A DNA stretch of 64,000 nucleotides, taken from IMG/VR virus record IMGVR_UViG_3300028025_000091, positions 64,001 to 128,000 of that record. The stretch is one strand, 5' to 3'. The translations under genes and the position numbers were made by a program. This document shows positions 1 to 64,000 of this stretch, one piece after another. The notes beneath the pieces are model-generated. The model saw only the letters and a program-made list of their open reading frames with translations, did no database searches and was not told the origin of the DNA. The stretch's first letter is position 1; the number at the start of each line of letters is the position of its first letter. Origin of the DNA: a virus.

Positions 1-1
1 T

Positions 2-1321
2 TCTGCAGATAATTACAGATGGCAAATTGTTTCTCCTGATACTAATAATGGAACTTTTACACTTGTTATCCGTCAAGGGAATGATTCAAATATTCAAAAC
101 TCTATTTTAGAAACTTGGGGTCCACTTTCATTAGATCCATATGCTTCAAACTATATTGAAAAAGTAATTGGTAATCAAATTGAAAATATAGCAATAGATA
201 ATGGTGAATACTACATCCAATTATCTGGAAGTTATCAAAACCAATCAGCTTATGTTCGTGTTAAACAAGTAAATCAAACCACACCAAATTATTTCGATAA
301 TGTAGGAAACCCTAAAAATGAATTTACTGGATCAATCCCAGTAACTCAAAGTGGTGTATTTGGAGATGCAAAAGGAAGTAATATTCCTACATTTGCTGCT
401 GGAGCGTATTATGAAAATATTTCAAATACTAATGTTCAAGGTTTAAAAGCTAATGATTATACAGAATCTATTTCTTTATTAGCAAATAAGGATGCTTTTA
501 AATATAATTTATTAATTGCTCCTGGTTTAATTGCTGACCCACAATCTTTTAATTTACATAATGCTGTAGTAAATCAAATGATTACAACAGTTCAAGAAAG
601 AGGAGATTCAATGGTAGTAACAGATGTAGTTGGATATGGATCAAATATCACCCCAGTAGTTACTAGTGCACAATCAAAAGATACTTCATATGCTGCGACA
701 TATTGGCCTTGGTTACTCACTGTAGATCCTAATACATCTAATTATGTTTGGGTTCCTACAGCTACATTAATTCCTAGAGTATATGCTCAAAACGATGCTA
801 TTGCTTATCCTTGGTTTGCACCAGCAGGTGTTAATCGTGGAATAATGACATCTGTTATTAAAACTGAAAGAGTATTAACACAAGGAAATAGAGATACATT
901 ATATAAAGCAAACATTAATCCAATCGCAAATATTGCTACAGCTGCTGGATCAGCAATATCAGTATTTGGACAAAAAACATTACAGAAAAAAACAACTGCT
1001 TTAGATCGTGTAAATGTACGTCGTTTATTAATTGAACTTAAAAATTATATATCTCAAGTAGCTGATACATTTGTATTTGAACAAAATAATGAAGCAACAA
1101 GAAATAGTTTATTATCATTAATTAATCCTTATTTATCACAAGTTCAACAACAACAAGGTTTAACATCATTCCAAGTTATAATTAATGAATCAAATAATAC
1201 ACCTACTACAGTAGATCAAAATCAATTAATAGGCCAAATTTATTTGCAACCAACTAAAACAGCTGAATTCATTATATTAGACTTTAATATATTACCTACA
1301 GGTGCAACGTTTCCTGCTTAG
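2..1321 (+). CDS. Tail sheath protein, copy 1 (5'-truncated by window edge)
   Basis: The frame of the 578 ORF reads open from base 2 (SADNYRWQIVSPDTNNGTFTLVIRQGND..., aligning with SSDNIRWEITNSNTGSGTFNVLVRRGND of the next gene). Sheath C-terminal motifs PWFAPAG.NRG, GQKTLQ, LDRVNVRRL, FEQN, QPTKTAEFI. Confidence 0.93.
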   Translation, partial: SADNYRWQIVSPDTNNGTFTLVIRQGNDSNIQNSILETWGPLSLDPYASNYIEKVIGNQIENIAIDNGEYYIQLSGSYQNQSAYVRVKQVNQTTPNYFDNVGNPKNEFTGSIPVTQSGVFGDAKGSNIPTFAAGAYYENISNTNVQGLKANDYTESISLLANKDAFKYNLLIAPGLIADPQSFNLHNAVVNQMITTVQERGDSMVVTDVVGYGSNITPVVTSAQSKDTSYAATYWPWLLTVDPNTSNYVWVPTATLIPRVYAQNDAIAYPWFAPAGVNRGIMTSVIKTERVLTQGNRDTLYKANINPIANIATAAGSAISVFGQKTLQKKTTALDRVNVRRLLIELKNYISQVADTFVFEQNNEATRNSLLSLINPYLSQVQQQQGLTSFQVIINESNNTPTTVDQNQLIGQIYLQPTKTAEFIILDFNILPTGATFPA

Positions 1322-1367
1322 TAATATATTTTAAAGAGAATATTCATATTTATAATAAAAAGATAAA

Positions 1368-3086
1368 ATGGCAAATTTTACAACTTCTCCTGGAGTAGCA
1401 ATTAGCGAAATAGATAACACTTATTTGACAGGACAACCTGTTCAAGCGGGTGCTGCTATTGTAGGCCCAACAGTTAAAGGACCTGTTGAGACACCAACCT
1501 TAGTAACCTCTTATTCAGATTACGTAACAAAGTTTGGAGAAACATTTATTAGTGGTGGTCAATCATATTCATATTTAACTTCAATTGCTGCTTATAATTA
1601 TTTCAATTATGGAGGAACTTCATTATTAGTTGCTCGTGTAGTAACTGCATCAGCTAACTGGGCATCAGCTCAAAGCACAACCATTCCAAATTACTTCACT
1701 TCAGCATCATTTGTTTTAGAAACAATTTCTGAAGGAACTATTATGAATAACTCAGGCTCTAATGCTTTAGGAGCTAATGGAACATTAAATTCAGGATCAT
1801 CTGATAATATTCGTTGGGAAATTACCAATTCAAATACTGGATCAGGAACATTTAATGTTTTAGTTAGACGTGGTAATGATACTGAATCTAATAAAGCAGT
1901 ATTAGAAGCATGGAATAACTTAACACTTGACCCTAATTCAAATCGTTATATTTCTCAAGTAATTGGTGATCAAGTATTGAATTATAATGCCGCGAATAAT
2001 CAAATGGAATTATCTGGAAGTTATCCAAATATGTCCCAGTATATTCGTGTTAAAACTGTTAATTACTCAACACCAGATTATTTTGATGCAAACGGTGTAG
2101 CAATTAGTGCTTATACAGCTTCAATCCCAGTAAACGGTAGTGGTTCAGAAGGAGGTTCATTTTATAATGCTAGTGGAACAGTAAATAGTACCATCAATTT
2201 ATATAATAATATTTCAACTAACACTCAAGGATTGATTGGTGCTAGTTACAATAATATGATTGCGTTAATGGGTAATCCTGAAGCTTACCAATTTAATCTT
2301 TTATTCACTCCAGGATTATTAAACGATACTCATACCGCTCAAATTACAAATATTATCTCTAATACAATTGCACGAGGTGATAACATGTATGTAATGGATT
2401 TAGGAGCATTTGGAACAACAACAACCGGTGCCATAATCCAAGCTCAAACACGTGATACTTCATACGCTGCATCTTATTTCCCTTGGGTTCGAATCATTGA
2501 CCCATCAACAGGAAAACAAGTATGGGTTCCAGCTTCAACAGTAGTACCAGGTGTATATGCATTTAATGATAAAGTATCAGCTCCATGGTTCGCACCAGCA
2601 GGTATTAACAGAGGTGGATTAAGTACAGTATTACAAGCTGAGTTGAAATTAACTCAAGGTAATCGTGATACATTATATGCAAATAATATAAACCCAATTG
2701 CAACATTACCTAAACAAGGAGTTGTAGTATACGGACAAAAAACATTACAAAAATCCCAATCAGCTCTTGACCGTGTAAATGTTAGACGTTTGATGATTGA
2801 ATTAAAAGGATATATTCGTCAAATTGCAGATACAATAGTATTTGAACAAAACAATATCACAACAAGAAATTCATTTATAGCACGTGTTACTCCATATTTA
2901 GAAGGAATCCAACAAAAACAAGGACTATATGCTTATAAAGTTGTTATGGATGATACAAATAACGGACCAGCAGTAATTGACCAAAACCAATTAGTAGGAC
3001 AAATTTATATCCAACCAACACGCACAGCTGAATTTATTTCATTAGATTTCATCCTAATGCCTACAGGAGCTCAATTCCCAGGATAA
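1368..3086 (+). CDS. Tail sheath protein, copy 2
   Basis: N-terminal SPGVAISEID and GPTVKGP; C-terminal PWFAPAGINRG, YGQKTLQ, LDRVNVRRL, QPTRTAEFI, typical of gp18-like sheath proteins. Confidence 0.95.
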   Translation: MANFTTSPGVAISEIDNTYLTGQPVQAGAAIVGPTVKGPVETPTLVTSYSDYVTKFGETFISGGQSYSYLTSIAAYNYFNYGGTSLLVARVVTASANWASAQSTTIPNYFTSASFVLETISEGTIMNNSGSNALGANGTLNSGSSDNIRWEITNSNTGSGTFNVLVRRGNDTESNKAVLEAWNNLTLDPNSNRYISQVIGDQVLNYNAANNQMELSGSYPNMSQYIRVKTVNYSTPDYFDANGVAISAYTASIPVNGSGSEGGSFYNASGTVNSTINLYNNISTNTQGLIGASYNNMIALMGNPEAYQFNLLFTPGLLNDTHTAQITNIISNTIARGDNMYVMDLGAFGTTTTGAIIQAQTRDTSYAASYFPWVRIIDPSTGKQVWVPASTVVPGVYAFNDKVSAPWFAPAGINRGGLSTVLQAELKLTQGNRDTLYANNINPIATLPKQGVVVYGQKTLQKSQSALDRVNVRRLMIELKGYIRQIADTIVFEQNNITTRNSFIARVTPYLEGIQQKQGLYAYKVVMDDTNNGPAVIDQNQLVGQIYIQPTRTAEFISLDFILMPTGAQFPG

Positions 3087-3131
3087 AAACTAAAAAATAT
3101 AATATTTATAATAAAACTAAAATAAAATAAG

Positions 3132-3620
3132 ATGCCAATTTTAGATCAAAATCAGATATTTTTCACTCCATTTGAACCAAAACAAAGTAATCGTTTTGTC
3201 GTTTCAATCGATGGCGTTCCTGGATACTTAGTTAAAGGAGTTAGTGCAATTTCTGCTACACAAACAGCGGTTGCTCTTAACCATATCAACATTCAACGAT
3301 ATGTAAAAGGAAAAACTATCTGGGGACCTATTACATTTACAATGTACGAATCAATCACTCCATCTGGTGCACAATCAATAATGGAATGGGTACGTTTAGG
3401 TCACGAATCAGTAACAGGTAGAGATGGATATTCTGATTTCTATAAAAAAGATATCTACTTCAATGCTGTAGGACCTGTAGGTGATTATGTATCTGAATGG
3501 GTAATCAAAGGAGCTGTTATTACAAGCGTTAACTTTGGAGATTACAACTGGGATGATGACGGAACTGTAGTAAACATTACAGTTGAAGTTCAACCAGATT
3601 ACTGTGTATTGAACTACTAA
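3132..3620 (+). CDS. Tail tube protein (T4 gp19-like)
   Basis: 162 aa directly after the sheath; FEPKQSNRF, W.PIT.T.Y, EW, GRDGY..FYKKD, EW.IKGA pattern. Confidence 0.85.
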   Translation: MPILDQNQIFFTPFEPKQSNRFVVSIDGVPGYLVKGVSAISATQTAVALNHINIQRYVKGKTIWGPITFTMYESITPSGAQSIMEWVRLGHESVTGRDGYSDFYKKDIYFNAVGPVGDYVSEWVIKGAVITSVNFGDYNWDDDGTVVNITVEVQPDYCVLNY

Positions 3621-3642
3621 GAACAAAACAACAAAGAATACG

Positions 3643-3672
3643 AAAGCTCCAAAGAAATTTGGGGCTTTTACT
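3643..3672 (+). terminator. Intrinsic terminator after tail tube
   Basis: Hairpin aaagctccaaa-gaaa-tttggggcttt followed by a T-rich tract. Confidence 0.7.
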
Positions 3673-3687
3673 TTCTTTTCATATATT
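3659..3687 (+). promoter_or_regulatory. Class I promoter TTGG-N19-TATATT (host sigma-like)
   Basis: TTGG at 3659, TATATT at 3682; the same 19-nt spacing recurs at 7 other sites. Confidence 0.6.
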
Positions 3688-3693
3688 GGGCTT

Positions 3694-5892
3694 ATGAAAA
3701 AATTATTGATATTTCTTTTATTGACTAGTATAGGATACGGTCAATATTGTCCTGCATTAGGACCCGATCAAATATTACCTTGTGGTGTAGGATCAACTAC
3801 ATTAACCGCAGATTTAAGCCAATGTGGAGCGGGTAATAACCCCAATCAAACAACAAACTACACTGTTGCTTCCATACCGTATGTAGCCCAAACCAATACT
3901 GGAACATCTGTGTTTATGACAGATGATTCTCAACAAGGACCATTTAATATTGGTTTTAATTTTTGTTTTTTTGGAACGACATATGCCCAATTTTATATTG
4001 GATCAAATGGATGGATTTCGTTTAGTGGAGGTCAACCAACAACATTTACAACTCAAACTATCCCAACGGGGAATGCTTTAGTACCTAAAAATTGTATTAT
4101 GGGACCATGGCAGGATTGGCATCCTGGAATTGGTGGTCAAATTAAATACCAAACAGTAGGTGTAGCTCCATGTAGAAAATTAATTGTAAGTTGGATTGGA
4201 GTCCCAATGTTCAGTTGTACTGGAAATCAAGGTACATTCCATATTGTAATTGAAGAATCCACTAACTATATCAGTAACTATATTCAATCAAAACCTTCTT
4301 GTACCCAATGGCAAGGTGGAACAGCTATTGAAGGAATCCATAATGCTGCCGGAACCGTTGCAGTAGCAGTACCTGGAAGAAATTCCACAGTTTGGACAGC
4401 TACTAATGATGCTTGGAGATGGACCCCTAGTGGACCAGTAGTTACCCCAGTATTAACTTGGTATCAAGTAGGAAATCCTGTAGCTATTGGAACAGGCCCA
4501 AGCATTAATGTTTCACCTTTAACACCAACACAATATACTTGTCATTTTGTTTATCCAACTTGTAATGCTGGATGGTCTTCATGTAATGCTGGAACAAGCT
4601 TAGGACCTGATACTGTATTAGTTGTACCGGGACCTCCAAATTTACCAAACCCAACTATTTTTAATATTGATCCAACTTGTAATGGAGATTGTGATGGAAG
4701 TATCTTTATTTCCCCAAATGGAGGTACAGGAGTTCAATTAATTTCATGGAATGGTCCCCAACTTGGATTTAATCCATCAAGTTTATGTGCTGGTGTATAT
4801 TCATTTACTCTTACAGACGCTGCTGGATGTACAGTCTCTAATACTGTTACATTAGTAAATCCACCTGTTCCTGTAATTAGCCCTATTACTTATAACGATA
4901 CTATTTGTTACCAATCACCAATTGAAATCTATTCAGTAACTTCACAACCTGGATACACATATCAATGGTCTTCACTTTCCCAAATCACTTCAGGACAAGG
5001 TACAAATACTATAAATGTAGATTGGAGCTCATTCTCTTCAGGTTTTATTCCGGGTGCTATTATGGTAACAGGATATAATCAAAACAATTGTCCTAGTTTA
5101 CCTGAATCAATTGATTTAATTGTATTTAATATTTTACCTGTAATTGATCCTGCAGGTCCGTTTTGTTCAAATGATGAGTTTTCAACATTAAATGCTACAC
5201 CTATTGGAGGTGTATTTAGTGGAACAGGAATGATGGGTAATGATTTTTATCCTTTATTTGCTGATACTTTAGACAATTTTATAACTTATACCTATTTGCA
5301 AAGTGGATGCTCATTCGATACTACAATTAATATTACTGTTTACGAACAGCCAACTATTACCTCAATTACACCATATAATGAATTCTTTGAACTGTGTGAT
5401 GGTGATTCTATACCAAGTACATACTCGGTAGTTGCTTCTTTACCCGGTTATAATGAATGGACTATATTGAATAATACCGTCCAAACAGAAACACTAAATA
5501 TCGCTTGGAACGCGCCCGGAATGTTTGATATTTCGGTAGTACATTATTCAAATGGATGTCCCTCCCCACAACAACAAACAGTAATTACTATTGTACAATG
5601 TCCTGAGCTATTATTCTTTGTTCCAAATTCATTCACCCCGGATGGAAACGAACATAATAATTCTTTTAAATGGACTTTTACAAGTGGATTTGATCCTTAT
5701 AATTTTCATGTAGAAATTTATAATAGGTGGGGAGAAATGATTTATGAAAGTCATGACCCTAATGATTATTGGGATGGAACATATGCTAATATCCCTTGCA
5801 CCCCAGGATTATACAATTACAAAGTTGATTTTAAAAGTCAAAAAGATGATGGTAAATATGAATTTGTAGGAAGTGTTAATCTTATTAGATAG
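3694..5892 (+). CDS. Secreted protein with T9SS type B (gliding-motility-associated, CHU_C-like) C-terminal domain
   Basis: Signal peptide MKKLLIFLLLTSIGYG/Q; SprB-like PTCNGDCDGSI...GGTG...L.AG.Y...TDA.GC; C-terminal FVPNSFTPDGNEHN...IYNRWGE..YES...WDGTY...G.Y.Y...GSVNLIR. Confidence 0.85.
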   Translation: MKKLLIFLLLTSIGYGQYCPALGPDQILPCGVGSTTLTADLSQCGAGNNPNQTTNYTVASIPYVAQTNTGTSVFMTDDSQQGPFNIGFNFCFFGTTYAQFYIGSNGWISFSGGQPTTFTTQTIPTGNALVPKNCIMGPWQDWHPGIGGQIKYQTVGVAPCRKLIVSWIGVPMFSCTGNQGTFHIVIEESTNYISNYIQSKPSCTQWQGGTAIEGIHNAAGTVAVAVPGRNSTVWTATNDAWRWTPSGPVVTPVLTWYQVGNPVAIGTGPSINVSPLTPTQYTCHFVYPTCNAGWSSCNAGTSLGPDTVLVVPGPPNLPNPTIFNIDPTCNGDCDGSIFISPNGGTGVQLISWNGPQLGFNPSSLCAGVYSFTLTDAAGCTVSNTVTLVNPPVPVISPITYNDTICYQSPIEIYSVTSQPGYTYQWSSLSQITSGQGTNTINVDWSSFSSGFIPGAIMVTGYNQNNCPSLPESIDLIVFNILPVIDPAGPFCSNDEFSTLNATPIGGVFSGTGMMGNDFYPLFADTLDNFITYTYLQSGCSFDTTINITVYEQPTITSITPYNEFFELCDGDSIPSTYSVVASLPGYNEWTILNNTVQTETLNIAWNAPGMFDISVVHYSNGCPSPQQQTVITIVQCPELLFFVPNSFTPDGNEHNNSFKWTFTSGFDPYNFHVEIYNRWGEMIYESHDPNDYWDGTYANIPCTPGLYNYKVDFKSQKDDGKYEFVGSVNLIR

Positions 5893-5910
5893 TACAATAT
5901 TTATAACAGT

Positions 5911-6282
5911 ATGAAATTAGAAAATCTACGTACGTTAGTAAAAGAAGAATTAAGCAGAAAGCTTAACGAAGAATACCAAGACAAATTCAAAATGGTTGGT
6001 ATGATTATCACTAACATTAAAAAACGCCCACAGAAAGAAATATTTTCCGACATCCGTTCACTTCCTGGCATTACAGTAGCATCAGCAAAAGAGCCACTTG
6101 AATATAGTCAACAGAATACAGAAAAATTTCAAACTATTTTAACTATTAAAGTTGATGGACATCCTTGGATTGTAAAAGGTGGTTTTGATAGATCAAAAAT
6201 GGAAGAAATACGCAAAGAAATATTGAAGATAGAAGGAGTATTATCATATAACGTAAATTCTGATAATATTACTTCTCTTTAA
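5911..6282 (+). CDS. Hypothetical protein (likely virion-associated)
   Basis: 123-aa ORF preceded by the ATATTTATAA motif at 5897. Confidence 0.6.
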   Translation: MKLENLRTLVKEELSRKLNEEYQDKFKMVGMIITNIKKRPQKEIFSDIRSLPGITVASAKEPLEYSQQNTEKFQTILTIKVDGHPWIVKGGFDRSKMEEIRKEILKIEGVLSYNVNSDNITSL

Positions 6283-6323
6283 TATATGTATATAAAACAA
6301 TTAAGTTATAATAAATAAAAATT

Positions 6324-7055
6324 ATGGAAGAATTTAAAACACCAACCGAAAAGGTTGAATTACCCTCAAAAGGTTTAGTTTACCCCCCAGAAAATCCTTT
6401 ATCACAAGGTTATGTTGAAATGAAATACATGACCGCTAAAGAAGAAGATATTCTTCTTAATGCAAACTATATCAAAAGTGGTACTGCTATCGATAAATTA
6501 TTGAAATCAATGATTGTAACTCCAATTAACTATGATGATTTAATCACTGGAGATAAAAATGCAATTATGATTGCTTCTCGTATTTTAGGATATGGTTCTG
6601 AATATACATTTACATATAATGATGAAGAACATACAGTTGATTTATCCCAATTAGAACCTAAAGAATTAGACGAATCTAAATTCACCGCAGGGGTAAATGA
6701 ATTTGATTATATATTCCCATTCTCTAAAACAAATATTACATTTAAGTTACTCCAACACCGCGACGAAAATAATATCCAACGCGAATTAGATGGGCTTAAA
6801 AAAATCAATAAAGATAATTCACCTGAATTATCCACTCGAATGAAATTTCTTATTACATCAGTTGATGGAAGTAGAGATTCAAAGTTAATTCGAGAGTTTG
6901 TAGATAAACATCTCTTAGCACGAGACGCTAAGTCTCTTAGAACATATATTAAAGATTTCCAACCAGACGTAGATCTAACTTTTTTTCCCTCTGGGGAATC
7001 GGATAGAGTCTCTATCCCAATTGGGCTTAAGTTTTTTTGGCCTGACTTCGAGTGA
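6324..7055 (+). CDS. Baseplate hub assembly / tail assembly chaperone (gp26-like)
   Basis: VELPSKG..YP, MKYMTAKEEDIL, GDKNAIMIASRILGYG; sits upstream of the tape measure gene. Confidence 0.7.
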   Translation: MEEFKTPTEKVELPSKGLVYPPENPLSQGYVEMKYMTAKEEDILLNANYIKSGTAIDKLLKSMIVTPINYDDLITGDKNAIMIASRILGYGSEYTFTYNDEEHTVDLSQLEPKELDESKFTAGVNEFDYIFPFSKTNITFKLLQHRDENNIQRELDGLKKINKDNSPELSTRMKFLITSVDGSRDSKLIREFVDKHLLARDAKSLRTYIKDFQPDVDLTFFPSGESDRVSIPIGLKFFWPDFE

Positions 7056-7326
7056 TTCTTCATCACAAGTAAAATTAGCTATTTATAAGCAAATCCATCA
7101 AATTTGCTTTTTTGGAAAAGGAGGATATAGCTGGCCTGTTGTATATAATATGCCAGTTTATCTTCGCCGTTTTATTTTTAATGAAATGAGACAATTCTAT
7201 GATGAAGAAAAAGCAGCCAATGAAAAAGCTATAAAGAAACCATCCCGCCCCGGTTCACCATCTGAAACCCAAACATTTAATATGGGAGCTCCAACTAAAG
7301 GTAAACCACCTGTATCATACCAATAA
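7033..7326 (+). CDS. Tail chaperone C-terminal extension (probably reached by frameshift) or small baseplate protein
   Basis: +1 frame overlapping the end of 6324..7055 across a T7 run (7032-7038); no ATG before the protein-like block IHQICFFGKGGYSW..VYNMP. Confidence 0.55.
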   Translation, partial: FFGLTSSDSSSQVKLAIYKQIHQICFFGKGGYSWPVVYNMPVYLRRFIFNEMRQFYDEEKAANEKAIKKPSRPGSPSETQTFNMGAPTKGKPPVSYQ

Positions 7327-7367
7327 AAATTGGTATCCCTAATATTTATAATAAAATAATTTAGAAT

Positions 7368-9620
7368 ATGGCTGCTAAAGACGATACTGAAGGTTTAAAA
7401 AGTGCTGCAGATAAGTTAAAAGGTGACTTTGATAAGATTAATAAATCTTTAAAAGATACTAAGACTCTTCTTAATGATTCCATTTCTCCATTTGAATCTT
7501 TAGCTAAAATATCTGAACAATTCCTTTCTCATAAAACAGCCGAAAATAAATTAAGTGCTGAAGAATTAAAAAATTTAGCACTTAAAGTTAAAGCAGAACA
7601 AGATAATTTATTTCAATCCCAAAAAGCTTTAAAAGAAAGACAAAAATTTCTTAAAGAAGAATTAAAATCCAATCAACTTAATGCAAAGAGTTATAAAAGC
7701 ATTACAGAAGAAATTAAACAAAACGCTAAAGCCCAAAGTAATCTCACCAAACAAATCAATCTCACCTCAGGTGAAGTTGAAAATTTAGAAAAAAAACTTC
7801 AAAAAGCTGCAAAAACAGCAAAAACTGTAGAATTTGGAAAAAAACTCTCATCAAATCTAGATAAAATATCTACTCCTTTAGATGAGATTCTTAATCCTAT
7901 GAATCTAATTAATAAAACTATTGGATTTATTGTTAATACTGTTTTAGAGTTCGATCAAAGATTAGGTGATACTGCTAAAAGTATGAATTTAACATACAAA
8001 GAAGCAGAAGATTCTAATAGGGCAATGATTAAATTCGCTCTATCAACAGGAGATGCTTTTCTTAATTCACAAAATTTAAATAAAACCGTAGTAGATTTAA
8101 ATAAAAATTTAGGTACTTCAATAAAATTTGAACAACTTACTGGTGCTCTTAAAGAGGATGTAGCATTAATGTCCAAATTAGAAAACATGGCTGGGTTAAC
8201 CGCAGAGGAAACCCAAGGAATCCTCCAATATACTTTAGCTACTGGCCAATCAGCAACAAAAGCTACAAAAGATTTAATGGCTAACTACAAAGTAGCAGGT
8301 CTTAAACGTGGAGTTGTATTAAATGAAAAAGATGCTTTAAAAGAAATATCCAAATTATCAAATGCTATTAAATTATCCACAGCTGGAGGTGCTGCTGGAA
8401 TAGCTAAAGCAGCAGCTGCAGCAAAAGCATTAGGATCAGATTTAGGCAAAGTTGATGAGATAGCAGGCAGTATCCTTAATTTTGAAGAATCAATTGAAGC
8501 AGAATTAAGTGCAGAATTACTAACTGGTAAAGATTTAAATTTAGAAAAAGCACGTGAAGCTGCTTTAAATAATGACCTAGCAACCCTTTCAGATGAAATT
8601 GCTAAAAATGTAGGAAAAGCTGCTGACTTTAACAAAATGAATAGAATCCAACAGGATGCAATTGCAAAATCTGTTGGTATGTCTCGTGAAGAACTAGCAA
8701 CTACTTTAACTAATCAAGAATCTTTAAAAAATATTGGTGCTTCTTCTGTAGAACAAGCTCGAGAACAATATGATTTAGCGGTAGCACAGGGAAGAGAAAA
8801 AGAATTTTTAAATGAATTAGGTAACGAAGAATTAGAAAAACAATTTAAACAACAAAGTAGTCAAGAAATGTTAGTTGAATTGCAAAAACAATCAGCTGAT
8901 AAAATAATAGACACTATTGCAGGTTTTGATGAATGGAAAAAAAGAATTAAAGATATATATGATGCTTTTATGAAAGTATTTGACAAGTTTGGTGGATTTA
9001 AAACACTTATAGCTTCTATAGGTACTATTATGGCATTTAAAATTATTTCATCTTTGGGTAGAGCAGTAGTATTAGGTGCAGCTCAATTAGCATCTGCAGT
9101 AGCTTATACTAGAGAAATACGAAAACAACAAGCTCTAAAAACTGGAGAAATTAATAAAGAAGTAGCATTAACAGCCGCTAAAGTTGCGGGTGCTGAAGCC
9201 TCTACTTTAGGAGCAGCAACAGTTACAATCCTTGCAGGGATTGGTGCTGTTATGGCATTAGTTGGAAGCCTTACAATGATGAATGATGGTGTCATAGGCC
9301 CTTCAGGTGGAAGTGGTCATGGAAATAGAGTAATGTTCGGTCCTGAAGGTGCAATTTCATTCAACAATAAAGATACTATTGTAGCTGGAACTGATTTATT
9401 TAAAGCAGATGATATGGTATCTGCTCCTAAAGGTGCAGTTCAAATTTCAAACAATAGCTCATCTAAAGAAATAGCTGAATTAAGAAGCGCAATAATGGCC
9501 CTAGCAACTCGACCAGTTGATGTAGCAATTGATGGAACTAAAGTAATTGAAGCTACAACAGGTATGAATCCTAACACACAAGGATTAGAATCTGCTAAAA
9601 ATAGTTTTAAAATGCAATAA
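7368..9620 (+). CDS. Tape measure protein
   Basis: 750 aa, Ala/Lys/Glu-rich helical; LNFEESIEAELSAELLTGKDLNLEKAR; position between chaperone and baseplate genes. Confidence 0.8.
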   Translation: MAAKDDTEGLKSAADKLKGDFDKINKSLKDTKTLLNDSISPFESLAKISEQFLSHKTAENKLSAEELKNLALKVKAEQDNLFQSQKALKERQKFLKEELKSNQLNAKSYKSITEEIKQNAKAQSNLTKQINLTSGEVENLEKKLQKAAKTAKTVEFGKKLSSNLDKISTPLDEILNPMNLINKTIGFIVNTVLEFDQRLGDTAKSMNLTYKEAEDSNRAMIKFALSTGDAFLNSQNLNKTVVDLNKNLGTSIKFEQLTGALKEDVALMSKLENMAGLTAEETQGILQYTLATGQSATKATKDLMANYKVAGLKRGVVLNEKDALKEISKLSNAIKLSTAGGAAGIAKAAAAAKALGSDLGKVDEIAGSILNFEESIEAELSAELLTGKDLNLEKAREAALNNDLATLSDEIAKNVGKAADFNKMNRIQQDAIAKSVGMSREELATTLTNQESLKNIGASSVEQAREQYDLAVAQGREKEFLNELGNEELEKQFKQQSSQEMLVELQKQSADKIIDTIAGFDEWKKRIKDIYDAFMKVFDKFGGFKTLIASIGTIMAFKIISSLGRAVVLGAAQLASAVAYTREIRKQQALKTGEINKEVALTAAKVAGAEASTLGAATVTILAGIGAVMALVGSLTMMNDGVIGPSGGSGHGNRVMFGPEGAISFNNKDTIVAGTDLFKADDMVSAPKGAVQISNNSSSKEIAELRSAIMALATRPVDVAIDGTKVIEATTGMNPNTQGLESAKNSFKMQ

Positions 9621-9647
9621 TATTTAATATTTATAAACAAAATAATC

Positions 9648-9953
9648 ATGGGAATTTTAACTAAACTTCAAAACCAAGGTTCAGTGTATGCATATGGTGC
9701 TAATAGTGCTTCTCCAACTAATGGAAATAATACCCCAAATGGACCACAATCTCCACTAGTAACCCCTCAATCCACATTACATGCGAGTCCTAATGGATCT
9801 CCAGGATATTCTTTAAATGGTGCTAATGGAACAACAGTAAATAGTTATTCTAACATATACCAAGATGGTGTACCAAATGCATTACCATCACCATCTACTT
9901 TAGACCTGAATGGTACTAACCCGACTCCATATTTATTGAACCCACCTCAATAA
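9648..9953 (+). CDS. Hypothetical structural protein (paralog of 9961..10290)
   Basis: Shares GIL.KL..QGS.Y, QSTLH, Y.DGV.N..PSP.TLD with the next ORF. Confidence 0.6.
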   Translation: MGILTKLQNQGSVYAYGANSASPTNGNNTPNGPQSPLVTPQSTLHASPNGSPGYSLNGANGTTVNSYSNIYQDGVPNALPSPSTLDLNGTNPTPYLLNPPQ

Positions 9954-9960
9954 GATAATT

Positions 9961-10290
9961 ATGTCTGATGGATTATTAGTTAAATTAACCACACAAGGTT
10001 CTCCATATTCAACCAATAATGGACAGAACCCTTATGTTAATCCATTATCTACCAAGCAGTCTACACTTCATTACGATTCTAAAACTAATACTGAAGGTTG
10101 GTCTGTTGGAGGGAAATTAACCCCAGCTAAACTGCAAACAATTCAAAATTATACGGCATATAATGATGGAGTATTTAATCCAATCCCATCTCCAACTACT
10201 TTAGATATTAATGATCCTGAAGGGGCCGATCCAAACTATAAATTAAAATATACACCAACAGACGGATATGAAAAAAGTAAATTTACTTAA
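9961..10290 (+). CDS. Hypothetical structural protein (paralog of 9648..9953)
   Basis: GLLVKLTTQGSPY, QSTLH, YNDGVFNPIPSPTTLD. Confidence 0.6.
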   Translation: MSDGLLVKLTTQGSPYSTNNGQNPYVNPLSTKQSTLHYDSKTNTEGWSVGGKLTPAKLQTIQNYTAYNDGVFNPIPSPTTLDINDPEGADPNYKLKYTPTDGYEKSKFT

Positions 10291-10310
10291 AATATCTACT
10301 TAACTAACAT

Positions 10311-12455
10311 ATGGGACTTTACCAAATACTTACAGCTCCACAAAATTTTAAATTTTACGCGGAAAAATCTTTTCCGAATGCTAATGCTGTATCTACTGCT
10401 AATTTTTTTGGGCAAAAAAGTATTGGATATGGAGACTCTAACCAACCATATGTTAAAATCCCATTTGCTGGCTCAGGCACATCTTTTTCTAAATTAAATG
10501 AACCATCAAAAGATTTTCCATGGTTTTTAAATGAATTTGGGAATCTTCCTTTAAATTTTATTAGTGGTATAGGAGGTCAACTTATAAATGGATTTGATTT
10601 AACATCTAGTAGCCCATTAAGATATAATTCACGATCTTGGGGCCCTGATTTTTTAACTAGAGGAAACGGTTTTGGATTTATTAGAACATCAGATGATGTA
10701 TTACGATTAACGAAATATTTTACTGATGATAGAAGTGTTAACGGAAACCTTTTTATAGCTAAACAGAATATTCTTTCAAGAGTTTCTCCAAAAACAGAAG
10801 CATCATATGGTCTTTCTTATGGGTTGGGTGCTTTAAATGGAGGTGTCTATACTCCTCTTTCAACCCTAGCACAAGCTGGAATAAGCCTAATAGAAGGACA
10901 TGTATACAAACAAGGACTTGATCCATTTAATACTATCCCAGGATCGGGTATAAGAACATACCAACAAGCTCTTATCCCTCAACTTGTTGGAGGTATTTTT
11001 CCTAGTAAAAACCGCTTAATTAAATTAAGTAGATTATCATATGCAACTGAAAGTGAAGTTGTCGCTTTAAATATAGAATCTCCTTACAATGTATCATCTA
11101 ATACAAATTATTTTATTTCTTACGGAGGAGGGCCAGATTCATTTTTAGGAATAGGAAAAACTAAACTTAAATACGCTACAGATAATACGGGTGAAGTTCC
11201 TCTCCGTACTCTTTCTCAAAAGGGGCCATATTCGTTTAATAATACTTATTGGTCTAGCACATACACTTCAAATCCATTAACATGGGATAGAAAAGATTTA
11301 GCCCAAGCAACTTCATCTATATATGATGAATCACCAATAGTAACGGAAGATTTTAGAAAACAATTATTAGATACTTCTACTATTGGTCAACAAACATTTC
11401 TTAGCTTATCCCCTAGTTATAAAATAGAAGCTCTTAATACAGGTAATATTGAAAAAAGAACTAATTTTAGAGGAGCGGGGGCTAGAGGAAACTTAAGAAA
11501 TTTTCAAGCAGGTAAAAAAAGCGTTAATGCTGGAAAAGTCTTAGGCCCTACTGATCTTATCAATGCTTTTCCTATATATCAAGGAACAACACCATCCAAT
11601 AATGATTTATTAAAGGATATGGTTGATTTTCGTATAGGGATTTATGATAATGATACTATTGGATTAGGTGGTACTATTAAACTTAACTGGATGCACTTTA
11701 GGGTTCTTTTAGATGATTTTTCTGATTCATATGGTGCTGATTGGAAAGCAATAAGTTATATGGGTAGAGCAGAAAATTTCTATAAATATGATTCATTTAA
11801 AAGAGATATTTCAATTTCATTTACTGTAGCAGCCCAATCAAAACAAGAATTATTACCAATATATAAAAAATTAAATTATTTAGCTTCTTCATTAGCACCT
11901 AGTTACTCGGCAAATGGATTTATTCGTGGAAATTTATCCCAAATTACTTTAGGTAATTGGTTATTTGAACAACCTGGATTCATCAGCTCAGTAGATTTAT
12001 CTATTCCTGATGATTCCCCTTGGGAAATTAATTTACCATTGGATGGAAAAACTGATGAACAAGTTAAACAAGTGCCCCATATGGTTAATGTAAAAATTAA
12101 ATTTACTCCAATCCATAAATTTAGACCTGAAATTAATAAATTATCAAACCTTCAAGACGCATCTACATTCTCTGAAAACAATATCCTATACAAAAATCCA
12201 ACATATGGACCTCAAAGATACATTGCCCTTTTGGATAATGAATCTAATGCATACGATACCCCATTAATTGACCCAGCTCAACTAAACCAACAAAATAATC
12301 CAGGTGCAGGTCAATCAAATACTCAACAAAACCAAATACCTTATGGTCCACTCAACTACTTAGAATCACTACCTCCCTCTATAGTTGATTTTTCAACAAC
12401 ACCAGAAATCCCACTCCCACAAAATCAATTCACAAATCCTAATTTTCCATATTAA
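10311..12455 (+). CDS. Baseplate / tube-initiator protein
   Basis: C-terminal tube-like domain FSDSYGADW..ISYMGRAE.FY.Y..F.R.IS.SF, KKLNYLAS, ITLG, PGFISS. Confidence 0.65.
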   Translation: MGLYQILTAPQNFKFYAEKSFPNANAVSTANFFGQKSIGYGDSNQPYVKIPFAGSGTSFSKLNEPSKDFPWFLNEFGNLPLNFISGIGGQLINGFDLTSSSPLRYNSRSWGPDFLTRGNGFGFIRTSDDVLRLTKYFTDDRSVNGNLFIAKQNILSRVSPKTEASYGLSYGLGALNGGVYTPLSTLAQAGISLIEGHVYKQGLDPFNTIPGSGIRTYQQALIPQLVGGIFPSKNRLIKLSRLSYATESEVVALNIESPYNVSSNTNYFISYGGGPDSFLGIGKTKLKYATDNTGEVPLRTLSQKGPYSFNNTYWSSTYTSNPLTWDRKDLAQATSSIYDESPIVTEDFRKQLLDTSTIGQQTFLSLSPSYKIEALNTGNIEKRTNFRGAGARGNLRNFQAGKKSVNAGKVLGPTDLINAFPIYQGTTPSNNDLLKDMVDFRIGIYDNDTIGLGGTIKLNWMHFRVLLDDFSDSYGADWKAISYMGRAENFYKYDSFKRDISISFTVAAQSKQELLPIYKKLNYLASSLAPSYSANGFIRGNLSQITLGNWLFEQPGFISSVDLSIPDDSPWEINLPLDGKTDEQVKQVPHMVNVKIKFTPIHKFRPEINKLSNLQDASTFSENNILYKNPTYGPQRYIALLDNESNAYDTPLIDPAQLNQQNNPGAGQSNTQQNQIPYGPLNYLESLPPSIVDFSTTPEIPLPQNQFTNPNFPY

Positions 12456-12472
12456 CAATAAATTTTTAATTT

Positions 12473-12784
12473 ATGAATCGATATAATGTAGCTCAAGTAG
12501 TTAAAACTGTAGAAGATCCAAGAAGAAGATATACAAATATAAAGTATCCTTCAATTTTGCCATCTTCTGCTGATATTTATATATATACGGGTCAAGGAGA
12601 TAGATATGATACTTTGGCTTTAACATATTATAGTGATACTACGTTATGGTGGGTTATTAGTAGATCAAATCCTTCCCAACCAAACGATACATTATATCCG
12701 AATGTTGGAGCTCAAATTAGAATACCTGCCTCTTCTAGAATCCCACAATTAATATCTGCATTCCAGAATTTAAATAGTATTTAA
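12473..12784 (+). CDS. LysM-like baseplate wedge protein (gp53/gpX-like)
   Basis: GDRYDTLA..YY.D.TLWWVI..SN...G.QIRIP. Confidence 0.75.
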   Translation: MNRYNVAQVVKTVEDPRRRYTNIKYPSILPSSADIYIYTGQGDRYDTLALTYYSDTTLWWVISRSNPSQPNDTLYPNVGAQIRIPASSRIPQLISAFQNLNSI

Positions 12785-12797
12785 AATTTAAAAAGTT

Positions 12798-15467
12798 ATG
12801 GCATTAATAGGAGAACCAATCCCTCAATACGTTCAAAATCAAATACAAGTTCGACAAGCTTCTTATGGTAGTGGTAGTCTTCCTGGTTTCCCAAGAACTG
12901 AGGAAATTTTACTCCACCAAAATTCCAATAATGCCTTTATTAAAATGGCATCTGGAGTTTCAATTTCAGCTGAGAAATTATCAGGATCAATGAATAGTTT
13001 AGGTTTTGGTGCTTTTGAAGTAGAAGCATTACAGGGGATGGGACTTGCTAAAAACTATGTTTTATTTGGTGGAACTGCTCAAATGGGAACATCCCCATCA
13101 GGTGAGGGAGTTCTTCAACAAAAGACTAATTTTTTAGGAAATCAAGGAGCATATGAAGCTACACCTAATTTCGGAATAGTTCCAATGCCAGGCATAGATA
13201 GTTTAGAAGTAAAATCACTAAATAGAGGATCATTAAAAAAAGCAACAGTAAAATTGACTGCCCAAACTAGAGATCAACTTGCTATTCTAGATGTTTTATA
13301 TATGCGTTTAGGATATACTGTTTTAATTGAATGGGGTAATTCTATTTATATGGCTTCTTCTGAACGGGAAACAAAAGATGGAAAAATTGAAGAAGGAAGA
13401 TTACAACAAATGTATACCTCTATTATAGAAAATAATTCTTTATTTTTTAATGCATCTTGGGAAAAGGGTAAGTCATATCTTGATCTTACAGAACAAATAG
13501 CTAAAGCTAGAAAAAATTATGATGGTAATTTTGATGCTTTACTAGGTAAAGTTTCAAATTTTAATTGGACATTTAACCCCGATGGATCATATACTATAGA
13601 ACTTACTGTTATCAGTTTGGGTGATGTAGTTGAATCTTTAAAAACTAACATTGCCGCTTCATATCAAACGTTAGCATATGTTGATACAAATGACCTTACT
13701 TGGGCTACTGAAGGTGAACCTATTGATACCTATAGAAAAGATAACATTATTCTTTCCATGCTCCATGTATTTAGACTACAAAATCTATCCCCTACAGGAG
13801 ACCCTATTACTATATATACTAAAAAAGGTGATGATTCTCTTCAAAAAAATGCTAAACTTGGAAATTTATTAGTTACAGGACCTCCTAGTATTAGTGGAAG
13901 TGATCATTATATAACTGAAACATTATATGTAGGATTTCAAGATAATGGAAAATGGATAGAACCTGGTGATTTAACAAATGAAGCCTATTGGGCCCCGGAT
14001 GGTCGAGAATTATCACAAGCTGAAGCCCAAACTCGAGCTAATGGTATTGCCGATAATGTTTTAGGTGGTAAATTAGAAGATTATAAAGGATATGGATATA
14101 AAGTAGTTGAAAGACCACTAAGTAGTGCTGTTGGTAGTGTTGGTATGACTGCAGGATCATATGCAAATTTCGCAACTTTAGTCTTTAAATACAAACGTGC
14201 CTTTCAAATATACACAGAAACATCCCCCAAATTTTCAGACGCTGCTTGGCTCCCATATATTGAGGTCCCTGCAGCTAGTAGAATGTCAGACCCTAAACTT
14301 GATACTAATCCTGTTGTTTTATACAGAAAAAACTTTGTAACTGAATACTCAGGTTACACATATGATGCTAAGAAAAAAGTCCCAGCAGCATCACTTGAGT
14401 ACATCACCCCATCAGCCCTCCTCTCCCCCTTATTTATCCAGGGTAATCCTTCTGCTATAGCTTCTGTTAAAGCAGGGACAAATGTCATTAAAGTTACTGA
14501 AGGTATTGATTCCAAAGAATCTTCCGTAAGTAGAGGATCTTTCAAAAATCCTTTAACAGGAACAGGATATGAAAAACAAGATGCTTTTGTAATAAAATTA
14601 GATAAACCCCAATATTATGTAAGATTTGGATATTTATTAAGTTTACTTAAACAAAAGGTTATTACTCGTATCAAAACTAATGATACCTCATATGAAAAAT
14701 ACCCAAACTTATTTGATATAAACACCTCTAATAATCAAAAAATGTTATGTTTACCCCTTCAAATATCTTTTGATTGGAGAACATGTATAGTAAAACGAGA
14801 AAATTTTTATAGAGATTCATGGAAACAAAATATTTTTAAAGAATTAGCAGACTGGGTGGATGGTAGTAATACCGCAAATATTATGAATATTTATTTGAAT
14901 TTTAATTTTCTTGCAAATTCTATGTCTTCTAATATGGATGAGCGAGGGAATGTCTCAGTATATGATTTTATTAAAGCGATATGTGATGGTATTAATAAAG
15001 CCATGGCCGGTGTAAACAACCTAGAACCTATTATAGATGAAGACACGAACACATTAAGTATTTTTGAATCATCCCCTATCCCTAAAGATTCCCCCGACCC
15101 AGGATATCATCTTCAACTTTATGGTTATGGAAATGGCGTTACTAGTCCGGCAGGAAATTCAACATTTGTTAGAAAAGTTGATTTAAAAACAGCAATCACC
15201 CCAGAATACGCTACAATGATTACTGTTGGAGCAACCGCTAATGGATACGTTAAAGGAGTAGAAGCAACAGCATTTGCTAGATGGAATGATGGATTAACAG
15301 ACAGATTCAAATCAGAACTTGTAGCAGCCGATAAAGATACTAACGACGATACCAAGGGAACTCGTGAGGATACCATTAATAGTTTTTTCCAAGCTATGAG
15401 TTGGAATGCTAAATGTTTTGGAATAGAAGGAGGAGGTAACCTCTGGGATATGTTCCCTAATCCGTAA
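12798..15467 (+). CDS. Baseplate hub protein (gp27/VgrG-like), N-terminal part
   Basis: PMPGI.S..V....RGSLKKATV, LYMRLGYTVLIEWG, GNFDALLGKVSNFNWTFN.DGSY.I.L..IS.GDV; ends in TAA TAA, in frame with 15474. Confidence 0.65.
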   Translation: MALIGEPIPQYVQNQIQVRQASYGSGSLPGFPRTEEILLHQNSNNAFIKMASGVSISAEKLSGSMNSLGFGAFEVEALQGMGLAKNYVLFGGTAQMGTSPSGEGVLQQKTNFLGNQGAYEATPNFGIVPMPGIDSLEVKSLNRGSLKKATVKLTAQTRDQLAILDVLYMRLGYTVLIEWGNSIYMASSERETKDGKIEEGRLQQMYTSIIENNSLFFNASWEKGKSYLDLTEQIAKARKNYDGNFDALLGKVSNFNWTFNPDGSYTIELTVISLGDVVESLKTNIAASYQTLAYVDTNDLTWATEGEPIDTYRKDNIILSMLHVFRLQNLSPTGDPITIYTKKGDDSLQKNAKLGNLLVTGPPSISGSDHYITETLYVGFQDNGKWIEPGDLTNEAYWAPDGRELSQAEAQTRANGIADNVLGGKLEDYKGYGYKVVERPLSSAVGSVGMTAGSYANFATLVFKYKRAFQIYTETSPKFSDAAWLPYIEVPAASRMSDPKLDTNPVVLYRKNFVTEYSGYTYDAKKKVPAASLEYITPSALLSPLFIQGNPSAIASVKAGTNVIKVTEGIDSKESSVSRGSFKNPLTGTGYEKQDAFVIKLDKPQYYVRFGYLLSLLKQKVITRIKTNDTSYEKYPNLFDINTSNNQKMLCLPLQISFDWRTCIVKRENFYRDSWKQNIFKELADWVDGSNTANIMNIYLNFNFLANSMSSNMDERGNVSVYDFIKAICDGINKAMAGVNNLEPIIDEDTNTLSIFESSPIPKDSPDPGYHLQLYGYGNGVTSPAGNSTFVRKVDLKTAITPEYATMITVGATANGYVKGVEATAFARWNDGLTDRFKSELVAADKDTNDDTKGTREDTINSFFQAMSWNAKCFGIEGGGNLWDMFPNP

Positions 15468-15473
15468 TAAGTT

Positions 15474-16454
15474 ATGCCTAGTAGTTTCGTAGATTCAAGA
15501 ATAAACCAAAATTTAGAAGTAGCAACCGAATACTTTAGGGCTCTAGTATCCGAAAAAACCACTAATACTCTAAACAAAGTAAATAAATCCGCGGGTTCTA
15601 TAGGTTTTATTCCTTACAATGTATCATTCACTATGGATGGTATTAGCGGAATTAAAATTTATAACGAACTATCTTTAGATACAAGTTTTTTACCTCCTGG
15701 TTATTCCGAAGTTACTAATTTTATAGTAACGGGAGTAGATCATAAAATACAAAACGGTGATTGGGAAACTAATATAAATGTAACTCTTATTCCTAGAACT
15801 GATCCTATAGATAATGTCATTACAAGTAGTCTTACTATCTTTGGCCAAATTGAAACCGCTCCTCCTACCCCAACAACCCCAACAGGTCCAGGCAGTGGAA
15901 CAACAATTGTAGCTAGTAAATCATTAAAAGAAGTCCTTATAGCAGCAGGATATCCTACAGGTACATTCAAACATGAATTTGCACTTGTTATAGGTACTAA
16001 AGAGGGCTATGTAAAAGGTTCATCCAATAGGCCATCAAGAAATAACAACCCAGGTAATCTAGCAGGTGCAGATTTTAAAGACATAGACCCAGGTGTAGTA
16101 ATAGAACCACCAAATGCAAAAGGTGAACAAAAATTCGCTAAATTTACAACTCCAGAACTGGGTGCTAAAGCTTTGGTTGAGAGAAAGATTAAAACATGGG
16201 GGAATGGTGGATATCCACCAACACAGGTAAATGGAAAAGATACAACATACCAAAATAAATGGGGTGTACCTGCATCTACAAGAGATATTCAAGGAGACAA
16301 TGTTAAATTAACCATAGAACAATTTATGTATATATATGCCCCACCAAACCAAAATAACACTGAAGGATATATAAATTCAGTAATTAATGCTTTAAAAGGA
16401 AAATACCCAACAATAACAAGAACTTCAAGAATAATCGATTTTATAAATTTATAA
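15474..16454 (+). CDS. Hub C-terminal cassette 1: shared N-domain + lysozyme-like 'RNNNPGN' domain
   Basis: Shared MPSSFVDSRINQNLEVATEYF...TGVDHKIQNGDWET; C-terminal RNNNPGNL...FAKF.TPE.G..AL...YAPP.QNNT..YI. Confidence 0.7.
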   Translation: MPSSFVDSRINQNLEVATEYFRALVSEKTTNTLNKVNKSAGSIGFIPYNVSFTMDGISGIKIYNELSLDTSFLPPGYSEVTNFIVTGVDHKIQNGDWETNINVTLIPRTDPIDNVITSSLTIFGQIETAPPTPTTPTGPGSGTTIVASKSLKEVLIAAGYPTGTFKHEFALVIGTKEGYVKGSSNRPSRNNNPGNLAGADFKDIDPGVVIEPPNAKGEQKFAKFTTPELGAKALVERKIKTWGNGGYPPTQVNGKDTTYQNKWGVPASTRDIQGDNVKLTIEQFMYIYAPPNQNNTEGYINSVINALKGKYPTITRTSRIIDFINL

Positions 16455-16488
16455 TATATTACTTAAAACTTAAATATTTACCCCAATC

Positions 16489-17559
16489 ATGCCTAGTAGC
16501 TTTGTAGATTCAAGAATAAACCAAAACCTAGAAGTAGCAACAGAATACTTCAAGGCTCTTGTGTCTAAAAGGACCTATGATGCAGACAATAAATTGAATA
16601 CCGCTGCTGGGTCTTTAGGTTTTATTCCTTTTAACATGAATTTTACTATGGATGGAATAAGCGGTATTAAAATCTATAATAAATTATCCGTTGATACAAG
16701 TTTTTTACCTCCTGGATACACCAATACAATGGAATTTATAGTAACGGGAGTAGATCATAAAATACAAAACGGAGACTGGGAGACAAATATTAAAACTACT
16801 TTTATTCCAAAAACAGGTAAAATAGACAATTACATAACAAGTAGTCTTACCATCTTTGGTCAAGTTGAACAAGCACCCACTAATACACCCCCATCAGACC
16901 CAGGTGTAGTTTCAGGTACAGTCACAGATAATGATCTTTGGATATATTTAACTTGGCAACAAGGTGAGGGTGGTGCTGCAGAACATTATAAAATTGCTAA
17001 AGGAACTAGAGCTTCCTATAGTCTTGTTACAAAAGCAGCTATTAAAAACAACTGGCCTGGTAGTTTAGTAGCCTCTAATGGAGTTAAAAAATCAGATATT
17101 GATTCTTTATACACATCAAATCCTCAAAAATTATCTCAAGGTTTTATAGATGTTTGGAAAACACAATATAAATCAAGAACATCAACGGCCCCATCAAAGA
17201 TAGATAGTGCTGGATCAAATGAAGTTGGCCTTCCATACTCTACTATAAAAGCAGCATTCATTACCGCCGCTGATCCTTCAAATGGAATAGGATATTCAAA
17301 TCTTGTCAATTTTGCATATATAGAAAATTCTTTCCAAAATGATTCCGAAACTTCAAATCTATACCAAGGTATGTTCCAAATGAATAAAACTACTCCTAAA
17401 TATAAAGCAGTATTAGATAAATATAACGATGGTAAAGGACGTAATTCATCATATACTAAATATGGAACCTCAGATTTTACAGGTTTTATGAAAGATATAG
17501 TTCCATTAATAATCTCAAAATTTAAATCATTTAAAACCGCATCAGGTTACCCCAATTAA
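16489..17559 (+). CDS. Hub C-terminal cassette 2: shared N-domain + SLT-like transglycosylase
   Basis: Same N-domain; C-terminal YLTWQQGEGGA and FAYIENSF...YQGMFQM. Confidence 0.65.
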   Translation: MPSSFVDSRINQNLEVATEYFKALVSKRTYDADNKLNTAAGSLGFIPFNMNFTMDGISGIKIYNKLSVDTSFLPPGYTNTMEFIVTGVDHKIQNGDWETNIKTTFIPKTGKIDNYITSSLTIFGQVEQAPTNTPPSDPGVVSGTVTDNDLWIYLTWQQGEGGAAEHYKIAKGTRASYSLVTKAAIKNNWPGSLVASNGVKKSDIDSLYTSNPQKLSQGFIDVWKTQYKSRTSTAPSKIDSAGSNEVGLPYSTIKAAFITAADPSNGIGYSNLVNFAYIENSFQNDSETSNLYQGMFQMNKTTPKYKAVLDKYNDGKGRNSSYTKYGTSDFTGFMKDIVPLIISKFKSFKTASGYPN

Positions 17560-17570
17560 TAAAACTTTAT

Positions 17571-18488
17571 ATGCCTAGTAGCTTTGTAGATTCAAGAATA
17601 AACCAAAACCTAGAAGTAGCAACAGAATACTTCAAGGCTCTTGTGTCTGAGAAGACTTATGATATTAATAATAAATTAAATAAATCAGCGGGTTCTATAG
17701 GTTTCATCCCCTTTAATATTAATTTTACTATGGATGGAATAAGTGGTATTCAAATTTATAATCAATTATCTATTGATACAAGTTTTTTACCCCCTGGGTA
17801 TACTGATACTCTGGATTTCATAGTAACAGGGGTAGATCATAAAGTACAAAACGGAGATTGGGAAACAAATGTAAAAGTAACCCTTATCCCTAGCACCAAT
17901 CAGATAGACAATTCTATAACAAGTAGTCTTACTATCTTTGGTCAAGTTGAACAAGCACCTGCTACCCCATCATCAGGACCAACAGTAACAGCAACAGGGG
18001 CATGGAGGATTTGGAATAAAGGTATATTCATTACATCCCCATATGAATTAAATATCCACCATTCTGGTCCTGGTCAGGTTTTTGAAATAGATCCTTCAAA
18101 TACTAGAAGTGGAAAATGGTCAAAAAATTCTGTTGGAAAATACATTTATGATGTTTGCTTATTTAGAAACGAAGGTGGAATTGAACAAAATAGACCATTT
18201 GTTCCTTCCCCAACAAATGGAACTGTAATAAGTACATCCCCTGATTCTGGTGGAAATTCATTTTTCACTATCAAGGGAGATGATGGATTAATATATGATT
18301 TTCTTCATATGGATAATTATCAAGTAGGTGTAGGTGATAAAGTAACCAAAGGTCAATTAATTGCAAGACAAAGTGATGTCATGCAAGTAAGACCAGGATA
18401 CCCAAAAGCAAATCACTTACATATGCAGATGCCAACAAAACAAGCACTAATAGATTATATTAATAGTTTATTAAATAATAGTTTCTAA
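17571..18488 (+). CDS. Hub C-terminal cassette 3: shared N-domain + M23 peptidase-like domain
   Basis: Same N-domain; C-terminal VPSPTNGTV, GN...I, FLHM...VGVGDKVTKGQLIA, NHLH. Confidence 0.75.
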   Translation: MPSSFVDSRINQNLEVATEYFKALVSEKTYDINNKLNKSAGSIGFIPFNINFTMDGISGIQIYNQLSIDTSFLPPGYTDTLDFIVTGVDHKVQNGDWETNVKVTLIPSTNQIDNSITSSLTIFGQVEQAPATPSSGPTVTATGAWRIWNKGIFITSPYELNIHHSGPGQVFEIDPSNTRSGKWSKNSVGKYIYDVCLFRNEGGIEQNRPFVPSPTNGTVISTSPDSGGNSFFTIKGDDGLIYDFLHMDNYQVGVGDKVTKGQLIARQSDVMQVRPGYPKANHLHMQMPTKQALIDYINSLLNNSF

Positions 18489-18499
18489 TAGTTATAATC

Positions 18500-19141
18500 A
18501 TGGCATATTATCCAAAATCCCAAGTCAAAACTAATTTATATACCAATGGTAATGAATATGCTCTTAGTACCACACAACAAGAGTATACAGGATATTATTA
18601 TAAAACATCAAGTGGAAAACTATATACAGGAAAAAATCCACAAACAAACCCCACAATCCTTTTACAAATAATTACTCCTACATTAGATGATGTCCCTTCT
18701 AATGACTCTCTACAACCCCAATCATCTATTAATCCCATACCAAGATCATCTAATAATATACAAATAGTTAATAATTCCCCATCATCAATTGACTATCGCC
18801 CAGGAAATGCTGTAGACCGTGTTATCCCACAATTTAATGTAACCCTACCAACTGCTTCAGATAAACAAAGAGGATTCCTTATTCGCTATTTCTGCAAAAA
18901 GAATAATGAACTAATCTACTTTGAAACTTCCCAAGCAGACTATGATAGAATTAAAAGCCAAGACCCATCAACCGCATATGATTTATATTCAGTTGCTGCA
19001 CTTAAATGGTATATAACTGGAATTACCACTCAAGTTGCTAATCAAAATATATCCCAAGTCAACCAAACATCAGCGGCAAACGGATGGTTAGGTTTTATTC
19101 AATATTTCCAAGGAGACTTTACTAAATACTTGGGAACTTAA
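18500..19141 (+). CDS. Hypothetical baseplate-region protein
   Basis: 213-aa ORF closing the tail operon; YTNGNEY, YTGYYY, YTGKNP motifs. Confidence 0.6.
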   Translation: MAYYPKSQVKTNLYTNGNEYALSTTQQEYTGYYYKTSSGKLYTGKNPQTNPTILLQIITPTLDDVPSNDSLQPQSSINPIPRSSNNIQIVNNSPSSIDYRPGNAVDRVIPQFNVTLPTASDKQRGFLIRYFCKKNNELIYFETSQADYDRIKSQDPSTAYDLYSVAALKWYITGITTQVANQNISQVNQTSAANGWLGFIQYFQGDFTKYLGT

Positions 19142-19158
19142 TATATAGTTTGTATCTT
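19130..19158 (+). promoter_or_regulatory. Class I promoter TTGG-N19-TATCTT upstream of polA
   Basis: TTGG at 19130, TATCTT at 19153. Confidence 0.6.
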
Positions 19159-19164
19159 CAAAGC

Positions 19165-20415
19165 ATGTATTGGCTCATAGAAGATATTGAACATATAGAA
19201 ACAATTTGTCGCATTAAGCACCAAGAGGCTTATGTAGACATTATTCCATGTTCACATACACTTCACCCTGTTGAAAACGAAGTATGTGCTATATATATTA
19301 GACCAAAAAATGATACAAAAGGATACATCATTGCTATAAACCATAGCGAAACAATAAACTTTGATTTAGAGGTAGTAGAAAGAGTATTAAACAGTATTGA
19401 AAATATTTATGTAAGGGATAGAAAAGAATTTTTACATTACTTCCCAATCAAGCACTGTTACCAACCATCACCCTCCCCCCATACGTATATACCTCAATTA
19501 ACACAAGCCCACACTCAGTTATATCATAGGTACCCACAAGTACAAAATCTAAACACAATTGTACCGATCGTAAAACACTATGAGGTATGTGAACAAAACT
19601 TTGCAAACTACGACAAAACAAACCTAAATCCGTTTTACAATAAGGCGGCATTAGTGTTTAATCAACTCGAACGAGCGGGTATAAAAGTGGATCAAATCAA
19701 ATTCGAGCAGTACTTCGACAAAGAAGCAAACGAGTTTATATACACGCAATATAATTTAAATACATTAACCACAAGACCTTCAAACGCATTTGGAGGCATT
19801 AACTTTTCAGCTTTAGATAAAAACAATGGAGAAAGAGAATGTTTCATACCGCGCAACAATTCGTTTATTGAAATGGATATTAGTGCTTACCATCCTACCC
19901 TTCTTGCTAATTTACTTGATTACACTTTCGATAGCAGTGATATCCATGGTAGTTTTGCTAAAATGTATGGAGTGGATTACGCCAAAGCAAAAGAGATCAC
20001 GTTTAAACAAATTTATGGTGGAATTTGGAAAGAGTATAGGGAACTTCCCTTCTTTAGAAAAGTAACAGCATATACGGACGATTTGTGGGATACATTCAAT
20101 TATGGGGGACACATCAAATGCCCAATTTCAGATCATAAGTTTTATAGCAAAGAACTGGAAAACATGAATCCACAAAAACTTTTGAATTATGTACTCCAAA
20201 ACTTGGAGACCGCAAATAATGTTTGTATACTATACGATATTTTTAAAATATTACGAGGGAAAAATACTAAACTCGTGTTGTATGTGTATGATTCGTTTTT
20301 ATTTGATTACGATAATAGTGAACCGGATGTAATGCTTAAAATATTAGGAATATTTAACAAATACAATTTACAAATAAAAACCAAAAAAGGCACAAACTAC
20401 GCCAATATAAAATAA
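19165..20415 (+). CDS. polA: Family A DNA polymerase (compact)
   Basis: T.RPS..F..INF; motif A EMDISAYHP; motif B KAKEITFKQIYG; LNYVLQ; motif C LYVYDSFLFD. ATG at 19165 preferred over TTG at 19150. Confidence 0.85.
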   Translation: MYWLIEDIEHIETICRIKHQEAYVDIIPCSHTLHPVENEVCAIYIRPKNDTKGYIIAINHSETINFDLEVVERVLNSIENIYVRDRKEFLHYFPIKHCYQPSPSPHTYIPQLTQAHTQLYHRYPQVQNLNTIVPIVKHYEVCEQNFANYDKTNLNPFYNKAALVFNQLERAGIKVDQIKFEQYFDKEANEFIYTQYNLNTLTTRPSNAFGGINFSALDKNNGERECFIPRNNSFIEMDISAYHPTLLANLLDYTFDSSDIHGSFAKMYGVDYAKAKEITFKQIYGGIWKEYRELPFFRKVTAYTDDLWDTFNYGGHIKCPISDHKFYSKELENMNPQKLLNYVLQNLETANNVCILYDIFKILRGKNTKLVLYVYDSFLFDYDNSEPDVMLKILGIFNKYNLQIKTKKGTNYANIK

Positions 20416-20420
20416 AAGTT

Positions 20421-20882
20421 ATGTACAACACTCTTGAACAACCTCGTCATATGTATGATCAATACGACTATGATTCTACATTTGAAAATCTATTAATGAA
20501 TAACAGACTGTTTTGTACTTTTACTGCTTTGGCGGATTTGGAGGAGTTGGTGAGTGAATTATCAAGTCGTTATGTTATCATGTATGATAAAATGTTTGTA
20601 TTGCATATCAAAAGCAATAACGAGTATGTTGTAACATATAATGTAGATCAAGGAAATGTAAATGACATTCCCGACAATACAATTCTGGTACACAGAAAAA
20701 AAGAATCAAATACACTTTACACAATCAATGCTTTAAACGAATTAATCAAAAGATTAAATGGTGGAGTAGTTGACACACATTTCCCAGTGAATTGGCAACA
20801 TTATAAAAATTGTATATTGTTGACCCAACACAATGAAATTAAGCAACTTAATACAAAGATTTTTAAGATCGTTGAATTATAG
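20421..20882 (+). CDS. Hypothetical replication-module protein
   Basis: 153-aa ORF between polA and SSB; TILVHRKKESNTLYTINALN. Confidence 0.65.
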   Translation: MYNTLEQPRHMYDQYDYDSTFENLLMNNRLFCTFTALADLEELVSELSSRYVIMYDKMFVLHIKSNNEYVVTYNVDQGNVNDIPDNTILVHRKKESNTLYTINALNELIKRLNGGVVDTHFPVNWQHYKNCILLTQHNEIKQLNTKIFKIVEL

Positions 20883-20911
20883 TTGGTTTCCCAAATAAAG
20901 GTTATTATATT
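20883..20911 (+). promoter_or_regulatory. Class I promoter TTGG-N19-TATATT upstream of SSB
   Basis: TTGG at 20883, TATATT at 20906. Confidence 0.65.
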
Positions 20912-20939
20912 CAAGTTGTAAACAAATAAAAAGTTATAT

Positions 20940-21767
20940 ATGAATCTAGATGCAATCAAGAAAAAACTTGAGTCTATGCAGTCTAAACCTTCATCAGGTG
21001 GTGGCTCAACCAATCAGACAAAGCGATTTAAACCGCAGATTGGAAAACAAACGGTACGTGTTGTTCCGTTCAAATACAACAAAGAATTTCCATTCACGGA
21101 AATGAAATTTTACTATGGTATCGGAAGCAAAAAAGTGATCGCATCTCCATTAAACTGGGGTGAGAAAGATCCAATTGCTGAGTTTGCAAAACAATTGCGT
21201 GGTACAAATGACAAAGAAAACTGGCGTTTGGCTAAGAAATTAGATCCGAAAGTTCGTATCTTTGCTCCTGTAATCATTCGTGGACAAGAGTCTGAAGGTG
21301 TTCATATGTGGGAATTTGGTAAAGAAATTTACGAAGCGTTCTTGCAAATGGCAGCTGACGAGGAAGTAGGAGACTTTACAGACATCATGACTGGTCGTGA
21401 TATCAAATTGGTTACTGTAGGACCTGAATCAACTGGAACTGTCTATAATAAGACAACAATTCAACCATCTATGAAAATGTCATCATTATCAGATGATGAT
21501 AAAGAATTGGAATTGTGGTTAGAGGATCAAGTTAATCCAAAAGAGTCTTACAAAATGTTACCATTTGATGAGATTAAAGCAGCGTTACAAGAATGGTTAA
21601 ATCCTGAGGATGCAGCAGAAGAAGAATTTCCTGCAGATGGTAAACCACTTGTAAAAGAAGAACCACAATCAAATTACAGCCTATCAACTAAACCAGCGGC
21701 TAAAAAATCAAAAGCAGATTCATTTGACGAACTGTTTGATGACGAAGACGACGATCTACCATTTTAA
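20940..21767 (+). CDS. Single-stranded DNA-binding protein (gp32-like)
   Basis: VR.VP, DPI.E, R.FAPVI.RG.E..GV..W.FGK, GDFTD..TGRDI; acidic tail DEDDDLPF. Confidence 0.8.
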   Translation: MNLDAIKKKLESMQSKPSSGGGSTNQTKRFKPQIGKQTVRVVPFKYNKEFPFTEMKFYYGIGSKKVIASPLNWGEKDPIAEFAKQLRGTNDKENWRLAKKLDPKVRIFAPVIIRGQESEGVHMWEFGKEIYEAFLQMAADEEVGDFTDIMTGRDIKLVTVGPESTGTVYNKTTIQPSMKMSSLSDDDKELELWLEDQVNPKESYKMLPFDEIKAALQEWLNPEDAAEEEFPADGKPLVKEEPQSNYSLSTKPAAKKSKADSFDELFDDEDDDLPF

Positions 21768-21774
21768 TTAGATT

Positions 21775-22863
21775 ATGGCTAAGACAACAAGAAAATCACT
21801 AACTGAAGCGGCTAGTAAGGAACTGAAGACCGCTTTCAGTTTAGACAAATTCAAGGCAAATAAGGGTTTAGCGTCAAATGTTAAATTCAAAGATCAAAAA
21901 TGGATCCCATTTTCGCCTGCTTTACAAGAAGCACTTTCCATTCCTGGTATTCCTATGGGTCATAACTCAATGGTTCGAGGAAAATCAAACACTGGAAAAT
22001 CTACTATGACCATTGAGGTAGCAGTTAATGCTCAAAAAATGGGAATTTTGCCTGTATTGATCGTTACAGAGATGAAACACGATTGGAATCACTGGAAAAC
22101 AATGGGGTTTGAAATCGATGATGTTGTTGATGAGGAAACAGGTGAAATATTAGATCAAACTGGATTCTTTATTTACCGAGATAGAAGCTCATTAAATTCA
22201 ATTGAAGATATTGCAGCGTTTATTATCGATCTATTAACAGAACAGAAAAAAGGTAATTTACCATACGATCTACTATTCATTTGGGACTCAGTTGGTTCAA
22301 TTCCATGTCAAATGTCAATTGAGCAAGGTAAAAATAACCCAATGTGGAACGCAGGAGCTATCGCAACTCAATTCGGGAATTTTATCAATCAACAGATTGT
22401 AATGTCTCGTAAGGAAAGCTCAAAATACACGAATACATTGTTTATTGTGAACAAAGTAGGTGTTGCTCCGGCTCTAACTCCAATGTCACAACCTAGAATG
22501 ACAAACAAAGGTGGAGATACGTTCTACTATGATGTTTCATTATGTTTAACATTTGGTAACGTTACAAACGCTGGTACTTCTAAAATTAACGCTGTTAAGG
22601 ACAAGAAGAAAGTTGAATTTGCACTGCGTACAAAGATTGCTTGTGATAAAAACCACATCAATGGAATTACTACAATGGGAACTATTGTTTCAACAGTACA
22701 CGGATTTATTAAAGATGATCCAAATGCGATTAAAAAGTACAAAGATGCACACACTAGCGAATGGGCTGACATTTTAGGACAAGGTACATACTCTGTACAA
22801 GAAGACAATAGTGAATGGGACGAGAAAGCCCCAACACCAGATTTATTTGAAAACGAAGATTAA
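21775..22863 (+). CDS. RecA/UvsX-like recombinase
   Basis: GIPMG, Walker A GKSNTGKST, Walker B FIWDSVGS, KGG, DKNH. Confidence 0.85.
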   Translation: MAKTTRKSLTEAASKELKTAFSLDKFKANKGLASNVKFKDQKWIPFSPALQEALSIPGIPMGHNSMVRGKSNTGKSTMTIEVAVNAQKMGILPVLIVTEMKHDWNHWKTMGFEIDDVVDEETGEILDQTGFFIYRDRSSLNSIEDIAAFIIDLLTEQKKGNLPYDLLFIWDSVGSIPCQMSIEQGKNNPMWNAGAIATQFGNFINQQIVMSRKESSKYTNTLFIVNKVGVAPALTPMSQPRMTNKGGDTFYYDVSLCLTFGNVTNAGTSKINAVKDKKKVEFALRTKIACDKNHINGITTMGTIVSTVHGFIKDDPNAIKKYKDAHTSEWADILGQGTYSVQEDNSEWDEKAPTPDLFENED

Positions 22864-22864
22864 T

Positions 22865-23896
22865 ATGAAAAAAGACCTCTTAAACCTCTTAGACAACATA
22901 CAAGAACACGGGGACGAAACCCCACAATCGGAGCGCTACTTGCTTATCGATGGACTCAATCTTTTCTTTAGAAATTTTAGTGCTATCAATGCCGTTAACT
23001 CAAACGGAGTCCATATAGGGGGTTTAGGAGGATTTTTTCGATCTTTGGGAGCTTTAATTCGCACCATCCAACCAACACAAGTTTATGTAGTGTTTGATGG
23101 TGTGGGTTCCTCCAACAATAGAAAAAACATTATCCCCGAATACAAATCAAACCGAAATGTATCTCGAGTAACTAAACATGAATTATTTGATAGTTTGGAA
23201 GAGGAAGACGATTCCAAAGTAGACCAAATCGTTCGCATCATCCAATACTTAAAAACGTTACCTGTTAAAACAGTATCGTTACCTAGAGTAGAAGCAGATG
23301 ATATTATCGCTTATTTAAGTGATACATTACTTACAAACCCTGAAGACAGAGCATTCATAGTATCCAGTGATAAAGATTATTTACAGTTGGTAAGCGATCA
23401 AGTAATTGTTTATCGTCCGATTGAAAAAGAATATTACACAACAGATACTGTAAGAGAAAAATTCAATGTATCTCCAAACAACTTTTTACTTTACAAGTTG
23501 CTAATGGGTGATAGCTCTGATGGTGTAACAGGTATTAAAGGATTAGGGGCAAAAGGATTATTCAAGAAATTCCCCGAACTATCAACAAGAGATCTATCAT
23601 TTGATGATTTGATCGACATTGCTGAAGCAAAATTAAAAGAACACGTAGTTTATGCAAGAGTATTACACGATATCCCATTGCTAGAAGACAAATACAGAGT
23701 TATGGACTTATCTAATCCTATGATGAGTGATAAAGATAAGATGTTTATCGACAAGTTTGTTGAAGAAACACATTTGCAATTCCTACCTCACACATTCGTT
23801 GAAATGTGTAATGAAGATCAACTTGGAAACTTAATTCGAAATACTGAATTTTGGGTTCAAGATATCTTTAAAGAATTGTTGGAAAACCAACAATAA
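22865..23896 (+). CDS. 5'-3' exonuclease / flap endonuclease (T4 RNase H-like)
   Basis: LLIDGLNLFFR, VFDG, PEYKSNR, EADDIIAY, SSDKDYLQL, MGDSSDG..GIKGLG; start at ATG 22865. Confidence 0.92.
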   Translation: MKKDLLNLLDNIQEHGDETPQSERYLLIDGLNLFFRNFSAINAVNSNGVHIGGLGGFFRSLGALIRTIQPTQVYVVFDGVGSSNNRKNIIPEYKSNRNVSRVTKHELFDSLEEEDDSKVDQIVRIIQYLKTLPVKTVSLPRVEADDIIAYLSDTLLTNPEDRAFIVSSDKDYLQLVSDQVIVYRPIEKEYYTTDTVREKFNVSPNNFLLYKLLMGDSSDGVTGIKGLGAKGLFKKFPELSTRDLSFDDLIDIAEAKLKEHVVYARVLHDIPLLEDKYRVMDLSNPMMSDKDKMFIDKFVEETHLQFLPHTFVEMCNEDQLGNLIRNTEFWVQDIFKELLENQQ

Positions 23897-23907
23897 GTTA
23901 TTATGTT
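23879..23907 (+). promoter_or_regulatory. Class I promoter TTGG-N19-TATGTT upstream of accessory cluster 1
   Basis: TTGG at 23879, TATGTT at 23902. Confidence 0.55.
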
Positions 23908-23944
23908 GAAGAAAAATAAGAGTTATATTTAAACAACAAGAACA

Positions 23945-24169
23945 ATGAAAATAAAAATAACAATTAGACAAAGAATAAAGGCATTTTTTATGTTGATAAA
24001 AAGCAAAAGTACTTTAGCGTATGTTATTGATTTAGAAGAACGATGTAAAAAAGCCAATTTTGCACCATTTAGTTTAAGAGTACCGCAAGAAGGTGAATAT
24101 TTTGCTTGGAATGAAGAAACAATACAAAATGCTGAAAATTGGCTCAAAACAAAAATTAAATCAATCTAG
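23945..24169 (+). CDS. Small hypothetical protein
   Basis: ATG supplied by the junction motif; 74 aa. Confidence 0.6.
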   Translation: MKIKITIRQRIKAFFMLIKSKSTLAYVIDLEERCKKANFAPFSLRVPQEGEYFAWNEETIQNAENWLKTKIKSI

Positions 24170-24220
24170 TTTATATAAGGTGAAAAATCCATTAAATAAT
24201 AACTTTAAACAACAAGAACA

Positions 24221-24439
24221 ATGAAACCTTTAAATCAGAATAAGATGGAGAAGCCAAAGCAATTAATTGAAGTAAACTTAGATGAATTAAGAAAGATTTG
24301 CCAAGAGTATGTTGACTTTGTTGATAGTGATGATGAATACTATGAGGACAACAATTATGACCAATACATTTTTGGAAGAGCGATGGTGGCTTTATACGGG
24401 AAAGATGTATTTAATTGGATTAACGAACGTAGAGATTAA
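24221..24439 (+). CDS. Small hypothetical protein (start 24221 or 24245)
   Basis: Acidic ORF starting at the junction-motif ATG; second in-frame ATG at 24245. Confidence 0.6.
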   Translation: MKPLNQNKMEKPKQLIEVNLDELRKICQEYVDFVDSDDEYYEDNNYDQYIFGRAMVALYGKDVFNWINERRD

Positions 24440-24449
24440 ACTTTAAATA

Positions 24450-24836
24450 ATGAAAGTAAGTGAGTTAAGAATTGGAAACTTATTGAGAGATAAAGTAACC
24501 AAAACCGAATTAAGAGTAACCAAATTAACAGAGCAAGATATTGTTACCTATGTTATTGACAGGTCAATGTTTCCCTTACAAGATGGTTGGGGAATTGAAC
24601 CAATCCCACTAACCGAAGAACGGTTGTTAAAGTTTGGGTTTGAAGATGACAGAGATAATCTAATGATACTTAGAAAAGGTGTTTTTGAGTTCTATTTCGA
24701 TAAAGTTGATAAAGATGGTATTAGTCTTTATGAAAAATGGGATGGTAATTTTTTATGTAATGTTGAATATGTTCATGAATTTCAAAACCTACACTTTGCA
24801 TTAACAGGAGAAGAACTTAAACAACAAGAACAATAA
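24450..24836 (+). CDS. Phage hypothetical protein (ELRIGN...PIPLTEE.LLKFGF...VHEFQNL type)
   Basis: Pattern typical of small Bacteroidota-phage proteins; ends in KQQEQ encoded by the junction motif. Confidence 0.7.
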   Translation: MKVSELRIGNLLRDKVTKTELRVTKLTEQDIVTYVIDRSMFPLQDGWGIEPIPLTEERLLKFGFEDDRDNLMILRKGVFEFYFDKVDKDGISLYEKWDGNFLCNVEYVHEFQNLHFALTGEELKQQEQ

Positions 24837-24883
24837 AAACATGACATTTCCAATTGTTGTTAATATGTATAATAAAACAACAT

Positions 24884-25507
24884 ATGGTGATTTATTTAAC
24901 AACTCATGTTATAACTGGAAAAAAATATATTGGAAAGGATGTATCAAATAGTCCTAGTTATTTTGGAAGTGGAGCTGAAATTAAACAGATAATTAAAACA
25001 GAAGGTAAAAGTAATTTAGTTAAAACTATACTTGAACATTGTGATTGTAAAGAAGATTTAGCTAAACGAGAAGAATTTTGGTTGCAAAAGTTTGATGCCG
25101 AAAACAATCCATTGTTTATGAACAGAACAAACAAAGCTTTTGGAAATAGTGGACTTTCGGATGAAACAAAATTAAAGATTAAAATATCTAGTTTAGGTAA
25201 ACCAAAATCTACCGAAGCAAGAAATAATATGAGTAAAGGAAGAACAGGTAAAACTAGAAACCAAACAAAAGTTAGATCAGATAAGGGAAAACCAAGAGGA
25301 ATTAGCCCATGGGTTTCAGAAAGTCTTAAAACTAGAAATAGAGAATCTACCTTCAAACCAGTTATACAATATGATCTAGAAGGTAATATTGTTAGAGAAT
25401 ACAAATCTGCCCAAGAAGCAAAAGATATTACAAATTTAAAAATCCAGAATGCTCTTTTAGGAACTACTAAAACTTCTGGAGGTTATATTTGGAAATACAA
25501 AGAATAA
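24884..25507 (+). mobile_element. Free-standing GIY-YIG homing endonuclease with NUMOD3/NUMOD1-like DNA-binding regions
   Basis: VIY...KKYIGK, YFGSG, E..W; SDETKLKI; KPVIQYDLEGN..REY.SA.EA...TSGGYIWKY; ATATGTATAA motif at 24863. Confidence 0.85.
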
Positions 25508-25517
25508 ATATTATATT
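25489..25517 (+). promoter_or_regulatory. Class I promoter TTGG-N19-TATATT upstream of helicase
   Basis: TTGG at 25489, TATATT at 25512. Confidence 0.6.
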
Positions 25518-25559
25518 TACATTAAATAAAAGTTATTAACAATTTAAAAAATAAAAGTT

Positions 25560-26918
25560 TTGACCTTAGCCAGCATAGACGAATATGGACCATCGTTCCA
25601 GATGAAAGTGATATCTTCTTTACTAACACATAAAGAATTCTTACAAAACATAAACGACGTACTAAGTGATGAATACTTTAGTAATCCGGCTCATAAATGG
25701 ATAATTAACCAAATTATACAATACTACGAAAAGTATCATACAACTATTTCAATGGACATCTTAAAGGTGGAAATGAAGAAATTGGACAATGAAGTACTTA
25801 AAGTATCTGTTAAAGAACAATTACGAGAAGCATATAGAGCTGATATTGAGGATCTAGAATATGTTCAAGGTGAGTTTTCTACATTCTGTAAAAACCAACA
25901 ATTGAAAAAAGCACTATTGAATAGTGTAGATTTATTAAAAGCTGGAGATTATGACTCGATTAAATATATGATTGAATCAGCAATGAAAGCAGGACAAGAT
26001 AAAAACATTGGTCACGAGTATAAAAAAGATACTGAATCACGTTACCGTGAAGATCATAGATCAATTGTACCTACACCATGGGAACCAATTAATGAATTAA
26101 TTCAAGGTGGTTTAGGTAATGGAGATTTAGGATTGATTTTTGGTAATCCTGGAGGAGGTAAGTCATGGACTTTAGTTGCTTTAGGTGGACATGCTGTTAA
26201 AATGGGTTACAATGTTATCCACTATACTTTAGAATTAAGTGAAGCATATACTGGAAGACGATATGACGCTTTCTTTACAGGTACACCTGTAGATCAATTA
26301 GAAAAACATAAAGCAGAGGTAGAAACCCTAACAGCTGATCTGCCAGGAGAATTGATTATTCGCGAATATCCTATGGGAAAAACCACAATCAATACTATAG
26401 AATCGCATATTAAAAAAGTAATTGATTTAGGAATCCAACCAGATCTTATCCTAATAGATTACATTGATCTACTTTCAACAAGAAAAAGAAATGTTGACCG
26501 TAAGGGAGAGATTGATGATATTTATACAAGCACCAAGGGATTAGCTCGCGAATTAAACATACCAATTTGGTCAGTTTCGCAAGTAAATCGCGCAGGAGCC
26601 AAAGATGATATTATTGAAGGCGATAAAGCAGCGGGATCATATGATAAAATGATGATTACCGATTTATCAATGTCGTTGTCAAGAAAGAAAGAAGATAAAG
26701 TTAACGGTACCGGAAGACTTCATATTATGAAAAACAGATATGGTATGGATGGTTTGACATTTCAAGCAGATGTTAACACATCAAATGGTCATATTGCGAT
26801 TGGAGATCATTATGATGAAGAAGCCGATACAGTGACACCAAAAAAACAACAGTCGAATGACTTTGACAATTTAGATATAAAAATGTTAAGTAATAAATTT
26901 TTCGAATTAAACGCATGA
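25560..26918 (+). CDS. Replicative DNA helicase (DnaB/gp41-like)
   Basis: Walker A GNPGGGKS, HYTLELSE, ILIDYIDL, SQVNR, KNRYG. Confidence 0.93.
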   Translation: MTLASIDEYGPSFQMKVISSLLTHKEFLQNINDVLSDEYFSNPAHKWIINQIIQYYEKYHTTISMDILKVEMKKLDNEVLKVSVKEQLREAYRADIEDLEYVQGEFSTFCKNQQLKKALLNSVDLLKAGDYDSIKYMIESAMKAGQDKNIGHEYKKDTESRYREDHRSIVPTPWEPINELIQGGLGNGDLGLIFGNPGGGKSWTLVALGGHAVKMGYNVIHYTLELSEAYTGRRYDAFFTGTPVDQLEKHKAEVETLTADLPGELIIREYPMGKTTINTIESHIKKVIDLGIQPDLILIDYIDLLSTRKRNVDRKGEIDDIYTSTKGLARELNIPIWSVSQVNRAGAKDDIIEGDKAAGSYDKMMITDLSMSLSRKKEDKVNGTGRLHIMKNRYGMDGLTFQADVNTSNGHIAIGDHYDEEADTVTPKKQQSNDFDNLDIKMLSNKFFELNA

Positions 26919-27862
26919 TCACAGAACTAAGACCACATTACAAACCTTTCGAGTACCAAACAGCATTCGAATTTTACAAAGATCAACACCGAGCACACTG
27001 GTTAGCAGATGAAGTTCCATTATCATCAGATTTGAATGACTGGAAACTTAAACTAAGCGAATCAGAAAAAAGCCTAATCGGTAACATCTTGAAATCGTTT
27101 GCTCAAACTGAGACGTATGTCAACGATTATTGGGCTACAAAGGTGGCGGTATGGTTCCCTAAACATGAAATCAAAGCTATGGCGTGTGCATTCGCTGATT
27201 TCGAATCGATACATGCTGAGGCTTATGCTCGTTTAAATGAAGAACTTGGGTTAGATGACTTTGAGGCATTCATGGAAGATGAGGAAGCAAAAGCTAAAAT
27301 TGATCGTCTAGTTGAATTGCCTGGAGATACATTACGTGAGAAAGCACTTTCATTAGCTATATTCTCTGCGTTTACTGAAGGTGTAAATTTATTTTCATCA
27401 TTCGCTATTTTGATGTCTTTTCAATTACGTAACTTGATGAAAGGAACAGGCCAAATTGTAGAATGGAGCGTACGGGATGAATCATTACATTCAAAAGCGG
27501 GATGTTGGTTATTCAGAACAATGATGGAAGAAATGCCTGAATTAAATGATGGAATGGAGTCTCAAATTTATGATGCTTGTGATTTATCAGTTAAATTAGA
27601 ATTTGACTTTATTGACAAAGCATTTGAAATGGGTGAAATTGAAGGTTTAAACATAAACCAATTAAAAAACTTCATCAAGGAACGCGCCAACCAAAAATTA
27701 ATTGAACTAGGTTATAACCCTTTATACAACGATATCGATCCCAATCTTTTAAAATCAATGGAATGGTTCGGACATTTAACAAGTGGTAAAACACACCAAG
27801 ATTTCTTCGCAGGAAGAGTAACAGATTATTCAAAATCAACCGCTGACTGGAGCGATTTATAA
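26915..27862 (+). CDS. nrdB: Ribonucleotide reductase class Ia, beta subunit
   Basis: HWLADEVPLSSD, ESIHAEAY, TEGVNLFSSF, RDESLH, DFFAGRVTDY. Confidence 0.95.
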   Translation: MITELRPHYKPFEYQTAFEFYKDQHRAHWLADEVPLSSDLNDWKLKLSESEKSLIGNILKSFAQTETYVNDYWATKVAVWFPKHEIKAMACAFADFESIHAEAYARLNEELGLDDFEAFMEDEEAKAKIDRLVELPGDTLREKALSLAIFSAFTEGVNLFSSFAILMSFQLRNLMKGTGQIVEWSVRDESLHSKAGCWLFRTMMEEMPELNDGMESQIYDACDLSVKLEFDFIDKAFEMGEIEGLNINQLKNFIKERANQKLIELGYNPLYNDIDPNLLKSMEWFGHLTSGKTHQDFFAGRVTDYSKSTADWSDL

Positions 27863-27871
27863 AAACAACAA

Positions 27872-29599
27872 ATGAGCAAATTAAACGTAGACACAAGTAA
27901 ATGGGTGAAGGGTAAAGATTTCCCTGAATGGATGGATGAGATTGGTACTTCAATCATCTCACAAGGATACTTACTCCCAGAAGAGAATGTATTTAAAGCA
28001 TTCAATCGAGTAAGTAAAGCAGCAGGACGTAGATTAAAACGTAAAGATTTAATTCCGTTTTTTGCTGAAGCGATGGAAAAAAATTGGTTGTGTCTTGCGT
28101 CACCTGTACTTTCAAATTTAGGTACTGAACGTGGTATGCCTATCTCATGTTTTGGGATTGATACAGACGATTCAATTGAAGGGATTGCATTAGCAAATTC
28201 TGAGTTGATGCGTTTGTCATCTCAAGGTGGAGGTGTAGGTATTGGTGTATCTAGAATTAGAGGTAGAGGTAAAGAAATTTCTGGAAACGGTGTTTCTGAA
28301 GGTGTAGTTCCATGGGCTAAAATCTATGATTCAACTATCCTAGCAACAAACCAAGGTTCAGTTAGACGCGGAGCAGCTTCAGTTAACTTACACATCAACC
28401 ACCCAGATATTGAGGAATTCTTAATGATTCGTCGACCAAAAGGAGATGTAAACCGTCAATGTCTTAACTTACACCAGTGTGTAGTGATTGATGATGATTT
28501 TATGAACAAACTAGAGGATAAAGAACCACGCGCTTTAAGATTGTGGGGAGAAATTCTTAAAACACGTTTGGAAACAGGTGAACCTTATATCATGTTTGAA
28601 GACAATGTGAACAACAATAATCCTCAAGCGTATAAAAACAATAATTTGCATGTTTCGATGACAAACATTTGTTCCGAAATTTCACTTTATACAGATCCAT
28701 TACACTCATTTATTTGCTGTTTATCTTCATTGAATTTAGCACGTTGGGAAGAATGGAAAGACTATACATTTGAAAATGGTATGACTTTACCTGAACTATC
28801 ATGTTGGTTCTTAGAAGGAGTATTACAAGAATTTATTGATAGAGCAAAGAATGTTAAATTCATGGAAAACACATACCGCTCAGCACTTAAAGGTAGAGCA
28901 ATTGGTATTGGTGTTTTAGGATGGCATACATTCTTACAAGAAAAAGGTATTCCATTTGCGGGTTTACAAGCAAATTCTTACACTCGAATCATGTCTCAAT
29001 TTATTGAAGAAGGAGCATTAAAAGCATCTCGTGACCAAGCAAAAGAATATGGCGAACCAGAATGGTGTAAAGGAACAGGTTTGAGACATACACACCATTT
29101 AGCAATTGCACCAACAGTATCAAACGCTAACATTTCAGGTGGTGTTTCACCTTCAATTGAACCAATCCCTGCAAATGTATTTAACTTAAAAACAGCTAAA
29201 GGTACATTTATCAAGAAAAACCCAACATTGGAGCGTTTATTAGCTTCAAAAGGATATAACATTGATAGTATTTGGGAACAAATTGCCAAAGATAAAGGTT
29301 CAGTAATGGGGTTACCTGATCATATTTTATCTGATGAAGAAAAAGAGGTATTCTTGACATTCAAAGAAATTAACCCATATGAAATTGTTCGCCAAAATGG
29401 TATTCGTCAAAAATATGTTGATCAAGCTATTTCATTGAATTTGACATTTGATCCATCTGATTCACCTAAATACATTAGTGAGGTACATAAATTAGCTTGG
29501 AAAGAAGGTATCAAAACATTATATTACATGCGCTCAGAAAGTATTTTAAGAGGAGATAATCTTCAACGTACTGCTGATTGTGTTAGCTGCGAAGGGTAG
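27872..29599 (+). CDS. nrdA: Ribonucleotide reductase class Ia, alpha subunit
   Basis: ASPVLSN, PISCF, GGGVG, RRGA, TNICSEI, CCLSSLN, IAPT.S, DQAISLN, KTLYY, C-terminal CVSCEG. Confidence 0.96.
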   Translation: MSKLNVDTSKWVKGKDFPEWMDEIGTSIISQGYLLPEENVFKAFNRVSKAAGRRLKRKDLIPFFAEAMEKNWLCLASPVLSNLGTERGMPISCFGIDTDDSIEGIALANSELMRLSSQGGGVGIGVSRIRGRGKEISGNGVSEGVVPWAKIYDSTILATNQGSVRRGAASVNLHINHPDIEEFLMIRRPKGDVNRQCLNLHQCVVIDDDFMNKLEDKEPRALRLWGEILKTRLETGEPYIMFEDNVNNNNPQAYKNNNLHVSMTNICSEISLYTDPLHSFICCLSSLNLARWEEWKDYTFENGMTLPELSCWFLEGVLQEFIDRAKNVKFMENTYRSALKGRAIGIGVLGWHTFLQEKGIPFAGLQANSYTRIMSQFIEEGALKASRDQAKEYGEPEWCKGTGLRHTHHLAIAPTVSNANISGGVSPSIEPIPANVFNLKTAKGTFIKKNPTLERLLASKGYNIDSIWEQIAKDKGSVMGLPDHILSDEEKEVFLTFKEINPYEIVRQNGIRQKYVDQAISLNLTFDPSDSPKYISEVHKLAWKEGIKTLYYMRSESILRGDNLQRTADCVSCEG

Positions 29600-29666
29600 C
29601 ATACGTATAACAGTAATAGGTTTTTCTTAATTGTTTTTTTTATTTTTAAACAAAACTAAACAAAAA

Positions 29667-31571
29667 ATGAAAAACCTTTTATTGTCCTTGTTACTTTTAA
29701 TAGTAACATTTAATGTATTTTCACAGGCACCGAATGCACCAGGAAATGGTATCTATGCCCTAATCCACCCAACTTATCAAGTTGGTCCTACTGCTACTGG
29801 TTTCACAACAGCTAATGTAACGTTGCAAAATACTACATTAACGAAATTTACAGCAACTCAATTTCGTGTGTTTTACGACAAAATTGCATTTACAAATGCT
29901 ACAGTTGCTTTAATTGGTTCTACAACTAACTTAGATATGCAATATGTAGTTAATGCTGCTAACGGTTACATTACTATTACGCTTGTATACACAGGTGCTT
30001 CTTCAACTTATACTTTAGCTGGTGGAGAAAGATTTGCAATTACATTCACACATGCTGCTCCTGCTGTATTTAACAATTTAGCTTCAATTACCAACTTAAC
30101 TTGGACAGGTGCTGCAACATTTTCACAATATGCTGCTAAACAAAATGGTATTGATACTACTTTGACATTGTACAATTATGGTGGTGTATTTACGTTACCT
30201 ACATTTACATTTGCTGGTACATTTACAAATACAACAGGTACTCCTGCTAAAAACTTACCATTAGCTTTACAAACTCGCCCTGCAGGTGGTTCCACTTGGA
30301 CACAACACTCAGCTTACTCAACTGATTTAACTGGTAACTTTACATTCACCGTTAACTTAGATACAACTTATTGGGATGTACGTTTAGCAATCCAAGGCGA
30401 TACAATGGGTATTGGAAATGCCATTTCAGCAACTGATGCACAATTGATTAATCAGTGGGTATTAGGAAACAGCACAATGTCTGGATTTGATTATTACACA
30501 GCAGATGTGAATGGCTCAAATAACGTAACAATCTCAGATGCTTATGGTGTATTTGCTAAAGTATCAGGTAACTTTACAATGTGGCCAAATAACGTTAAAA
30601 ACGTTAAATTCTTTACAGCAACCGAGTATACTACAATTAATAACTCGTCTACCAACTACACATCAACTATTGCAGGTGTCACCAACTTTACATACGAAAT
30701 CATAGCTGGACAACCTTCAACAGTAACATATTATGTTTGTGTACCGGGTGATGCGAATGGAACAGGATATCATATGGCTCGCCAAACACCAATTGAAATC
30801 TTGATTGATCCAATCCCTGGAATTCAAAATCAAATCTATAACGTAATCGATAACACAGTAGAATATGATTTTCCAACTGCACAAATTGAAGTAAACGTAC
30901 CTTATTTATCTGTACAAGCAGGAAATTTAGTTAACATTCCTGTAAAAGTGTTTACAAATGGGCAAGAATTGAATTCATTGCAATTTGGATTAAAATACGA
31001 TCCAACAGTACTTGAATTTAAAAATGCTTACTCTACTTCAAACGTAATGAAATGGTTAACATATATCAACCTAAATAACGACGAAGTTAAATGGGGTGGA
31101 TATGATGCAACAAATAATTTGAATCCATTACAAGATGGTGATGAAGTAATGACATTGCAATTTTTAGCTAAACAACCACAAAACGAATGGTTAGAAAGTC
31201 CACTTTATACAACTGATAAATTTGCAGGAGCTATCAATTCAAAAGATCTCGAAATTACACCTACAAACGGAATTTTACAAGTACTTAAATCAATCGGAGG
31301 CAAAGTAATTGACCCAAATACAATTGAAATCCAACCAAACCCAGTAACAGAAGATGTTGCAATTACATTCAACGTAACTTCAACTACAGAAGCTCATTTG
31401 GCGATTTATGATTTGCAAGGTAGAAAAATTATTACAATCCTAGACGGACAATTACCAGCAGGACAATTCACATATGTAAAAGATTTAGGTAAATTAGCTC
31501 AAGGAATGTATGTAGTTAATTTATCATTAGATAACGAAAACCCAATAAACACAAAGTTAATTAAACAATAA
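29667..31571 (+). CDS. Secreted cohesin/dockerin scaffold with T9SS type A C-terminal domain
   Basis: Signal peptide; cohesin-like QF...YD segments (TQFRVFYD, LQFGLKYDPTVLEF); dockerin-like ADVNGSNNVTISDA; CTD IQPNPV...IYDLQGR...L..GMY.V...KLIK. Confidence 0.8.
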   Translation: MKNLLLSLLLLIVTFNVFSQAPNAPGNGIYALIHPTYQVGPTATGFTTANVTLQNTTLTKFTATQFRVFYDKIAFTNATVALIGSTTNLDMQYVVNAANGYITITLVYTGASSTYTLAGGERFAITFTHAAPAVFNNLASITNLTWTGAATFSQYAAKQNGIDTTLTLYNYGGVFTLPTFTFAGTFTNTTGTPAKNLPLALQTRPAGGSTWTQHSAYSTDLTGNFTFTVNLDTTYWDVRLAIQGDTMGIGNAISATDAQLINQWVLGNSTMSGFDYYTADVNGSNNVTISDAYGVFAKVSGNFTMWPNNVKNVKFFTATEYTTINNSSTNYTSTIAGVTNFTYEIIAGQPSTVTYYVCVPGDANGTGYHMARQTPIEILIDPIPGIQNQIYNVIDNTVEYDFPTAQIEVNVPYLSVQAGNLVNIPVKVFTNGQELNSLQFGLKYDPTVLEFKNAYSTSNVMKWLTYINLNNDEVKWGGYDATNNLNPLQDGDEVMTLQFLAKQPQNEWLESPLYTTDKFAGAINSKDLEITPTNGILQVLKSIGGKVIDPNTIEIQPNPVTEDVAITFNVTSTTEAHLAIYDLQGRKIITILDGQLPAGQFTYVKDLGKLAQGMYVVNLSLDNENPINTKLIKQ

Positions 31572-31574
31572 GCT

Positions 31575-31898
31575 ATGTCAGAAACAGAAACAAACGACGG
31601 CACTTGGTCAGGCCTTAAAAAAACGATCGTTGGAACATTGTCAACAGTAATCACTGGAGGTGGTGTATGGTTAGGAACAACTCTTTATGGTGGTGGACAT
31701 AATGAAGAGCCTAAAGAAGAAACCAAAACAGAACAACCAGCAGCTGCTCCGGTAATTGTAAACGTTCAACAAAACCAAGAAAACAAACAAAAAGTTGAAA
31801 ATGGTGGGGGAACAATAATCCACGAACGAGTAATTGAAAAACCAGTAGTTACTCAACCAACTACACCAACACCAAAACCTCAAGAGGAATCATGGTAA
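31575..31898 (+). CDS. Small single-TM membrane protein
   Basis: Hydrophobic IVGTLSTVITGGGVWLG followed by a low-complexity tail. Confidence 0.6.
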   Translation: MSETETNDGTWSGLKKTIVGTLSTVITGGGVWLGTTLYGGGHNEEPKEETKTEQPAAAPVIVNVQQNQENKQKVENGGGTIIHERVIEKPVVTQPTTPTPKPQEESW

Positions 31899-32620
31899 AA
31901 TTTTTATTTATATTATTGACGCTAGGGTTGTTTTCTTGCAAAACAGCCCAAGCTCAAGGTGGTATAGGTACTGTTAAAACAGAACAATATCAAGCGGATT
32001 TTGAAAAAAAACAGTCACTTGATGTTGTATCCGATTATGATGGTTCAATTCAAATTCCCATCCAATTACTTAAAATTGGAATCAATGAGGAATTATATGA
32101 AATGTACCCTGAACTTAAAGACAAACGTGTTGGTTTAGGTGTAACAAACATTGTGATCGAATATCTTGAATATACTAATCGCTTTACGTTTACTGAGGAA
32201 AAAGAAGACATTAAGCAACGTATGATTGCTCAAGATAAAGCATCTGATAAAGGCATTTCATCAAATAAAATAGAGGTAAAAGGAAATGTAGTACTTGCCA
32301 AATATTTCGTTTATATTGAAGTCTATGATTTCAGTGTATCAGAAGACGAGATAGTTAAAGTAAATGGTAAACAAACCACAACACAAACAACACGTTTAGG
32401 ATTGCAGATTAAATTCGTAGATGCTGAAACCGGCCAAATCATTGTAGGTTCTGGTTTAGGCGAAGCAAACACGGTAAAAATGTCTTCTATATTAGAAGAT
32501 ATTACTGATGAAGTAAAATTCAACCAATCCACCATAGGTACTTCAACTAAAAAAGCATTAGAAACCGCATCATCCCGAGTTGTATCACGATTAATTAGTA
32601 AAGGTGTATTCAAGAATTGA
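31892..32620 (+). CDS. CsgG/HfaB-like outer-membrane protein (probable lipoprotein)
   Basis: Lipobox-like LFSC; L..TNRF.F.E; YDFSV; LGLQIKFVDAETGQII..SG.GEA; KKALE.A. Confidence 0.7.
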   Translation: MVKFLFILLTLGLFSCKTAQAQGGIGTVKTEQYQADFEKKQSLDVVSDYDGSIQIPIQLLKIGINEELYEMYPELKDKRVGLGVTNIVIEYLEYTNRFTFTEEKEDIKQRMIAQDKASDKGISSNKIEVKGNVVLAKYFVYIEVYDFSVSEDEIVKVNGKQTTTQTTRLGLQIKFVDAETGQIIVGSGLGEANTVKMSSILEDITDEVKFNQSTIGTSTKKALETASSRVVSRLISKGVFKN

Positions 32621-34113
32621 AAAAATACTTGTTTATATTATTTCTCCTGTGTACATTTAATATAAGCGCACAGACGTATAATTATAGTTATACTGATCCT
32701 TGTACTGGAAATTTAAAAACAATAATAGTTCCAATAAACGGTAATGTTACTGTTTCTTATTACGGTGAATTAGGATCATTTAATGCAAATGATTTTACAA
32801 ACGGAAATTTTGAGTCGTGGGCAAGTGGAATTTTTAACCAATATGGTCAAGATTCTCCATGTTCTCAAATTGTGGGGTTAGGAACTGCGGTTAATGTGAC
32901 ACAAAGTACAACTTTAAATGTTATGGGAATTTTAAATTCCCTATCAACAATAGCAAGTTTAACAGGTGGAGCAACAAATGTTTTAGGAGGAGCAGTTGGA
33001 TCAGTATCCAATTCTTCCGGAGATGGAGAAAGTAATAGTAACAATAACAAAAATAACAATGGAAACAATAATCCCAGTAATAATCCTAGTAACCCTAGTG
33101 GGGGTGGGAGTAGCATCCCTAATCAGCCTAATCAAAACCCACAAACTCAAAGTGGAGGAACACAAGAAGGAACAGGAACAAGCAGTAGCGAAACTAGTTC
33201 AAACCCTGAAGGAAGCGGGAGTACCGGTTCTACCTCATCCCCTGAAGGAGGAGGAAGTGAAGGAACAACCACAAGTGGTGAAAATGGAGGAACCAGTAGC
33301 GACCCAGGTAGTGGAAGCACCAGTAGTACTTCAGGAAACGGTAACGGTGGGCAAACCAGTCCGAACCAAGAAGGCTCGCAAACCACGTCCGAAAAAACAG
33401 AAGGCAAAACAAATATAACTGCCGGAGCTTCAACAACAGCTAAATCAACTCCAACCTCTAAAGAGGGAGGAAAACCAAGTGTAGTCGCGTCAAGCGACTT
33501 TGTTGGTTTTAACTTTAGAAACTCAGATGTTAAGACTGGATTAAAAGCAACAGGTGGTTATACAGCCATGAAATGGGATGGGAAACGTAGTTGGGGCGCA
33601 TTAGCCGATTATACTTCAGCTTTAAAAGGCCCAAACATTACATGCTTTTATGCTTGGATGAGACCAAAATCAGTAATTTTACTTTCAGGCACTGCAACTA
33701 TTGGATTTGAAGGAAATAAATCCTTATATGGCACTCTAGCATTTGGACAAATGTTCAAATTTAAAAAAGCACCTACCCTTAAAGTAGTTTATATGGCCAC
33801 AGCATCATACGGTCAAGTTTATAGAGTATCATTTTTGGGTACAGCAGTAATTGGTGGTGTAATGTATGATGTTAAAGTGGGTAAACGCATAGATATTAAA
33901 TTAATGAATTTGATGGTTTATGCTCCATATGTTTCATATTATAATGATGTTTTATTAAAGTCACCCTATGTAATGCTTCCTAGCATTGGAACAAACATAG
34001 GTATAACCAAGAAATTTAAATTTAACATAAACGCAGGAGGTGCTTGGGATTTAAAAACCGCAGCTCTAAACTATACAGTAACATGTGGTACAAGAATATT
34101 GGTAGGACAATAA
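32617..34113 (+). CDS. Secreted protein with S/G/N-rich linker and probable C-terminal beta-barrel
   Basis: Signal peptide; ~150-aa low-complexity linker; alternating hydrophobic strands over the C-terminal ~210 aa. Confidence 0.6.
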   Translation: MKKYLFILFLLCTFNISAQTYNYSYTDPCTGNLKTIIVPINGNVTVSYYGELGSFNANDFTNGNFESWASGIFNQYGQDSPCSQIVGLGTAVNVTQSTTLNVMGILNSLSTIASLTGGATNVLGGAVGSVSNSSGDGESNSNNNKNNNGNNNPSNNPSNPSGGGSSIPNQPNQNPQTQSGGTQEGTGTSSSETSSNPEGSGSTGSTSSPEGGGSEGTTTSGENGGTSSDPGSGSTSSTSGNGNGGQTSPNQEGSQTTSEKTEGKTNITAGASTTAKSTPTSKEGGKPSVVASSDFVGFNFRNSDVKTGLKATGGYTAMKWDGKRSWGALADYTSALKGPNITCFYAWMRPKSVILLSGTATIGFEGNKSLYGTLAFGQMFKFKKAPTLKVVYMATASYGQVYRVSFLGTAVIGGVMYDVKVGKRIDIKLMNLMVYAPYVSYYNDVLLKSPYVMLPSIGTNIGITKKFKFNINAGGAWDLKTAALNYTVTCGTRILVGQ

Positions 34114-35081
34114 CATTACTCGTATTATTTTCATGTAACTTGTTTTCCCAAACATTTACATATTCCGGTTACATCAGAAATGCTGATGGTACTGGAGCTG
34201 TAAATGTACCTGTTAAATTATACAAACGTACTACTCCGACATTAACTGGCTTTACATCTCAACAAAACTATAACGGACATTCATATTATCGCTCAACTGG
34301 AAATGCTTTTTGGACAGATGCAAGAACTGCTTGTTCAAACATGGGTGGTTATCTAGTAACTGTAACTTCAGCTGCTGAAAATAATTTTATATTCGGCTTA
34401 TGGCCTTCTGGTTGGATTGGTTTAACAGATGAGGTAAACGAAGGTGTGTGGAGATGGGTAACTGGAGAAGCTTACTCATATTCTTCATGGAACCCAGGCG
34501 AACCAAATAATGCGGGTAATGAAGATTATATTCAATTTGTTGGTGGGGGTAAATGGAATGATTTACCTAACAATCAATCATTACCTTATGTTATCGAATT
34601 TGATTATATTGTCACATATACTGCTTGGACAGTACAACAAACCGTTTATACAAATTCTTTAGGATATTATTCATTTTCCCAACCAACAAACCCTTCAGTT
34701 GAATGGTATATACAATTAGATGCTCCTACACCAGTAACATCTCACACTATAACAGATATTAGAGGTGTAACAGATAATATACTAGGCAATACAGTGCGAA
34801 AAAGCATACATTGGATACAATATGATACAAACAACGATGGAAAAATAAGCGTTTCAGATGCAATATATATCAATAGAAAACAAAACTTATTAGCAACATT
34901 CCCCTATACATCTAGAATATTTACTCCAACACAATATACCTCTTTAACAACGGGTACAACTGATTTACGCTCAACTATACCAGGTGTAAGTTCAATTACA
35001 ATTAACACTCCTGTAAGTGGTACCACAACAGGAAATTATTATTTAATCGCTCCTGGGTATAAGGGGCAAGTAACTTATTGA
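34083..35081 (+). CDS. C-type lectin + dockerin-like secreted protein
   Basis: YNGHSYY, W.DA..AC...GGYLV.V.S..EN.FI, WIGLTD, EG.W.W, W..GEPNN..NED, WND; dockerin-like YDTNNDGKISVSDA. Confidence 0.85.
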   Translation: MWYKNIGRTITLLVLFSCNLFSQTFTYSGYIRNADGTGAVNVPVKLYKRTTPTLTGFTSQQNYNGHSYYRSTGNAFWTDARTACSNMGGYLVTVTSAAENNFIFGLWPSGWIGLTDEVNEGVWRWVTGEAYSYSSWNPGEPNNAGNEDYIQFVGGGKWNDLPNNQSLPYVIEFDYIVTYTAWTVQQTVYTNSLGYYSFSQPTNPSVEWYIQLDAPTPVTSHTITDIRGVTDNILGNTVRKSIHWIQYDTNNDGKISVSDAIYINRKQNLLATFPYTSRIFTPTQYTSLTTGTTDLRSTIPGVSSITINTPVSGTTTGNYYLIAPGYKGQVTY

Positions 35082-35082
35082 C

Positions 35083-35532
35083 ATGAAACAGCTATTTTTA
35101 TCGTTATTTTTATTCCCGTTTATGCTAGTTGCACAACAATGTGTTTATGTAGATACAGTGTTTGTAACCGCAAAAGTAAGAGAATTAGGCACACGTGATA
35201 TTCGTTTTGGTATCAAACAAATTGCTGAAGATGCATTATCTGAAAAATATTGTTTGGATGAAACCGGTTTACCTATTAAAATTGAAATATACTATTTTGG
35301 TATTCCAAAAAATACCATTCGAGTGATGGGGGTAGAACGTTCAAACGTAATCACTCAAGTTGGAGTACGTTTACACTACAATAACTGTAAATATGAAGGT
35401 ATAGGCGAATCCGAAACCGAAATTACAGCAGTTTTAATCGAGGTAAAAGAAGGTACAATCCCATTTGAAAAAATGACTGTATCTAATTCCTTAAAAAAAG
35501 CCATAAATGAAGCAGTTAGTAAAATGCCTTAG
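35083..35532 (+). CDS. Secreted protein, distant paralog of the CsgG-like gene
   Basis: Signal peptide; GIGESET...FEK.TVSNSLKKAI matches GLGEANT...FNQSTIGTSTKKAL. Confidence 0.55.
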   Translation: MKQLFLSLFLFPFMLVAQQCVYVDTVFVTAKVRELGTRDIRFGIKQIAEDALSEKYCLDETGLPIKIEIYYFGIPKNTIRVMGVERSNVITQVGVRLHYNNCKYEGIGESETEITAVLIEVKEGTIPFEKMTVSNSLKKAINEAVSKMP

Positions 35533-35959
35533 TATATTCTTCCCACTTATACTTTCAGCTCAAATTAAAATAGATGATGTTGGAGATGGATGGAAAAATA
35601 AAGTTGAACAAGCAATAGAGGTTGTAAAACAATACGATTCGGAAAAGTATACTTTACTTACAGAAAATTGTAACCATATCAGCTATTCTCTTTTACCTTT
35701 TTCTACTACCGAAAGTAAAAATACAATCTTAATTTCTCAAAAAGAAATTTTAAAAGGAAATGTAAACGATATAGCTGCTATTTTAGTTCATGAATCTTTA
35801 CATTTATATTTTTTAAAAAACAACATAATCCTCCCCGAAAATGAGGAAGAAATATTGTGTTACACGTATGAGCTTGAATTGCTTTTTAAAATACCTGATG
35901 TAGAACCGTGGTTAATAGACCATGCAAAAAAACAAATTGAATTTTATACAAACCCTTAA
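35507..35959 (+). CDS. Secreted HEXXH zinc-metallopeptidase-like protein
   Basis: Signal peptide; ILVHESLH followed by EEE..CY. Confidence 0.6.
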   Translation: MKQLVKCLSIFFPLILSAQIKIDDVGDGWKNKVEQAIEVVKQYDSEKYTLLTENCNHISYSLLPFSTTESKNTILISQKEILKGNVNDIAAILVHESLHLYFLKNNIILPENEEEILCYTYELELLFKIPDVEPWLIDHAKKQIEFYTNP

Positions 35960-35982
35960 TATTTATAAACAAAAGAACGCTT

Positions 35983-36231
35983 ATGAAAAAATTTTTTAAT
36001 CAATTGTTTGACGACAATAACTCAATCAACGAAAAAGCAGTAGTTGGTTTTATTGCATTTATTATGCTTTGCATATCATTAGCAGTAGATTTAATTACTG
36101 GAGCATGGGGTAAAGAATTATTAATTAACAAATTCATTTTTGATGGATTTATGGTAATTGTATTAGGGTCATTCGGAATTGCTTCCGTTGACAAGTGGAT
36201 TAACAAGAAAAAAGATAAAGACGAAGAGTAA
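35983..36231 (+). CDS. Holin-like membrane protein
   Basis: Two TM segments and a charged C-terminus; overlaps the endolysin start. Confidence 0.6.
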   Translation: MKKFFNQLFDDNNSINEKAVVGFIAFIMLCISLAVDLITGAWGKELLINKFIFDGFMVIVLGSFGIASVDKWINKKKDKDEE

Positions 36232-36842
36232 TGAGTTTAAAAAGTTTACAAGAAAAGATCGGAGTTACCGCGGATGGTGCTTTTGGTCCCGGAACGTTGA
36301 AAGCCGCAATGGCATTTTACAAACTAACCCCAGTACGTGCAGCACATTTCTTTGCACAAACAGCACATGAAACTGGTGAGTATAAATTGTTTAGTGAAAA
36401 CCTAAACTATTCAGCAGCAGGTTTGCAAGGTACTTTTGGAAAATATTTTCCTGGTACACTAGAAGAATCTTACGCTCGTAACCCTGAAAAAATTGCTAAC
36501 AGAGTTTATGCAGATAGAATGGGTAACGGAAACGAAGCTTCAGGTGACGGATGGAAATACAGAGGTCGTGGTGCATTACAATTAACTGGAAAAGCTAATT
36601 ATAAAGCATTTGCTGATTATTTGAAAAAACCTGAAATTATGGAAACACCTGATTTAGTAGCATCAACATATGCTTTTGAATCAGCAATGTTCTTCTTTGA
36701 CAAAAACAAATTATGGTCAATTTGTGATCAAGGTGTGAATGAAGCAGCTATTTTGGCTTTAACAAAACGCATCAATGGTGGAACAAATGGTTTAGACCAT
36801 AGAAAATTATTAACTAACAAATATTACGGATACGTAAAATAA
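36231..36842 (+). CDS. Endolysin, glycoside hydrolase family 19, with short peptidoglycan-binding N-terminus
   Basis: LQ..IG..ADG.FGPGT; FFAQTAHET, ENLNYS, DGWKYRGRG.LQLTGK.NY, TKRINGG.NGL..R. Confidence 0.92.
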   Translation: MSLKSLQEKIGVTADGAFGPGTLKAAMAFYKLTPVRAAHFFAQTAHETGEYKLFSENLNYSAAGLQGTFGKYFPGTLEESYARNPEKIANRVYADRMGNGNEASGDGWKYRGRGALQLTGKANYKAFADYLKKPEIMETPDLVASTYAFESAMFFFDKNKLWSICDQGVNEAAILALTKRINGGTNGLDHRKLLTNKYYGYVK

Positions 36843-36847
36843 GAATT

Positions 36848-37315
36848 ATGCAATTAAGTGAACATTTAGCATTAGCAGAAGTTACAAAAAGTGACACTGC
36901 AAAACGTAAAGGAATTTCAAACATGCCTACTGAAGCGCATTTAGCAAATTTCAAATTATTGGCAGAAAATATTTTTGAACCAATCAGAGTTCATTTTGGA
37001 GTCCCAATCCATTTATCTTCAGGATACCGCTCAGCTGAATTAAATAAAGCTGTTGGTGGTGCTCTTTCTTCCCAACATTGTAGTGGTGAAGCAATTGATA
37101 TTGATATGGATGGACGTCCTGGTGGAGTTACCAATAAAATGGTGTTTGATTATATCAAAGATAATTTAAATTTTGATCAATTAATTTGGGAATTTGGAAC
37201 ATCTACAGCTCCAGATTGGGTACACGTTTCTTATGAATCAACAGGTAAACAAAGAAAGCAAATCCTTAAAGCAGTTCGCAAAGGTAGTGCTACATCTTAT
37301 GTACCATATAAATAA
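36848..37315 (+). CDS. Peptidase M15A (endolysin-like)
   Basis: SSGYRS..LN.AVGG...SQH..GEA.D, FDQLIWE, WVHVSY. Confidence 0.9.
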   Translation: MQLSEHLALAEVTKSDTAKRKGISNMPTEAHLANFKLLAENIFEPIRVHFGVPIHLSSGYRSAELNKAVGGALSSQHCSGEAIDIDMDGRPGGVTNKMVFDYIKDNLNFDQLIWEFGTSTAPDWVHVSYESTGKQRKQILKAVRKGSATSYVPYK

Positions 37316-37333
37316 ACCATAAATTAAATTAAC

Positions 37334-37498
37334 ATGAAAAAAGAGCAAGTTTTAGGAATTATCCGTCACTCCTTAACATTTATTGGAGGTATCCTTTTAA
37401 TGAAAGGATTGATTGACGAAGCTACTTGGACTGAAATCTCAGGAAGTGCTTTAACATTAGTTGGTACTGTTTGGTCAGTAGTAGATAAAAACAAGTAA
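37334..37498 (+). CDS. Small holin-like protein (not in ORF track)
   Basis: Translated by hand: MKKEQVLGIIRHSLTFIGGILLMKGLIDEATWTEISGSALTLVGTVWSVVDKNK; two TM segments. Confidence 0.7.
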   Translation: MKKEQVLGIIRHSLTFIGGILLMKGLIDEATWTEISGSALTLVGTVWSVVDKNK

Positions 37499-37517
37499 TT
37501 AAATTATTTAAAAATTT

Positions 37518-37544
37518 AGAGCCCCAATTAGGGGCTCTTTTTTT
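37518..37544 (+). terminator. Intrinsic terminator after lysis cassette
   Basis: agagcccc-aatta-ggggctct followed by a T run. Confidence 0.85.
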
Positions 37545-37576
37545 CCTTATATACTTTTCAATATTTATCACCCGAC

Positions 37577-37942
37577 ATGGAGAAGTTTTTAAATAATCAA
37601 CAAATACCCTTAACACAAGTTATAGACCCTAATACAGGTCAGGTATATTATGCTCCCCAAAATGTTGTATATGACGATAAAAATGATTCGGGTCCTACAA
37701 CACTTAAAGATGTAATAGTTGACAGTGCAACTTCTGCTTCATATGCTTTAACAGCTTCATATGCATTAAATGGAGGAAGTGGAGGAAGTGCAGATACTGG
37801 TTCTTTATTAATTACTGCTTCATTTTTAGACCCAAATTTAACATTTGAAAAAGGTGATAAAAGTACATTTAATGTAAATATATCTTCTTTAACAGTTACA
37901 AATGCAGCTACGGCATCATATATAAATGGAGGAACTTTTTAA
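37577..37942 (+). CDS. Small structural protein with ASYA motifs
   Basis: SASYALTASYA, DTGSLL; ends INGGTF. Confidence 0.6.
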   Translation: MEKFLNNQQIPLTQVIDPNTGQVYYAPQNVVYDDKNDSGPTTLKDVIVDSATSASYALTASYALNGGSGGSADTGSLLITASFLDPNLTFEKGDKSTFNVNISSLTVTNAATASYINGGTF

Positions 37943-38292
37943 TGTCAACTAGAATACCTTTTCAATGGAATACTGCCAACTTCAATTGGGATGCAACAAA
38001 CCCAACTGATGGAAAAACATATCCACCAAATGAAATAGTTATTGGAACTAATTTGTGGGATGATTGCGCTTTAATTATAGAAATAATTGAAGCAATGCGA
38101 GGAGGAAAATCTCCTGATGAATACTTTAACCAAAAACCTGAAAAGAAAAAACAATTTATTAAACTTCTTTGCCAAGTTCAGGGAAAAGAATACAAAGAAA
38201 CTAAAGAGGTACATAAGACCAAAATATTTATATCAGACATAAAACTAGTAGCTAAAGAAGTACTAGGAGTAGACGTAAAAATAGACAGATAA
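37942..38292 (+). CDS. Hypothetical protein
   Basis: 116-aa ORF, translationally coupled (TAATG). Confidence 0.6.
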   Translation: MSTRIPFQWNTANFNWDATNPTDGKTYPPNEIVIGTNLWDDCALIIEIIEAMRGGKSPDEYFNQKPEKKKQFIKLLCQVQGKEYKETKEVHKTKIFISDIKLVAKEVLGVDVKIDR

Positions 38293-38837
38293 TGTATACA
38301 TTATACACAGACAAACAGGAATTATTTGAATGTTCCATTTCACTAGAGGGCGCTTCTGTTAAAAACAGCCAAGCTCGTTTAATAGTTGAATCAGATAATT
38401 TAAATCTTTTATTTAAAGGAACCATCGATTCTAGCGGTAAATGTACCGTTCCTATTAAGAAATTAAAAAATCTTTTAGAAGAATCAACAAAAGGTAAAAT
38501 AAGACTTGAAGTTATAGCAGACGATACGTATTTTACACCTTGGGAATCAGATTTCGAGGTAGAAACTGCTAAAAAATTAACCGTAGAAGTGAAATCTCAA
38601 TCAAATAAAACAACAATAGCGGAAGTTAAGACCGGAGTTACTGTAAAAAATATTAAGGTTGGAGATCACGTTGAAAACTTGTCAAAAATGCTTGTAAAAG
38701 AAAATATTAACGTACACAATATTGGTAAACATAGAGCCAAATTGAATAACGTTATAGCTTCTTACTTAAAAACAAACAAAATAAGCGATGGTGAAAAAGG
38801 CAGAATAATCGAAGGAATTATTCAAACACTAATCTAA
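38292..38837 (+). CDS. Hypothetical protein
   Basis: 181-aa ORF, translationally coupled (TAATG). Confidence 0.6.
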   Translation: MYTLYTDKQELFECSISLEGASVKNSQARLIVESDNLNLLFKGTIDSSGKCTVPIKKLKNLLEESTKGKIRLEVIADDTYFTPWESDFEVETAKKLTVEVKSQSNKTTIAEVKTGVTVKNIKVGDHVENLSKMLVKENINVHNIGKHRAKLNNVIASYLKTNKISDGEKGRIIEGIIQTLI

Positions 38838-38845
38838 AATAAGTT

Positions 38846-39109
38846 ATGGCTGGACCTTTTGATTTAACGGGCCAAAATATAGAGACAACATATCAGAGGG
38901 TTCTACAAACTGATGGAGTTAACATATATGATGGTACAGGATCACTTTTTGTGGTCTCGGGGTCTGGAGGCAACATCAATACCAGTTCATTTGCAACTAC
39001 GGGTTCAAACATTTTTATAGGAAACCAAACAGTAACAGGAAGCATTTCGGTAACAAATTCCGTGACTGCTTCCTACTTTGTTGGTACAATCGATGGAGGT
39101 ACATTTTAA
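38846..39109 (+). CDS. Small fibre-associated protein
   Basis: FATTGSN.F.GNQ..TGS fibre-like repeat; ends IDGGTF. Confidence 0.6.
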   Translation: MAGPFDLTGQNIETTYQRVLQTDGVNIYDGTGSLFVVSGSGGNINTSSFATTGSNIFIGNQTVTGSISVTNSVTASYFVGTIDGGTF

Positions 39110-39123
39110 AATATTTATAATTA

Positions 39124-42100
39124 ATGAGCACAATAATAACAAGAAATAGCGCAACATCAGGAAGTACTCCTTCTTCACTTGTACAAGGTGAATTAGCAAT
39201 CAATGTAACTGATGGTCGTTTATTCTATGGTTCGGGTTCTGGAAATATTGTAAAAGAATTTACTGGAAGTGCTAGTGGTGGAACAATTGATACTGGTTCA
39301 TTTGTAACGACTTCATCATTTAATGCTTATACTGGTTCTAATACGTCTCAATTCGCAGGAACTGCGTCATATGCTACAACAGCATCGTATGCTTTAAACG
39401 CTTTAAGTGCTTCTTATGCCTTAACAGCATCATTTATTACTGCTTCAAATGTTTATGGACCTTTTGGTTCAAACAGTATTGTTTCTGCATCATATGCTGC
39501 TACTGCTTCATATGCAACTACAACCTCAGATATTTTAGTATTAGTTAAAAACCAAACTGGGGACACTATTGCAAAAGGTGTTGTAGTTCGAATTACAGGT
39601 TCAAACACATCTAGTGATATCCCTCGTATTGTAACAGCATCTTATGAAAATGATAACAATTCTGCAAATACTTTAGGTATTACCAACCAATCCATTGCAA
39701 ATGGAGACGATGGTTATGTAATGACCGAAGGAATCTTACTTGGAATTGATACAAATGCATTTATTTCAGGTCAGTTAATTTATCTAGGTGCAACAGGATC
39801 CATTATAGGATATGCACCTCAAGCACCTTTACATAATGTTCGTTTAGGTGAAGTTGTTCGTCAACAATCTAATAATGGTTCAATTTATGTTCGTATAGAC
39901 AATGGATATGAATTAGAAGAATTACATGATGTACGAATCACTAGCGCTTCTTCAGGTGACTTATTAATCCGTTCAGCTAGTGTTTGGATTAATTCCAAAC
40001 AACTTTCAGGTTCATATGGCTTAACAGGTAGTTTAACTGCTACTTCATTTACAGGAAGTTTATTTGGAACTTCAAGTTGGGCAAATAATGCTCAAACGTC
40101 TCAAACTTCTAGTTATGTTTTAAATGCAATAAGTGCTTCATATTCTCAAACAGCATCATATCTAAATACACTTAATCAAGATTTAACATTTAATGGAAAT
40201 CTAACATTAAATGGTACTGCATCAATCTCATTTTTAAATGTGGCTTATGAATCTGCTTCTGTAATATACTCAAGTGGTTCAAACCAATTTGGAGATGCTT
40301 CAAACGACGTTCAAACGCTTTGGGGAACAGTTGATGTAAAAACAGGTCCTGTTTTAGTAACTGGATCTTTAAATGTATCTGGAGGTATAACAGGTAGTTT
40401 GCTTGGAACTTCTTCATATGCTGTTCAATCATTGTCTAGTTCATATGCTCAAACAGCTTCATATGTTCAAAACGCTCAAACAGCTTCTTATGTTTTAAAT
40501 GCTGTTTCAAGTTCATATGCATCAAATGCTTTAAGTGCTTCTTATGCTGTAACCTCTTCATATTCAAATAATTCAACTAGTGCTTCATATGCAATTAATT
40601 CTACAACAGCACAAACTGCTAGTTATGTTTTAAATGCAGTAAGCGCCTCTTATGCTACAACGGCATCATATTATGGAGGAAGTGTTATAAGTGCTTCATA
40701 TGCTGCAACTGCTTCATATGTTCAAAACGCTCAAACGGCATCGTATGTTTTAAATGCTATTTCAAGTTCATATGCATTAAGTGCTTCTTATTCTACAACT
40801 TCATCATATTCAAATAATTCAACTAGTGCGTCATATGCAATCAATGCTACAACATCACAAACCGCTAGTTATGTTTTAAATGCAATAAGTGCTTCATATG
40901 CTACTCAAGCATTATCAAGTTCATTTTCTTCAACTGCTTCTTATTATGGTGGAAATGTTGTAAGTGCCTCATATGCAACAACCGCTTCATATGTACAAAA
41001 TGCTATAAGTGCCTCATATGCTACAAACGCATCTAGTGCTTCTGTCTTAGACCTATACAGTATTACTTCCAATACAAATAGCTACTTACTCTTTTCAAAT
41101 ACAATAGCTGCTACGGGACAAATTGTAGGAGGGGATAATGATTTACGATATAACTCTAGTACAAATACATTAACAGCAGTTAATATTTCTGCATCAAGTT
41201 TAACAGGTTCTTTATTTGGAACTGCTTCATATGCTACACAAGCTATAACCGCTCAAACAGCTTCATACGTTATAAACTCTATAAGTTCTTCATACGCTCA
41301 GACAGCTTCGTATGTTTTAAATGCAATAAGTTCTTCATATACTACTCAAGCATTGTCAAGTTCGTATTCTATAACTGCTTCATACTCAACGTTAGCACAA
41401 ACTGCATCTTACGTTCTACAAGCTGTAAGTGCATCATATGCTGCAACTGCTTCATATGTTCAAACAGCACAAACAGCATCTTACGTTCAAAATGCTCAAA
41501 CAGCATCTTATGTTTTAAATGCCATAAGCGCTTCATATGCTTTAAATGCTACAACAGCACAAACTGCATCTTACGTTCAAAATGCTCAAACCGCTTCATA
41601 CGTTTTAAATGCTCAAACCGCTTCATATATTCAAACGGCTCAAACCGCATCATATGTTTTAAACGCTGTAAGTGCATCATATGTTACTCAAGCATTATCA
41701 AGTTCATTTGCATCAACTGCTTCATATGTTAATCCACTTAACCAAAATGTATTAATTACAGGTAGTGCTACAATTGGATCATCTAGTTTAGGTCCATTTG
41801 AAAATACTATAACTTTAGGAGCACGTGATAGTGCAAATGAAGGTGGTCAAATAGGATTCAATGCACCTGGAGGAACATATACATCTGCCTCATTTATTGA
41901 CAACTGGTCAAATTACGCCCGCATATTACGTGGAACAAATGCAAGTAGTACCGGATTGGTAGCTCAGTGGAACCTTCACACTCTTCAAATGCAGTTACCT
42001 GCATACACTAATGCATCATCATTTCCAGGAACCGCTACAGCTAATTTAGCAATTGACTCAGGTGGTAACATTATAACAGTATCAACAACCGGAGGATCAG

Positions 42101-43422
42101 TTTTCCCTTATGTTGGAGACGCAGTTATAACAGGTTCATTAACTACAACTGGTATAATTTATGCTCAACCAAATGGAGGTATGTACTTCCAAGGTGGAGA
42201 TGATGCTGCCTTATATGACATCAACGTAGCAAATACTATGGGTATCTATGGTATGCAAACCGTTACAGAAGGAGCAATAAAGTTAGGAAGTAATGGCCCT
42301 GTACTCTATGGCTCAGGCAGTAGACTTGGATTAGGCACAACAACTCCTACTTCAGCCTCTTTAACTGTTAATGGTAACGTGTGGGCAAACTCATTTACTG
42401 GATCATTACAAGGAACATCCTCATATGCAACTCAAGCGTTAAGTGCTTCATATGCTTTAAGTGCTACAACTGCAAATACTGCTTCATATGTTCAAAATGC
42501 TCAAACAGCATCTTATGTTCAAACAGCACAAACTGCTTCATATGTTTTAAATGCTATATCAAGCTCATATGCTTTAAGTGCCTCATTTTCAGTATCTTCA
42601 TCTAGAGCAGTAAGTGCTTCATTTGCAACTACTGCATCTTATTATGGAGGAAGTGTGATTAGTGCTTCATATGCAGCTACCGCTTCATATGTTAACCCAT
42701 TAATACAAAATGTAATAGTTACCGGTTCATTAGATATAAGTGGTTCATTTATTGCATATGATGAAAGTAATGTTAAAGCAATACAAGCAAATTTATCAAA
42801 ACGTTCATTATTTGATACAAGTGCTGTTGTATCTGTAAATTGGAGTGGTAGAGGTTTATACACTCCATCTTCTATATTAGCTATAGATTGGAGCGATAAC
42901 AATTACTTAGATTCAAACGTTTACCAAAGAGATTATAAATCTGCAACTACACAAAATGCAGTATCAAATACAATTAATAATGCTTATTCTTCATATCTAG
43001 GAGACATAATTGAAGTAGATGGTGTAAATACAATTATCAATGGGACTGTAAATGATGGTATGTTAGTTTATTTGGATACTGATGCTACTTGGTATCCTGT
43101 TAATCAAAGTAGTACTACGGCTACTAAAATGATAGGAATAGCATGTAACGTTGCAGGTCCTACAGGATTTATACTCCTAGAAGGACATGTTGTTATTGAT
43201 GATTCTGGAGCTAATAGACCAACCGTAACAGGAGCAGACCATGGACTTCCAGTTTATATTGAAGATAGTACAACCAATGGTAGAATGTCTACAACGTTAC
43301 CAACAACTGCTGGTGGAAATAATGTAATACGCGTAGTAGGACATTGTTATTGGAATAACACAGGAACATCCTCCCAATGGATGATGAAATTTAGACCATC
43401 AAATGATTGGATCACAATATAA
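39124..43422 (+). CDS. Long tail fibre-like protein with ASYA repeats
   Basis: N-terminal P.SL..GELAIN.TDGRLF; GYELEELHDV; dozens of AQTASYV(L/Q)N / AISASYA repeats. Confidence 0.75.
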   Translation: MSTIITRNSATSGSTPSSLVQGELAINVTDGRLFYGSGSGNIVKEFTGSASGGTIDTGSFVTTSSFNAYTGSNTSQFAGTASYATTASYALNALSASYALTASFITASNVYGPFGSNSIVSASYAATASYATTTSDILVLVKNQTGDTIAKGVVVRITGSNTSSDIPRIVTASYENDNNSANTLGITNQSIANGDDGYVMTEGILLGIDTNAFISGQLIYLGATGSIIGYAPQAPLHNVRLGEVVRQQSNNGSIYVRIDNGYELEELHDVRITSASSGDLLIRSASVWINSKQLSGSYGLTGSLTATSFTGSLFGTSSWANNAQTSQTSSYVLNAISASYSQTASYLNTLNQDLTFNGNLTLNGTASISFLNVAYESASVIYSSGSNQFGDASNDVQTLWGTVDVKTGPVLVTGSLNVSGGITGSLLGTSSYAVQSLSSSYAQTASYVQNAQTASYVLNAVSSSYASNALSASYAVTSSYSNNSTSASYAINSTTAQTASYVLNAVSASYATTASYYGGSVISASYAATASYVQNAQTASYVLNAISSSYALSASYSTTSSYSNNSTSASYAINATTSQTASYVLNAISASYATQALSSSFSSTASYYGGNVVSASYATTASYVQNAISASYATNASSASVLDLYSITSNTNSYLLFSNTIAATGQIVGGDNDLRYNSSTNTLTAVNISASSLTGSLFGTASYATQAITAQTASYVINSISSSYAQTASYVLNAISSSYTTQALSSSYSITASYSTLAQTASYVLQAVSASYAATASYVQTAQTASYVQNAQTASYVLNAISASYALNATTAQTASYVQNAQTASYVLNAQTASYIQTAQTASYVLNAVSASYVTQALSSSFASTASYVNPLNQNVLITGSATIGSSSLGPFENTITLGARDSANEGGQIGFNAPGGTYTSASFIDNWSNYARILRGTNASSTGLVAQWNLHTLQMQLPAYTNASSFPGTATANLAIDSGGNIITVSTTGGSVFPYVGDAVITGSLTTTGIIYAQPNGGMYFQGGDDAALYDINVANTMGIYGMQTVTEGAIKLGSNGPVLYGSGSRLGLGTTTPTSASLTVNGNVWANSFTGSLQGTSSYATQALSASYALSATTANTASYVQNAQTASYVQTAQTASYVLNAISSSYALSASFSVSSSRAVSASFATTASYYGGSVISASYAATASYVNPLIQNVIVTGSLDISGSFIAYDESNVKAIQANLSKRSLFDTSAVVSVNWSGRGLYTPSSILAIDWSDNNYLDSNVYQRDYKSATTQNAVSNTINNAYSSYLGDIIEVDGVNTIINGTVNDGMLVYLDTDATWYPVNQSSTTATKMIGIACNVAGPTGFILLEGHVVIDDSGANRPTVTGADHGLPVYIEDSTTNGRMSTTLPTTAGGNNVIRVVGHCYWNNTGTSSQWMMKFRPSNDWITI

Positions 43423-43431
43423 GAATAAAAC

Positions 43432-43923
43432 ATGGCTACAACAAAAATATTAGGTTCAGAGATTACGGCATCAAATGCAATAAGTGCTTCATTTGCTACT
43501 TCCGCTCAAACAGTGTTAGGAAGTGTAACAAGTGCTTCATTTGCATCCACTGCTTCTTCTGTCAATCCACTTAACCAGAATGTAATCTTAACCGGATCCT
43601 TAAGAGGACAAGTATCTCTTCTTTCAATAGCATCTAATACTGCTTCTGTTAATATGTCATCTAATAACTTTTTTACTTTAACCCTAGTAAACGGAGCAAA
43701 CACTCATATTAACCCCACCAATATACAACCAGGACAAACAGTTAATATACGTGTTACCCAAGGATCTTTAGGAACAGGAACCGTAAGTTTTCCATCTTTC
43801 GTTGATCAACCCAGTGGTTCTTTGTATACGGGATCTATGATAGCAAATGCTATTGATATAGTAACAATGATTACTTTTGATTCATCAGTGGTATTTATGA
43901 GTTCTGTAAGAAATATGATATAA
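43432..43923 (+). CDS. Fibre-associated structural protein
   Basis: SASFA repeats; NNFFTLTL, NIQPGQT...Q...G..TV.F, DI.T. Confidence 0.6.
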   Translation: MATTKILGSEITASNAISASFATSAQTVLGSVTSASFASTASSVNPLNQNVILTGSLRGQVSLLSIASNTASVNMSSNNFFTLTLVNGANTHINPTNIQPGQTVNIRVTQGSLGTGTVSFPSFVDQPSGSLYTGSMIANAIDIVTMITFDSSVVFMSSVRNMI

Positions 43924-43926
43924 GTT

Positions 43927-46900
43927 ATGTTTACACCATTTGCCTTCATACAACCTATAACAACAGCTATCCCGATTACTCCCTCAACACAGTATTTGTT
44001 GATTGGAGGATCGTTTACTTTATATAATGTTCCCGTATTAAACCGAATGGTTAAAATAGATGCAAATGGTGATATAGATAATTCGTTTAATATAGGAACA
44101 GGTTTTGGTAATGTTCCATTTGATATCAAACAACAACCCGATGGAAAATATGTTGTAGGAGGAAACTTTACTTCATATAGTGGTTCTAGTGTAAATTATT
44201 TAACACGTTTAAATCATAATGGTACTAGAGATACTTCACTTAATATAGGAACTGGATTCAATTCTGCTCTATATACTGTTTCTCCCCAATCAGATAATTC
44301 GAATATAGTAGTAGGAGCATTTACTTCATATAATGGTTCTGCAGGGAAAAATTATATAGCAAAAATTACCCCTTCGGGTAGCCTAGATGCAACTTTCAAT
44401 ACGGGAATAGGCTTTAATAATAGTAGCACATATACTATAATTACCCAAGCAGACGGTAAACCTATAATTGGTGGAATATTTACCCAATATAGTAGTTCTA
44501 ATAATTATATAACCAGAACCGATTTATCAGGCTCATACAACGCAGGCCCGGGAACGGGATTTAATACTGGTGTTGGATTTAATAATGTTGTCTATACATA
44601 TGCTACACAATCCGATGGAAAAATCATTTTAGGAGGATCATTCACCCAATACAGTGGTTCCTCAACTAATACTACAAGATTAATTCGATTAAATACTAAT
44701 GGTACCCAAGATACTTCATTTGTAACCGGAGTTGGATTTAATACAGATGTTTATACAATTAAAGTACAAACAGATGGAAAAATAATTGTAGGTGGACTTT
44801 TTACTACTTATAGTGGTTCAACTGTAAACTACATTACAAGACTTAATTCAAGTGGTTCCATAGACACTACATTTAATACAGGAACAGCTGCTTCTTCAAC
44901 GGTATGGGATAGTCATATCCAATCAGATGGAAAAATTGTTATAGTAGGTGGATTTGGTACATATAGTGGATCTTCAAACCCAGGTATTGTAAGAATTAAT
45001 AATAGTGGATCTAAAGATGCTACTTTTAATGTAGGAGCAGGAACTGTTGGTGCTGCATATTCAATAAACCCTACTGGGTCTCAATATATTGTAGGAGGAA
45101 ACTTTACTTCATATAGTGGTTCTTCTAATAATTACATAGTTCGTATAAATTCTGATGGTACTAAAGATACATCATTTAATATTGGTACAGGATTTAGTAG
45201 CACAGTAAATGATACTACAATAGAACCTAATGGAAAAATTTTAGCAATAGGACAATTTACAACATATAGTGGTTCCTCAACAAACACCACTAGAATAATC
45301 AGATTAAACCCAAATGGTACCCAAGACACAACATTTGTAACAGGAACGGGATTGAATCAAGTTACCCCCAACGGAAACCACCTTTCAATAGAATCAGATG
45401 GTAAAATATATGTTGGATCTCAAATGGCTACTTATAGTGGGTCAACTGTTAACTTTTTTGCTAGGATTAATCCTAGTGGAACTTTAGACACTACATTTAA
45501 TGGATATACATCCAACATTGCTTATGGAATAGGATTTAATAATGTTATAAGAACATTATTTATATCTGGGTCTAATATCTATTTTGGAGGAAGTTACATA
45601 GCCTATAAACCAACAAACCGAATTATTAGATTAAACACTAATGGTACTCAAGATACTACATTTTCTCTTGGAGAAGGAATTACTGGTGGTCAAAATACTA
45701 TTTATTCCTTAGTTTCTCAATCTGATGGAAAAATTATAGCAGTAGGAGCATTTTCTACTTATCAAGGATTCTCCCAAAATAACATTACTAGACTTAATAC
45801 AGATGGTACTAGAGATACAACATTTAATATAGGTACAGGATTTAATAATACTGCAACCTCAGCAACTGTACAACCAGATGGAAAAATAGTTATTATGGGA
45901 CTTTTTACTACATATAGTGGTTCCTCTTCAAACCGTATAATTCGCCTTAACCCTAGTGGTACTTTAGATACAACATTTAATATTGGAGCTGGAATTGATA
46001 CCGTAAGCAGCGCAGTTGGAGCTTCTAAGATTATTTCCACCCCAGATAACAAAGTTTATGCTACTACAGTAGGTATGGCTAGTTATAGTGGTTCATCTAT
46101 TGGTAATCTTGTTAAAATTAATTCAAGTGGTTCTATAGATACCACATTTGGTACTACTTCTTCATTTTCTTTTAATAGTACTGGAAGGGGATTTTATGCT
46201 GCATCTAGCCCTGGTGGATACACATTGATTCTTAGTGGTTCAAGCGTAATAGTAGGAGGACAATTCTTAACATATAAAAATACAGCATTTCTGTATGGTG
46301 GCATGATAGATACAACAGGTGCCATTTCTTCTTCATTTAACATAGGGGCAGGATTTAGTACTACAGTTCGAACATGGGTTACTCAATCTGATGGTAAAAT
46401 TTTAGCAGCCGGAGCATTTACCACATATAGTGGTTCCTCAACTAATACAACACGAATTATTCGTTTAAATAGAAATGGTACCCGAGATACTTCATTTGTA
46501 ATAGGAACTGGATTCAACAGTACTGTAACAGATCTTAGAATACAATCTGATGGAAAAATATTAGCAATAGGACAATTCACAACATATAGTGGATCCTCAA
46601 CTAGTGGAATAGTTCGTTTAAACATAAGCGGTACTCGTGATACTACATTTAATGTAGGAACAGGTTTTACATTAGCACCAGATGCTAGACATTGTAAAAT
46701 TCAATCAGATGGAAAAGTTGTAGTAGTAGGTAACTTTACTACATATAGTGGCTCTACACAACAATATATTACTCGAATTAATACTGATGGTACTAGAGAT
46801 ACAACCTTTAATATAGGCACAGGATTTAATAACACTGCAGAAGCAGTGATTCTTCAACCTGATGGAAAATTAATTGTAGGAGGACAATTTACAACATATA

Positions 46901-47364
46901 GCGGATCAAGTCAAAACCGTATAACCCGAATAAATACAGATGGTACTCTTGATACTACATTCAATTCAGGAACAGGATTTGGTGGACCGACATATGCTTT
47001 AGCACTCCAATCTGATGGAAAAATAATATGTACCCATCAAAATCAAACATATAGTGGTTCTACAACTAGATATATAACACGGATTAACCCTAGTGGTACT
47101 TTTGATAATACATTTAACGCGGATGCAAATTCTTCTTTATCCTCTACATCAAATACCCAAAATAGTTTAGTAATTGCTAATGATGGCTCAATATATTGGG
47201 GAAATGCTTTTACTACTTTTAGTGGATCTTTTATACCAAACCGTATAGTAAGATTAAATACTAATGGATCAGTAGATGAAACATTTAACCAAGCATTCCC
47301 TAATTTTGTTAACAATACAGGAAAAGGAGCAGATAGTACAGTAAACGCAGTATTATTAATATAA
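43927..47364 (+). CDS. Delta-60 repeat (beta-propeller) protein
   Basis: Many repeats of Q.DGKI..GG.FTTYSGS...I.RLN..GT.DTTFN.GTGF. Confidence 0.88.
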   Translation: MFTPFAFIQPITTAIPITPSTQYLLIGGSFTLYNVPVLNRMVKIDANGDIDNSFNIGTGFGNVPFDIKQQPDGKYVVGGNFTSYSGSSVNYLTRLNHNGTRDTSLNIGTGFNSALYTVSPQSDNSNIVVGAFTSYNGSAGKNYIAKITPSGSLDATFNTGIGFNNSSTYTIITQADGKPIIGGIFTQYSSSNNYITRTDLSGSYNAGPGTGFNTGVGFNNVVYTYATQSDGKIILGGSFTQYSGSSTNTTRLIRLNTNGTQDTSFVTGVGFNTDVYTIKVQTDGKIIVGGLFTTYSGSTVNYITRLNSSGSIDTTFNTGTAASSTVWDSHIQSDGKIVIVGGFGTYSGSSNPGIVRINNSGSKDATFNVGAGTVGAAYSINPTGSQYIVGGNFTSYSGSSNNYIVRINSDGTKDTSFNIGTGFSSTVNDTTIEPNGKILAIGQFTTYSGSSTNTTRIIRLNPNGTQDTTFVTGTGLNQVTPNGNHLSIESDGKIYVGSQMATYSGSTVNFFARINPSGTLDTTFNGYTSNIAYGIGFNNVIRTLFISGSNIYFGGSYIAYKPTNRIIRLNTNGTQDTTFSLGEGITGGQNTIYSLVSQSDGKIIAVGAFSTYQGFSQNNITRLNTDGTRDTTFNIGTGFNNTATSATVQPDGKIVIMGLFTTYSGSSSNRIIRLNPSGTLDTTFNIGAGIDTVSSAVGASKIISTPDNKVYATTVGMASYSGSSIGNLVKINSSGSIDTTFGTTSSFSFNSTGRGFYAASSPGGYTLILSGSSVIVGGQFLTYKNTAFLYGGMIDTTGAISSSFNIGAGFSTTVRTWVTQSDGKILAAGAFTTYSGSSTNTTRIIRLNRNGTRDTSFVIGTGFNSTVTDLRIQSDGKILAIGQFTTYSGSSTSGIVRLNISGTRDTTFNVGTGFTLAPDARHCKIQSDGKVVVVGNFTTYSGSTQQYITRINTDGTRDTTFNIGTGFNNTAEAVILQPDGKLIVGGQFTTYSGSSQNRITRINTDGTLDTTFNSGTGFGGPTYALALQSDGKIICTHQNQTYSGSTTRYITRINPSGTFDNTFNADANSSLSSTSNTQNSLVIANDGSIYWGNAFTTFSGSFIPNRIVRLNTNGSVDETFNQAFPNFVNNTGKGADSTVNAVLLI

Positions 47365-47382
47365 ATTTAAAAAATAAAAACT

Positions 47383-47619
47383 ATGACACTTAAAGAATTT
47401 TTACAAGACAAAACATTAACAGCTGTTGAACTAATCGACTATGATTACAACCAAGTTATCAACGTTTATGTTGATGGAGCAGGCTATGGCTTAGCTATAG
47501 ATACATCCAATATCCCTGCCGGAACCCCATTAACATATACTACAGAATTTACATTAGAAGGAGATGTTTTATCTGTAAGTGATTTCTCTATCAATACAAA
47601 TGATATAGATATGCTTTAA
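47383..47619 (+). CDS. Hypothetical acidic protein
   Basis: 78-aa ORF. Confidence 0.55.
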   Translation: MTLKEFLQDKTLTAVELIDYDYNQVINVYVDGAGYGLAIDTSNIPAGTPLTYTTEFTLEGDVLSVSDFSINTNDIDML

Positions 47620-47625
47620 AAAAAT

Positions 47626-47654
47626 TAGGCCCCCCAAAGGGACCTTCGTACATT
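47626..47654 (+). promoter_or_regulatory. Class I promoter TAGG-N19-TACATT
   Basis: Same spacing as the other class I sites; marks the switch from structural to metabolic genes. Confidence 0.5.
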
Positions 47655-47671
47655 TAATGAAAATAAAGGTT

Positions 47672-48256
47672 ATGTACGCATTTATTAAAGAAGGAAGTAT
47701 TCGTCACAGTAGAGAAACGGTTATGGAGCATATCAAAAAACTTCAACCACTCAACTACAACCGATTCATGTGGTGGAGAACACATACTGATAAAGTTACT
47801 CCACTAGGAAAACGTGCTTTACTCAAAGACCGTATCCTAAATGGTGATTTCAATCCATCTTCCTATTTTTGGCAAGCACAATTAGCACTTTATGTTGCTA
47901 AAGACAAACTTGACTTGAGAATCCACGATACTCGTTATCAACTTGATCTTGCTGGTGTTGATTTTATGCGTCACAAAAAATTAATGGAAGACTTTGAGAA
48001 GGAAGAAAAAAACCGTATGTTTGCTTTGTATGAAGCGTTTACTTCCGAATACAACATTACCAAAGAAGAATTAGAGGAGGCATTCCTCAAATCCCATGGC
48101 ACCATTTTAGATTTCTATTACTATGCCGAGGAATTTTTGTACAAAACACCATCTTCCAACCGTAAAGACATGCGTGGACGACCTAAAAAAGTAAGAACTG
48201 AATCCGTACCTAGAGTTTTACAAAAAAAACGAGGTAGACCAAAAAAGAATAAATGA
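47672..48256 (+). CDS. Hypothetical protein with two C-terminal AT-hook-like motifs
   Basis: MRGRPKK and KRGRPKK; start at ATG 47672 (AAGGTTATG). Confidence 0.65.
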   Translation: MYAFIKEGSIRHSRETVMEHIKKLQPLNYNRFMWWRTHTDKVTPLGKRALLKDRILNGDFNPSSYFWQAQLALYVAKDKLDLRIHDTRYQLDLAGVDFMRHKKLMEDFEKEEKNRMFALYEAFTSEYNITKEELEEAFLKSHGTILDFYYYAEEFLYKTPSSNRKDMRGRPKKVRTESVPRVLQKKRGRPKKNK

Positions 48257-48657
48257 AAACAGGAGTTATAGCAGGAAATTTTGACGTAATCCATCCAGGA
48301 TACATTTATATGTTTGATGAATGTAAACAAAATTGTGATCACCTTGTAGTATACCTACATAAAGATCCATCAATTGAACGTCCCGAAAAACTAAAACCGA
48401 TTTTATCGGTTGAGGAACGTCGTAAAATTCTATTTGCTTTAGATATCCCTACAGTTATAGCTTACGATACTGAAAAGGAGTTGTATTGGATGCTTCATGA
48501 TGGGAATTTTGATGTTCGATTTTTAGGAGATGATTACATTGGAAAACCATTCACGGGTGATGATTTAGATATACCCATCCATTATCTTAGTAGAGATCAT
48601 GGTTGGTCAACAACAAAATATAAACAATTAATAGCAAATAGTTTAAATGAAAAATAA
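48253..48657 (+). CDS. Cytidylyltransferase (TagD-like)
   Basis: GNFDVIHPGY, KPILS..ER, GDDY, RDHGWSTT. Confidence 0.85.
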   Translation: MKTGVIAGNFDVIHPGYIYMFDECKQNCDHLVVYLHKDPSIERPEKLKPILSVEERRKILFALDIPTVIAYDTEKELYWMLHDGNFDVRFLGDDYIGKPFTGDDLDIPIHYLSRDHGWSTTKYKQLIANSLNEK

Positions 48658-48874
48658 CCAATACCCACAACCAAATGAGATTTGGCAACACTACAAAGGT
48701 GGAAAATACCAAATTGTAGCAATGTGTAATCACACAAATACAGATGAAGTACTTGTAATATATAAATCAATGTCATTTGGAGGTTTCCATGCTCGTCCGT
48801 ATAGTGAATGGCATGAACAAGTTGGAGAAACAGGAGCCGCAGGATATCCAATTTATCGTTTTGAAAAATTATGA
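48647..48874 (+). CDS. DUF1653-like protein
   Basis: WQHYKGG.Y, H..T.E.LVIY, ARP, RFE. Confidence 0.8.
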   Translation: MKNNQYPQPNEIWQHYKGGKYQIVAMCNHTNTDEVLVIYKSMSFGGFHARPYSEWHEQVGETGAAGYPIYRFEKL

Positions 48875-49971
48875 ATATAGAACATGATTACCTTAGACTC
48901 CTAAAGGATATCCTAGACAATGGAGTACAAAAACAAGATAGAACTGGAACAGGTACTATCTCAGTATTTGGAAGACAGATTAGACATAAGATGTCTGAGG
49001 GATTTCCTTTGATTACAACTAAGAAAATGCCATTTCGTCTTATAGCAACTGAATTGTTATGGTTCTTACGTGGTGATTCTGATATTAGATTTTTATGGGA
49101 AAATAATTGTACAATCTGGGATGGTGATTGGTATAAGAAGTATAAAACTACTTGTTCTGAACCATACACATTAGAAGAGGTTAAACAGAAAGTAAAAGAT
49201 GGTAACCATTCTTTTCACGATTCAATGTTTGATATGGGTCCTGTTTATGGTAGACAATGGAGAAGTTGGAGACGATATAGAAAATTACCAAAAGATGATT
49301 ACACTACAGATTACAGAGAAAATGAACCAATAGATCAAATCCAAAATCTAATCAATGACCTTAAAACAAACCCAGATTCTAGACGATTGATGGTTAATGC
49401 TTGGAATGTAGGTGAATTAGACCAAATGGTTCTTCCACCTTGTCATTATGGATTTCAAGTTTATACAAGAGAGTTGAGTTTCGCGGAGAGAGTTGTTTGG
49501 ATAAAAAATAATTCATCAACCCAACAAATAACTCTACCACAATATATAGATGATAAATTTTCTTTGGATGAATTTTTTAAACCATATGGAGTTCCAACCA
49601 GAGCAATCTCCCTAATGTGGAATCAAAGATCAGTAGATACATTCTTAGGTTTACCATTCAACATTGCTTCATATGGTTTGTTATTAGAAATTATTGCTAG
49701 AGAAGTCAATATGGTACCTGATGAATTGATTGGGAATTTAGGTGATGTACATTTATATTCAAATCATTTAAATCAAGCAAAAGAACAAATTACGAGAGAG
49801 CCATTTAAATTACCTGAACTTCAGTGTTTAGATGAATATCATTACTTAATGGATGAAGAATTGGTTGATCCAATTCCACTCGATAAGAAAATACAACAAT
49901 TTAGACCCGACTTTTTTATAATGAACAATTACGAATCCCACCCACATATTAAAGCACCTTTATCAAATTAA
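48871..49971 (+). CDS. thyA: Thymidylate synthase
   Basis: DRTGTGT, ELLWFL.G, GPVYG.QWR, PDSRR, LPPCH, QRSVD.FLGLPFN, GDVHLY.NH. Confidence 0.97.
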   Translation: MNIEHDYLRLLKDILDNGVQKQDRTGTGTISVFGRQIRHKMSEGFPLITTKKMPFRLIATELLWFLRGDSDIRFLWENNCTIWDGDWYKKYKTTCSEPYTLEEVKQKVKDGNHSFHDSMFDMGPVYGRQWRSWRRYRKLPKDDYTTDYRENEPIDQIQNLINDLKTNPDSRRLMVNAWNVGELDQMVLPPCHYGFQVYTRELSFAERVVWIKNNSSTQQITLPQYIDDKFSLDEFFKPYGVPTRAISLMWNQRSVDTFLGLPFNIASYGLLLEIIAREVNMVPDELIGNLGDVHLYSNHLNQAKEQITREPFKLPELQCLDEYHYLMDEELVDPIPLDKKIQQFRPDFFIMNNYESHPHIKAPLSN

Positions 49972-49975
49972 AATT

Positions 49976-50215
49976 ATGAAAAAATTAGTATTAATATTAG
50001 CAGTATTAGGATTAACAAGTTGTGTTAATCAAATGGACCGTCTAAAAGACGCTCAAAAAAAGTATCCAAAATGTATTGTACAACCAACAACAAGTTTACT
50101 AGCCAGAGATGGATATGAAATTATGGTAGAAGATACCATCACTAATCAAATTTATGTATTGAGTTACTACTCATTTAGTACAACAAAAATTTCAAGTATC
50201 CGAAACATCAAGTAA
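49976..50215 (+). CDS. Small lipoprotein
   Basis: MKKLVLILAVLGLTSC lipobox. Confidence 0.7.
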   Translation: MKKLVLILAVLGLTSCVNQMDRLKDAQKKYPKCIVQPTTSLLARDGYEIMVEDTITNQIYVLSYYSFSTTKISSIRNIK

Positions 50216-50631
50216 TGGAACTACTAAACACACACCCAATTAAAAAATCCGATTTAGGTTTCCATGGAAATCTATTTGGTGGCAAATTACTATCATGGAT
50301 AGATGCTTCAGCTGCAGGTTATGCAATGCAACTTTGTGATACCCCGAGAATGGTAACAGTATCGATTGATCAATGCAACTTTGAGAAACCAGCCAAGGAA
50401 TCCCAACTATTAAAAATTTATGGATATCCAAAACGTGTAGGAAACAGCTCAATGACTCTTTATATGGAAGCAAGAGCCCATAATGTTTATACAGGCAAAC
50501 AGGATATTGTATTGAAAACAAACACTACATTTGTTCAGATTGATGAAGGTGGAAATTCAATCCCACTTGGTGAAAAAGCTAAAAAGAGAATTAATGGGAT
50601 GCTTGGAGAAAACTTGGTTTTTGAAAAATAA
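50215..50631 (+). CDS. Acyl-CoA thioesterase (hotdog fold, YciA-like)
   Basis: DL..HGNLFGGKLLSWID, VT.SID...F.KP, VG.SS, TFVQIDE.G. Confidence 0.88.
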   Translation: MELLNTHPIKKSDLGFHGNLFGGKLLSWIDASAAGYAMQLCDTPRMVTVSIDQCNFEKPAKESQLLKIYGYPKRVGNSSMTLYMEARAHNVYTGKQDIVLKTNTTFVQIDEGGNSIPLGEKAKKRINGMLGENLVFEK

Positions 50632-50642
50632 TTTTGTATATT
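50614..50642 (+). promoter_or_regulatory. Class I promoter TTGG-N19-TATATT
   Basis: TTGG at 50614, TATATT at 50637. Confidence 0.6.
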
Positions 50643-50663
50643 CCGGGTATAAAAATAAGAGTT

Positions 50664-50900
50664 ATGATATTTAGAAAAAAAACAAAAGCCAAATTTAAAT
50701 TATTCCTACGAAATTTAGGAATGCTTTGTAAAGGACCAACTGGATCCTCAAAACGAATTAGAATCTCCAAAACAGTTTACCCAGACAATACAGTTGTTGA
50801 ACATGGTTATATTACAGAAGTACCTCAAAACAAAGATTCATTTGCTTCCGAGTTGCATGTTTACAATGAAATTAAAAAATCCGTAAAGAAAAATAAATAA
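50664..50900 (+). CDS. Small basic hypothetical protein
   Basis: ATG in AAGAGTTATG context. Confidence 0.5.
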   Translation: MIFRKKTKAKFKLFLRNLGMLCKGPTGSSKRIRISKTVYPDNTVVEHGYITEVPQNKDSFASELHVYNEIKKSVKKNK

Positions 50901-50920
50901 ATCCCCTAAAAATAAAAGTT

Positions 50921-51244
50921 ATGAAAATCGAGAGAGAAAAAGTTATGAATTTGTTAAAGCCGGCTATGAACCTTATTATTGTAGCAGCTGTTGGAACAGC
51001 TATGTTCCGTTTAGGAATTGCTTATCAATCACATGAAAGCAAAGAAAATATCAAAGTAGATAACCCATATGCACACGCATTTTCCCCTGAGGAAATTTCA
51101 ATCGCAGTTAACGAATCAAACGAGTTGATCATGATTGAACGTTCAACTGGAAAATACATTGTATATTCAGATCAAATTGGCCAAACCATCTTTGGAATGT
51201 ATGCCAATCGTATTCACCAAGAGGTAACTAATGTTAGTAAATAG
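50921..51244 (+). CDS. Membrane-anchored hypothetical protein
   Basis: One N-terminal TM segment; overlaps the SLT gene. Confidence 0.6.
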   Translation: MKIEREKVMNLLKPAMNLIIVAAVGTAMFRLGIAYQSHESKENIKVDNPYAHAFSPEEISIAVNESNELIMIERSTGKYIVYSDQIGQTIFGMYANRIHQEVTNVSK

Positions 51245-51752
51245 TATCAAAATCGGTATTGTAGCGGGGGCAGTTATTGCCACCGCTCTTACTGTTACTG
51301 AACCGGAAGTTCAAGCAACTCAAGACGTGCGCATTCCGGACAGTATCGATCAAAGTTCACCCCCATGTCTGCAGATGTATGAGTACATTAAAGCATACGC
51401 TGATACGTTTGATATTCCATTAAATTATGCATTTGGAATAGCATATTGTGAAACAAGATATGAAGGTCCATTTCAGTGGAAATATAACCCTGCCCAAACC
51501 TCCCCTACAGGTGCTGAAGGACCAATGCAAATTTTGCTTTCAACAGCACGTTACTTAAACAAAGATAAAGTTTCACGTGAACGTTTACGTACTGACATTG
51601 GGTATAACGTGAAAACTTCAATGGGTTATTTAAGACGTTTATACAATCGTTACAAAAGTTGGCCAATTGTGTTTGGATACTACAATACAGGTTACCCTAG
51701 AGTAAATGATTATGCAAGAAAAGTTGTAAATTTTAAAATGAATTGGATATGA
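51231..51752 (+). CDS. Lytic transglycosylase (SLT) with N-terminal anchor
   Basis: IAYCET, SPTGA.GPMQI...TA, YL..L, YYNTG. Confidence 0.85.
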   Translation: MLVNSIKIGIVAGAVIATALTVTEPEVQATQDVRIPDSIDQSSPPCLQMYEYIKAYADTFDIPLNYAFGIAYCETRYEGPFQWKYNPAQTSPTGAEGPMQILLSTARYLNKDKVSRERLRTDIGYNVKTSMGYLRRLYNRYKSWPIVFGYYNTGYPRVNDYARKVVNFKMNWI

Positions 51753-51997
51753 AAGAAGTAGTTTGTATAAACGATAAAAACCTACCTGAAGGTGCAGCAG
51801 TAGTAAAGGGTAGAGAATATAATGTAGTAGAAGAATTTATAAACAACTATGACCAGCGAGTTTATATCATTGAAGGTATTGTAAATGAAGGTACTACTAA
51901 AATGGGATTACGTTGGGTTGGATATGATGCATCTCGATTTGCAATCCCCGAAACATTAATGGAAGAAACTTACGAACACGCATACGCAGAAGCTTAA
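51749..51997 (+). CDS. Hypothetical protein
   Basis: VVCINDK...G..Y.V small beta-rich ORF. Confidence 0.6.
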   Translation: MKEVVCINDKNLPEGAAVVKGREYNVVEEFINNYDQRVYIIEGIVNEGTTKMGLRWVGYDASRFAIPETLMEETYEHAYAEA

Positions 51998-51998
51998 T

Positions 51999-52796
51999 AT
52001 GAAAAAAGTAAAAATTAGTCACGAGGTACCATTTTGCCTCTTAGAACAAAGTAGAAAATTTAACGACTACGATTATTGTTTACCCCACTTGATGGACGAA
52101 AATGAAGAATATCGCAACTTCTTCTACGAATCAAAGAAAATGGGTCGATATATTGTAATGGACAATTCACTCCATGAACTAGGTGAAGCATACAATACAG
52201 AACGTTTAATGCACTGGATTGGAGAAATCAAACCAAATGAATTCATAGTTCCAGATGTATGGGAGAACTATGCTGAGTCAGTTAGAAATGCAAAACAATG
52301 GGCTCAAGTAGAATTACCAGACGGAGTAACTAAAGTAGCAGTAGTACAAGCAAAATCAATGTATGAAGCAGGATTATGTGTTCAAGCATATCGTGATTTT
52401 GGATACAAGAAAATTGCATTTTCATATGGTGCAGAATACTACCACAGTGAAATGTGTCCACATCCAAACAAAGATTTAGGTAAAGCAATTGGTCGTTACA
52501 TGGTTTTATCAACTTTCCAAAACAATAAAACACTTTTGCCAAACGATAGAGTACATTTGCTTGGAACCGCATCCCCAATTGAATTTGGAATGTATAAAAA
52601 TATGCCATTTATTGAATCAATTGATACTTCAAATCCAATTATGGCAGCAATTGGTGAAATGCCTTATACAAAAATGGGGTTATATCAAAAACCACTTGCA
52701 AACATGAACAAATACCAAGATATAAGCATTGATTTTGTAAACGAAGATCTTATAGAATACAATGTTGAAATGTTTCGTACAATAAATGGACTCTAA
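51999..52796 (+). CDS. tRNA-guanine transglycosylase-like TIM-barrel protein (candidate DpdA)
   Basis: IVMDNS, IVPDV, AVVQ, VHLLG, SIDTS motifs of the TGT fold; near queC/D/E. Confidence 0.65.
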   Translation: MKKVKISHEVPFCLLEQSRKFNDYDYCLPHLMDENEEYRNFFYESKKMGRYIVMDNSLHELGEAYNTERLMHWIGEIKPNEFIVPDVWENYAESVRNAKQWAQVELPDGVTKVAVVQAKSMYEAGLCVQAYRDFGYKKIAFSYGAEYYHSEMCPHPNKDLGKAIGRYMVLSTFQNNKTLLPNDRVHLLGTASPIEFGMYKNMPFIESIDTSNPIMAAIGEMPYTKMGLYQKPLANMNKYQDISIDFVNEDLIEYNVEMFRTINGL

Positions 52797-52815
52797 TTTG
52801 GAGTCCATATTTTAT
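52786..52815 (+). terminator. Hairpin / terminator overlapping a class I promoter (TTGG 52798, TATATT 52821)
   Basis: atggactct...ggagtccat followed by an A/T tract. Confidence 0.55.
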
Positions 52816-52843
52816 TTTAGTATATTTATACAAACAATAAGTT

Positions 52844-53101
52844 ATGGAATATTTAAGTTTATATGATTACCTAAAAAGACCCGCAGGTGGTGAATTAGGT
52901 AGAGAAGTAGCACAAGCAGCTAGTAAAGCAGGTGTTAAATTAGAAACTCGAGAGGTTTCAACCCCAAATTATACAGGAATAGTATATTTGTATCCTAATG
53001 ATTTCTTAGATTTTTATTTTAGAGAACCTGATTCAAATCTAATGGATGAATTACCTGGAGAATTAAATTATAATATTGGAGACGACGATTTACCATTTTA
53101 A
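52844..53101 (+). CDS. Small protein with SSB-like acidic tail
   Basis: Ends GDDDLPF. Confidence 0.65.
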   Translation: MEYLSLYDYLKRPAGGELGREVAQAASKAGVKLETREVSTPNYTGIVYLYPNDFLDFYFREPDSNLMDELPGELNYNIGDDDLPF

Positions 53102-53110
53102 TAAAAAAAT

Positions 53111-53959
53111 ATGAAACACGTAGTAGTATCCTTATCTGGAGGGATGGATTCCTCCACATTGTTACTTCGTTGCTTGAAAGAGTACGATACCGTAACAGCA
53201 ATTTCATTTGACTATGGTCAAAAACATCGAGTTGAGCTTGAACGTGCTCAATCGTTGGTAGATTATATTAATCATATTAATTCTGCCTATTCATCAATTC
53301 GTTATCGTCAAATCCAATTAAATGGATTAGTTGATCTTTTAGATTCAGCTCTGGTAACAGGTGGAGATGATGTACCTGAAGGACATTATGCTGAAGAAAA
53401 CATGAAAGCAACAGTTGTTCCAAATAGAAACAAAATATTTGCTTCAATCGTACAAGCAGTTGCACTTTCAGTAGCAAATAAAACAGGAGAAAATTGTGAT
53501 ATTGCAATGGGAATCCATGCAGGTGATCATGCAATTTACCCTGATTGCCGACAAGAATTTAGAGATGCAGACGACCATGCTTTTAGAATGGGGAATTGGG
53601 ATGCAGAGCGAGTAGGTTACTTTACACCATACCTTGAAGGTGATAAATTTACCATCTTACAAGATGGAGAAGTATTATGTGGTGAATTAGGTTTAGACTT
53701 TAATGAAGTATATAAACGTACAAACACTTCATACAAACCAATTTTCCTTAATTTAGCATTTGTAAATAATGAAGATGAAATAGTTGATTGTTCAGATTGG
53801 TTCTCTGATTATAAATCAGCAAGTTCCGTGGAGCGAGTAGAGGCCTTTATTAAATTAGGAAGACCTGATCCCGCAGGATATGCAGATGAAGAAGGTCCTG
53901 TAAGTTGGGAACATGTAGTAACAGAAGTAACAAAAGTACTAGAAAACCATGAAGGATAG
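53111..53959 (+). CDS. queC: 7-cyano-7-deazaguanine synthase
   Basis: SLSGGMDS, FDYGQKH..E, TVVPNRN, GIHAGDHAIYPDCR.EF. Confidence 0.95.
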   Translation: MKHVVVSLSGGMDSSTLLLRCLKEYDTVTAISFDYGQKHRVELERAQSLVDYINHINSAYSSIRYRQIQLNGLVDLLDSALVTGGDDVPEGHYAEENMKATVVPNRNKIFASIVQAVALSVANKTGENCDIAMGIHAGDHAIYPDCRQEFRDADDHAFRMGNWDAERVGYFTPYLEGDKFTILQDGEVLCGELGLDFNEVYKRTNTSYKPIFLNLAFVNNEDEIVDCSDWFSDYKSASSVERVEAFIKLGRPDPAGYADEEGPVSWEHVVTEVTKVLENHEG

Positions 53960-54128
53960 TTGTATTATAGACTGGGAATTATACCAAAAAGTTATGGCAA
54001 AGAAAAGAACAATTAAAGTATGTACCGGGATTGGATTGAATATGTTTTTTCCCGAATACATTACTATCGAATTAACCGATATAGATACAGAAATTAAAAC
54101 ACCTAAAAAAACAAAGAAAAATGGGTAG
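53949..54128 (+). CDS. Small hypothetical protein (59 aa, not in ORF track)
   Basis: Translated by hand: MKDSCIIDWELYQKVMAKKRTIKVCTGIGLNMFFPEYITIEL...; overlaps the queC stop and queD start. Confidence 0.45.
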   Translation: MKDSCIIDWELYQKVMAKKRTIKVCTGIGLNMFFPEYITIELTDIDTEIKTPKKTKKNG

Positions 54129-54606
54129 ATATATTAGCACAAAATTATTTGAAAATTATTCCGTTGCACTTAGACAATGGAGAGCATCTCACTCACATTG
54201 TGAATTGTTACATGGTTATGCTTTGAAATTCAAAGTATGGTTTGCTTCAAACGAACCGCTAGAGGAAAACCAATTAGATGACATGAACTGGATCGTTGAT
54301 TACGGTGGGTTCAAAGATGCACCTAAAGGTAATGGTTTGAAATCTTGGATGAATTATATGTGGGATCACACATTGTTGATCGAGAAGGACGATCCATACT
54401 TAGACTTTTTCGAATCGGCAGCAATGGAAGGTTTATGCGCACTTCGAGTAATGGACAAAATGGGCGCAGAATCATGTGCTAAATTAGTGTTTGATCATTT
54501 TAACGACGTTTTAGCCAAAACAGACGCCGGAAGATGCAAAGTAATTAAAGTAGAATGTTTCGAAAACGACAATAACTCTAGTATTTATGAAGAAACGGAA
54601 GCCTAA
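54121..54606 (+). CDS. queD: 6-carboxy-5,6,7,8-tetrahydropterin synthase
   Basis: HC..LHGY, W.VDYG, WDH, AE, E...NS. Confidence 0.9.
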   Translation: MGRYISTKLFENYSVALRQWRASHSHCELLHGYALKFKVWFASNEPLEENQLDDMNWIVDYGGFKDAPKGNGLKSWMNYMWDHTLLIEKDDPYLDFFESAAMEGLCALRVMDKMGAESCAKLVFDHFNDVLAKTDAGRCKVIKVECFENDNNSSIYEETEA

Positions 54607-54718
54607 ACAACTTAAACCTGTTCCTCCAATTACAATAGGACCATTTAGTCCTAGAGTAGCAAAAATTCTTACAGATGCTGATAAAGAATATCAAAAAAAT
54701 AGAAAAGATGAACAATAG
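54587..54718 (+). CDS. Small basic hypothetical protein (43 aa, not in ORF track)
   Basis: MKKRKPKQLKPVPPITIGPFSPRVAKILTDADKEYQKNRKDEQ; overlaps the queD end. Confidence 0.35.
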   Translation: MKKRKPKQLKPVPPITIGPFSPRVAKILTDADKEYQKNRKDEQ

Positions 54719-54814
54719 CTATTACACAACAACCACCACTTTTGGTGACATTAAATTCACTTATATATTTTAACAAAATAGCGACTTTGGTGCGTTTTTA
54801 CCATATGTATAATC

Positions 54815-55396
54815 ATGGAACGCACCAAAATTTACTATCTACATTACGGAAATAATGTACCAATTTATGTAGGAAAATCTAATAGAATCCAAGGTAGAAT
54901 ATCTAATCATAGAAAAAATTTCGGAAAAGATATTATAGCTGAAGTGTTAGATGATGTACCTTTACATGAATGGAAGTTTTGGGAGTGTTTTTGGATAGAA
55001 CAATTTAAACAATGGGGGTATGTTCTTTCAAACAAAAACAATGGTGGTGGAGGAGCTACTAAACAAAATTTTTCCCCTATTAGAAGTCAAAAAATAAGTA
55101 AAGCTAGACTAGGTAAACCTATGCCCCATAAAGGAAAAAAATTCACAGAAGAGCATAAAGAGAAAATTAAATCTACTCGAGGTTTTCTCCAATCCCGCCC
55201 AAATACTTGGACAAATCAACCAGTTCTTCAATATAATTTAGATGGAACTTTTATAAGGGAATTTGGTTCCCAATTAGAAGCTTCGTATTTTTTACAGGTA
55301 AAAGGAGATGGAGTTGGAGCCTGTTGTAGAGGTAAACAAAAATCTGCTTATGGTTACATATGGAAATTTAAAAATATAAAACAACAAGAACAATGA
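54815..55396 (+). mobile_element. Free-standing GIY-YIG-type homing endonuclease with NUMOD3/NUMOD1-like regions
   Basis: KIY...IYVGKS..R..H, E.FWI, N.N.GG; HKGKKFTEEHKEKI; PVLQYNLDG.FI.EF...GYIWKF; ATATGTATAA motif at 54803. Confidence 0.8.
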
Positions 55397-55596
55397 AGAC
55401 AAAATTTTTACAAAGTGTAGAGAGATACACAAACACGAAAGGAAAAACAGGTTACAAAGCTATTTATAGCAATGGAATTGATTTTCAAACATTATTCTTC
55501 CCAATTAGAAATGGAGTAGATGTTATTAATATTCCTTCAATTATTAACTCAGTTCAAACAATAGATGATTTAGAAGCTATTGGAGCAGAACTTTAA
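55393..55596 (+). CDS. Small hypothetical protein
   Basis: 67 aa, flanked by junction motifs. Confidence 0.6.
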   Translation: MKTKFLQSVERYTNTKGKTGYKAIYSNGIDFQTLFFPIRNGVDVINIPSIINSVQTIDDLEAIGAEL

Positions 55597-55608
55597 AAAA
55601 CAAGAACA

Positions 55609-55836
55609 ATGAAAGAGAAACAATTAACAGCAGTAGAACAAGCAGCAGTTGCTTTAAGATTATGGTCAAATGCTTGGAGGGAATTTGATAAGACAGGTAA
55701 AAATAAACCTGAATCATTTGAAAAAGTAATTGAACCGTTTATTAAAATGGAGAAGGAGTCACTCCAGGAATCCTATGTTAATGGATATGCAAAAACCAAA
55801 AAGATGCTTATACAATTTAAACAACAAGAACAATGA
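55609..55836 (+). CDS. Small hypothetical protein
   Basis: 75 aa; QLTAVE start; ends FKQQEQ. Confidence 0.6.
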   Translation: MKEKQLTAVEQAAVALRLWSNAWREFDKTGKNKPESFEKVIEPFIKMEKESLQESYVNGYAKTKKMLIQFKQQEQ

Positions 55837-56081
55837 AAGAAATCCTTTATTTCTCAGCCAGCTGGTGTATGCCTTGTAAACGCTTCAAACCAGTTATGGA
55901 ACAGGTAGGACAAAGTATACCTGTACGATTTGTAAATGTAGATGAAGACCCTCAATTGTCTTCCCAATACAATATCAGAAGCGTACCTACATTGGTATTT
56001 TTAAAAGACGGACAAGAAGCAGACAAATCAATCGGAGTTTTAACGGAATCACAAGTAAAAGAAAAATGGAATCTACTTTAG
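55833..56081 (+). CDS. Thioredoxin
   Basis: FSASWCMPCK, VNVDE, IRSVPT. Confidence 0.92.
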   Translation: MKEILYFSASWCMPCKRFKPVMEQVGQSIPVRFVNVDEDPQLSSQYNIRSVPTLVFLKDGQEADKSIGVLTESQVKEKWNLL

Positions 56082-56848
56082 GAAGAATAGAAGATTATAA
56101 CAAAACGTTACCTATTATAGAATTGTATCGTTGCGTTCAAAGCGAGGGATCTCGTTTTGGACGCCCAACGATTGCAGTTCGCACAACAGGTTGTACTCAC
56201 CGTTGCTACTTTGGTGAAGGGGGTTGGTGTGATTCTTGGTACACAAGCATCCACCCCGAGAAAGGAACATTCAACTTTAACGATATTATTCGTATTTATG
56301 ATGAAAACCCACATATCAAAGAAATGATGCTAACGGGTGGTTCACCTACTATGCATCCTAAATTGGTTAATGAATTAACACATTTTGCACATGAAAGAGG
56401 TATTCTCATTACTATTGAAACCGAAGGTTCTCATTTCCTCGCTACTGACTATCCTATATCTCTTATTAGTCTCAGTCCTAAGTTTAGCAATAGTGTTCCC
56501 GTTGTGGGTGTTGCCACGCCGAATGGTTCTATTACGGATGAGAAGATGGTTACCCAACATAACAAACATCGATTAAAATTAGATACAATCAAACAAACAC
56601 TGGAATACCACTCAGATTATCACTATAAACCAGTTTGGGATGGTACAGAAGAAAATCTAAATGAAATTGAAACATTCCGCTTAGCATTAGATATCCCTAA
56701 AGACAAAACCTATATCATGCCCGCTGGCGATACAAGAGAAGAATTAATTAAAATGTATCCACTTGTATTTGATATGTGTGCTGAAAAAGGATACAACATG
56801 ACAGGAAGAGATCATATTATTGCATTTGACACTAAAAGAGGAGTATAA
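56066..56848 (+). CDS. queE: 7-carboxy-7-deazaguanine synthase (radical SAM)
   Basis: VQSEG...GRP, GCTHRC...WCDS, LTGGSP, IETEGS, SLSPK. Confidence 0.92.
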   Translation: MESTLGRIEDYNKTLPIIELYRCVQSEGSRFGRPTIAVRTTGCTHRCYFGEGGWCDSWYTSIHPEKGTFNFNDIIRIYDENPHIKEMMLTGGSPTMHPKLVNELTHFAHERGILITIETEGSHFLATDYPISLISLSPKFSNSVPVVGVATPNGSITDEKMVTQHNKHRLKLDTIKQTLEYHSDYHYKPVWDGTEENLNEIETFRLALDIPKDKTYIMPAGDTREELIKMYPLVFDMCAEKGYNMTGRDHIIAFDTKRGV

Positions 56849-57045
56849 TGAAAAGAGAAACACCAATGAAAAGACCAAAACGTAAAGAAAAACACCTCCA
56901 TATGGTTACTTGGGATGGTACACGTTATGAATCAATTAACATGCCTGATTATTTAGCAGATGACTATGTTAGAGAGTTTGATTTAGTACATACCCCAAAA
57001 ACTATTGAATTAAAGGAATGGATTAATAAAAAAACCAGGAAGTAG
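56848..57045 (+). CDS. Small hypothetical protein
   Basis: 65 aa, TAATG-coupled to queE. Confidence 0.5.
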   Translation: MKRETPMKRPKRKEKHLHMVTWDGTRYESINMPDYLADDYVREFDLVHTPKTIELKEWINKKTRK

Positions 57046-57086
57046 ATAATTATCCGTTAGGTATCTGATATGTATAATAAAAACAG

Positions 57087-58058
57087 ATGCCTACATATCC
57101 TTTTTTAACCCGAGCGTATGGACCTAATGCAAAAGGATCTACACTAACATGGGAAGATTTAGATAATAGTTTATTATTCCTCTCAGAATCTATCAATGAA
57201 CTTAATTTTGAACCATTATCAGGTTCAAATTATCTTTTTGTAGAAGCAAATAGTACACCAACTCAAAATGGTTTATCACTATCTGCTTCTTACGCTCAAG
57301 CAAAAGCTAGTTCCCCATCAGCTACAAATAGAATTTCTATTTTAGTTAGTCCTGGTGAATATACTTTTGCCTCTACTTTTACTTTAAATACTCAATATAT
57401 TGATGTAGTATCTCTTACAGGTGAATGTGATGTATTAGTAACTGGTAGTGGTACTATTCAAATCGGTGCAAACGATGTTTATGTAAGAGGTATTGATGTT
57501 GATGTTAAAAACTTTACTATAACAGCAAGTTTACCTTTACTTAAAGTAAAAAATTGTAAAGGTGGAGATTTCAGTTTTGGAGGCTATCCAGACCCAACAA
57601 CAGGAGGTACTCCTTCTCCTGGATACACTGTTGTAGGAACATTTATAGACTGTGAAGGTGGGAATATTAGCTTTGCCGGTAATGGATCAGCATATGGTAC
57701 TTTTATAAATTGTACTGCAGGTAGTGGTTCATTTGGTAATTATTGTGATGGTACATTTATAGATTGTATTGCTGGTGATTCTAGTTTCGCTACTCTTGGA
57801 GATATTGAAGGAGGAACTTTAGAAAATTGTGTTGGTGGGGCAGATAGTTTTGCCTCTGTTGGAAATATATCTGAATCTATTCTTAGAAACTGTACAGGTG
57901 GACAAAATAGTTTTGCTTTCAACACCAATATTTCCGGAATATTACAAGATTGCAGATTAACAAATGGAAGTTTTTCCTCAACTGGTACAAATATTGCCCC
58001 TGGAGGTCAATTAATTACATGCATTAACTCAGATAACACTCCTATAACATACCCATAA
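57087..58058 (+). CDS. Virion/fibre-like protein with beta-helix repeats
   Basis: N-terminal KGS.LTW..LD.; ILVSPGEY; repeats GTFI(D/N)C.(A/G)G..SF. Confidence 0.6.
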   Translation: MPTYPFLTRAYGPNAKGSTLTWEDLDNSLLFLSESINELNFEPLSGSNYLFVEANSTPTQNGLSLSASYAQAKASSPSATNRISILVSPGEYTFASTFTLNTQYIDVVSLTGECDVLVTGSGTIQIGANDVYVRGIDVDVKNFTITASLPLLKVKNCKGGDFSFGGYPDPTTGGTPSPGYTVVGTFIDCEGGNISFAGNGSAYGTFINCTAGSGSFGNYCDGTFIDCIAGDSSFATLGDIEGGTLENCVGGADSFASVGNISESILRNCTGGQNSFAFNTNISGILQDCRLTNGSFSSTGTNIAPGGQLITCINSDNTPITYP

Positions 58059-58071
58059 TTTAAATAAGAAT

Positions 58072-61000
58072 ATGACAACTTATTCATTTATACAATACGA
58101 TGTTTTAAACAATTTGATGTCCTTTAAAGGAACACCAACCCCAGGTTTAAAGACACTTATTAAAAACAATAATTCTAATATTTCTTCTATTAGAGATATT
58201 TTACAAAATGACCAATATGCAGGCGATACTGTAGTCCCAACAGCAGCATCTTCAGCAATAATTAGTTTTTTAGGGGCTACTCCTGAAATTAATTTAGCTA
58301 ATTCAAAAACAATTATTTTAACTATTGAAATCATTGATGATACATCAATAGGAAATACAGTTATAGTTTCTAAAAACTTAGACGGAACTAAAACAGTTGT
58401 TACTAAAGGAGGATTATCATTAGCTATTGAAAACATCAAACCATCTAAAAAATGGGATACGATGGGCAAATGTGATAACTGTCTTAAATTTGCATTTAGT
58501 TCATCAAACGCATATAATTTTACAGGAAATTTAGGAGGTGCATGGAACGGTACATTTAAAAATGGACAAAAAGTTTATGAATTTTATATACCAAACTATT
58601 CATCTCCTGTAGGATTTGGATCTACTGAATTATATAGAATATATTGGAAACCTAACATCACATATTCGGGTATTAATTACAATGGTACTCCATTTACTAT
58701 TACTAATAAACATAAGTGGATAGCTACTCCTGCATCTACAATGGATGTACTTAATGATAATACATTTTTCCACGTTTTAGATAATTTTGATGCTCCTTGT
58801 CCGTATGCTTTAGCTCCTTCATGGTATAATTTCTTTGGAAAGGAAGGATTTTTCCTATTAAATTCTGTTCCACAAACAACTCAAACAAAACCTTGCCCTA
58901 ATTTTATCCCAACCCCAGGAACAGTAAATTGGGGATACAATTGTGGAACAAATGGTTGTGTATCCTCCCCTTCAGGATCAATAGGTGAATTTGCTACTCT
59001 AGCGGCATGTCAAGTAAGTTGTAGTTTACCTACTCCTCCAGCAAGTAGCAGCAATGGATATAACTGTATTGATGGAGATTGTGTTGAAAGTCAAATTTCA
59101 GGAACATTTCAATATACTACTTTAGCTCAATGTGAAGCAAGTTGTAGTGCTCCTTCCCCTGTAACAAGTAGCTGGTATGCTTGTACTCAAAATGGATGTG
59201 TTCAAGTACCATCTGGTTCAGCAGGAGCATTCGTAACTCAAGCAGAATGTGAATCTATTTGTAATATCCCAGTAGGTGGAACTCCAACAACATGTAGTTG
59301 TGATCCTGATTTAAGTCCTGTTATAAACCCAAGTTTTTTCTTAGGATCAACAGGATGGACATTTTCACCATCTGCTTTCACCCCAGGAATTGGTAGTTGG
59401 GATTTTTCACAAGGATATGCTCAAGCTGAGACTGGTGTTACTATGAGTGCACAAAATACTTCAAGTGTATCTTTAACTCAAGCTAACTTGTTTACACTTT
59501 CATGTTCATATGACGTATGTTTCCAAGCATGGACTGGAAATCCTACAAATAATGCCTTAATTACTATTGATACAGGAAATTATACTACTAATTTACCTCA
59601 AGGAACTAGTCCTTTAACAACTGTACCAACAGCATATTCATTTACTATAAACAATATTGAAACTAATGATCTAACTTTATTCTTTGGATTAGATATTACT
59701 GGCTCAAGTGCAAGAATAAATGTAGATAATGTTTGTGTAACTTTAATTGGATGTCCTCCACCTCCACCACCACCATCTGAAGGTACAGGATCAGTAATTC
59801 CACCTGAAGATTGTTACATTACTGGATCTATATATTCTTATGTATCTGCTTCTTATGATTGTTTATGCCCTGAAGGATATGTATCTGATGGAAGTGGAAG
59901 TTGTATTAATAATACCCCAACAATTGTACTTGCTAATTCAGGTCTTTATACTCCATCAAGTATATCCCAATCAAATATAGGTTGGCCTCAAGGTAATGGT
60001 AATATAATACCTGGTTTTTCAATTAACCAACCAAGTACATTATATGCAATTGACCCAACTAATGTTGCAGGATATATCCCGGCAATGGTTGGTATGGCTC
60101 AACCTATATTATTTTACAGTTGGAGTTTTAATGGTGCTGGTTACTCATCAACAAATAACACATCTTCATTTTCTGGAAGTTCTTTAGTGTATAATACTCA
60201 ATATACTTTTGATATATTAAAAAATAATTTCTGGTACCAACCAGATTTAGGTCAAAACTGGACTGCAAGATGGGTTGCTCAACTAGCAAGACAAACAACA
60301 ATTGGAACACCAAGTAATGGGTTTCCTTCAAATGATAGATGGACAGGAATGGGTACTACTATAAGTGCATCCTCCGCAAAGACATATTATATCGGGATTA
60401 TAGGTCAAGGAGCCATGAAAATTAAATTGGATGGTAACACAATACTTTGCACATCCCCTTCAGTAACAAATACTCCTTTATACAACCAAGCTACTTATCC
60501 AGCATATGCCCAAAACGGCTATGCAAGATACCCAAATTATCCTTATGGTCTTTATAATTGGGGGGTATTACCATCACCACTATTTGGTTTTAATAATACT
60601 CTTACTAGTTCGATCTCAAGTTCTTATTTTGACTTTTATTTTCAAAATGCTGGTCCTGAATATGCTTTTGTTGATCCACCAAACACATTTGCAGGAAATG
60701 GTAAATTCCTTTCAGCATATAATTTATACCTTTACCCAGTAACTATGTCTGCGGGATGTCATCAAATTAATATTGAAGCTAATCCTGATAATTTTAAATA
60801 TTGTATATCTTATCAAGGTTTCTTAGGTGGAATTATTTTAGATAATACAGCAGAACAATTAGTTAGTGCTAGTAATTATAACGATTTAAATATTGTTTGG
60901 GATTCAACATATTTAGACCCAATTACTTCTTCATTTCTAGGATATAGTAATAATAATGCAATTACTGAAAGTTATTACCTTTACACATATGATGTAACCA

Positions 61001-62208
61001 CAATCCCTCCAACATCATCATATATTTCCTGGTGCCCTTCAGGATCAACTGCTATTAGTGGAAGTCCATGTAATGGATGTTTAAAATCTGGAAGTATAAA
61101 TAGTACAATAGCATGTGGTAATTGTTTAGAATGTACTCATGGTTTATTATATAACGGATATGTAGTAGATAAAGGTAGTGCTCCTCTACAAGGACGTGGT
61201 CCTGGTGGAATTGTCAATACTGGATCAGCTAATGCTACCACTTGGGTTATACCAACCGAATCAGATTGGAATAACTTAGTAACTTTCTTAAACAATAATA
61301 CAGCACCTGTTGATGTAACTATAACAGGTAGTTTAGGAACAATTGCTGGTGGTAAATTAAAAGATTACACTAGAGATTTAGAAGCTACTTGTTGGGAAAA
61401 TCCAAATATTGGAGCCCAAACAAATACAGGTTCAAGTGGATGGACAGGAACAGCAGGTGGAAGACGTAAAGACGACGGTACATTTGAAGGTCTTGGATTT
61501 GAAGGATTATGGTGGAGTGCTAACTCGTTATCAACCCCACCAATTCAAAATGGAGCATTAATGGCCGCTCGCCGTTTAGAACACTATTCAGCTGATGTTT
61601 ATAGAGATATTTTCCCTAAAAGCTATGGTTGTTCAATCCGTTTAGTTAGACCTGCTACAACCGGTGAAACAAATGGAATGTTTATCCCGGATGCATATGT
61701 TGGTAAAAACGGAACCATGTATGATGGTATTGTAATTAATGATCAAGTTTGGATTGATAAAAACTTATCTGAAACATTATATAATAATGGTACTGCGATT
61801 ACAATTACTACCCCAAATGGTCTTTGGAGTTCAACCCCAGCAGTAGCAACAGCAACATCATGTTATTACGATAATAATGCTACTAATGCTAACATTTTAA
61901 ATGGAAATATAAACCCTGTAACTCAAGAATGTTATATCTTCCCAACATATTACATATATGAAAAATGTGATGGGTCTGAATTTTTAGTACAACCTGTTTC
62001 AGGTAGCACTACTACTGTAGGAAAAGTATTAAAAGATTCAAATTCAGATTGCTGGTCATTCTTTGAATCATCTGAAGGAATCCCAACATACCCTCACACA
62101 TATTCCACAACTAATTATTTCTCAGGAAGTAATGTGATATACAATAATTGTAATGAATGTGAAGCGATTCATACCATTTACATGAAATTTGGAACTAAAA
62201 ACTGTTAA
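58072..62208 (+). CDS. Large Cys-rich protein with FISUMP (Fib_succ_major)-like domain
   Basis: Three (Y/W).C...GCV...G.F.T.A.C...C repeats; GLLYN, W.IPT..DW..L, GGKLK, GG.R...G.F...WWS, G.SIRL. Confidence 0.7.
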   Translation: MTTYSFIQYDVLNNLMSFKGTPTPGLKTLIKNNNSNISSIRDILQNDQYAGDTVVPTAASSAIISFLGATPEINLANSKTIILTIEIIDDTSIGNTVIVSKNLDGTKTVVTKGGLSLAIENIKPSKKWDTMGKCDNCLKFAFSSSNAYNFTGNLGGAWNGTFKNGQKVYEFYIPNYSSPVGFGSTELYRIYWKPNITYSGINYNGTPFTITNKHKWIATPASTMDVLNDNTFFHVLDNFDAPCPYALAPSWYNFFGKEGFFLLNSVPQTTQTKPCPNFIPTPGTVNWGYNCGTNGCVSSPSGSIGEFATLAACQVSCSLPTPPASSSNGYNCIDGDCVESQISGTFQYTTLAQCEASCSAPSPVTSSWYACTQNGCVQVPSGSAGAFVTQAECESICNIPVGGTPTTCSCDPDLSPVINPSFFLGSTGWTFSPSAFTPGIGSWDFSQGYAQAETGVTMSAQNTSSVSLTQANLFTLSCSYDVCFQAWTGNPTNNALITIDTGNYTTNLPQGTSPLTTVPTAYSFTINNIETNDLTLFFGLDITGSSARINVDNVCVTLIGCPPPPPPPSEGTGSVIPPEDCYITGSIYSYVSASYDCLCPEGYVSDGSGSCINNTPTIVLANSGLYTPSSISQSNIGWPQGNGNIIPGFSINQPSTLYAIDPTNVAGYIPAMVGMAQPILFYSWSFNGAGYSSTNNTSSFSGSSLVYNTQYTFDILKNNFWYQPDLGQNWTARWVAQLARQTTIGTPSNGFPSNDRWTGMGTTISASSAKTYYIGIIGQGAMKIKLDGNTILCTSPSVTNTPLYNQATYPAYAQNGYARYPNYPYGLYNWGVLPSPLFGFNNTLTSSISSSYFDFYFQNAGPEYAFVDPPNTFAGNGKFLSAYNLYLYPVTMSAGCHQINIEANPDNFKYCISYQGFLGGIILDNTAEQLVSASNYNDLNIVWDSTYLDPITSSFLGYSNNNAITESYYLYTYDVTTIPPTSSYISWCPSGSTAISGSPCNGCLKSGSINSTIACGNCLECTHGLLYNGYVVDKGSAPLQGRGPGGIVNTGSANATTWVIPTESDWNNLVTFLNNNTAPVDVTITGSLGTIAGGKLKDYTRDLEATCWENPNIGAQTNTGSSGWTGTAGGRRKDDGTFEGLGFEGLWWSANSLSTPPIQNGALMAARRLEHYSADVYRDIFPKSYGCSIRLVRPATTGETNGMFIPDAYVGKNGTMYDGIVINDQVWIDKNLSETLYNNGTAITITTPNGLWSSTPAVATATSCYYDNNATNANILNGNINPVTQECYIFPTYYIYEKCDGSEFLVQPVSGSTTTVGKVLKDSNSDCWSFFESSEGIPTYPHTYSTTNYFSGSNVIYNNCNECEAIHTIYMKFGTKNC

Positions 62209-62226
62209 TATATAAAAAAATAAAAA

Positions 62227-63789
62227 ATGGCATTCAATTATAATACTAATATCAAAAACATTTTATTATCAATGTCCCTTAGCCCGTATTTACCTACGGG
62301 CTCAAGTGTAGGATATGGTTTTAAAATGGCCTATAGTGGATCTAGAACAGGATCCCTTTCAGGGTCTATAACAATATATGATACTGGTTTAGTATCTACA
62401 GGAACCGCTTCATTACAAGTTTTTGTTCCCACATCTTCCTATTTAGATACAGGACTTATTTCCCAATCAATAGCTGCACTAGTAACTCAGTATACTAATT
62501 TCCCTACAGGTACTGCAGATGAAACTATTTCTACTCAAATTATTTATTCTCCTGGAGAAATTACACCTTTAGCTTGTAGCTCAACGTGTTATCAAGGAGA
62601 AACTTATCCATGGGTATGGGATACTCCAACATTAAACCCCCCAGAAATATATACTAGCTTAGTAAATAGACAAACTGTACGACCACTAAAAGGTGGTGTT
62701 TCAATTACATCAACTTCCCATTCAACACCATTTACAAATGGTACTGTTGGAACAATGGGTCTTATATGTCAAGATTCGGCATCTGGTGCTATAGTTGGTT
62801 TAACAAATAATCACGTAGTAATTAGAGATGCTTTTTATACTAGTCAAAGAACCTATACAAACCCACAAAACGAATATAACTTAAACGATTCAAGTACTAC
62901 AGTTCAAGGGGATTATGTATATCAAACAGGTGACTCCCAACCAGTAAATCCTGGAGGAGCAAATGAAATAGGTAGAGTATTAAGATATGTCCCTATTTAC
63001 ACCTCAGCTTCAATTGCAGCTAATCCTTCTTTAGTAAATAACGTAGATGCTGCTATATTTTCTTTATATTGTACTTCTAGTACAGGACAAACAATTATAA
63101 ATTTTTCTCAAGTAGGAGGTGAACAAGTAGGATTAACTTATGGATCTACAATTCCATTTGCATCAACTGTTGAAATTGACCAATTGATGAACTCAAACTA
63201 TGAACTTTTCAGTTCAGGTAGAACTACAGGACCTAAAGGTTCTCCTAGCACATTATGTCCTTTAAGAATACTTGGTTATAAATCATTCCCTATAAAATAT
63301 CCACTTCAAGGAGTTCAAACATTATCTTATTTTACAGATGTAATTGCGTTTGTTAAACCTAACAATAGTGCTTCTTATAACCCTGGTACAAGTAATTCAA
63401 TTGTTGATATTTGCCCTTGGCCAGTATGGGGTGGAGATTCAGGATCTACATTAATAGCTAATATTGGTGGTGTTTGGAAAGTTGTTGGTTTAGTATTTGC
63501 AGGAGATGGTCTTGCTTATAATCCTCAAACTGGTTCTCCAAGTGCTCTTTTACCAAATGGGACATTAGTACCATATCAAATAGCATCTTCAGTAGGATAC
63601 GCTTGCCGTATAGATCAAGTAGCAGCTCAATTAGGAATTAAAGCATGGACTGGGAGTGCAGCACCCGTGGTAGATCATAGTACAATCACATACAAAACAA
63701 TATCAGGAAGTAATAGTACTAAAACTTTAGTTTGTAGTGGTTCAACTTATTGGCAAGTTGGTCTTACAGAAAAACATAACATTTGTTAA
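62227..63789 (+). CDS. Trypsin-like (Nal1-type) serine protease
   Basis: GTMG, LTNNHV (His), VDAAI (Asp), GRTTG, GGDSGS (Ser), VVGLVFAG. Confidence 0.8.
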   Translation: MAFNYNTNIKNILLSMSLSPYLPTGSSVGYGFKMAYSGSRTGSLSGSITIYDTGLVSTGTASLQVFVPTSSYLDTGLISQSIAALVTQYTNFPTGTADETISTQIIYSPGEITPLACSSTCYQGETYPWVWDTPTLNPPEIYTSLVNRQTVRPLKGGVSITSTSHSTPFTNGTVGTMGLICQDSASGAIVGLTNNHVVIRDAFYTSQRTYTNPQNEYNLNDSSTTVQGDYVYQTGDSQPVNPGGANEIGRVLRYVPIYTSASIAANPSLVNNVDAAIFSLYCTSSTGQTIINFSQVGGEQVGLTYGSTIPFASTVEIDQLMNSNYELFSSGRTTGPKGSPSTLCPLRILGYKSFPIKYPLQGVQTLSYFTDVIAFVKPNNSASYNPGTSNSIVDICPWPVWGGDSGSTLIANIGGVWKVVGLVFAGDGLAYNPQTGSPSALLPNGTLVPYQIASSVGYACRIDQVAAQLGIKAWTGSAAPVVDHSTITYKTISGSNSTKTLVCSGSTYWQVGLTEKHNIC

Positions 63790-63827
63790 TGTAAAAATAA
63801 AAATAATATTTATAATAAAACTCAAAC

Positions 63828-64000
63828 ATGGATTACGCAATTTGCTTAGATCAATTCTCAACTAACTTTGATGTTAATAATTTATCATCTAACGGTTTTA
63901 GTATTTACACAAACCTTGATAATTATACAACCCCAATAGCGCAAAATATCCCCTACCAGGATTTATTTGCACCTCCAATTGGAAACTGTCCTTTAGTAGT
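63828..64000 (+). CDS. Hypothetical protein (3'-truncated by window edge)
   Basis: ATG after ATATTTATAA at 63806; MDYAICLDQFSTNFDVNN... open to the window end. Confidence 0.55.
   Translation, partial: MDYAICLDQFSTNFDVNNLSSNGFSIYTNLDNYTTPIAQNIPYQDLFAPPIGNCPLV

What the first reader, a model, noticed from the sequence alone, without database searches (positions are those of the whole stretch)
12798..18488. Split baseplate hub with three interchangeable C-terminal cassettes, each with a different putative wall hydrolase
Seen: the hub gene ends in TAA TAA GTT, and the next ATG (15474) is in the same frame, as expected from gene fission. Three tandem ORFs then share a ~125-aa N-domain (MPSSFVDSRINQNLEVATEYF...F.VTGVDHK.QNGDWET, resembling the last beta-barrel of gp27/gpD-type hubs) and a Pro/Thr linker. 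Their C-terminal domains are unrelated: lysozyme-like RNNNPGN, SLT-like and M23-like. Established: gp27/VgrG hubs are trimers, and evolved VgrGs and Rhs orphans carry swappable C-termini. Inference: either one hub trimer is completed by three different subunits, delivering three wall-cleaving chemistries at once, or virions are polymorphic and cassettes swap by recombination.
Basis: partly seen in the sequence, partly recalled or inferred. Interest (0 to 1): 0.85.

Follow-up and report, generated by a model that had tools for sequence, protein, structure and literature searches.

The report
Split tail hub, swappable lysin cassettes
In this 174-kb contractile-tailed phage the central tail hub gene has been cut in two, and the cut-off piece, probably the last part of the hub fold, now heads three neighbouring genes that each carry a different cell-wall-cutting enzyme, so one virion can probably mount a mix of enzymes that related phages exchange by recombination.

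Summary
The 889-aa gene (12798..15467) ends TAA TAA GTT, and an in-frame ATG follows at 15474. Three tandem genes share a ~130-aa N-domain (76-80% aa identity) and a Pro/Thr linker, and their C-domains are unrelated to each other.

- **Fission:** about 3,300 relatives exist. Most are single fused proteins (hub, then this N-domain, then one lysin) and align colinearly across the break.
- **Fold:** an AlphaFold model of the stop-read-through hub plus N-domain (pLDDT 82) matches about 45 gp27/gpD/VgrG/T5-pb3 hubs (Z 9-11.7). Those alignments end inside the N-domain, so the cassettes appear to supply the end of the hub fold in trans.
- **Array size:** split relatives with complete flanks carry 2 or 3 cassettes, never 1 or 4. 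Fused relatives carry exactly one N-domain.
- **Payloads:** at least 17 types (M23, VanY, M15, SleB, PF18013, GH19, SLT-like and others). Where it can be typed, the last cassette is usually a peptidase.
- **Exchange:** phages 97-99% identical in the flanks differ in payload, and N-domain trees follow phage lineage, not payload.

A strict one-of-each trimer is unlikely; three equivalent sites filled from 2-3 paralogues is the best reading. Virion incorporation is untested. First readers of this scan had already noted this same stretch in an overlapping window. I found no paper describing it.

The parts
7368..9620 (+). Tape measure protein (context: start of the conserved distal-tail gene block)
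   Evidence: 30% identical to the annotated tape measure of Flavobacterium phage immuto and syntenic with it. Tail sheath and tube genes lie upstream.
10311..12455 (+). Conserved 714-aa distal-tail protein of unknown role (context)
   Evidence: Syntenic in all relatives and in immuto (36% over 217 aa). No family hit.
12473..12784 (+). 103-aa small baseplate protein just before the hub
   Evidence: PHROG 7145 'baseplate wedge subunit' 5.6e-11 and PHROG 46 'baseplate hub' 1e-3; weak, sub-threshold Pfam Phage_tail_X. Syntenic in every relative.
12798..15467 (+). Hub body, 889 aa: a gp27/gpD/T5-pb3-like baseplate hub that lacks the end of its fold
   Evidence: AF2 model of hub plus N-domain has pLDDT 82.2 and pTM 0.78. 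Foldseek top hits are T5 pb3 (E 1.3e-5), diffocin and AlgoCIS hubs, VgrG, Mu gp44 and T4 gp27. VIA gives Z 9-11.7 to about 45 hubs. 3338 cluster representatives match at E<=1e-3.
15465..15476 (+). Fission junction: TAA TAA GTT ATG, with the hub stop and the cassette-1 start in the same frame
   Evidence: In fused relatives this point is a variable loop between conserved blocks. All 24 distinct junctions examined end in TAA, with gaps of 3-22 nt.
15474..15851 (+). Cassette 1 N-domain (aa 1-126): hub-completing module
   Evidence: Homologous to residues ~745-895 of fused hub-lysins (E down to 1e-46). In the fused model its strands have pLDDT 80-96, and the hub alignments end here.
15852..16454 (+). 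Cassette 1 Pro/Thr linker and payload: a virion-lysin-type domain with RNNNPGN (16038-16058) and APPNQNNT (16338-16361) motifs
   Evidence: PHROG 7182 'tail injection transglycosylase' 2.1e-12, and PHROG 873 and 2276. Weak motif match to the N-terminus of PDB 9vvp_L Gp29. No Pfam or NCBIfam hit.
16489..16866 (+). Cassette 2 N-domain
   Evidence: 77% aa identity to the cassette 1 N-domain. Its DNA is 97% identical to the N-domain of cassette 3 (an M23 cassette) of relative L009.
16867..17559 (+). Cassette 2 linker and payload: probable SLT-like lytic transglycosylase (IENSF at 17320-17334, YQGMFQM at 17362-17382)
   Evidence: ESM-Atlas structure match TM 0.69/0.64 over 179 residues to a PF01464 cluster. 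No sequence-level support. The family is small, 19 proteins.
17571..17948 (+). Cassette 3 N-domain
   Evidence: 80% aa identity to the cassette 1 N-domain. Its first ~75 nt are identical to cassette 2.
17949..18488 (+). Cassette 3 linker and payload: Peptidase_M23 (Pfam match aa 211-293, about 18201-18449; HLH at 18414-18422)
   Evidence: PF01551 at 9.8e-10, 39 bits against a cut-off of 28.7. PHROG metallo-endopeptidase and endolysin families.
18500..19141 (+). Conserved 213-aa protein that always follows the array (unknown role, probably tail-associated)
   Evidence: Syntenic in all split and fused relatives examined, with a weak match in immuto. No family hit.

Best explanation
This is a central baseplate hub-lysin (of the gp27/gpD/T5-pb3/Tal kind) that underwent gene fission just before the last segment of the hub fold.

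Shown:
- The ancestral and still commonest form is one polypeptide: hub body, then a ~130-aa terminal hub segment, then a linker, then one peptidoglycan hydrolase.
- In this phage's clade the body (889 aa) is a separate protein.
- The terminal segment has been duplicated and heads 2-3 tandem genes, each with a different payload. Here these are an RNNNPGN-type virion lysin, a probable SLT-like transglycosylase and an M23 peptidase.
- Payloads, and sometimes whole cassettes, are exchanged between related phages by recombination. The breakpoints seen lie at the N-domain/linker boundary and at cassette starts, and one lies inside a payload.

Inferred:
- The hub is a trimer, and each body subunit needs one N-domain in trans to complete its second tube-like domain. 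That gives three equivalent docking sites per virion.
- The co-transcribed cassette proteins compete for these sites, so most virions carry a mixture of payloads tethered under the hub by flexible linkers.
- After sheath contraction the hub reaches the periplasm, and glycan-cutting and peptide-cutting enzymes act together to open the sacculus for the tube.
For: Fission:
- Flavobacterium phage immuto has the same gene order, but one 938-aa ORF matches both the hub and the N-domain.
- 113 of the 137 newly listed 50%-identity cluster representatives carry the N-domain internally, with a median of ~220 residues after it. Many matches run through the break in one stretch, and the alignment is colinear across it.
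- Split hubs fall in one clade of 24 tips on a 154-row hub tree; only 2 state changes are needed.

The N-domain is part of the hub fold:
- The AF2 model has pLDDT 82.
- About 45 hub structures align over 240-380 residues at Z 9-11.7, from model residue ~45 to ~1000, while their own chains run to the end of the gp27-like module.
- Folded alone, the N-domain has lower confidence (pLDDT 71) and no fold match.
- In T5 pb3, hub domains HDI and HDIV are the two tube-like domains forming the ring, and HDIV is the C-terminal one (read in 10.1101/2022.09.20.507954).

All three copies look functional:
- Each has its own ATG. The gaps are 6, 34 and 11 nt, with no + strand terminator-like site between the cassettes.
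- All three keep the 11 invariant family residues.

Array rules:
- Fused loci have exactly 1 N-domain. Complete split loci have 2 or 3.
- The genome holds only these 3 copies.

Payloads and exchange:
- At least 17 payload clusters, including M23, VanY, M15_4, Hydrolase_2, PF18013 and GH19.
- L011 and L015 are 96.8% and 98.8% identical in the flanks but differ in the cassette 1 payload and carry unrelated cassette 2 payloads.
- The window and L009 are 92.5% identical up to the end of the cassette 1 N-domain, then unrelated.
- The N-domain tree follows phage lineage and position, not payload.

A separate 173-aa SLT protein with a signal-anchor-like N-terminus (51231..51752) is a candidate endolysin, so the cassettes need not serve lysis.
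Against: - There is no direct evidence that any cassette protein is in the virion, or that more than one type is.
- The structural argument rests on a monomer model of an artificial read-through fusion, guided by an alignment of naturally fused homologues. The tools gave only first and last aligned residues, with no contacts and no multimer model.
- The isolated N-domain gives no hub-like match.
- The c2 payload assignment is structural and weak.
- An N-terminal HxxxD zinc motif was not located in the c3 M23 domain by eye.
- One fused protein (P0242) sits inside the split clade, so either two fissions or one re-fusion is needed.
Confidence: 0.7

Rival explanations
1. Only one cassette, for example the first, is built into the hub. 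The others are spare 'orphan' modules kept as recombination substrates, as with Rhs or VgrG orphans, or they are soluble lysins used at lysis.
For: Payload exchange by recombination is real. The hub stop and the cassette 1 start are tightly coupled, with a 6-nt gap. Expression was not tested.
Against: Every copy has a full-length N-domain with its own ATG and all family-invariant residues, unlike truncated orphans. N-domains are kept 70-97% identical under many synonymous changes (26-37 synonymous against 22-28 non-synonymous codon differences). There is no + strand terminator-like site between the cassettes. Arrays typically pair glycan-cutting payloads with a terminal peptidase, which suggests joint use. 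A separate SLT endolysin candidate exists.
Confidence: 0.13
2. There is an obligatory heterotrimer: each hub trimer takes exactly one copy of each of the three cassettes, delivering three chemistries in fixed 1:1:1 stoichiometry.
For: There are three cassettes here and in several relatives, and three sites in a trimer.
Against: About half of the complete arrays have only two cassettes (L004-L008, L013, L016, L017, L019, L031, L038-L040, L046). The three sites of a C3 hub are equivalent. N-domains of one phage are close paralogues, with no sign of position-specific interfaces.
Confidence: 0.07
3. The hub and cassette 1 are still made as one protein by stop-codon read-through or recoding, so the 'fission' is only apparent.
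For: The hub and cassette 1 are in frame here and at 15 of 24 distinct junctions.
Against: Here the two frames are separated by two consecutive TAA codons. Every junction examined uses TAA. 9 of 24 junctions are out of frame, and several in-frame ones contain two stops. Each cassette 1 starts with the same conserved ATG-led motif (MPSSF or MPHF) as the downstream cassettes, which cannot be fused.
Confidence: 0.03

Closest known systems
Hub-lysin fusions: tail-associated lysins (Tal) of siphophages and myophages (e.g. lactococcal Tal with an M23 domain, Staphylococcus phi812 and NF5 tail-associated lysins, PDB 9euf_E and 9m7n_A)
   Same: A gp27-like hub module with a peptidoglycan hydrolase tethered to its C-terminus, encoded after the tape measure. 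The fused relatives of this protein have exactly this layout.
   Different: Here the polypeptide is cut inside the hub module. The lysin-bearing fragment carries the end of the hub fold and exists in 2-3 paralogous versions with different payloads.
T4 gp27-gp5 cell-puncturing device
   Same: A trimeric hub plus a separate protein that brings a lysozyme domain to the tail tip (structural match to gp27, 1k28_D, Z 10.5).
   Different: From general knowledge, gp5 docks through its own OB-fold and beta-helix below an intact gp27. Here the carrier supplies a piece of the hub itself. No OB-fold or beta-helix spike was seen, and there are several alternative carriers.
Rhodobacter capsulatus GTA baseplate hub, split into Hub (gp13) and Megatron (gp15)
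   Same: A precedent for a hub fold distributed over two polypeptides (described in 10.1101/2022.09.20.507954, read).
   Different: The split point differs: HDI versus HDII-IV. There is no duplication of the fragment and no lysin payload array.
Evolved VgrG, PAAR and Rhs proteins with orphan C-terminal cassettes (polymorphic toxin logic)
   Same: A conserved N-terminal structural or adaptor part, a hypervariable C-terminal enzyme, tandem alternative cassettes, and exchange by recombination at the conserved part. VgrG shares the hub fold (Z ~9-9.6).
   Different: All cassettes here are complete genes with starts. No immunity genes lie between them. The payloads are mostly peptidoglycan hydrolases acting for phage entry, not interbacterial toxins.
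Multi-tailspike phages with shared N-terminal anchor domains (e.g. CBA120 TSP1-4, G7C gp63.1/gp66; from general knowledge, not tested here)
   Same: Several enzymes with different specificities mounted on one virion through conserved N-terminal docking modules.
   Different: Those dock on the baseplate periphery through adaptor domains and target surface polysaccharides. Here the docking module is an integral piece of the central hub fold, and the enzymes target the wall.

Membership tests
gp27/gpD-type baseplate hub (BHP; includes T5 pb3, Mu gp44, VgrG N-module) | Four-domain hub fold with two tail-tube-like domains | tested here: met
   AF2 model of hub plus N-domain: VIA Z 9-11.7, rmsd 3.2-5, 240-380 aligned residues to about 45 hub structures. 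Foldseek gives T5 pb3 at E 1.3e-5. The match is met only when the cassette N-domain is included, because the alignments end at model residue ~1000.
gp27/gpD-type baseplate hub (BHP) | Encoded in the distal-tail block after the tape measure, next to a small gpX-like baseplate protein | tested here: met
   Gene order is sheath, tube, chaperone-like, tape measure..., 103-aa PHROG 7145/46 protein, hub. The order is the same in immuto.
gp27/gpD-type baseplate hub (BHP) | Forms a trimer at the tail tip | not testable with these tools
   No multimer prediction or experiment was available.
Tail-associated lysin (hub-lysin fusion) | Hub module and peptidoglycan hydrolase on one polypeptide | tested here: not met
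   Here the body and the lysin carriers are separate ORFs divided by TAA TAA. The feature is met in the fused relatives.
Peptidase_M23 (cassette 3 payload) | Pfam PF01551 match above the gathering score | tested here: met
   39 bits against a cut-off of 28.7, aa 211-293.
Peptidase_M23 (cassette 3 payload) | Zinc-ligand motifs HxxxD and HxH | tested here: inconclusive
   HLH is present at aa 282-284. The profile match starts at position 16 of 96, and I could not place an HxxxD motif by eye.
SLT / GH23 lytic transglycosylase (cassette 2 payload) | Sequence-profile match to PF01464 | tested here: not met
   No Pfam, PHROG, NCBIfam or PDB-profile hit. hhalign against the phage's own SLT protein gives probability 0.1.
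SLT / GH23 lytic transglycosylase (cassette 2 payload) | Lysozyme-like fold with a catalytic Glu-Ser-type motif followed by a G-L-M-Q-type motif | tested here: inconclusive
   Atlas model TM 0.69/0.64 over 179 residues to a 100% SLT cluster. IENSF and YQGMFQM are present in the canonical order. I made no model of this domain myself.
Virion 'tail injection transglycosylase' domain, PHROG 7182 (cassette 1 payload) | Profile match | tested here: met
   E 2.1e-12 over aa 184-306; also PHROG 873 and 2276. The chemistry of this family is not established by anything I tested.
Polymorphic toxin / Rhs-VgrG orphan cassette systems | Cognate immunity gene after each variable C-terminal module | tested here: not met
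   The gaps between cassettes are 34 and 11 nt, and no ORF is interposed.
T4 gp5-type spike-lysozyme | N-terminal OB-fold and C-terminal beta-helix flanking the lysozyme | tested here: inconclusive
   The cassettes consist of N-domain, linker and one enzyme domain. No repeat or beta-helix region was seen in the sequences, and the N-domain model (one helix plus three or four strands) gave no OB-fold hit. The payloads were not modelled.

The most novel reading that the evidence does not exclude
The hub is a combinatorial machine. A common body is completed in trans by whichever of 2-3 paralogous 'last hub segment plus payload' proteins arrive, so a single burst yields mosaic virions with different enzyme sets. 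The conserved segment doubles as a recombination handle that lets the phage population trade payloads. This would be a phage-entry counterpart of polymorphic toxin systems. Some payloads may not be wall hydrolases at all: there are weak, sub-threshold hints of phosphatase-like and GDSL-lipase-like domains, and one DUF2272 domain just above its Pfam cut-off.
Probability: 0.35. Interest if true: 0.8.

Novelty: new variant of a known kind. Interest (0 to 1): 0.64.

Why it matters
Hub-tethered lysins are known, but always as one enzyme set fixed on a homotrimeric protein. Here the hub fold itself appears to be divided, so that interchangeable enzyme carriers become structural subunits. If so, virions would be heteromeric at their very tip, and wall-breaching chemistry could evolve without touching the rest of the tail.

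The design is common. The hub family has thousands of cluster representatives, mostly from freshwater and marine metagenomes. I retrieved dozens of distinct split arrays, with a regular layout of 2-3 cassettes and a peptidase usually last.

It offers three things. First, a natural docking module for engineering phage tails with chosen lysins. Second, a large catalogue of at least 17 payload families, many unannotated, that are probably virion-associated wall enzymes. Third, a clean system for studying how gene fission followed by duplication creates subunit heterogeneity in a symmetric machine.

Tried and rejected
- **Isolated N-domain:** folded with an 88-sequence alignment it gave pLDDT 71 and pTM 0.46. 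Neither an all-PDB representative scan nor a re-alignment of Foldseek's top 1000 chains gave any Z>=5 (best 4.8, unrelated proteins). Its identity as a hub segment therefore could not be confirmed on its own.
- **Sequence libraries:** Pfam, PHROGs and NCBIfam give nothing for the 889-aa hub, the 714-aa protein or the 213-aa protein.
- **Cassette 2 payload:** a PDB sequence-profile search found only a chance hit. hhalign against the phage's own SLT was not significant. A profile search of 5.8 billion proteins found only 19 members, none with a Pfam label.
- **Cassette 1 payload:** the Atlas feature search returned only unnamed viral clusters.
- **Read-through or recoding of the hub stop:** rejected. 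All junctions use TAA, this one has a double stop, and 9 of 24 junctions are out of frame.
- **Promoter and terminator scan of 12300-19300:** nothing above the shuffled expectation, and no + strand terminator-like site. This is uninformative for a Bacteroidota-type host.
- **Literature:** searches for split hubs or tandem hub-lysin cassettes found nothing relevant.

Full report
**What is there.** The window is bases 64001-128000 of a 173,789-bp virus record that CheckV rates as complete. The tail module reads: two sheath-like genes, tube, chaperone-like gene, tape measure (7368..9620), two small genes, a 714-aa protein, a 103-aa small baseplate protein (PHROG 7145/46), then the 889-aa ORF 12798..15467. 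That ORF ends TAA TAA GTT, and the next ATG (15474) is in the same frame. Three tandem ORFs of 326, 356 and 305 aa follow, with gaps of 6, 34 and 11 nt. Their first ~130 residues are 76-80% identical, with the first 21 aa identical. The DNA repeat starts exactly at each ATG. A Pro/Thr/Gly linker follows each N-domain, and then C-domains that share no detectable similarity. The genome holds exactly these three copies.

**The split is a real gene fission.**
- The only cultured relatives, the Flavobacterium myophages of the immuto group, have the same gene order. In them one 938-aa ORF matches both the hub (residues 1-868) and, further along, the cassette N-domain.
- I read the window's two TAA codons through as Gly to get a 1022-aa query (P0241). 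phmmer over 1.84 billion cluster representatives found 3338 relatives at E<=1e-3, and many matched stretches run straight through the break.
- Of the 137 newly listed representatives, 113 carry the N-domain internally at about residues 745-900, followed by a median of ~220 residues. The Pfam families seen there include PF18013, PF00959, PF00182 and PF13539.
- A multiple alignment is colinear across the junction, and the break falls in a variable loop between conserved blocks.
- On a 154-row hub tree the 23 split hubs need only two state changes. They lie in one clade of 24 tips that also contains one fused marine protein, P0242 (1693 aa, with no extra cassettes at its locus). This means one fission plus a re-fusion, or two fissions.

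**What the N-domain is.**
- AlphaFold2 on P0241 with 70 homologues gave pLDDT 82.2 and pTM 0.78. The N-domain strands have pLDDT 80-96.
- Foldseek ranks T5 pb3 first (E 1.3e-5), followed by diffocin, AlgoCIS and PVC hubs, VgrG, Mu gp44 and T4 gp27.
- VIA-align gives Z 9-11.7 to about 45 such hubs. In nearly every row the model range runs from ~45 to ~996-1008, while the chain range runs to the end of the gp27-like module (for example 8eon_E 1..287 of 287, 6u5h_A 1..325, 1wru 3..338). The known hub fold therefore ends inside the cassette N-domain (model residues 893-1005).
- The T5 tail-tip paper states that hub domains HDI and HDIV are the two tail-tube-like domains forming the ring that continues the tube, with HDIII grown from a loop of the second one. 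It also notes that the RcGTA hub is naturally split into two proteins (10.1101/2022.09.20.507954).
- I therefore read the N-domain as the terminal segment of the second tube-like domain.
- Consistent with a non-autonomous fragment, the N-domain folded alone is less confident (pLDDT 71, pTM 0.46) and matches nothing (best Z 4.8).
- Limits: the tools returned only alignment end-points, with no contacts and no multimer model.

**Payloads.**
- Cassette 3 is a Pfam-significant M23 peptidase with HLH present; I did not locate an HxxxD motif.
- Cassette 1 matches PHROG 7182 'tail injection transglycosylase' (2e-12) and lysin domains embedded in tape measures and head proteins. Its RNNNPGN and APP-x-NNT motifs align weakly to PDB 9vvp_L.
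- Cassette 2 has no sequence-level family. The Atlas model of this very protein matches an all-SLT cluster at TM 0.69, and the IENSF and YQGMFQM motifs are in canonical order. That makes it a probable SLT, not a proven one.
- A separate 173-aa SLT protein with a signal-anchor-like N-terminus lies at 51231..51752 and is a candidate endolysin. The array need not serve lysis.

**Comparative anatomy of the array.**
- I gathered loci from IMG/VR, by exact-protein look-ups and from one metagenome scan.
- Every fused locus has exactly one N-domain and no free cassettes. Every split locus with complete flanks has two or three cassettes; none has one or four.
- Among 120 cassette proteins (representatives of 90%-identity clusters) the payloads fall into at least 17 BLAST clusters: Hydrolase_2/SleB 18, VanY 16, M23 16, PF18013 14, the c2 type 11, the c1 type 8, M15_4, GH19 and several unnamed ones.
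- Where a family can be named, the last cassette is usually a peptidase (M23, VanY or M15_4). Those upstream that can be named are mostly glycan-cleaving types, though several remain unnamed and L003 has VanY in second place.
- This regularity, together with the two-cassette arrays, argues for joint use of complementary chemistries but against a fixed one-of-each trimer.

**Exchange by recombination.**
- L011 and L015 come from the same sample. They are 96.8% identical through the hub and about 550 nt into cassette 1, and 98.8% identical from the start of cassette 3 onward. Between those points the rest of the cassette 1 payload diverges and the cassette 2 payloads are unrelated.
- The window and L009 are 92.5% identical up to the end of the cassette 1 N-domain (window 15885), then unrelated.
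- The window's cassette 2 N-domain is 97% identical to the N-domain of L009's M23 cassette, and the window's cassette 1 N-domain is 93.6% identical to that of an L009 cassette with a different payload.
- In the N-domain DNA tree, copies group by phage lineage and array position, not by payload.
- Within this phage, cassettes 2 and 3 are identical over their first ~75 nt.
- Most breakpoints seen therefore lie at the N-domain/linker boundary or at a cassette start (one lies inside a payload), and the paralogous N-domains evolve in concert or stay matched to their own hub.

**Mechanism proposed.**
- Shown: fission, duplication, payload diversity and payload exchange.
- Supported by model and homology: the N-domain is the terminal part of the hub fold.
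- Inferred: three equivalent docking sites per trimeric hub, competitive and hence mixed occupancy by 2-3 co-expressed cassette proteins, and combined glycan and peptide cleavage at the penetration site after contraction.
- Read-through fusion is rejected. All 24 distinct junctions use TAA, this one has a double stop, and 9 of 24 are out of frame. The excess of in-frame junctions (15 of 24) fits a relic of fission by a nonsense change.

**Novelty.** I found no paper describing a hub split at this point or tandem hub-completing lysin cassettes. The components are known kinds: a gp27-like hub, tail-associated lysins and, in RcGTA, a split hub. I therefore class this as a new variant of a known kind. 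Other first-reader notes of this scan cover the same stretch in an overlapping window (e1-5660747, e1-5660748, e1-5660749).

Noticed in passing
L103:3471-7433 (158-kb metagenome contig): An independent second way of splitting the same hub. A 498-aa protein has hub residues 1-286 (45% identical to the window hub) followed by a Hydrolase_2/SleB domain (27.4 bits, cut-off 27). An 810-aa protein then holds the hub C-terminal half, the N-domain and a further ~200-aa payload. About ten other cluster representatives of 550-810 aa start at the same point (query ~580).
   Followed up: partly
window 51231-51752 (+): A free-standing 173-aa SLT-domain protein (PF01464, 43 bits) with a hydrophobic, signal-anchor-like N-terminus. 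It is a candidate (SAR-type?) endolysin, separate from the hub cassettes.
   Followed up: partly
window 2-1321 and 1368-3086 (+): Two adjacent ORFs both match tail sheath PHROGs (phrog_23 and phrog_10581, E 1e-51 to 1e-70). This looks like tandem sheath paralogues or a sheath gene plus a sheath-like duplicate.
   Followed up: no
L037:1158-2198, P0120, L082:3364-4398: Some cassette payloads in relatives may not be classical wall hydrolases. There are weak, sub-threshold hits to dual-specificity/polymorphic-toxin phosphatase domains (E 2e-4) and to GDSL lipase (E 0.02), and one DUF2272 domain just above its Pfam cut-off (29.1 against 27).
   Followed up: partly
L100:6001-11082 (P0242, marine TARA contigs): A 1693-aa fused hub-N-domain-payload protein nests within the otherwise split clade, and its locus has no extra cassettes. 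This is either a re-fusion or evidence for two separate fissions.
   Followed up: partly
window 18500-19141 and homologues (e.g. L004 9961-10275 versus L005): The conserved 213-aa gene after the array has a 5' third that diverges together with the last cassette between otherwise ~86%-identical phages. The exchanged segment may therefore extend into it.
   Followed up: no
window 13800-14560 (hub residues ~335-590): The middle third of the hub is a lineage-specific insertion. It is absent or unalignable in immuto and in the fused relatives, where hub bodies are ~750 aa, yet it is confidently modelled as beta-rich domains. It may be a plug or a receptor-contacting region, like the T5 pb3 HDII insertion.
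   Followed up: no

Follow-up and report, generated by a model that had tools for sequence, protein, structure and literature searches.

In the 174-kb genome of a large uncultured phage, one short sequence recurs at the junctions between small genes, and the locus raises the question of what this sequence does there. The analysis started from a 64-kb stretch of that genome (64,000 nucleotides, here called the window). A sequence-only reading had listed six copies in it and had proposed that they are portable stop/start linkers, which also act as crossover sites for gene cassettes. All six copies were recovered on the + strand (Table 1). Five of them match AAACAACAAGAACAAT(G/A)A exactly and one has a single mismatch, compared with 0.09 copies expected by chance, and none of 100 shuffled versions of the window reached six copies. 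The genome as a whole contains 23 copies, for all of which the + strand is the coding strand, and none on the reverse strand. The mismatch of the copy at 55595 reads AAAAAAC, and the copy at 55379 lacks the TTT prefix, two details that the earlier reading had not given.

Table 1. Motif copies, array genes and anchor genes in the window
Feature	Position	Strand	Remarks
UvsX/RecA-like recombinase	21775..22863	+	with FEN, left anchor of array 1
5'-3' exonuclease/FEN	22865..23896	+	left anchor of array 1
Motif copy 1, exact	23931..23948	+	intergenic after FEN gene; ATG of ORF 23945-24169
Cassette gene, 74 aa, ORFan	23945..24169	+	singleton family
Motif copy 2, exact	24207..24224	+	ATG of ORF 24221-24439
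Cassette gene, 72 aa, ORFan	24221..24439	+	led by motif copy 2
Cassette gene, 128 aa, phrog_10066	24450..24836	+	homolog gp061 of Cellulophaga phage phi19:3 lacks KQQEQ tail
Motif copy 3, terminal ATAA form	24819..24836	+	KQQEQ* for ORF 24450-24836; stop only, no start codon
HEG1, putative free-standing GIY-YIG/NUMOD homing-endonuclease gene	24884..25507	+	directly 3' of array 1; phrog_314, 7.5e-27
DnaB-like helicase	25560..26918	+	right anchor of array 1
QueD-like gene	54121..54606	+	left anchor of site 2
HEG2, putative free-standing GIY-YIG homing-endonuclease gene	54815..55396	+	first gene of array 2; motif forms its last codons; PF01541, 25.9 bits, above cut-off
Motif copy 4, exact	55379..55396	+	KQQEQ* for GIY-YIG gene; ATG of ORF 55393-55596
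Cassette gene, 67 aa	55393..55596	+	94% nt identity to cassette of L079, an unrelated Erf-type phage contig
Motif copy 5, one mismatch	55595..55612	+	in-frame TAA just before it stops upstream gene; ATG of ORF 55609-55836
Cassette gene, 75 aa	55609..55836	+	paralog at genome positions 173095-173298
Motif copy 6, exact	55819..55836	+	KQQEQ* for ORF 55609-55836; ATG of thioredoxin gene
Thioredoxin gene	55833..56081	+	start is the motif here
QueE radical-SAM gene	56066..56848	+	right anchor of site 2

A search of viral genomes for the 18-mer, which had been suggested, revealed that it is widespread: at least 118 IMG/VR viral contigs, with at least three unrelated phage backbones, contain the exact word. 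No record of the INPHARED phage collection contained it, and the sole match to a cultured phage was phi19:3, which encodes a homolog of one cassette protein. In 1.19 Mb of carrier loci the 19-mer was found 220 times exactly and 68, 22 and 22 times with one, two and three mismatches, respectively, while no reverse-strand copy with up to three mismatches was present. The consensus of the junction is (T/C)T-AAACAACAAGAACA-ATG-A-AA, with a length of about 19-23 nt, and strict, strand-specific conservation covers about -15 to +6 relative to the ATG. Apart from a single G and a single T, the motif is composed of A and C; it has no self-complement, and neither an inverted repeat nor a foldable hairpin was detected in the 19-23-nt junction. 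The exact word was not found in the literature searched, and literature searches on boundary sequences in general gave nothing specific.

The anatomy of the junctions is uniform. The base directly 5' of the motif is a T in 208/221 copies, and thus an in-frame TAA is formed, 12 nt before the ATG. In the mRNA the motif would therewith end the upstream gene in two of the three frames, either at the TAA at -15, which is in frame with the next ATG, or at the TGA of the ATGA overlap, which would yield the C-terminus KQQEQ*. Among 315 copies across the carriers, 238 start a called gene; of the upstream genes, 130 continue through the motif to KQQEQ* and 52 end at the TAA. The overlap of the upstream stop with the next start at 130/315 copies makes translational coupling a prediction for these junctions. 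In the window, the three proteins claimed to share the KQQEQ* terminus indeed do so, and in five copies the ATG starts the next ORF, as had been noticed. The joined genes are unrelated, encoding two GIY-YIG endonucleases, a thioredoxin, a phrog_10066 protein and ORFans. That the tail belongs to the junction and not to the protein families is evident from the phi19:3 homolog, which is devoid of it. Upstream of the copies at 23931 and 24207 the DNA is non-coding, and the sequence is nonetheless identical.

The motif supplies the ATG of 20 of the 252 genes of the genome, all of which encode proteins of 57-129 aa, and it precedes no core gene; it had been argued that an equal frequency before core genes would reduce it to a translation signal. 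In array-less relatives the start region of the thioredoxin gene is free of the motif. Across the carriers, the motif-led genes, whose products have a median length of 68 aa, belong to 104 different protein families. An origin of the arrays by tandem duplication of a single gene family was considered and was ruled out by this diversity of unrelated proteins.

The start regions of Bacteroidia are Kozak-like, with A at -3, -6, -12 and -13, no Shine-Dalgarno sequence, little secondary structure and no further AUG close by (Baez et al. 2019, PMC6847099). The motif shares all of these features and, judged by them, would be a Shine-Dalgarno-independent start region of the Bacteroidia type. A Shine-Dalgarno-like 4-mer precedes only 17/252 genes of the genome, and the predicted unpaired probability is 0.77 at motif starts versus 0.57 at other genes (p = 2e-8). 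The next ATG would thus be offered to Bacteroidota ribosomes in the unpaired A-rich context that they prefer. A stop combined with a restart in such a context would allow promoter-less small genes to form translated polycistronic arrays. A ribosomal RNA tether, for which the TURBS of caliciviruses is the model, was considered and rejected: against two Bacteroidota 16S rRNAs the motif is complementary over 7-9 nt at most, within the range of shuffled motifs.

The fit to the host context leads to the question of whether the motif is a translation signal and nothing else. In that case it would be a good stop/restart site for Bacteroidota ribosomes, genes would be swapped by illegitimate or site-specific microhomology recombination anywhere, selection would retain the events at gene borders, and the motif would travel with its gene. 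This explanation appears unlikely to us. Host start regions follow a loose preference, whereas the motif is a fixed 19-mer, and so many fixed bases are more than a start signal requires. In the motif, C at -2, -8 and -11 and G at -5 are nearly invariant, yet they are rare in the other start regions of the phage. Moreover, the hosts hardly use the word: 596 Gb of bacterial genomes contained the 18-mer only 25 times, each time as a single copy, and a host-wide start consensus was thereby ruled out. About 11/25 of these copies lie at the starts of Bacteroidota signal-peptide genes, indicating that it is able to act as a start region of the host type.

Strict, strand-specific conservation over about -15 to +6 is also typical of the recognition sites of proteins and polymerases, and the motif-led genes are all small accessory genes. 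The motif might hence be bound by a RegA-like repressor or a RegB-like endoribonuclease, or be a promoter of leaderless transcripts, so that it would mark a co-regulated gene class with recombination as a by-product. We regard this as improbable. A RegA homolog was not found (PF01818 gave no match even at E <= 1), nor was a single-subunit RNA polymerase in a search run without a positive control, and the motif does not appear to be a translational operator of the T4 RegA type. A scan with a sigma-70-type consensus, which does not cover Bacteroidota promoters, yielded no excess and no site at the motif copies; terminators were not in excess either, and no terminator-like site was present at any copy. 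The built-in stops in two frames and the ATGA overlaps point to translation. Furthermore, the unrelated backbones that carry the motif have no core genes in common, and thus they are unlikely to share a phage-encoded factor, except one that is a cassette too. The small conserved protein fam2 was considered as a motif-binding factor, but neither Pfam nor the PDB gave a match to it, and its position follows the synteny of the backbone.

The comparison of relatives bears on the proposed exchange, and differences in gene content were found to map onto the motif. In the relative L040, homology ends 3 nt after copy 1 and resumes 2 nt before copy 3, and in L012 it ends 7 nt after copy 4 and resumes 1 nt before copy 6. 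The cassettes between the outer copies have been replaced in both, with breaks within 1-7 nt of these copies. Five pairs exhibited a clean indel, in which the empty site retained exactly one intact motif. Homology was broken across 96% of the motif junctions versus 64-67% of other tight small-gene junctions (p = 4e-26). Both the single-copy empty sites and this excess of breaks argue against a role in translation alone. Cassette turnover is fast: across three relatives, one and the same site contains 0, 1 or at least 12 cassettes, and the exonuclease-to-SSB interval comprises 1-10 genes, combined in many ways. For fam0, the commonest cassette family, 50 different upstream neighbours were counted, whereas Erf is followed by the exonuclease in 59/62 cases. 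The cassette common to the window and an unrelated backbone is bounded by the motif, and the two paralogous cassettes of the genome are identical in their last 77 nt up to the motif.

We therefore consider it rather probable that the motif is a translational stop/restart linker which also serves as a short-homology crossover patch. The earlier proposal of a linker and crossover site is thus supported by the mapping of gene content to the motif and by the lack of copies at core genes. The same 19-23 nt are present at every array junction, in several arrays of a genome and in unrelated phages that share their hosts, and would hence constitute a ready identity patch. Crossovers within it could be performed by phage recombination, probably by UvsX and FEN here and by Erf and exonuclease in most other carriers, and they would delete, insert or replace whole ready-to-express genes. 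Recombinase and exonuclease genes adjoin arrays in two backbones, and an Erf/exonuclease pair lies directly upstream of the arrays in 62-64 of the 118 carrier loci. Recombination by such pairs is efficient on homologies that are short and diverged (De Paepe et al. 2014, PMC3945230).

Several results speak against the crossover part of this reading. Homology that ends at a gene boundary is equally expected from ordinary mosaicism plus selection. When two copies are drawn at random, their patch of perfect identity has a median length of 21 nt and reaches at least 23 nt in only 29% of cases, while the minimal segment for efficient pairing is 23-27 bp for Redbeta and 31-34 bp for RecA (quoted in PMC3945230). 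The patch is thus at or below the published minima, and crossovers at the motif would be expected only rarely. For junctions with homology on both sides, the identity jump across the motif was no larger than at other junctions (Mann-Whitney, not significant), and consequently this comparison is not used as support. In the same contigs, many whole-gene indels lie at other junction sequences, each site-specific and with its own overlap of 13-35 nt. The short patch, the identity-jump result and the non-motif indels also speak for a translation signal alone.

A feature of both window sites that the earlier reading had missed is that arrays are present only in relatives which also carry the neighbouring GIY-YIG gene. 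From their domain, their intergenic position and their presence/absence polymorphism, HEG1 and HEG2 are probably free-standing GIY-YIG homing endonucleases. At the FEN-DnaB site, where the helicase gene adjoins the FEN gene directly in 67/77 relatives, HEG1 was found in 3/77 relatives; all three have an array, compared with 0/74 without HEG1. At the QueD-QueE site, 4/75 relatives contain HEG2 and two of these four an array, in contrast to 0/71 without it. HEG2 is 97.7% identical to its counterpart in L012 on the nucleotide level, while the flanks are 80-84% identical, and a third array, in L128, also adjoins a GIY-YIG gene.

These associations, which weaken the case for the crossover patch, would be expected if the arrays were passengers of homing-endonuclease islands, moved by co-conversion during GIY-YIG homing, and if the motif were no part of the recombination. 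We judge this to be very improbable, because array content varies beside near-identical endonuclease genes: three different arrays were found next to HEG1 genes of 98.5-100% identity, and three next to HEG2 genes of 99-100% identity. The cassettes thus turn over independently of the endonuclease. Moreover, most carriers, i.e., the Erf-type contigs, have arrays without an adjacent endonuclease, and in the genome itself none adjoins the array at 141.9 kb or those at the ends. At each site the association may trace back to a single ancestral insertion. In the favoured linker and crossover reading, breaks made by the neighbouring GIY-YIG endonucleases might start the crossover.

The arrays had been called integron-like, with no visible integrase. 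Like integrons, they are composed of one-directional single-gene cassettes with a repeated junction, and at a given site the cassettes vary both in number and in content. The cassettes may also lack promoters of their own and be read from an upstream one; the terminal array lies after a TTTCGTATATT promoter-like box, and all motif copies are on one strand. The uniform direction and the clean single-copy empty sites could suggest cutting and joining at the motif by a recombinase that has escaped recognition, a possibility with hardly any probability in our view. The search for integrases and resolvases in the whole genome, which is estimated to be 100% complete, gave no match to PF00589 or PF00239 (both controls matched), so that no tyrosine or serine recombinase is present; the earlier reading had likewise seen no integrase. 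A hairpin is lacking in the A/C-rich, unpaired motif, and no protein family is common to all carriers apart from the cassettes. In contrast to integrons with IntI, attI/attC and Pc, neither an IntI-type recombinase nor folded attC-type sites are apparent, the junction is a translation start, and exchange would use general homologous or short-homology recombination.

The closest known counterparts are the PeSLs (promoter-early stem-loops) of T4-type phages, short repeated elements that flank small ORFans where hyperplastic islands separate core genes (Arbiol et al. 2010, PMC2839356; Comeau et al. 2014, PMC4122927). In both cases a short regulatory element is repeated beside small ORFans, insertions, deletions and replacements have their breakpoints in it, and recombination between copies has been proposed to shuffle ready-to-express genes. 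In their variable islands, ORFan neighbours and breakpoints, the motif arrays match the PeSLs. However, a PeSL spans about 100 bp with a sigma-70 promoter and a terminator hairpin, and PeSL mini-circles have been shown experimentally (PMC2839356; PMC4122927), whereas the motif arrays are known from sequence only. The motif has 19-23 nt, no recognisable promoter and seemingly no stem-loop terminator, and it overlaps stop and start codons; with only 14 conserved bases before the ATG, there is no space for a promoter together with a leader. It is predicted to act on translation, in a host group without Shine-Dalgarno recognition, and is unchanged across unrelated backbones. The linkers of the lambdoid modular theory, combined with relaxed Rad52-like recombination (PMC3945230), are likewise short conserved gene-border sequences proposed as crossover points. 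Unlike these, the motif is one invariant word at hundreds of junctions across backbones, and it is no longer than the minimal pairing segments that have been measured.

It has long been debated whether phage mosaicism results from recombination at conserved linkers or from random recombination with selection for viable products. With an invariant linker at hundreds of junctions in three backbones, clean empty sites and arrays that change faster than their flanks, the linker model becomes directly testable, in a host group whose ribosomes ignore Shine-Dalgarno sequences. It is tempting to go further and to speculate that the motif is a standard connector among unrelated phages of the same Bacteroidota hosts, a common currency of gene exchange. 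Its 19-base invariance would then be maintained by selection for mobility and by homogenising recombination, not by translation alone, and homing-endonuclease breaks would seed new arrays. This extension is tentative, and we think it possible rather than probable. If it were true, a small gene with the motif could join any array in any of the carrier phages and be translated immediately, and viruses would possess an integrase-free functional counterpart of the integron.

Small mobile phage genes often act in host takeover or anti-defence. The arrays mark a large pool of such small, mobile, virus-only genes, and the 19-mer is a simple key with which to search for them in metagenomes. The look-alikes of the fam0 proteins are all virus-only hypothetical proteins.

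Six copies of the 18-mer AAACAACAAGAACAAT(G/A)A were found in the window, all on the + strand, compared with a chance expectation of 0.09. Five of them provide the ATG of the next ORF; copy 3 has the ATAA form and serves only as a gene stop. The motif encodes a C-terminal tail with stop, KQQEQ*, which is the shared end of three unrelated ORFs. The tail is not a feature of the families to which the proteins belong: in phi19:3, the homolog of ORF 24450-24836 aligns as far as the motif and then has a different end. The genes associated with the motif in the window are two GIY-YIG homing endonuclease genes (HEG1 and HEG2), a thioredoxin gene, a gene for a phrog_10066 protein and ORFans. An alignment of 221 copies yielded the consensus (T/C)T-AAACAACAAGAACA-ATG-A-AA, with a T at -1 in 208 copies that creates a TAA in the reading frame of the following ATG, and outside this extended consensus the flanks were unconserved.

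Positions of motif copies, arrays and neighboring features (window coordinates unless marked as genome coordinates)
Feature	Position	Strand	Remark
Motif copy 1	23931	+	window scan
Motif copy 2	24207	+	window scan
Motif copy 3	24819	+	window scan
Motif copy 4	55379	+	window scan
Motif copy 5	55595	+	window scan; one mismatch
Motif copy 6	55819	+	window scan
ORF	24450-24836		ends in KQQEQ*
HEG2	54815-55396		ends in KQQEQ*
ORF	55609-55836		ends in KQQEQ*
HEG1	24884-25507		GIY-YIG
Cassette similar to one in an Erf-type contig	55393-55596		
Terminator-like hairpin	23875-23894		ATTGTTGG-AAAA-CCAACAAT, then T-rich tail
FEN-DnaB intergenic sequence	23897-23930, 25508-25560		GTTATTATATTTAAATAAAAGTTAT...
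Array site			UvsX-like + FEN, array, HEG, DnaB
Array site			QueD, HEG, array, thioredoxin, QueE
Array site	genome 140835-144619		clamp-loader large subunit, array (six copies), clamp-loader small subunit
Contig end with repeat	genome 172641-173789		
Promoter-like box	genome 172196-172257, 764-821		AGGAATAG...TTTCGTATATT

Relatives were compared at the motif-flanked cassettes, i.e., the small genes between motif copies. The match to the relative L012 (about 82% nucleotide identity) ends at 55403, 7 nt beyond copy 4, and returns from 55818, 1 nt ahead of copy 6; in between, two cassettes are swapped for two unrelated ones. The homology to another relative, L040 (88-93% identity), extends to 23951 and resumes at 24817; L040 has three cassettes there that are all unlike those of the window, two of which resemble cassettes of other arrays of this genome. 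In five contig pairs that differ by one or two cassettes, the alignments of both flanks overlapped at the empty site by exactly one intact motif. Over all loci, one-sided nucleotide homology was broken across 96% of the motif junctions, compared with 64-67% at other tight junctions of small genes (p = 4e-26). The commonest cassette family had 50 different upstream neighbors, whereas Erf was followed by the exonuclease gene in 59 of 62 cases, and the interval between exonuclease and SSB contained one to ten genes in many combinations in 28 contigs. One cassette of the window is 94% identical to a motif-bounded cassette of an Erf-type contig. Within this genome, two paralogous cassettes are identical over a 77-nt tract ending at the motif, past which the DNA is unrelated. 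Three relatives differ in the number of cassettes downstream of one promoter-like box, with none, one and at least 12. L012 also has about 0.7 kb in place of about 9.5 kb, from 56833 past 64000 to genome position 130387, and the breakpoints of this replacement were not located at the motif. The replaced region includes ORFs of 323, 1378, 520 and 822 aa, which are probably tail-fibre-like.

The two window sites were compared in 150 relatives (FEN-DnaB, n = 77; QueD-QueE, n = 75). FEN adjoins DnaB in 67 of the 77, and HEG1 was present in only three, which were exactly those with motif arrays. HEG1 is 98.5-100% identical, yet three different array contents lie beside it, the window included. The ancestral states of the second site are QueD-QueE or QueD-Trx-QueE with a motif-free start region of the thioredoxin gene. 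HEG2 was found in four of 75 relatives, with arrays in two of these and in the window, and it is 99-100% identical, yet again three different array contents are found beside it. Both HEGs are free-standing and polymorphic in presence among the relatives, and arrays at both sites occurred only together with the endonuclease gene. The arrays at the window sites are thus recent and rare insertions linked to homing endonuclease genes, and their content changes more quickly than the surrounding sequence diverges. This link may go back to a single insertion at each site. HEG2 shows 97.7% nucleotide identity to a relative whose flanks reach only 80-84%, which suggests recent homing. The ancestral FEN-DnaB intergenic sequence flanks the insertion of array and HEG on both sides, and in L040 the array starts at the exact position expected for the DnaB start codon. 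The FEN gene overlaps at its end with the terminator-like hairpin, which lies directly upstream of array 1.

The source IMG/VR record comprises 173,789 bp (G+C 33%; the window is bases 64001-128000), with essentially all genes on one strand. Genome-wide, 23 motif copies (up to two mismatches) were detected in six clusters, only on the + strand. The motif ATG is the start of 20 of the 252 called genes, each encoding 57-129 aa, and no core gene among the 252 carried the motif. A six-copy array (L154) separates the genes for the large and small clamp-loader subunits, which lie side by side in T4.

An SD-like word was present upstream of only 17 of the 252 genes, and the leaders are A-rich, which is the pattern of Bacteroidota. 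The motif has an A at -3, -6, -12 and -13, the positions where measurements in Flavobacterium johnsoniae identified positive determinants (PMC6847099). In structure prediction, the motif region had a higher unpaired probability than the other start regions (0.77 vs. 0.57, p = 2e-8). A called gene begins at 238 of 315 motif copies, and the upstream gene reads through to the ATGA in 130 and ends at the in-frame TAA in 52. The motif presumably acts on the RNA. The closest described system is the promoter-early stem-loop (PeSL) of T4-type phages (PMC2839356, PMC4122927), which has the same role. In contrast to the PeSL, the motif lacks a hairpin and a recognizable promoter, is five times shorter, seems to act on translation and is common to several backbones. 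The likeness to integrons is limited to the layout.

A search of the genome yielded no integrase, resolvase or RegA homolog, and no T7-type polymerase was found in a search run without a positive control. In two backbones, the arrays have recombinase and exonuclease genes as neighbors. The perfect patch common to motif copies has a median length of 21 nt, with at least 23 nt in 29%, and thus lies at or under the minimal pairing segments of Redbeta (23-27 bp) and RecA (31-34 bp) as quoted in PMC3945230. Therefore, any crossover at the motif would be rare. Other indels in the same contigs used non-motif junction sequences, and the test for identity jumps across junctions was not significant.

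The exact 18-mer is carried by at least 118 viral contigs, often with two to five copies (median spacing 218 nt), and no cultured phage record had the motif. On the gene strand of 1.19 Mb of carrier DNA, 220 exact 19-mers and 68, 22 and 22 with one, two and three mismatches were counted, compared with none at up to three mismatches on the opposite strand. The carriers belong to at least three backbones that have no core genes in common. Five loci are from relatives of this phage, 78 from a smaller type in which primase/helicase, NinG, Erf and exonuclease precede the array and SSB and terminase come after it, and 35 from a ParB/helicase type and others. Bacterial genomes (596 Gb) contained 25 matches to the 19-mer, every one a single copy; 14 were from Bacteroidota, about eleven of these where a signal-peptide gene starts. 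Such genes were preceded by the 19-mer, once per genome, in Prevotella, Arenibacter, Kordia and Chitinophagales (bacterial loci include L134, L137, L141, L143 and L149). A 1.2-kb contig binned as Flavobacteriia (L142) is a fragment of a phage array.

The phrog_11184 protein (about 85 aa; L154:4616-4879), aligned with 59 distinct homologs, is invariant at K-Y, W, E, D and L-Y positions and matched nothing in Pfam or PDB. In Erf-type phages its gene is mostly found at the 5′ border of arrays, and in this genome it comes after the clamp-loader small subunit gene. The contig end, outside the window, falls within a cassette gene, and its final 498 nt are an exact repeat of genome 172641-173138 (L155); the array across the genome ends is probably incompletely resolved by the assembly. 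A promoter-like box is present on either side of this terminal array (L155, L156) and is single in an array-less relative (L128:11620-11990 and L069:4800-4900 compared). The duplicated promoter region may itself be a recombination patch, nearer to a true PeSL. Two further upstream words recur in the whole genome: ATATTTATAATAAA, probably a late promoter, lies ahead of many structural genes, and AAATAAAAGTTATG ahead of many core genes.

What the first reader, a model, noticed from the sequence alone, without database searches (positions are those of the whole stretch)
29601..35959. Phage-encoded cohesin-dockerin / T9SS / CsgG-like surface-assembly operon
Seen: seven tightly coupled genes, six with signal peptides and one with a single TM segment. 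They encode a scaffold (cohesin-like, dockerin-like, cohesin-like, T9SS type A CTD), a TM protein, a CsgG-like lipoprotein, a linker + beta-barrel protein, a C-type lectin-dockerin protein, a second CsgG-like protein and a HEXXH peptidase. Established: cohesin-dockerin pairs build cellulosome-type complexes; T9SS CTDs direct export and surface attachment in Bacteroidota; CsgG forms outer-membrane secretion pores. Signal-peptide proteins are unlikely to be cytoplasmically assembled virion parts. Inference: the phage builds a modular, lectin-bearing complex on the infected cell's surface, possibly for receptor masking, superinfection exclusion, aggregating new hosts before lysis, or grazing avoidance. 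I know of no characterised phage system like this.
Basis: partly seen in the sequence, partly recalled or inferred. Interest (0 to 1): 0.88.

Follow-up and report, generated by a model that had tools for sequence, protein, structure and literature searches.

The report
Phage envelope module fused to lysis genes
A 174-kb Flavobacterium-type phage carries seven genes for exported host-envelope proteins in one tightly packed run of genes with its holin and endolysin genes; the block recurs in over 100 uncultured phage contigs, and no experiment has yet shown what it does.

Summary
Observation confirmed and extended. Window 29667-35959 holds seven coupled + strand genes.
- p1: T9SS type A cargo with a cohesin domain and a dockerin-like loop.
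- p2: single-pass inner-membrane protein.
- p3: CsgG-superfamily lipoprotein.
- p4: small N-domain, 170-aa disordered linker and a 12-strand barrel like autotransporter translocators.
- p5: EPN-type C-type lectin with a dockerin-like loop.
- p6: short paralog of p3.
- p7: secreted protein with invariant HExxH.

It runs without a terminator into a 2-TM holin-like gene, a GH19 endolysin, an M15 endolysin and a Pfam-confirmed holin, and ends at a strong terminator (37518-37538).

Across 30 dereplicated related loci with full flanks, GH19 lies beside the module in 25. A small 2-TM gene lies inside the module in 19. The p3 family is almost purely viral: it matched 2 of 301 Flavobacteriaceae genomes. 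Among cultured phages only Immutovirus has it.

Best reading (about 0.4): a late envelope and egress cassette. p2-p3-p4-p6 act at the outer membrane at lysis. p1-p5 form a T9SS-displayed lectin scaffold.

The parts have precedents: CsgG/CsgF in phage Melnitz and T9SS cargo in Cryophage. The whole does not. This scan has met the same module in several other phage genomes.

The parts
29667..31571 (+). p1 (634 aa): signal peptide, weakly cohesin-like N-domain, beta-sandwich, dockerin-like Ca loop (aa 252-293), cohesin (aa 407-506), T9SS type A C-terminal domain (aa 557-632).
   Evidence: Pfam and NCBIfam. PDB profile hits dockerin 4uyp_B at 1.6e-3 and T9SS CTDs 8glk/8glj. Own-genome cohesin scan. 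CTD residues are invariant in 33 orthologs.
31575..31898 (+). p2 (107 aa): bitopic inner-membrane protein. Short acidic N-terminus, one TM helix, Pro/Lys/Glu-rich periplasmic tail, invariant C-terminal Trp. Its stop overlaps the p3 start.
   Evidence: Alignment of 32 orthologs. No Pfam family.
31892..32620 (+). p3 (242 aa): CsgG/LpoB-superfamily protein with a lipobox (LFSC). It is the best conserved gene of the block (72-97% identity).
32617..34113 (+). p4 (498 aa): signal peptide, small N-domain with two invariant Cys, helix 94-115, disordered Gly/Ser/Asn/Thr linker 115-285, and a 12-strand outer-membrane beta-barrel 288-496.
   Evidence: AF2 model, barrel pLDDT 60-80. VIA-align gives Z 20.9 to AaaA, 19.4 to NalP and 17.7 to AIDA-I. 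Foldseek finds EspP, NanC and FapF.
34083..35081 (+). p5 (332 aa): signal peptide, beta-sandwish split by an EPN-type C-type lectin domain, dockerin-like Ca loop, and a C-terminal region shared with p1 aa 211-361.
   Evidence: Pfam Lectin_C 1.4e-16. BLASTP against p1 gives 2e-7. EPN, WND and the DxNxD..D loop are invariant.
35083..35532 (+). p6 (149 aa): secreted short paralog of p3. It lacks p3's insertion at about aa 105-138. A Cys is invariant just after the signal peptide.
   Evidence: hhalign A1 against A2: 93.8%, E 1.7e-7. Alignment.
35507..35959 (+). p7 (150 aa): secreted small putative zinc metallopeptidase (HExxH followed by EE).
   Evidence: Invariant H95, E96, H99, E114 and E115. 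ESM Atlas features point to DUF6647 and eCIS_core zincins at 0.93. No PDB sequence match.
35983..36231 (+). orf82: 2-TM protein with a charged C-tail (holin-like). Its stop overlaps the ATG of the GH19 gene. In many relatives this gene sits between p2 and p3.
36231..36842 (+). GH19-type endolysin without a signal peptide. It is the most conserved neighbour of the module.
   Evidence: phrog_181 at 1e-61. Pfam Glyco_hydro_19. Present in 34 of 50 dereplicated loci and in 25 of 30 with full flanks.
36848..37315 (+). Second endolysin, Peptidase_M15_3.
37334..37498 (+). 54-aa holin of the Pam3 gp28 family.
   Evidence: Pfam Phage_holin_10, E 9.8e-19, 67.6 bits against a cut-off of 27.
37518..37538 (+). 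Intrinsic terminator (8-bp stem with 6 GC pairs, then a T run). It is the first strong terminator after p1.
   Evidence: sequence.

Best explanation
The block is a phage-specific envelope module that belongs to the phage's lysis and egress cassette. It is not a free-standing surface operon.

Proposed action, late in infection:
1. p2 is inserted in the inner membrane. Its roughly 65-residue extended tail reaches into the periplasm.
2. p3, a CsgG/PelC/LptE-fold protein that is mostly lipid-anchored, and its soluble paralog p6 sit at the inner face of the outer membrane. They sit beside p4, an autotransporter-like 12-strand barrel with a long flexible tether.
3. p1 is exported by the host's T9SS and stays on the surface. 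Its cohesin can hold the dockerin-like module of the mannose-type lectin p5.
4. p7, and a secreted nuclease in many relatives, are exo-enzymes.
5. When the holin fires and the endolysins remove the wall, the p2-p3-p4-p6 set weakens or opens the outer membrane, a spanin-like role. The p1-p5 lectin coat covers host glycans on the cell and its debris. That would limit re-adsorption of progeny and superinfection.

Shown: gene content, folds, export signals, synteny with lysis genes, and viral restriction. Inferred: localisation, the contacts between the proteins, timing and purpose.
For: - One gene string with no strong predicted terminator from p1 to 37518-37538. It contains orf82 (2 TM), GH19, M15 and a Pfam holin.
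- Among 50 dereplicated related loci, the commonest non-module neighbour is GH19 (34 loci). Next come the orf82 family and a secreted nuclease (21 each). No other neighbour exceeds 19.
- Among 30 loci with at least 2.5 kb on both sides, GH19 is present in 25. A small 2-TM gene is present in 23 and lies inside the module in 19.
- The arrangement varies: GH19 is upstream and divergent, downstream, or upstream on the same strand. Flanking genes differ between loci. So module and lysis genes move as a unit.
- Distant loci in MAGs labelled Sediminibacterium and Flavobacterium keep holin-like gene, GH19, p1, p2 and p3 together.
- The genome has only three lipobox ORFs. None has a C-terminal TM helix (no unimolecular spanin). 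Only p3 sits next to a type-II membrane protein, p2, which it overlaps by 7 nt.
- p3's fold class is ring-forming outer-membrane lipoproteins that partner with barrels or trans-envelope structures: CsgG Z 12.7, PelC 10.0, LptE 9.7, PqiC 8.9.
- p2's strictly conserved C-terminal Trp suggests a docking motif.
- Published precedent: phage CsgG/CsgF of Melnitz and pelagimyophages has been proposed to act in lysis timing (PMC9004378).
Against: - No experiment exists, and no expression data could be obtained.
- p3 is a 220-aa globular protein, unlike the small proline-rich o-spanins. Its lipobox Cys is absent in 5 of the 23 aligned sequences.
- p2 is proline-rich and has no sign of the coiled coils of i-spanins.
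- The cultured relative immuto keeps the module without an adjacent GH19 or holin-like gene.
- A T9SS cargo, a lectin and cohesin-dockerin parts have no role in canonical lysis. T9SS export takes time before lysis.
- The p3 model has low confidence (pLDDT 53.6).
- orf82 has no family match, so 'holin' is inferred only from its topology and position.
Confidence: 0.4

Rival explanations
1. This is a surface-display system unrelated to the lysis mechanism. The phage dresses the infected cell with a T9SS-anchored cohesin scaffold carrying a lectin, and with p4's tethered N-domain. The purpose is receptor masking, superinfection exclusion or cell aggregation. The lysis genes lie next to it only because envelope-directed genes are expressed together.
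For: - The domain content is that of display systems: T9SS CTD, cohesin, dockerin-like loop, and an EPN lectin with invariant sugar and Ca residues.
- p4 resembles autotransporter translocators, which display passengers.
- Lectin proteins vary in size and architecture between loci, from 322 to 636 aa. That fits an adaptive surface function.
- Immuto keeps the module away from its lysin.
- The outer-membrane lipoprotein TraT, a surface-exclusion protein, shares the fold weakly (Z 7.3).
Against: - It does not explain why small 2-TM holin-like genes sit inside the module in 19 of 30 loci, or why GH19 follows the module through rearrangements.
- It does not explain the inner-membrane protein p2 or the periplasmic p6.
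- p5 has no T9SS CTD and no surface-lipoprotein signal, so how it would reach the surface is unexplained.
Confidence: 0.3
2. An outer-membrane export conduit. p3 forms a CsgG-like oligomeric channel, with or without p4. The channel lets phage exoproteins that lack a T9SS tag (lectin p5, peptidase p7, the secreted nuclease of relatives) or other molecules cross the outer membrane before or at lysis. This is analogous to type VIII secretion.
For: - p3's best structural match is CsgG (Foldseek 3.4e-7; VIA-align Z 12.7).
- Distant relatives of p3 pass Pfam's CsgG cut-off.
- Several module proteins have only a Sec signal.
- A secreted Endonuclease_NS gene lies inside the module in many relatives.
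- Phage CsgG/CsgF pores without curli subunits are known in Melnitz and pelagimyophages (PMC9004378, PMC7029224).
Against: - p3 itself gets no Pfam CsgG hit at E < 0.1.
- No CsgE, CsgF or CsgA family turned up in the Pfam scans of the module proteins.
- Membrane-spanning hairpins could not be identified in the low-confidence model.
- Folded lectins and enzymes are too large for a CsgG-type channel about 1 nm wide (established knowledge of CsgG).
- Other members of the fold (PelC, LptE, LpoB, PqiC) are not channels.
Confidence: 0.12
3. A cluster of unrelated accessory genes (morons). The genes encode independent envelope proteins that sit in a recombination-tolerant spot next to the lysis genes. 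They do not form one machine.
For: - p5, p7 and the nuclease vary in position, and p7 and the nuclease also in presence.
- p1 is split into two genes in immuto.
- Unrelated small genes are inserted in some loci.
Against: - p1, p2, p3, p4 and p6 are kept in the same order in nearly all of the 50 dereplicated loci, although the flanks are unrelated.
- Genes overlap or abut, which suggests translational coupling.
- p1 and p5 share a module, and p3 and p6 are paralogs. This points to a co-evolving set.
Confidence: 0.08

Closest known systems
Phage-encoded CsgG/CsgF ('curli pore') of Methylophilales phage Melnitz and pelagimyophages (PMC9004378; PMC7029224)
   Same: - A CsgG-family outer-membrane protein is encoded by a large myophage.
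- The family is absent from the host, and there are no curli fibre genes.
[quoted passage not shown]
   Different: - p3 is only a distant superfamily member with no direct Pfam CsgG hit.
- No CsgF was found.
- The hosts here are Bacteroidota.
- p3 comes with a T9SS cohesin cargo, a lectin, an autotransporter-like barrel, an inner-membrane partner and a zincin.
- Holin-like genes are interleaved with the module.
Two-component spanins (lambda Rz/Rz1, T4 PseT.3/PseT.2)
   Same: - A type-II inner-membrane protein gene overlaps a gene for an outer-membrane lipoprotein.
- The pair lies in the same gene string as holin and endolysin.
- It is the only such pair in the genome.
   Different: - There are no coiled coils in the inner-membrane partner.
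- The lipoprotein is large and globular with a CsgG fold, and is not always lipidated.
- Additional barrel and paralog genes are present.
- A survey reports that Bacteroidetes phages carry only unimolecular spanins (PMC12596118).
Phage-encoded T9SS type A cargo ('Cryophage', Bellas et al. 2020, PMC7468147)
   Same: A phage of Bacteroidota encodes proteins with the T9SS C-terminal sorting domain. They are presumed to be exported by the host's machinery.
   Different: - There the cargo are variable enzymes and a PA14 protein in flexible islands.
- Here the cargo is a conserved cohesin scaffold inside a fixed multi-gene envelope module.
Type Va autotransporters (NalP, AIDA-I, EspP, AaaA)
   Same: p4 has an N-terminal extracytoplasmic domain, a helix and a C-terminal 12-strand barrel. 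Matches have Z 17-21 and rmsd 3.0-3.5 over 229-240 residues.
   Different: - No Pfam Autotransporter match.
- 170 disordered residues lie between the helix and the barrel.
- The passenger is tiny (about 70 aa).
- The protein ends in Gly-Gln (Leu in a distant subgroup), not in an aromatic residue.
Barrel plus lipoprotein pairs PelB-PelC and LptD-LptE
   Same: A CsgG/PelC/LptE-fold lipoprotein is encoded next to an outer-membrane barrel (PelC Z 10.0, LptE Z 9.7).
   Different: No sequence relationship to these systems. p4's barrel has 12 strands and is not PelB- or LptD-like. No polysaccharide or LPS pathway genes are present.
Non-cellulosomal cohesin-dockerin modules
   Same: A cohesin domain at Pfam threshold, and dockerin-like Ca loops in two proteins of one operon.
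   Different: Both dockerin calls are below threshold, with only one canonical Ca loop each. There are no glycoside hydrolases. Binding between the two is untested.

Membership tests
T9SS type A cargo | C-terminal sorting domain (Pfam PF18962 / TIGR04183) above the curated cut-off, together with an N-terminal Sec signal | tested here: met
   p1 scores 38 bits against a cut-off of 27, and 35.7 against 23. The signal peptide is visible in the sequence. CTD residues are conserved in 33 orthologs.
T9SS type A cargo | The host has a T9SS and exports the protein | not testable with these tools
   The host is inferred to be Flavobacterium-like from the relative phage immuto. Flavobacterium has a T9SS (established knowledge). 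Export is untested.
Cohesin-dockerin pair | Cohesin domain (PF00963) at or above the gathering score | tested here: met
   p1 aa 407-506 scores 24.3 bits against 24.1, and 27.1 bits in the genome scan. This is marginal. The N-domain scores only 13.8 bits (E 0.006), and hhalign of the N-domain against the C-domain is not significant.
Cohesin-dockerin pair | Dockerin with two Ca-binding F-hand repeats (PF00404) above the gathering score | tested here: inconclusive
   p1 scores 17-21 bits and p5 15-19 bits against a cut-off of 22.9. A profile hits the ScaB dockerin at E 0.0016. One canonical D-x-N-x-D..D loop is invariant in each protein.
Cohesin-dockerin pair | Specific binding of the dockerin to the cohesin | not testable with these tools
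   No multimer prediction or assay was available.
CsgG (curli / type VIII secretion channel) | Membership of Pfam PF03783 | tested here: inconclusive
   p3 itself has no hit at E < 0.1. However, its profile finds proteins at E 1e-12 to 1e-22 that pass the CsgG cut-off, for example P0072 at 43.9 bits and P0087 at 50.5 bits. ESM Atlas neighbours are CsgG/HfaB clusters at 0.93-0.94.
CsgG (curli / type VIII secretion channel) | CsgG fold | tested here: met
   Foldseek's top hit is 4uv2 at E 3.4e-7. VIA-align's top hit is 6lqh_A at Z 12.7, rmsd 3.5, 150 aligned residues. The model is of low confidence (pLDDT 53.6). PelC, LptE and Cj1090c score within about 1-3 Z units.
CsgG (curli / type VIII secretion channel) | N-terminal lipidation | tested here: inconclusive
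   A lipobox is present in the window's p3 and in most orthologs. It is missing in 5 of the 23 aligned sequences.
CsgG (curli / type VIII secretion channel) | Partner genes csgE, csgF and csgA/B | tested here: not met
   No such family appeared in the Pfam scans of all module and flanking proteins.
CsgG (curli / type VIII secretion channel) | Nonameric 36-strand membrane channel | not testable with these tools
   Only monomer models were available, at low confidence.
Type Va autotransporter | C-terminal 12-strand barrel with a preceding helix | tested here: met
   12 strands at 288-496. Z is 20.9, 19.4 and 17.7 to AaaA, NalP and AIDA-I, with the aligned range starting at residues 79-87, before helix 94-115. 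The helix is separated from the barrel by 170 disordered residues, which is atypical.
Type Va autotransporter | Pfam Autotransporter beta-domain (PF03797) | tested here: not met
   p4 has no Pfam hit at E < 0.1.
Two-component spanin | i-spanin: N-in, C-out single TM helix with a periplasmic coiled coil | tested here: inconclusive
   The topology fits p2. The tail is Pro/Lys/Glu-rich with short beta-prone segments, and no coiled coil is evident. No coiled-coil predictor was run.
Two-component spanin | o-spanin: small outer-membrane lipoprotein encoded adjacent to, or overlapping, the i-spanin gene in the lysis cassette | tested here: inconclusive
   Adjacency, overlap and the lysis context are met. 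Size (242 aa, globular) and universal lipidation are not met.
Holin (orf82) | Small protein with two or more TM helices and a charged C-tail, next to the endolysin gene | tested here: met
   The sequence has two hydrophobic helices and ends KKKDKDEE. Its stop overlaps the GH19 start. There is no Pfam or PHROG family, so function is inferred. The separate 54-aa ORF is a Pfam Phage_holin_10 member.
C-type lectin (Ca-dependent carbohydrate binding) | Lectin_C domain with EPN/QPD and WND motifs | tested here: met
   E 1.4e-16. EPN, E147 and W158-N159-D160 are invariant in 13 orthologs.
Zincin metallopeptidase (p7) | HExxH plus a third ligand, conserved | tested here: met
   H95, E96, H99, E114 and E115 are invariant in 28 orthologs. 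The family assignment (DUF6647 / eCIS_core-like) rests only on ESM Atlas features at 0.93. Activity is untested.

The most novel reading that the evidence does not exclude
p2-p3-p4-p6 are a new kind of outer-membrane breaching machine for phages of Bacteroidota, and they replace spanins. An inner-membrane protein docks by its C-terminal Trp into a CsgG-fold ring beside an autotransporter-like barrel. The assembly opens or tears the outer membrane once the wall is gone. The host's own T9SS is used to plant a cohesin-lectin coat that stops progeny from sticking to the debris.
Probability: 0.2. Interest if true: 0.9.

Novelty: new variant of a known kind. Interest (0 to 1): 0.72.

Why it matters
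How phages of Bacteroidota get through the outer membrane at lysis is poorly understood. A recent survey found only unimolecular spanins in them (PMC12596118), and this genome has no recognisable spanin.

This gene set is widespread and restricted to viruses. It is physically tied to the holin and endolysin genes. It consists entirely of envelope proteins: a CsgG-fold lipoprotein, an autotransporter-like barrel and an inner-membrane partner. That makes it a concrete and testable candidate for the missing step.

Whatever its purpose, it would also be an example of a virus using its host's type IX secretion system to place a modular, sugar-binding scaffold on the infected cell. That bears on superinfection, on loss of progeny to cell debris, and on particle aggregation in lakes and seas.

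A cultured system exists for experiments: Flavobacterium phage immuto on Flavobacterium sp. LMO8.

Tried and rejected
- Profile searches of p3, p6 and p7 against PDB sequences gave nothing meaningful.
- PHROGs gave no function for any of the seven proteins. NCBIfam added only the T9SS domain.
- hhalign of the p1 N-domain against its cohesin domain was not significant (P 0.18), although a cohesin-like motif lines up.
- A canonical spanin was sought and not found. The genome has three lipobox ORFs. The 79-aa lipoprotein at 49976-50215 is followed by a thioesterase-like protein without a TM helix. The 81-aa one has no TM partner or C-terminal TM helix.
- A possible cellular counterpart lies on a 6.8-kb KSB1 MAG contig: a p3-like gene, a 414-aa signal-linker-barrel-like gene and a p6-like gene, beside a histidine kinase.
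  - The 414-aa protein shows no detectable homology to p4.
  - The p6-like match is real (95.7%).
  - Only 2 of 151 genomes of that phylum have a match, so it is not a common cellular system.
- The two families of small 2-TM proteins (orf82 type and 'c7' type) are not demonstrably homologous.
- An upstream motif, TTTCGTATATT, is enriched in the genome: its 8-mer core CGTATATT occurs in 23 of 68 intergenic regions. The 11-mer has no exact copy in the window, so it gave no timing information. The sigma-70 scan was at chance level.
Because of this, no gene contexts of distant p3 relatives and no expression data could be obtained.
p1, p2, p5, p6 and p7 were not folded here.

Full report
**Context.** The window is bases 64001-128000 of a 173,789-bp IMG/VR virus record rated complete. 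All large ORFs are on the + strand.
- Upstream of the finding lie replication and nucleotide genes: SSB, UvsX-like recombinase, exonuclease, DnaB, NrdB and NrdA.
- The nearest cultured relatives are the 160-kb Flavobacterium myophages vB_FspM_immuto (Immutovirus). They share this region at about 71% DNA identity.

**The observation.** Seven ORFs, here called p1 to p7, lie at 29667-35959. They overlap or are separated by a few bases.
- Six have signal peptides that end in the AQ or SQ typical of Bacteroidota. p3 has a lipobox. p2 has one TM helix.
- The likely start of p5 is ATG 34083.
- A crude scan finds 14 signal-like N-termini among 226 ORFs of the genome. Five of them are in this block, and TTG-started p4 makes six.

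**What each protein is.**
- **p1.** It carries a T9SS type A sorting domain above threshold and a cohesin domain just above threshold. It also has a sub-threshold dockerin. A profile of 33 orthologs hits a solved dockerin (4uyp_B, E 0.0016) and two solved T9SS C-terminal domains. The N-domain gives only a weak cohesin signal (one search is not significant).
- **p5.** It is a C-type lectin (E 1.4e-16). EPN, WND and one EF-hand or dockerin-type loop are invariant. It shares its beta-sandwich, dockerin-like segment and C-terminal region with p1 aa 211-361.
- **p3.** It has no Pfam hit.
  - Its language-model neighbours are CsgG/HfaB/LpoB clusters.
  - Its profile finds 266 cluster representatives. 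The distant ones pass Pfam's CsgG cut-off.
  - Its AF2 model has low confidence (pLDDT 53.6). It is nevertheless closest to CsgG by Foldseek (3.4e-7) and by VIA-align (Z 12.7). PelC, LptE, Cj1090c and PqiC follow.
- **p6.** It is a shorter paralog of p3 (hhalign 93.8%). It is probably a soluble, disulfide-bonded periplasmic protein.
- **p4.** The model shows a small N-domain with two invariant cysteines, a helix, 170 disordered residues and a 12-strand barrel. The barrel matches autotransporter translocators best: Z 20.9 to AaaA, 19.4 to NalP and 17.7 to AIDA-I, with alignments that begin upstream of the helix. Twelve-strand porins and FapF score lower.
- **p7.** HExxH and a downstream EE are invariant. 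It resembles DUF6647 and eCIS_core zincins by features only.
- **p2.** It is a bitopic protein with a proline-rich periplasmic tail and a strictly invariant C-terminal Trp.

The gene string continues past 35959.
- 23 bases after p7 comes an 82-aa protein with two TM helices and a KKKDKDEE tail. Its stop overlaps the start of a GH19 endolysin that has no signal peptide.
- An M15 peptidase endolysin follows.
- A 54-aa ORF then matches Pfam Phage_holin_10 at E 1e-18.
- Only then comes a strong terminator, at 37518-37538.

**Comparative evidence.** Searching IMG/VR with p3 confirmed 150 relatives, of which 80 loci were kept. They come from contigs of up to 309 kb. All of them keep the module. I clustered all ORFs of these loci and dereplicated the loci to 50.

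| Gene | Loci of 50 with it |
|---|---|
| p3 | 50 |
| p1 | 44 |
| p6 | 43 |
| p7 | 41 |
| p2 | 40 |
| p4 | 37 |
| GH19 endolysin | 34 |
| orf82 family | 21 |
| secreted DNA/RNA non-specific endonuclease | 21 |
| any other neighbour | 19 or fewer |

(The endonuclease assignment is.)

- Among 30 loci with at least 2.5 kb on both sides, GH19 is present in 25. A small 2-TM gene (orf82 type or a second type, 'c7') is present in 23. It lies inside the module, between p2, p3 and p4, in 19.
- GH19 sits on either side and on either strand, and the outer flanks are unrelated between groups.
- More distant loci on MAG contigs labelled Sediminibacterium and Flavobacterium keep the holin-like gene, GH19, p1, p2 and p3 together.
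- Module and lysis genes therefore behave as one mobile unit. Immuto is an exception: its module has no adjacent lysin.

**Origin.**
- The p3 profile matched only 2 of 301 Flavobacteriaceae genomes. One of those two is a MAG that carries a phage-like contig.
- Among 50,697 cultured phage records, only immuto has p3.
- Atlas clusters of p3 and p7 are 97-100% viral.
- The block is therefore not a recent host fragment.

**Mechanism.** The data show an all-envelope gene set fused to the lysis cassette. They do not show what it does.
- I favour (0.4) a late egress module. p2-p3-p4-p6 would act at the outer membrane when the wall is removed.
  - This is the only pair in the genome that joins an inner-membrane protein gene to a lipoprotein gene.
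  - p3's fold class consists of outer-membrane rings that partner with barrels or trans-envelope structures.
  - p1-p5 would form a T9SS-delivered lectin coat.
- Against this reading:
  - p3 is large and is not always lipidated.
  - p2 shows no coiled coil.
  - A lectin scaffold has no role in canonical lysis.
- The rivals are a pure surface-display or exclusion system (0.3), an export channel (0.12) and an unrelated cluster of accessory genes (0.08).

**Prior knowledge.**
- Phage CsgG/CsgF without fibre genes is known in pelagimyophages and in phage Melnitz. There a role in timing lysis was proposed from synteny and models (PMC9004378; PMC7029224).
- Phage-encoded T9SS cargo was reported once, for 'Cryophage' (PMC7468147).
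- Virus-encoded dockerins with signal peptides have been discussed for viruses from alkane-oxidising enrichment cultures, one contig possibly from a virus of ANME-2 archaea (PMC13452462).
- I found no paper on this combined module or on the immuto genes.
- This scan has already met the same module in several other phage genomes. Follow-up notes there also place it beside lysis genes. I reached the lysis link from my own loci before reading those notes. I took the two literature leads from them and checked both papers.

**Limits.**
- Both structure models have low overall confidence.
- Only two predictions were allowed.
- No localisation, interaction or expression data exist.

Noticed in passing
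window 37334-37498: A 54-aa ORF, too short for the default ORF list, is a clear Pfam Phage_holin_10 (Pam3 gp28 family) holin. None of the related loci has it within 8 kb of the module.
   Followed up: yes
L006:11191-11772 and homologs; immuto gene 12 in L001:7234-7812: A secreted DNA/RNA non-specific endonuclease (Pfam Endonuclease_NS, 2e-26) with a signal peptide sits inside the module in 21 of 50 dereplicated loci. It is absent from this window.
   Followed up: partly
L016:7624-8004 and homologs ('c7' family): A second family of roughly 120-aa proteins has two TM helices and an acidic tail. It occupies the slot between p2, p3 and p4 in many loci. It is not demonstrably related to orf82.
   Followed up: partly
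proteins P0103, P0106, P0114, P0135, P0139: In bacteria, p3-like CsgG-superfamily domains occur fused to caspase (Peptidase_C14) domains and to Ser/Thr protein kinases. This suggests the fold also serves as a periplasmic sensor or anchor domain.
   Followed up: no
L088 (KSB1 MAG contig, 6.8 kb): A p3-like lipoprotein gene, a 414-aa gene (signal, acidic linker, beta-rich C-terminus ending in Phe) and a p6-like gene lie beside a histidine kinase. This may be a rare cellular or mobile counterpart of the p3-p4-p6 trio.
   Followed up: partly
whole genome (outside the window): The motif TTTCGTATATT is strongly enriched upstream of genes: its 8-mer core CGTATATT is in 23 of 68 intergenic regions, with 32 copies in the genome. 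The 11-mer has no exact copy in this 64-kb window. It is probably a promoter of another temporal class.
   Followed up: partly
window 43927-47364: A 1145-aa protein has 19 DUF5122 beta-propeller repeats (Pfam E 9e-208). It follows a tail-fibre-like gene (43432-43923) and a 1432-aa ORF with no family.
   Followed up: no
window 3694-5892: A 732-aa ORF in the structural region has a signal-peptide-like N-terminus (MKKLLIFLLLTSIGYGQ). This is unusual for a virion protein.
   Followed up: no
window 49976-50631: A 79-aa lipoprotein gene has a stop that overlaps the start of a gene for a 138-aa protein that looks (by eye, untested) like an acyl-CoA thioesterase. Homologs of the latter lie next to the orf82-type gene in loci L044 and L047.
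   Followed up: partly
window 24854-25507: A homing-endonuclease-like ORF (phrog_314) is inserted between the exonuclease and DnaB genes.
   Followed up: no
L001 (immuto) 8897-10721: In the cultured phage immuto, p1 is split into two genes of 363 aa and 243 aa. The second is annotated as a cohesin domain protein. The lectin gene lies upstream of the scaffold instead of downstream.
   Followed up: no
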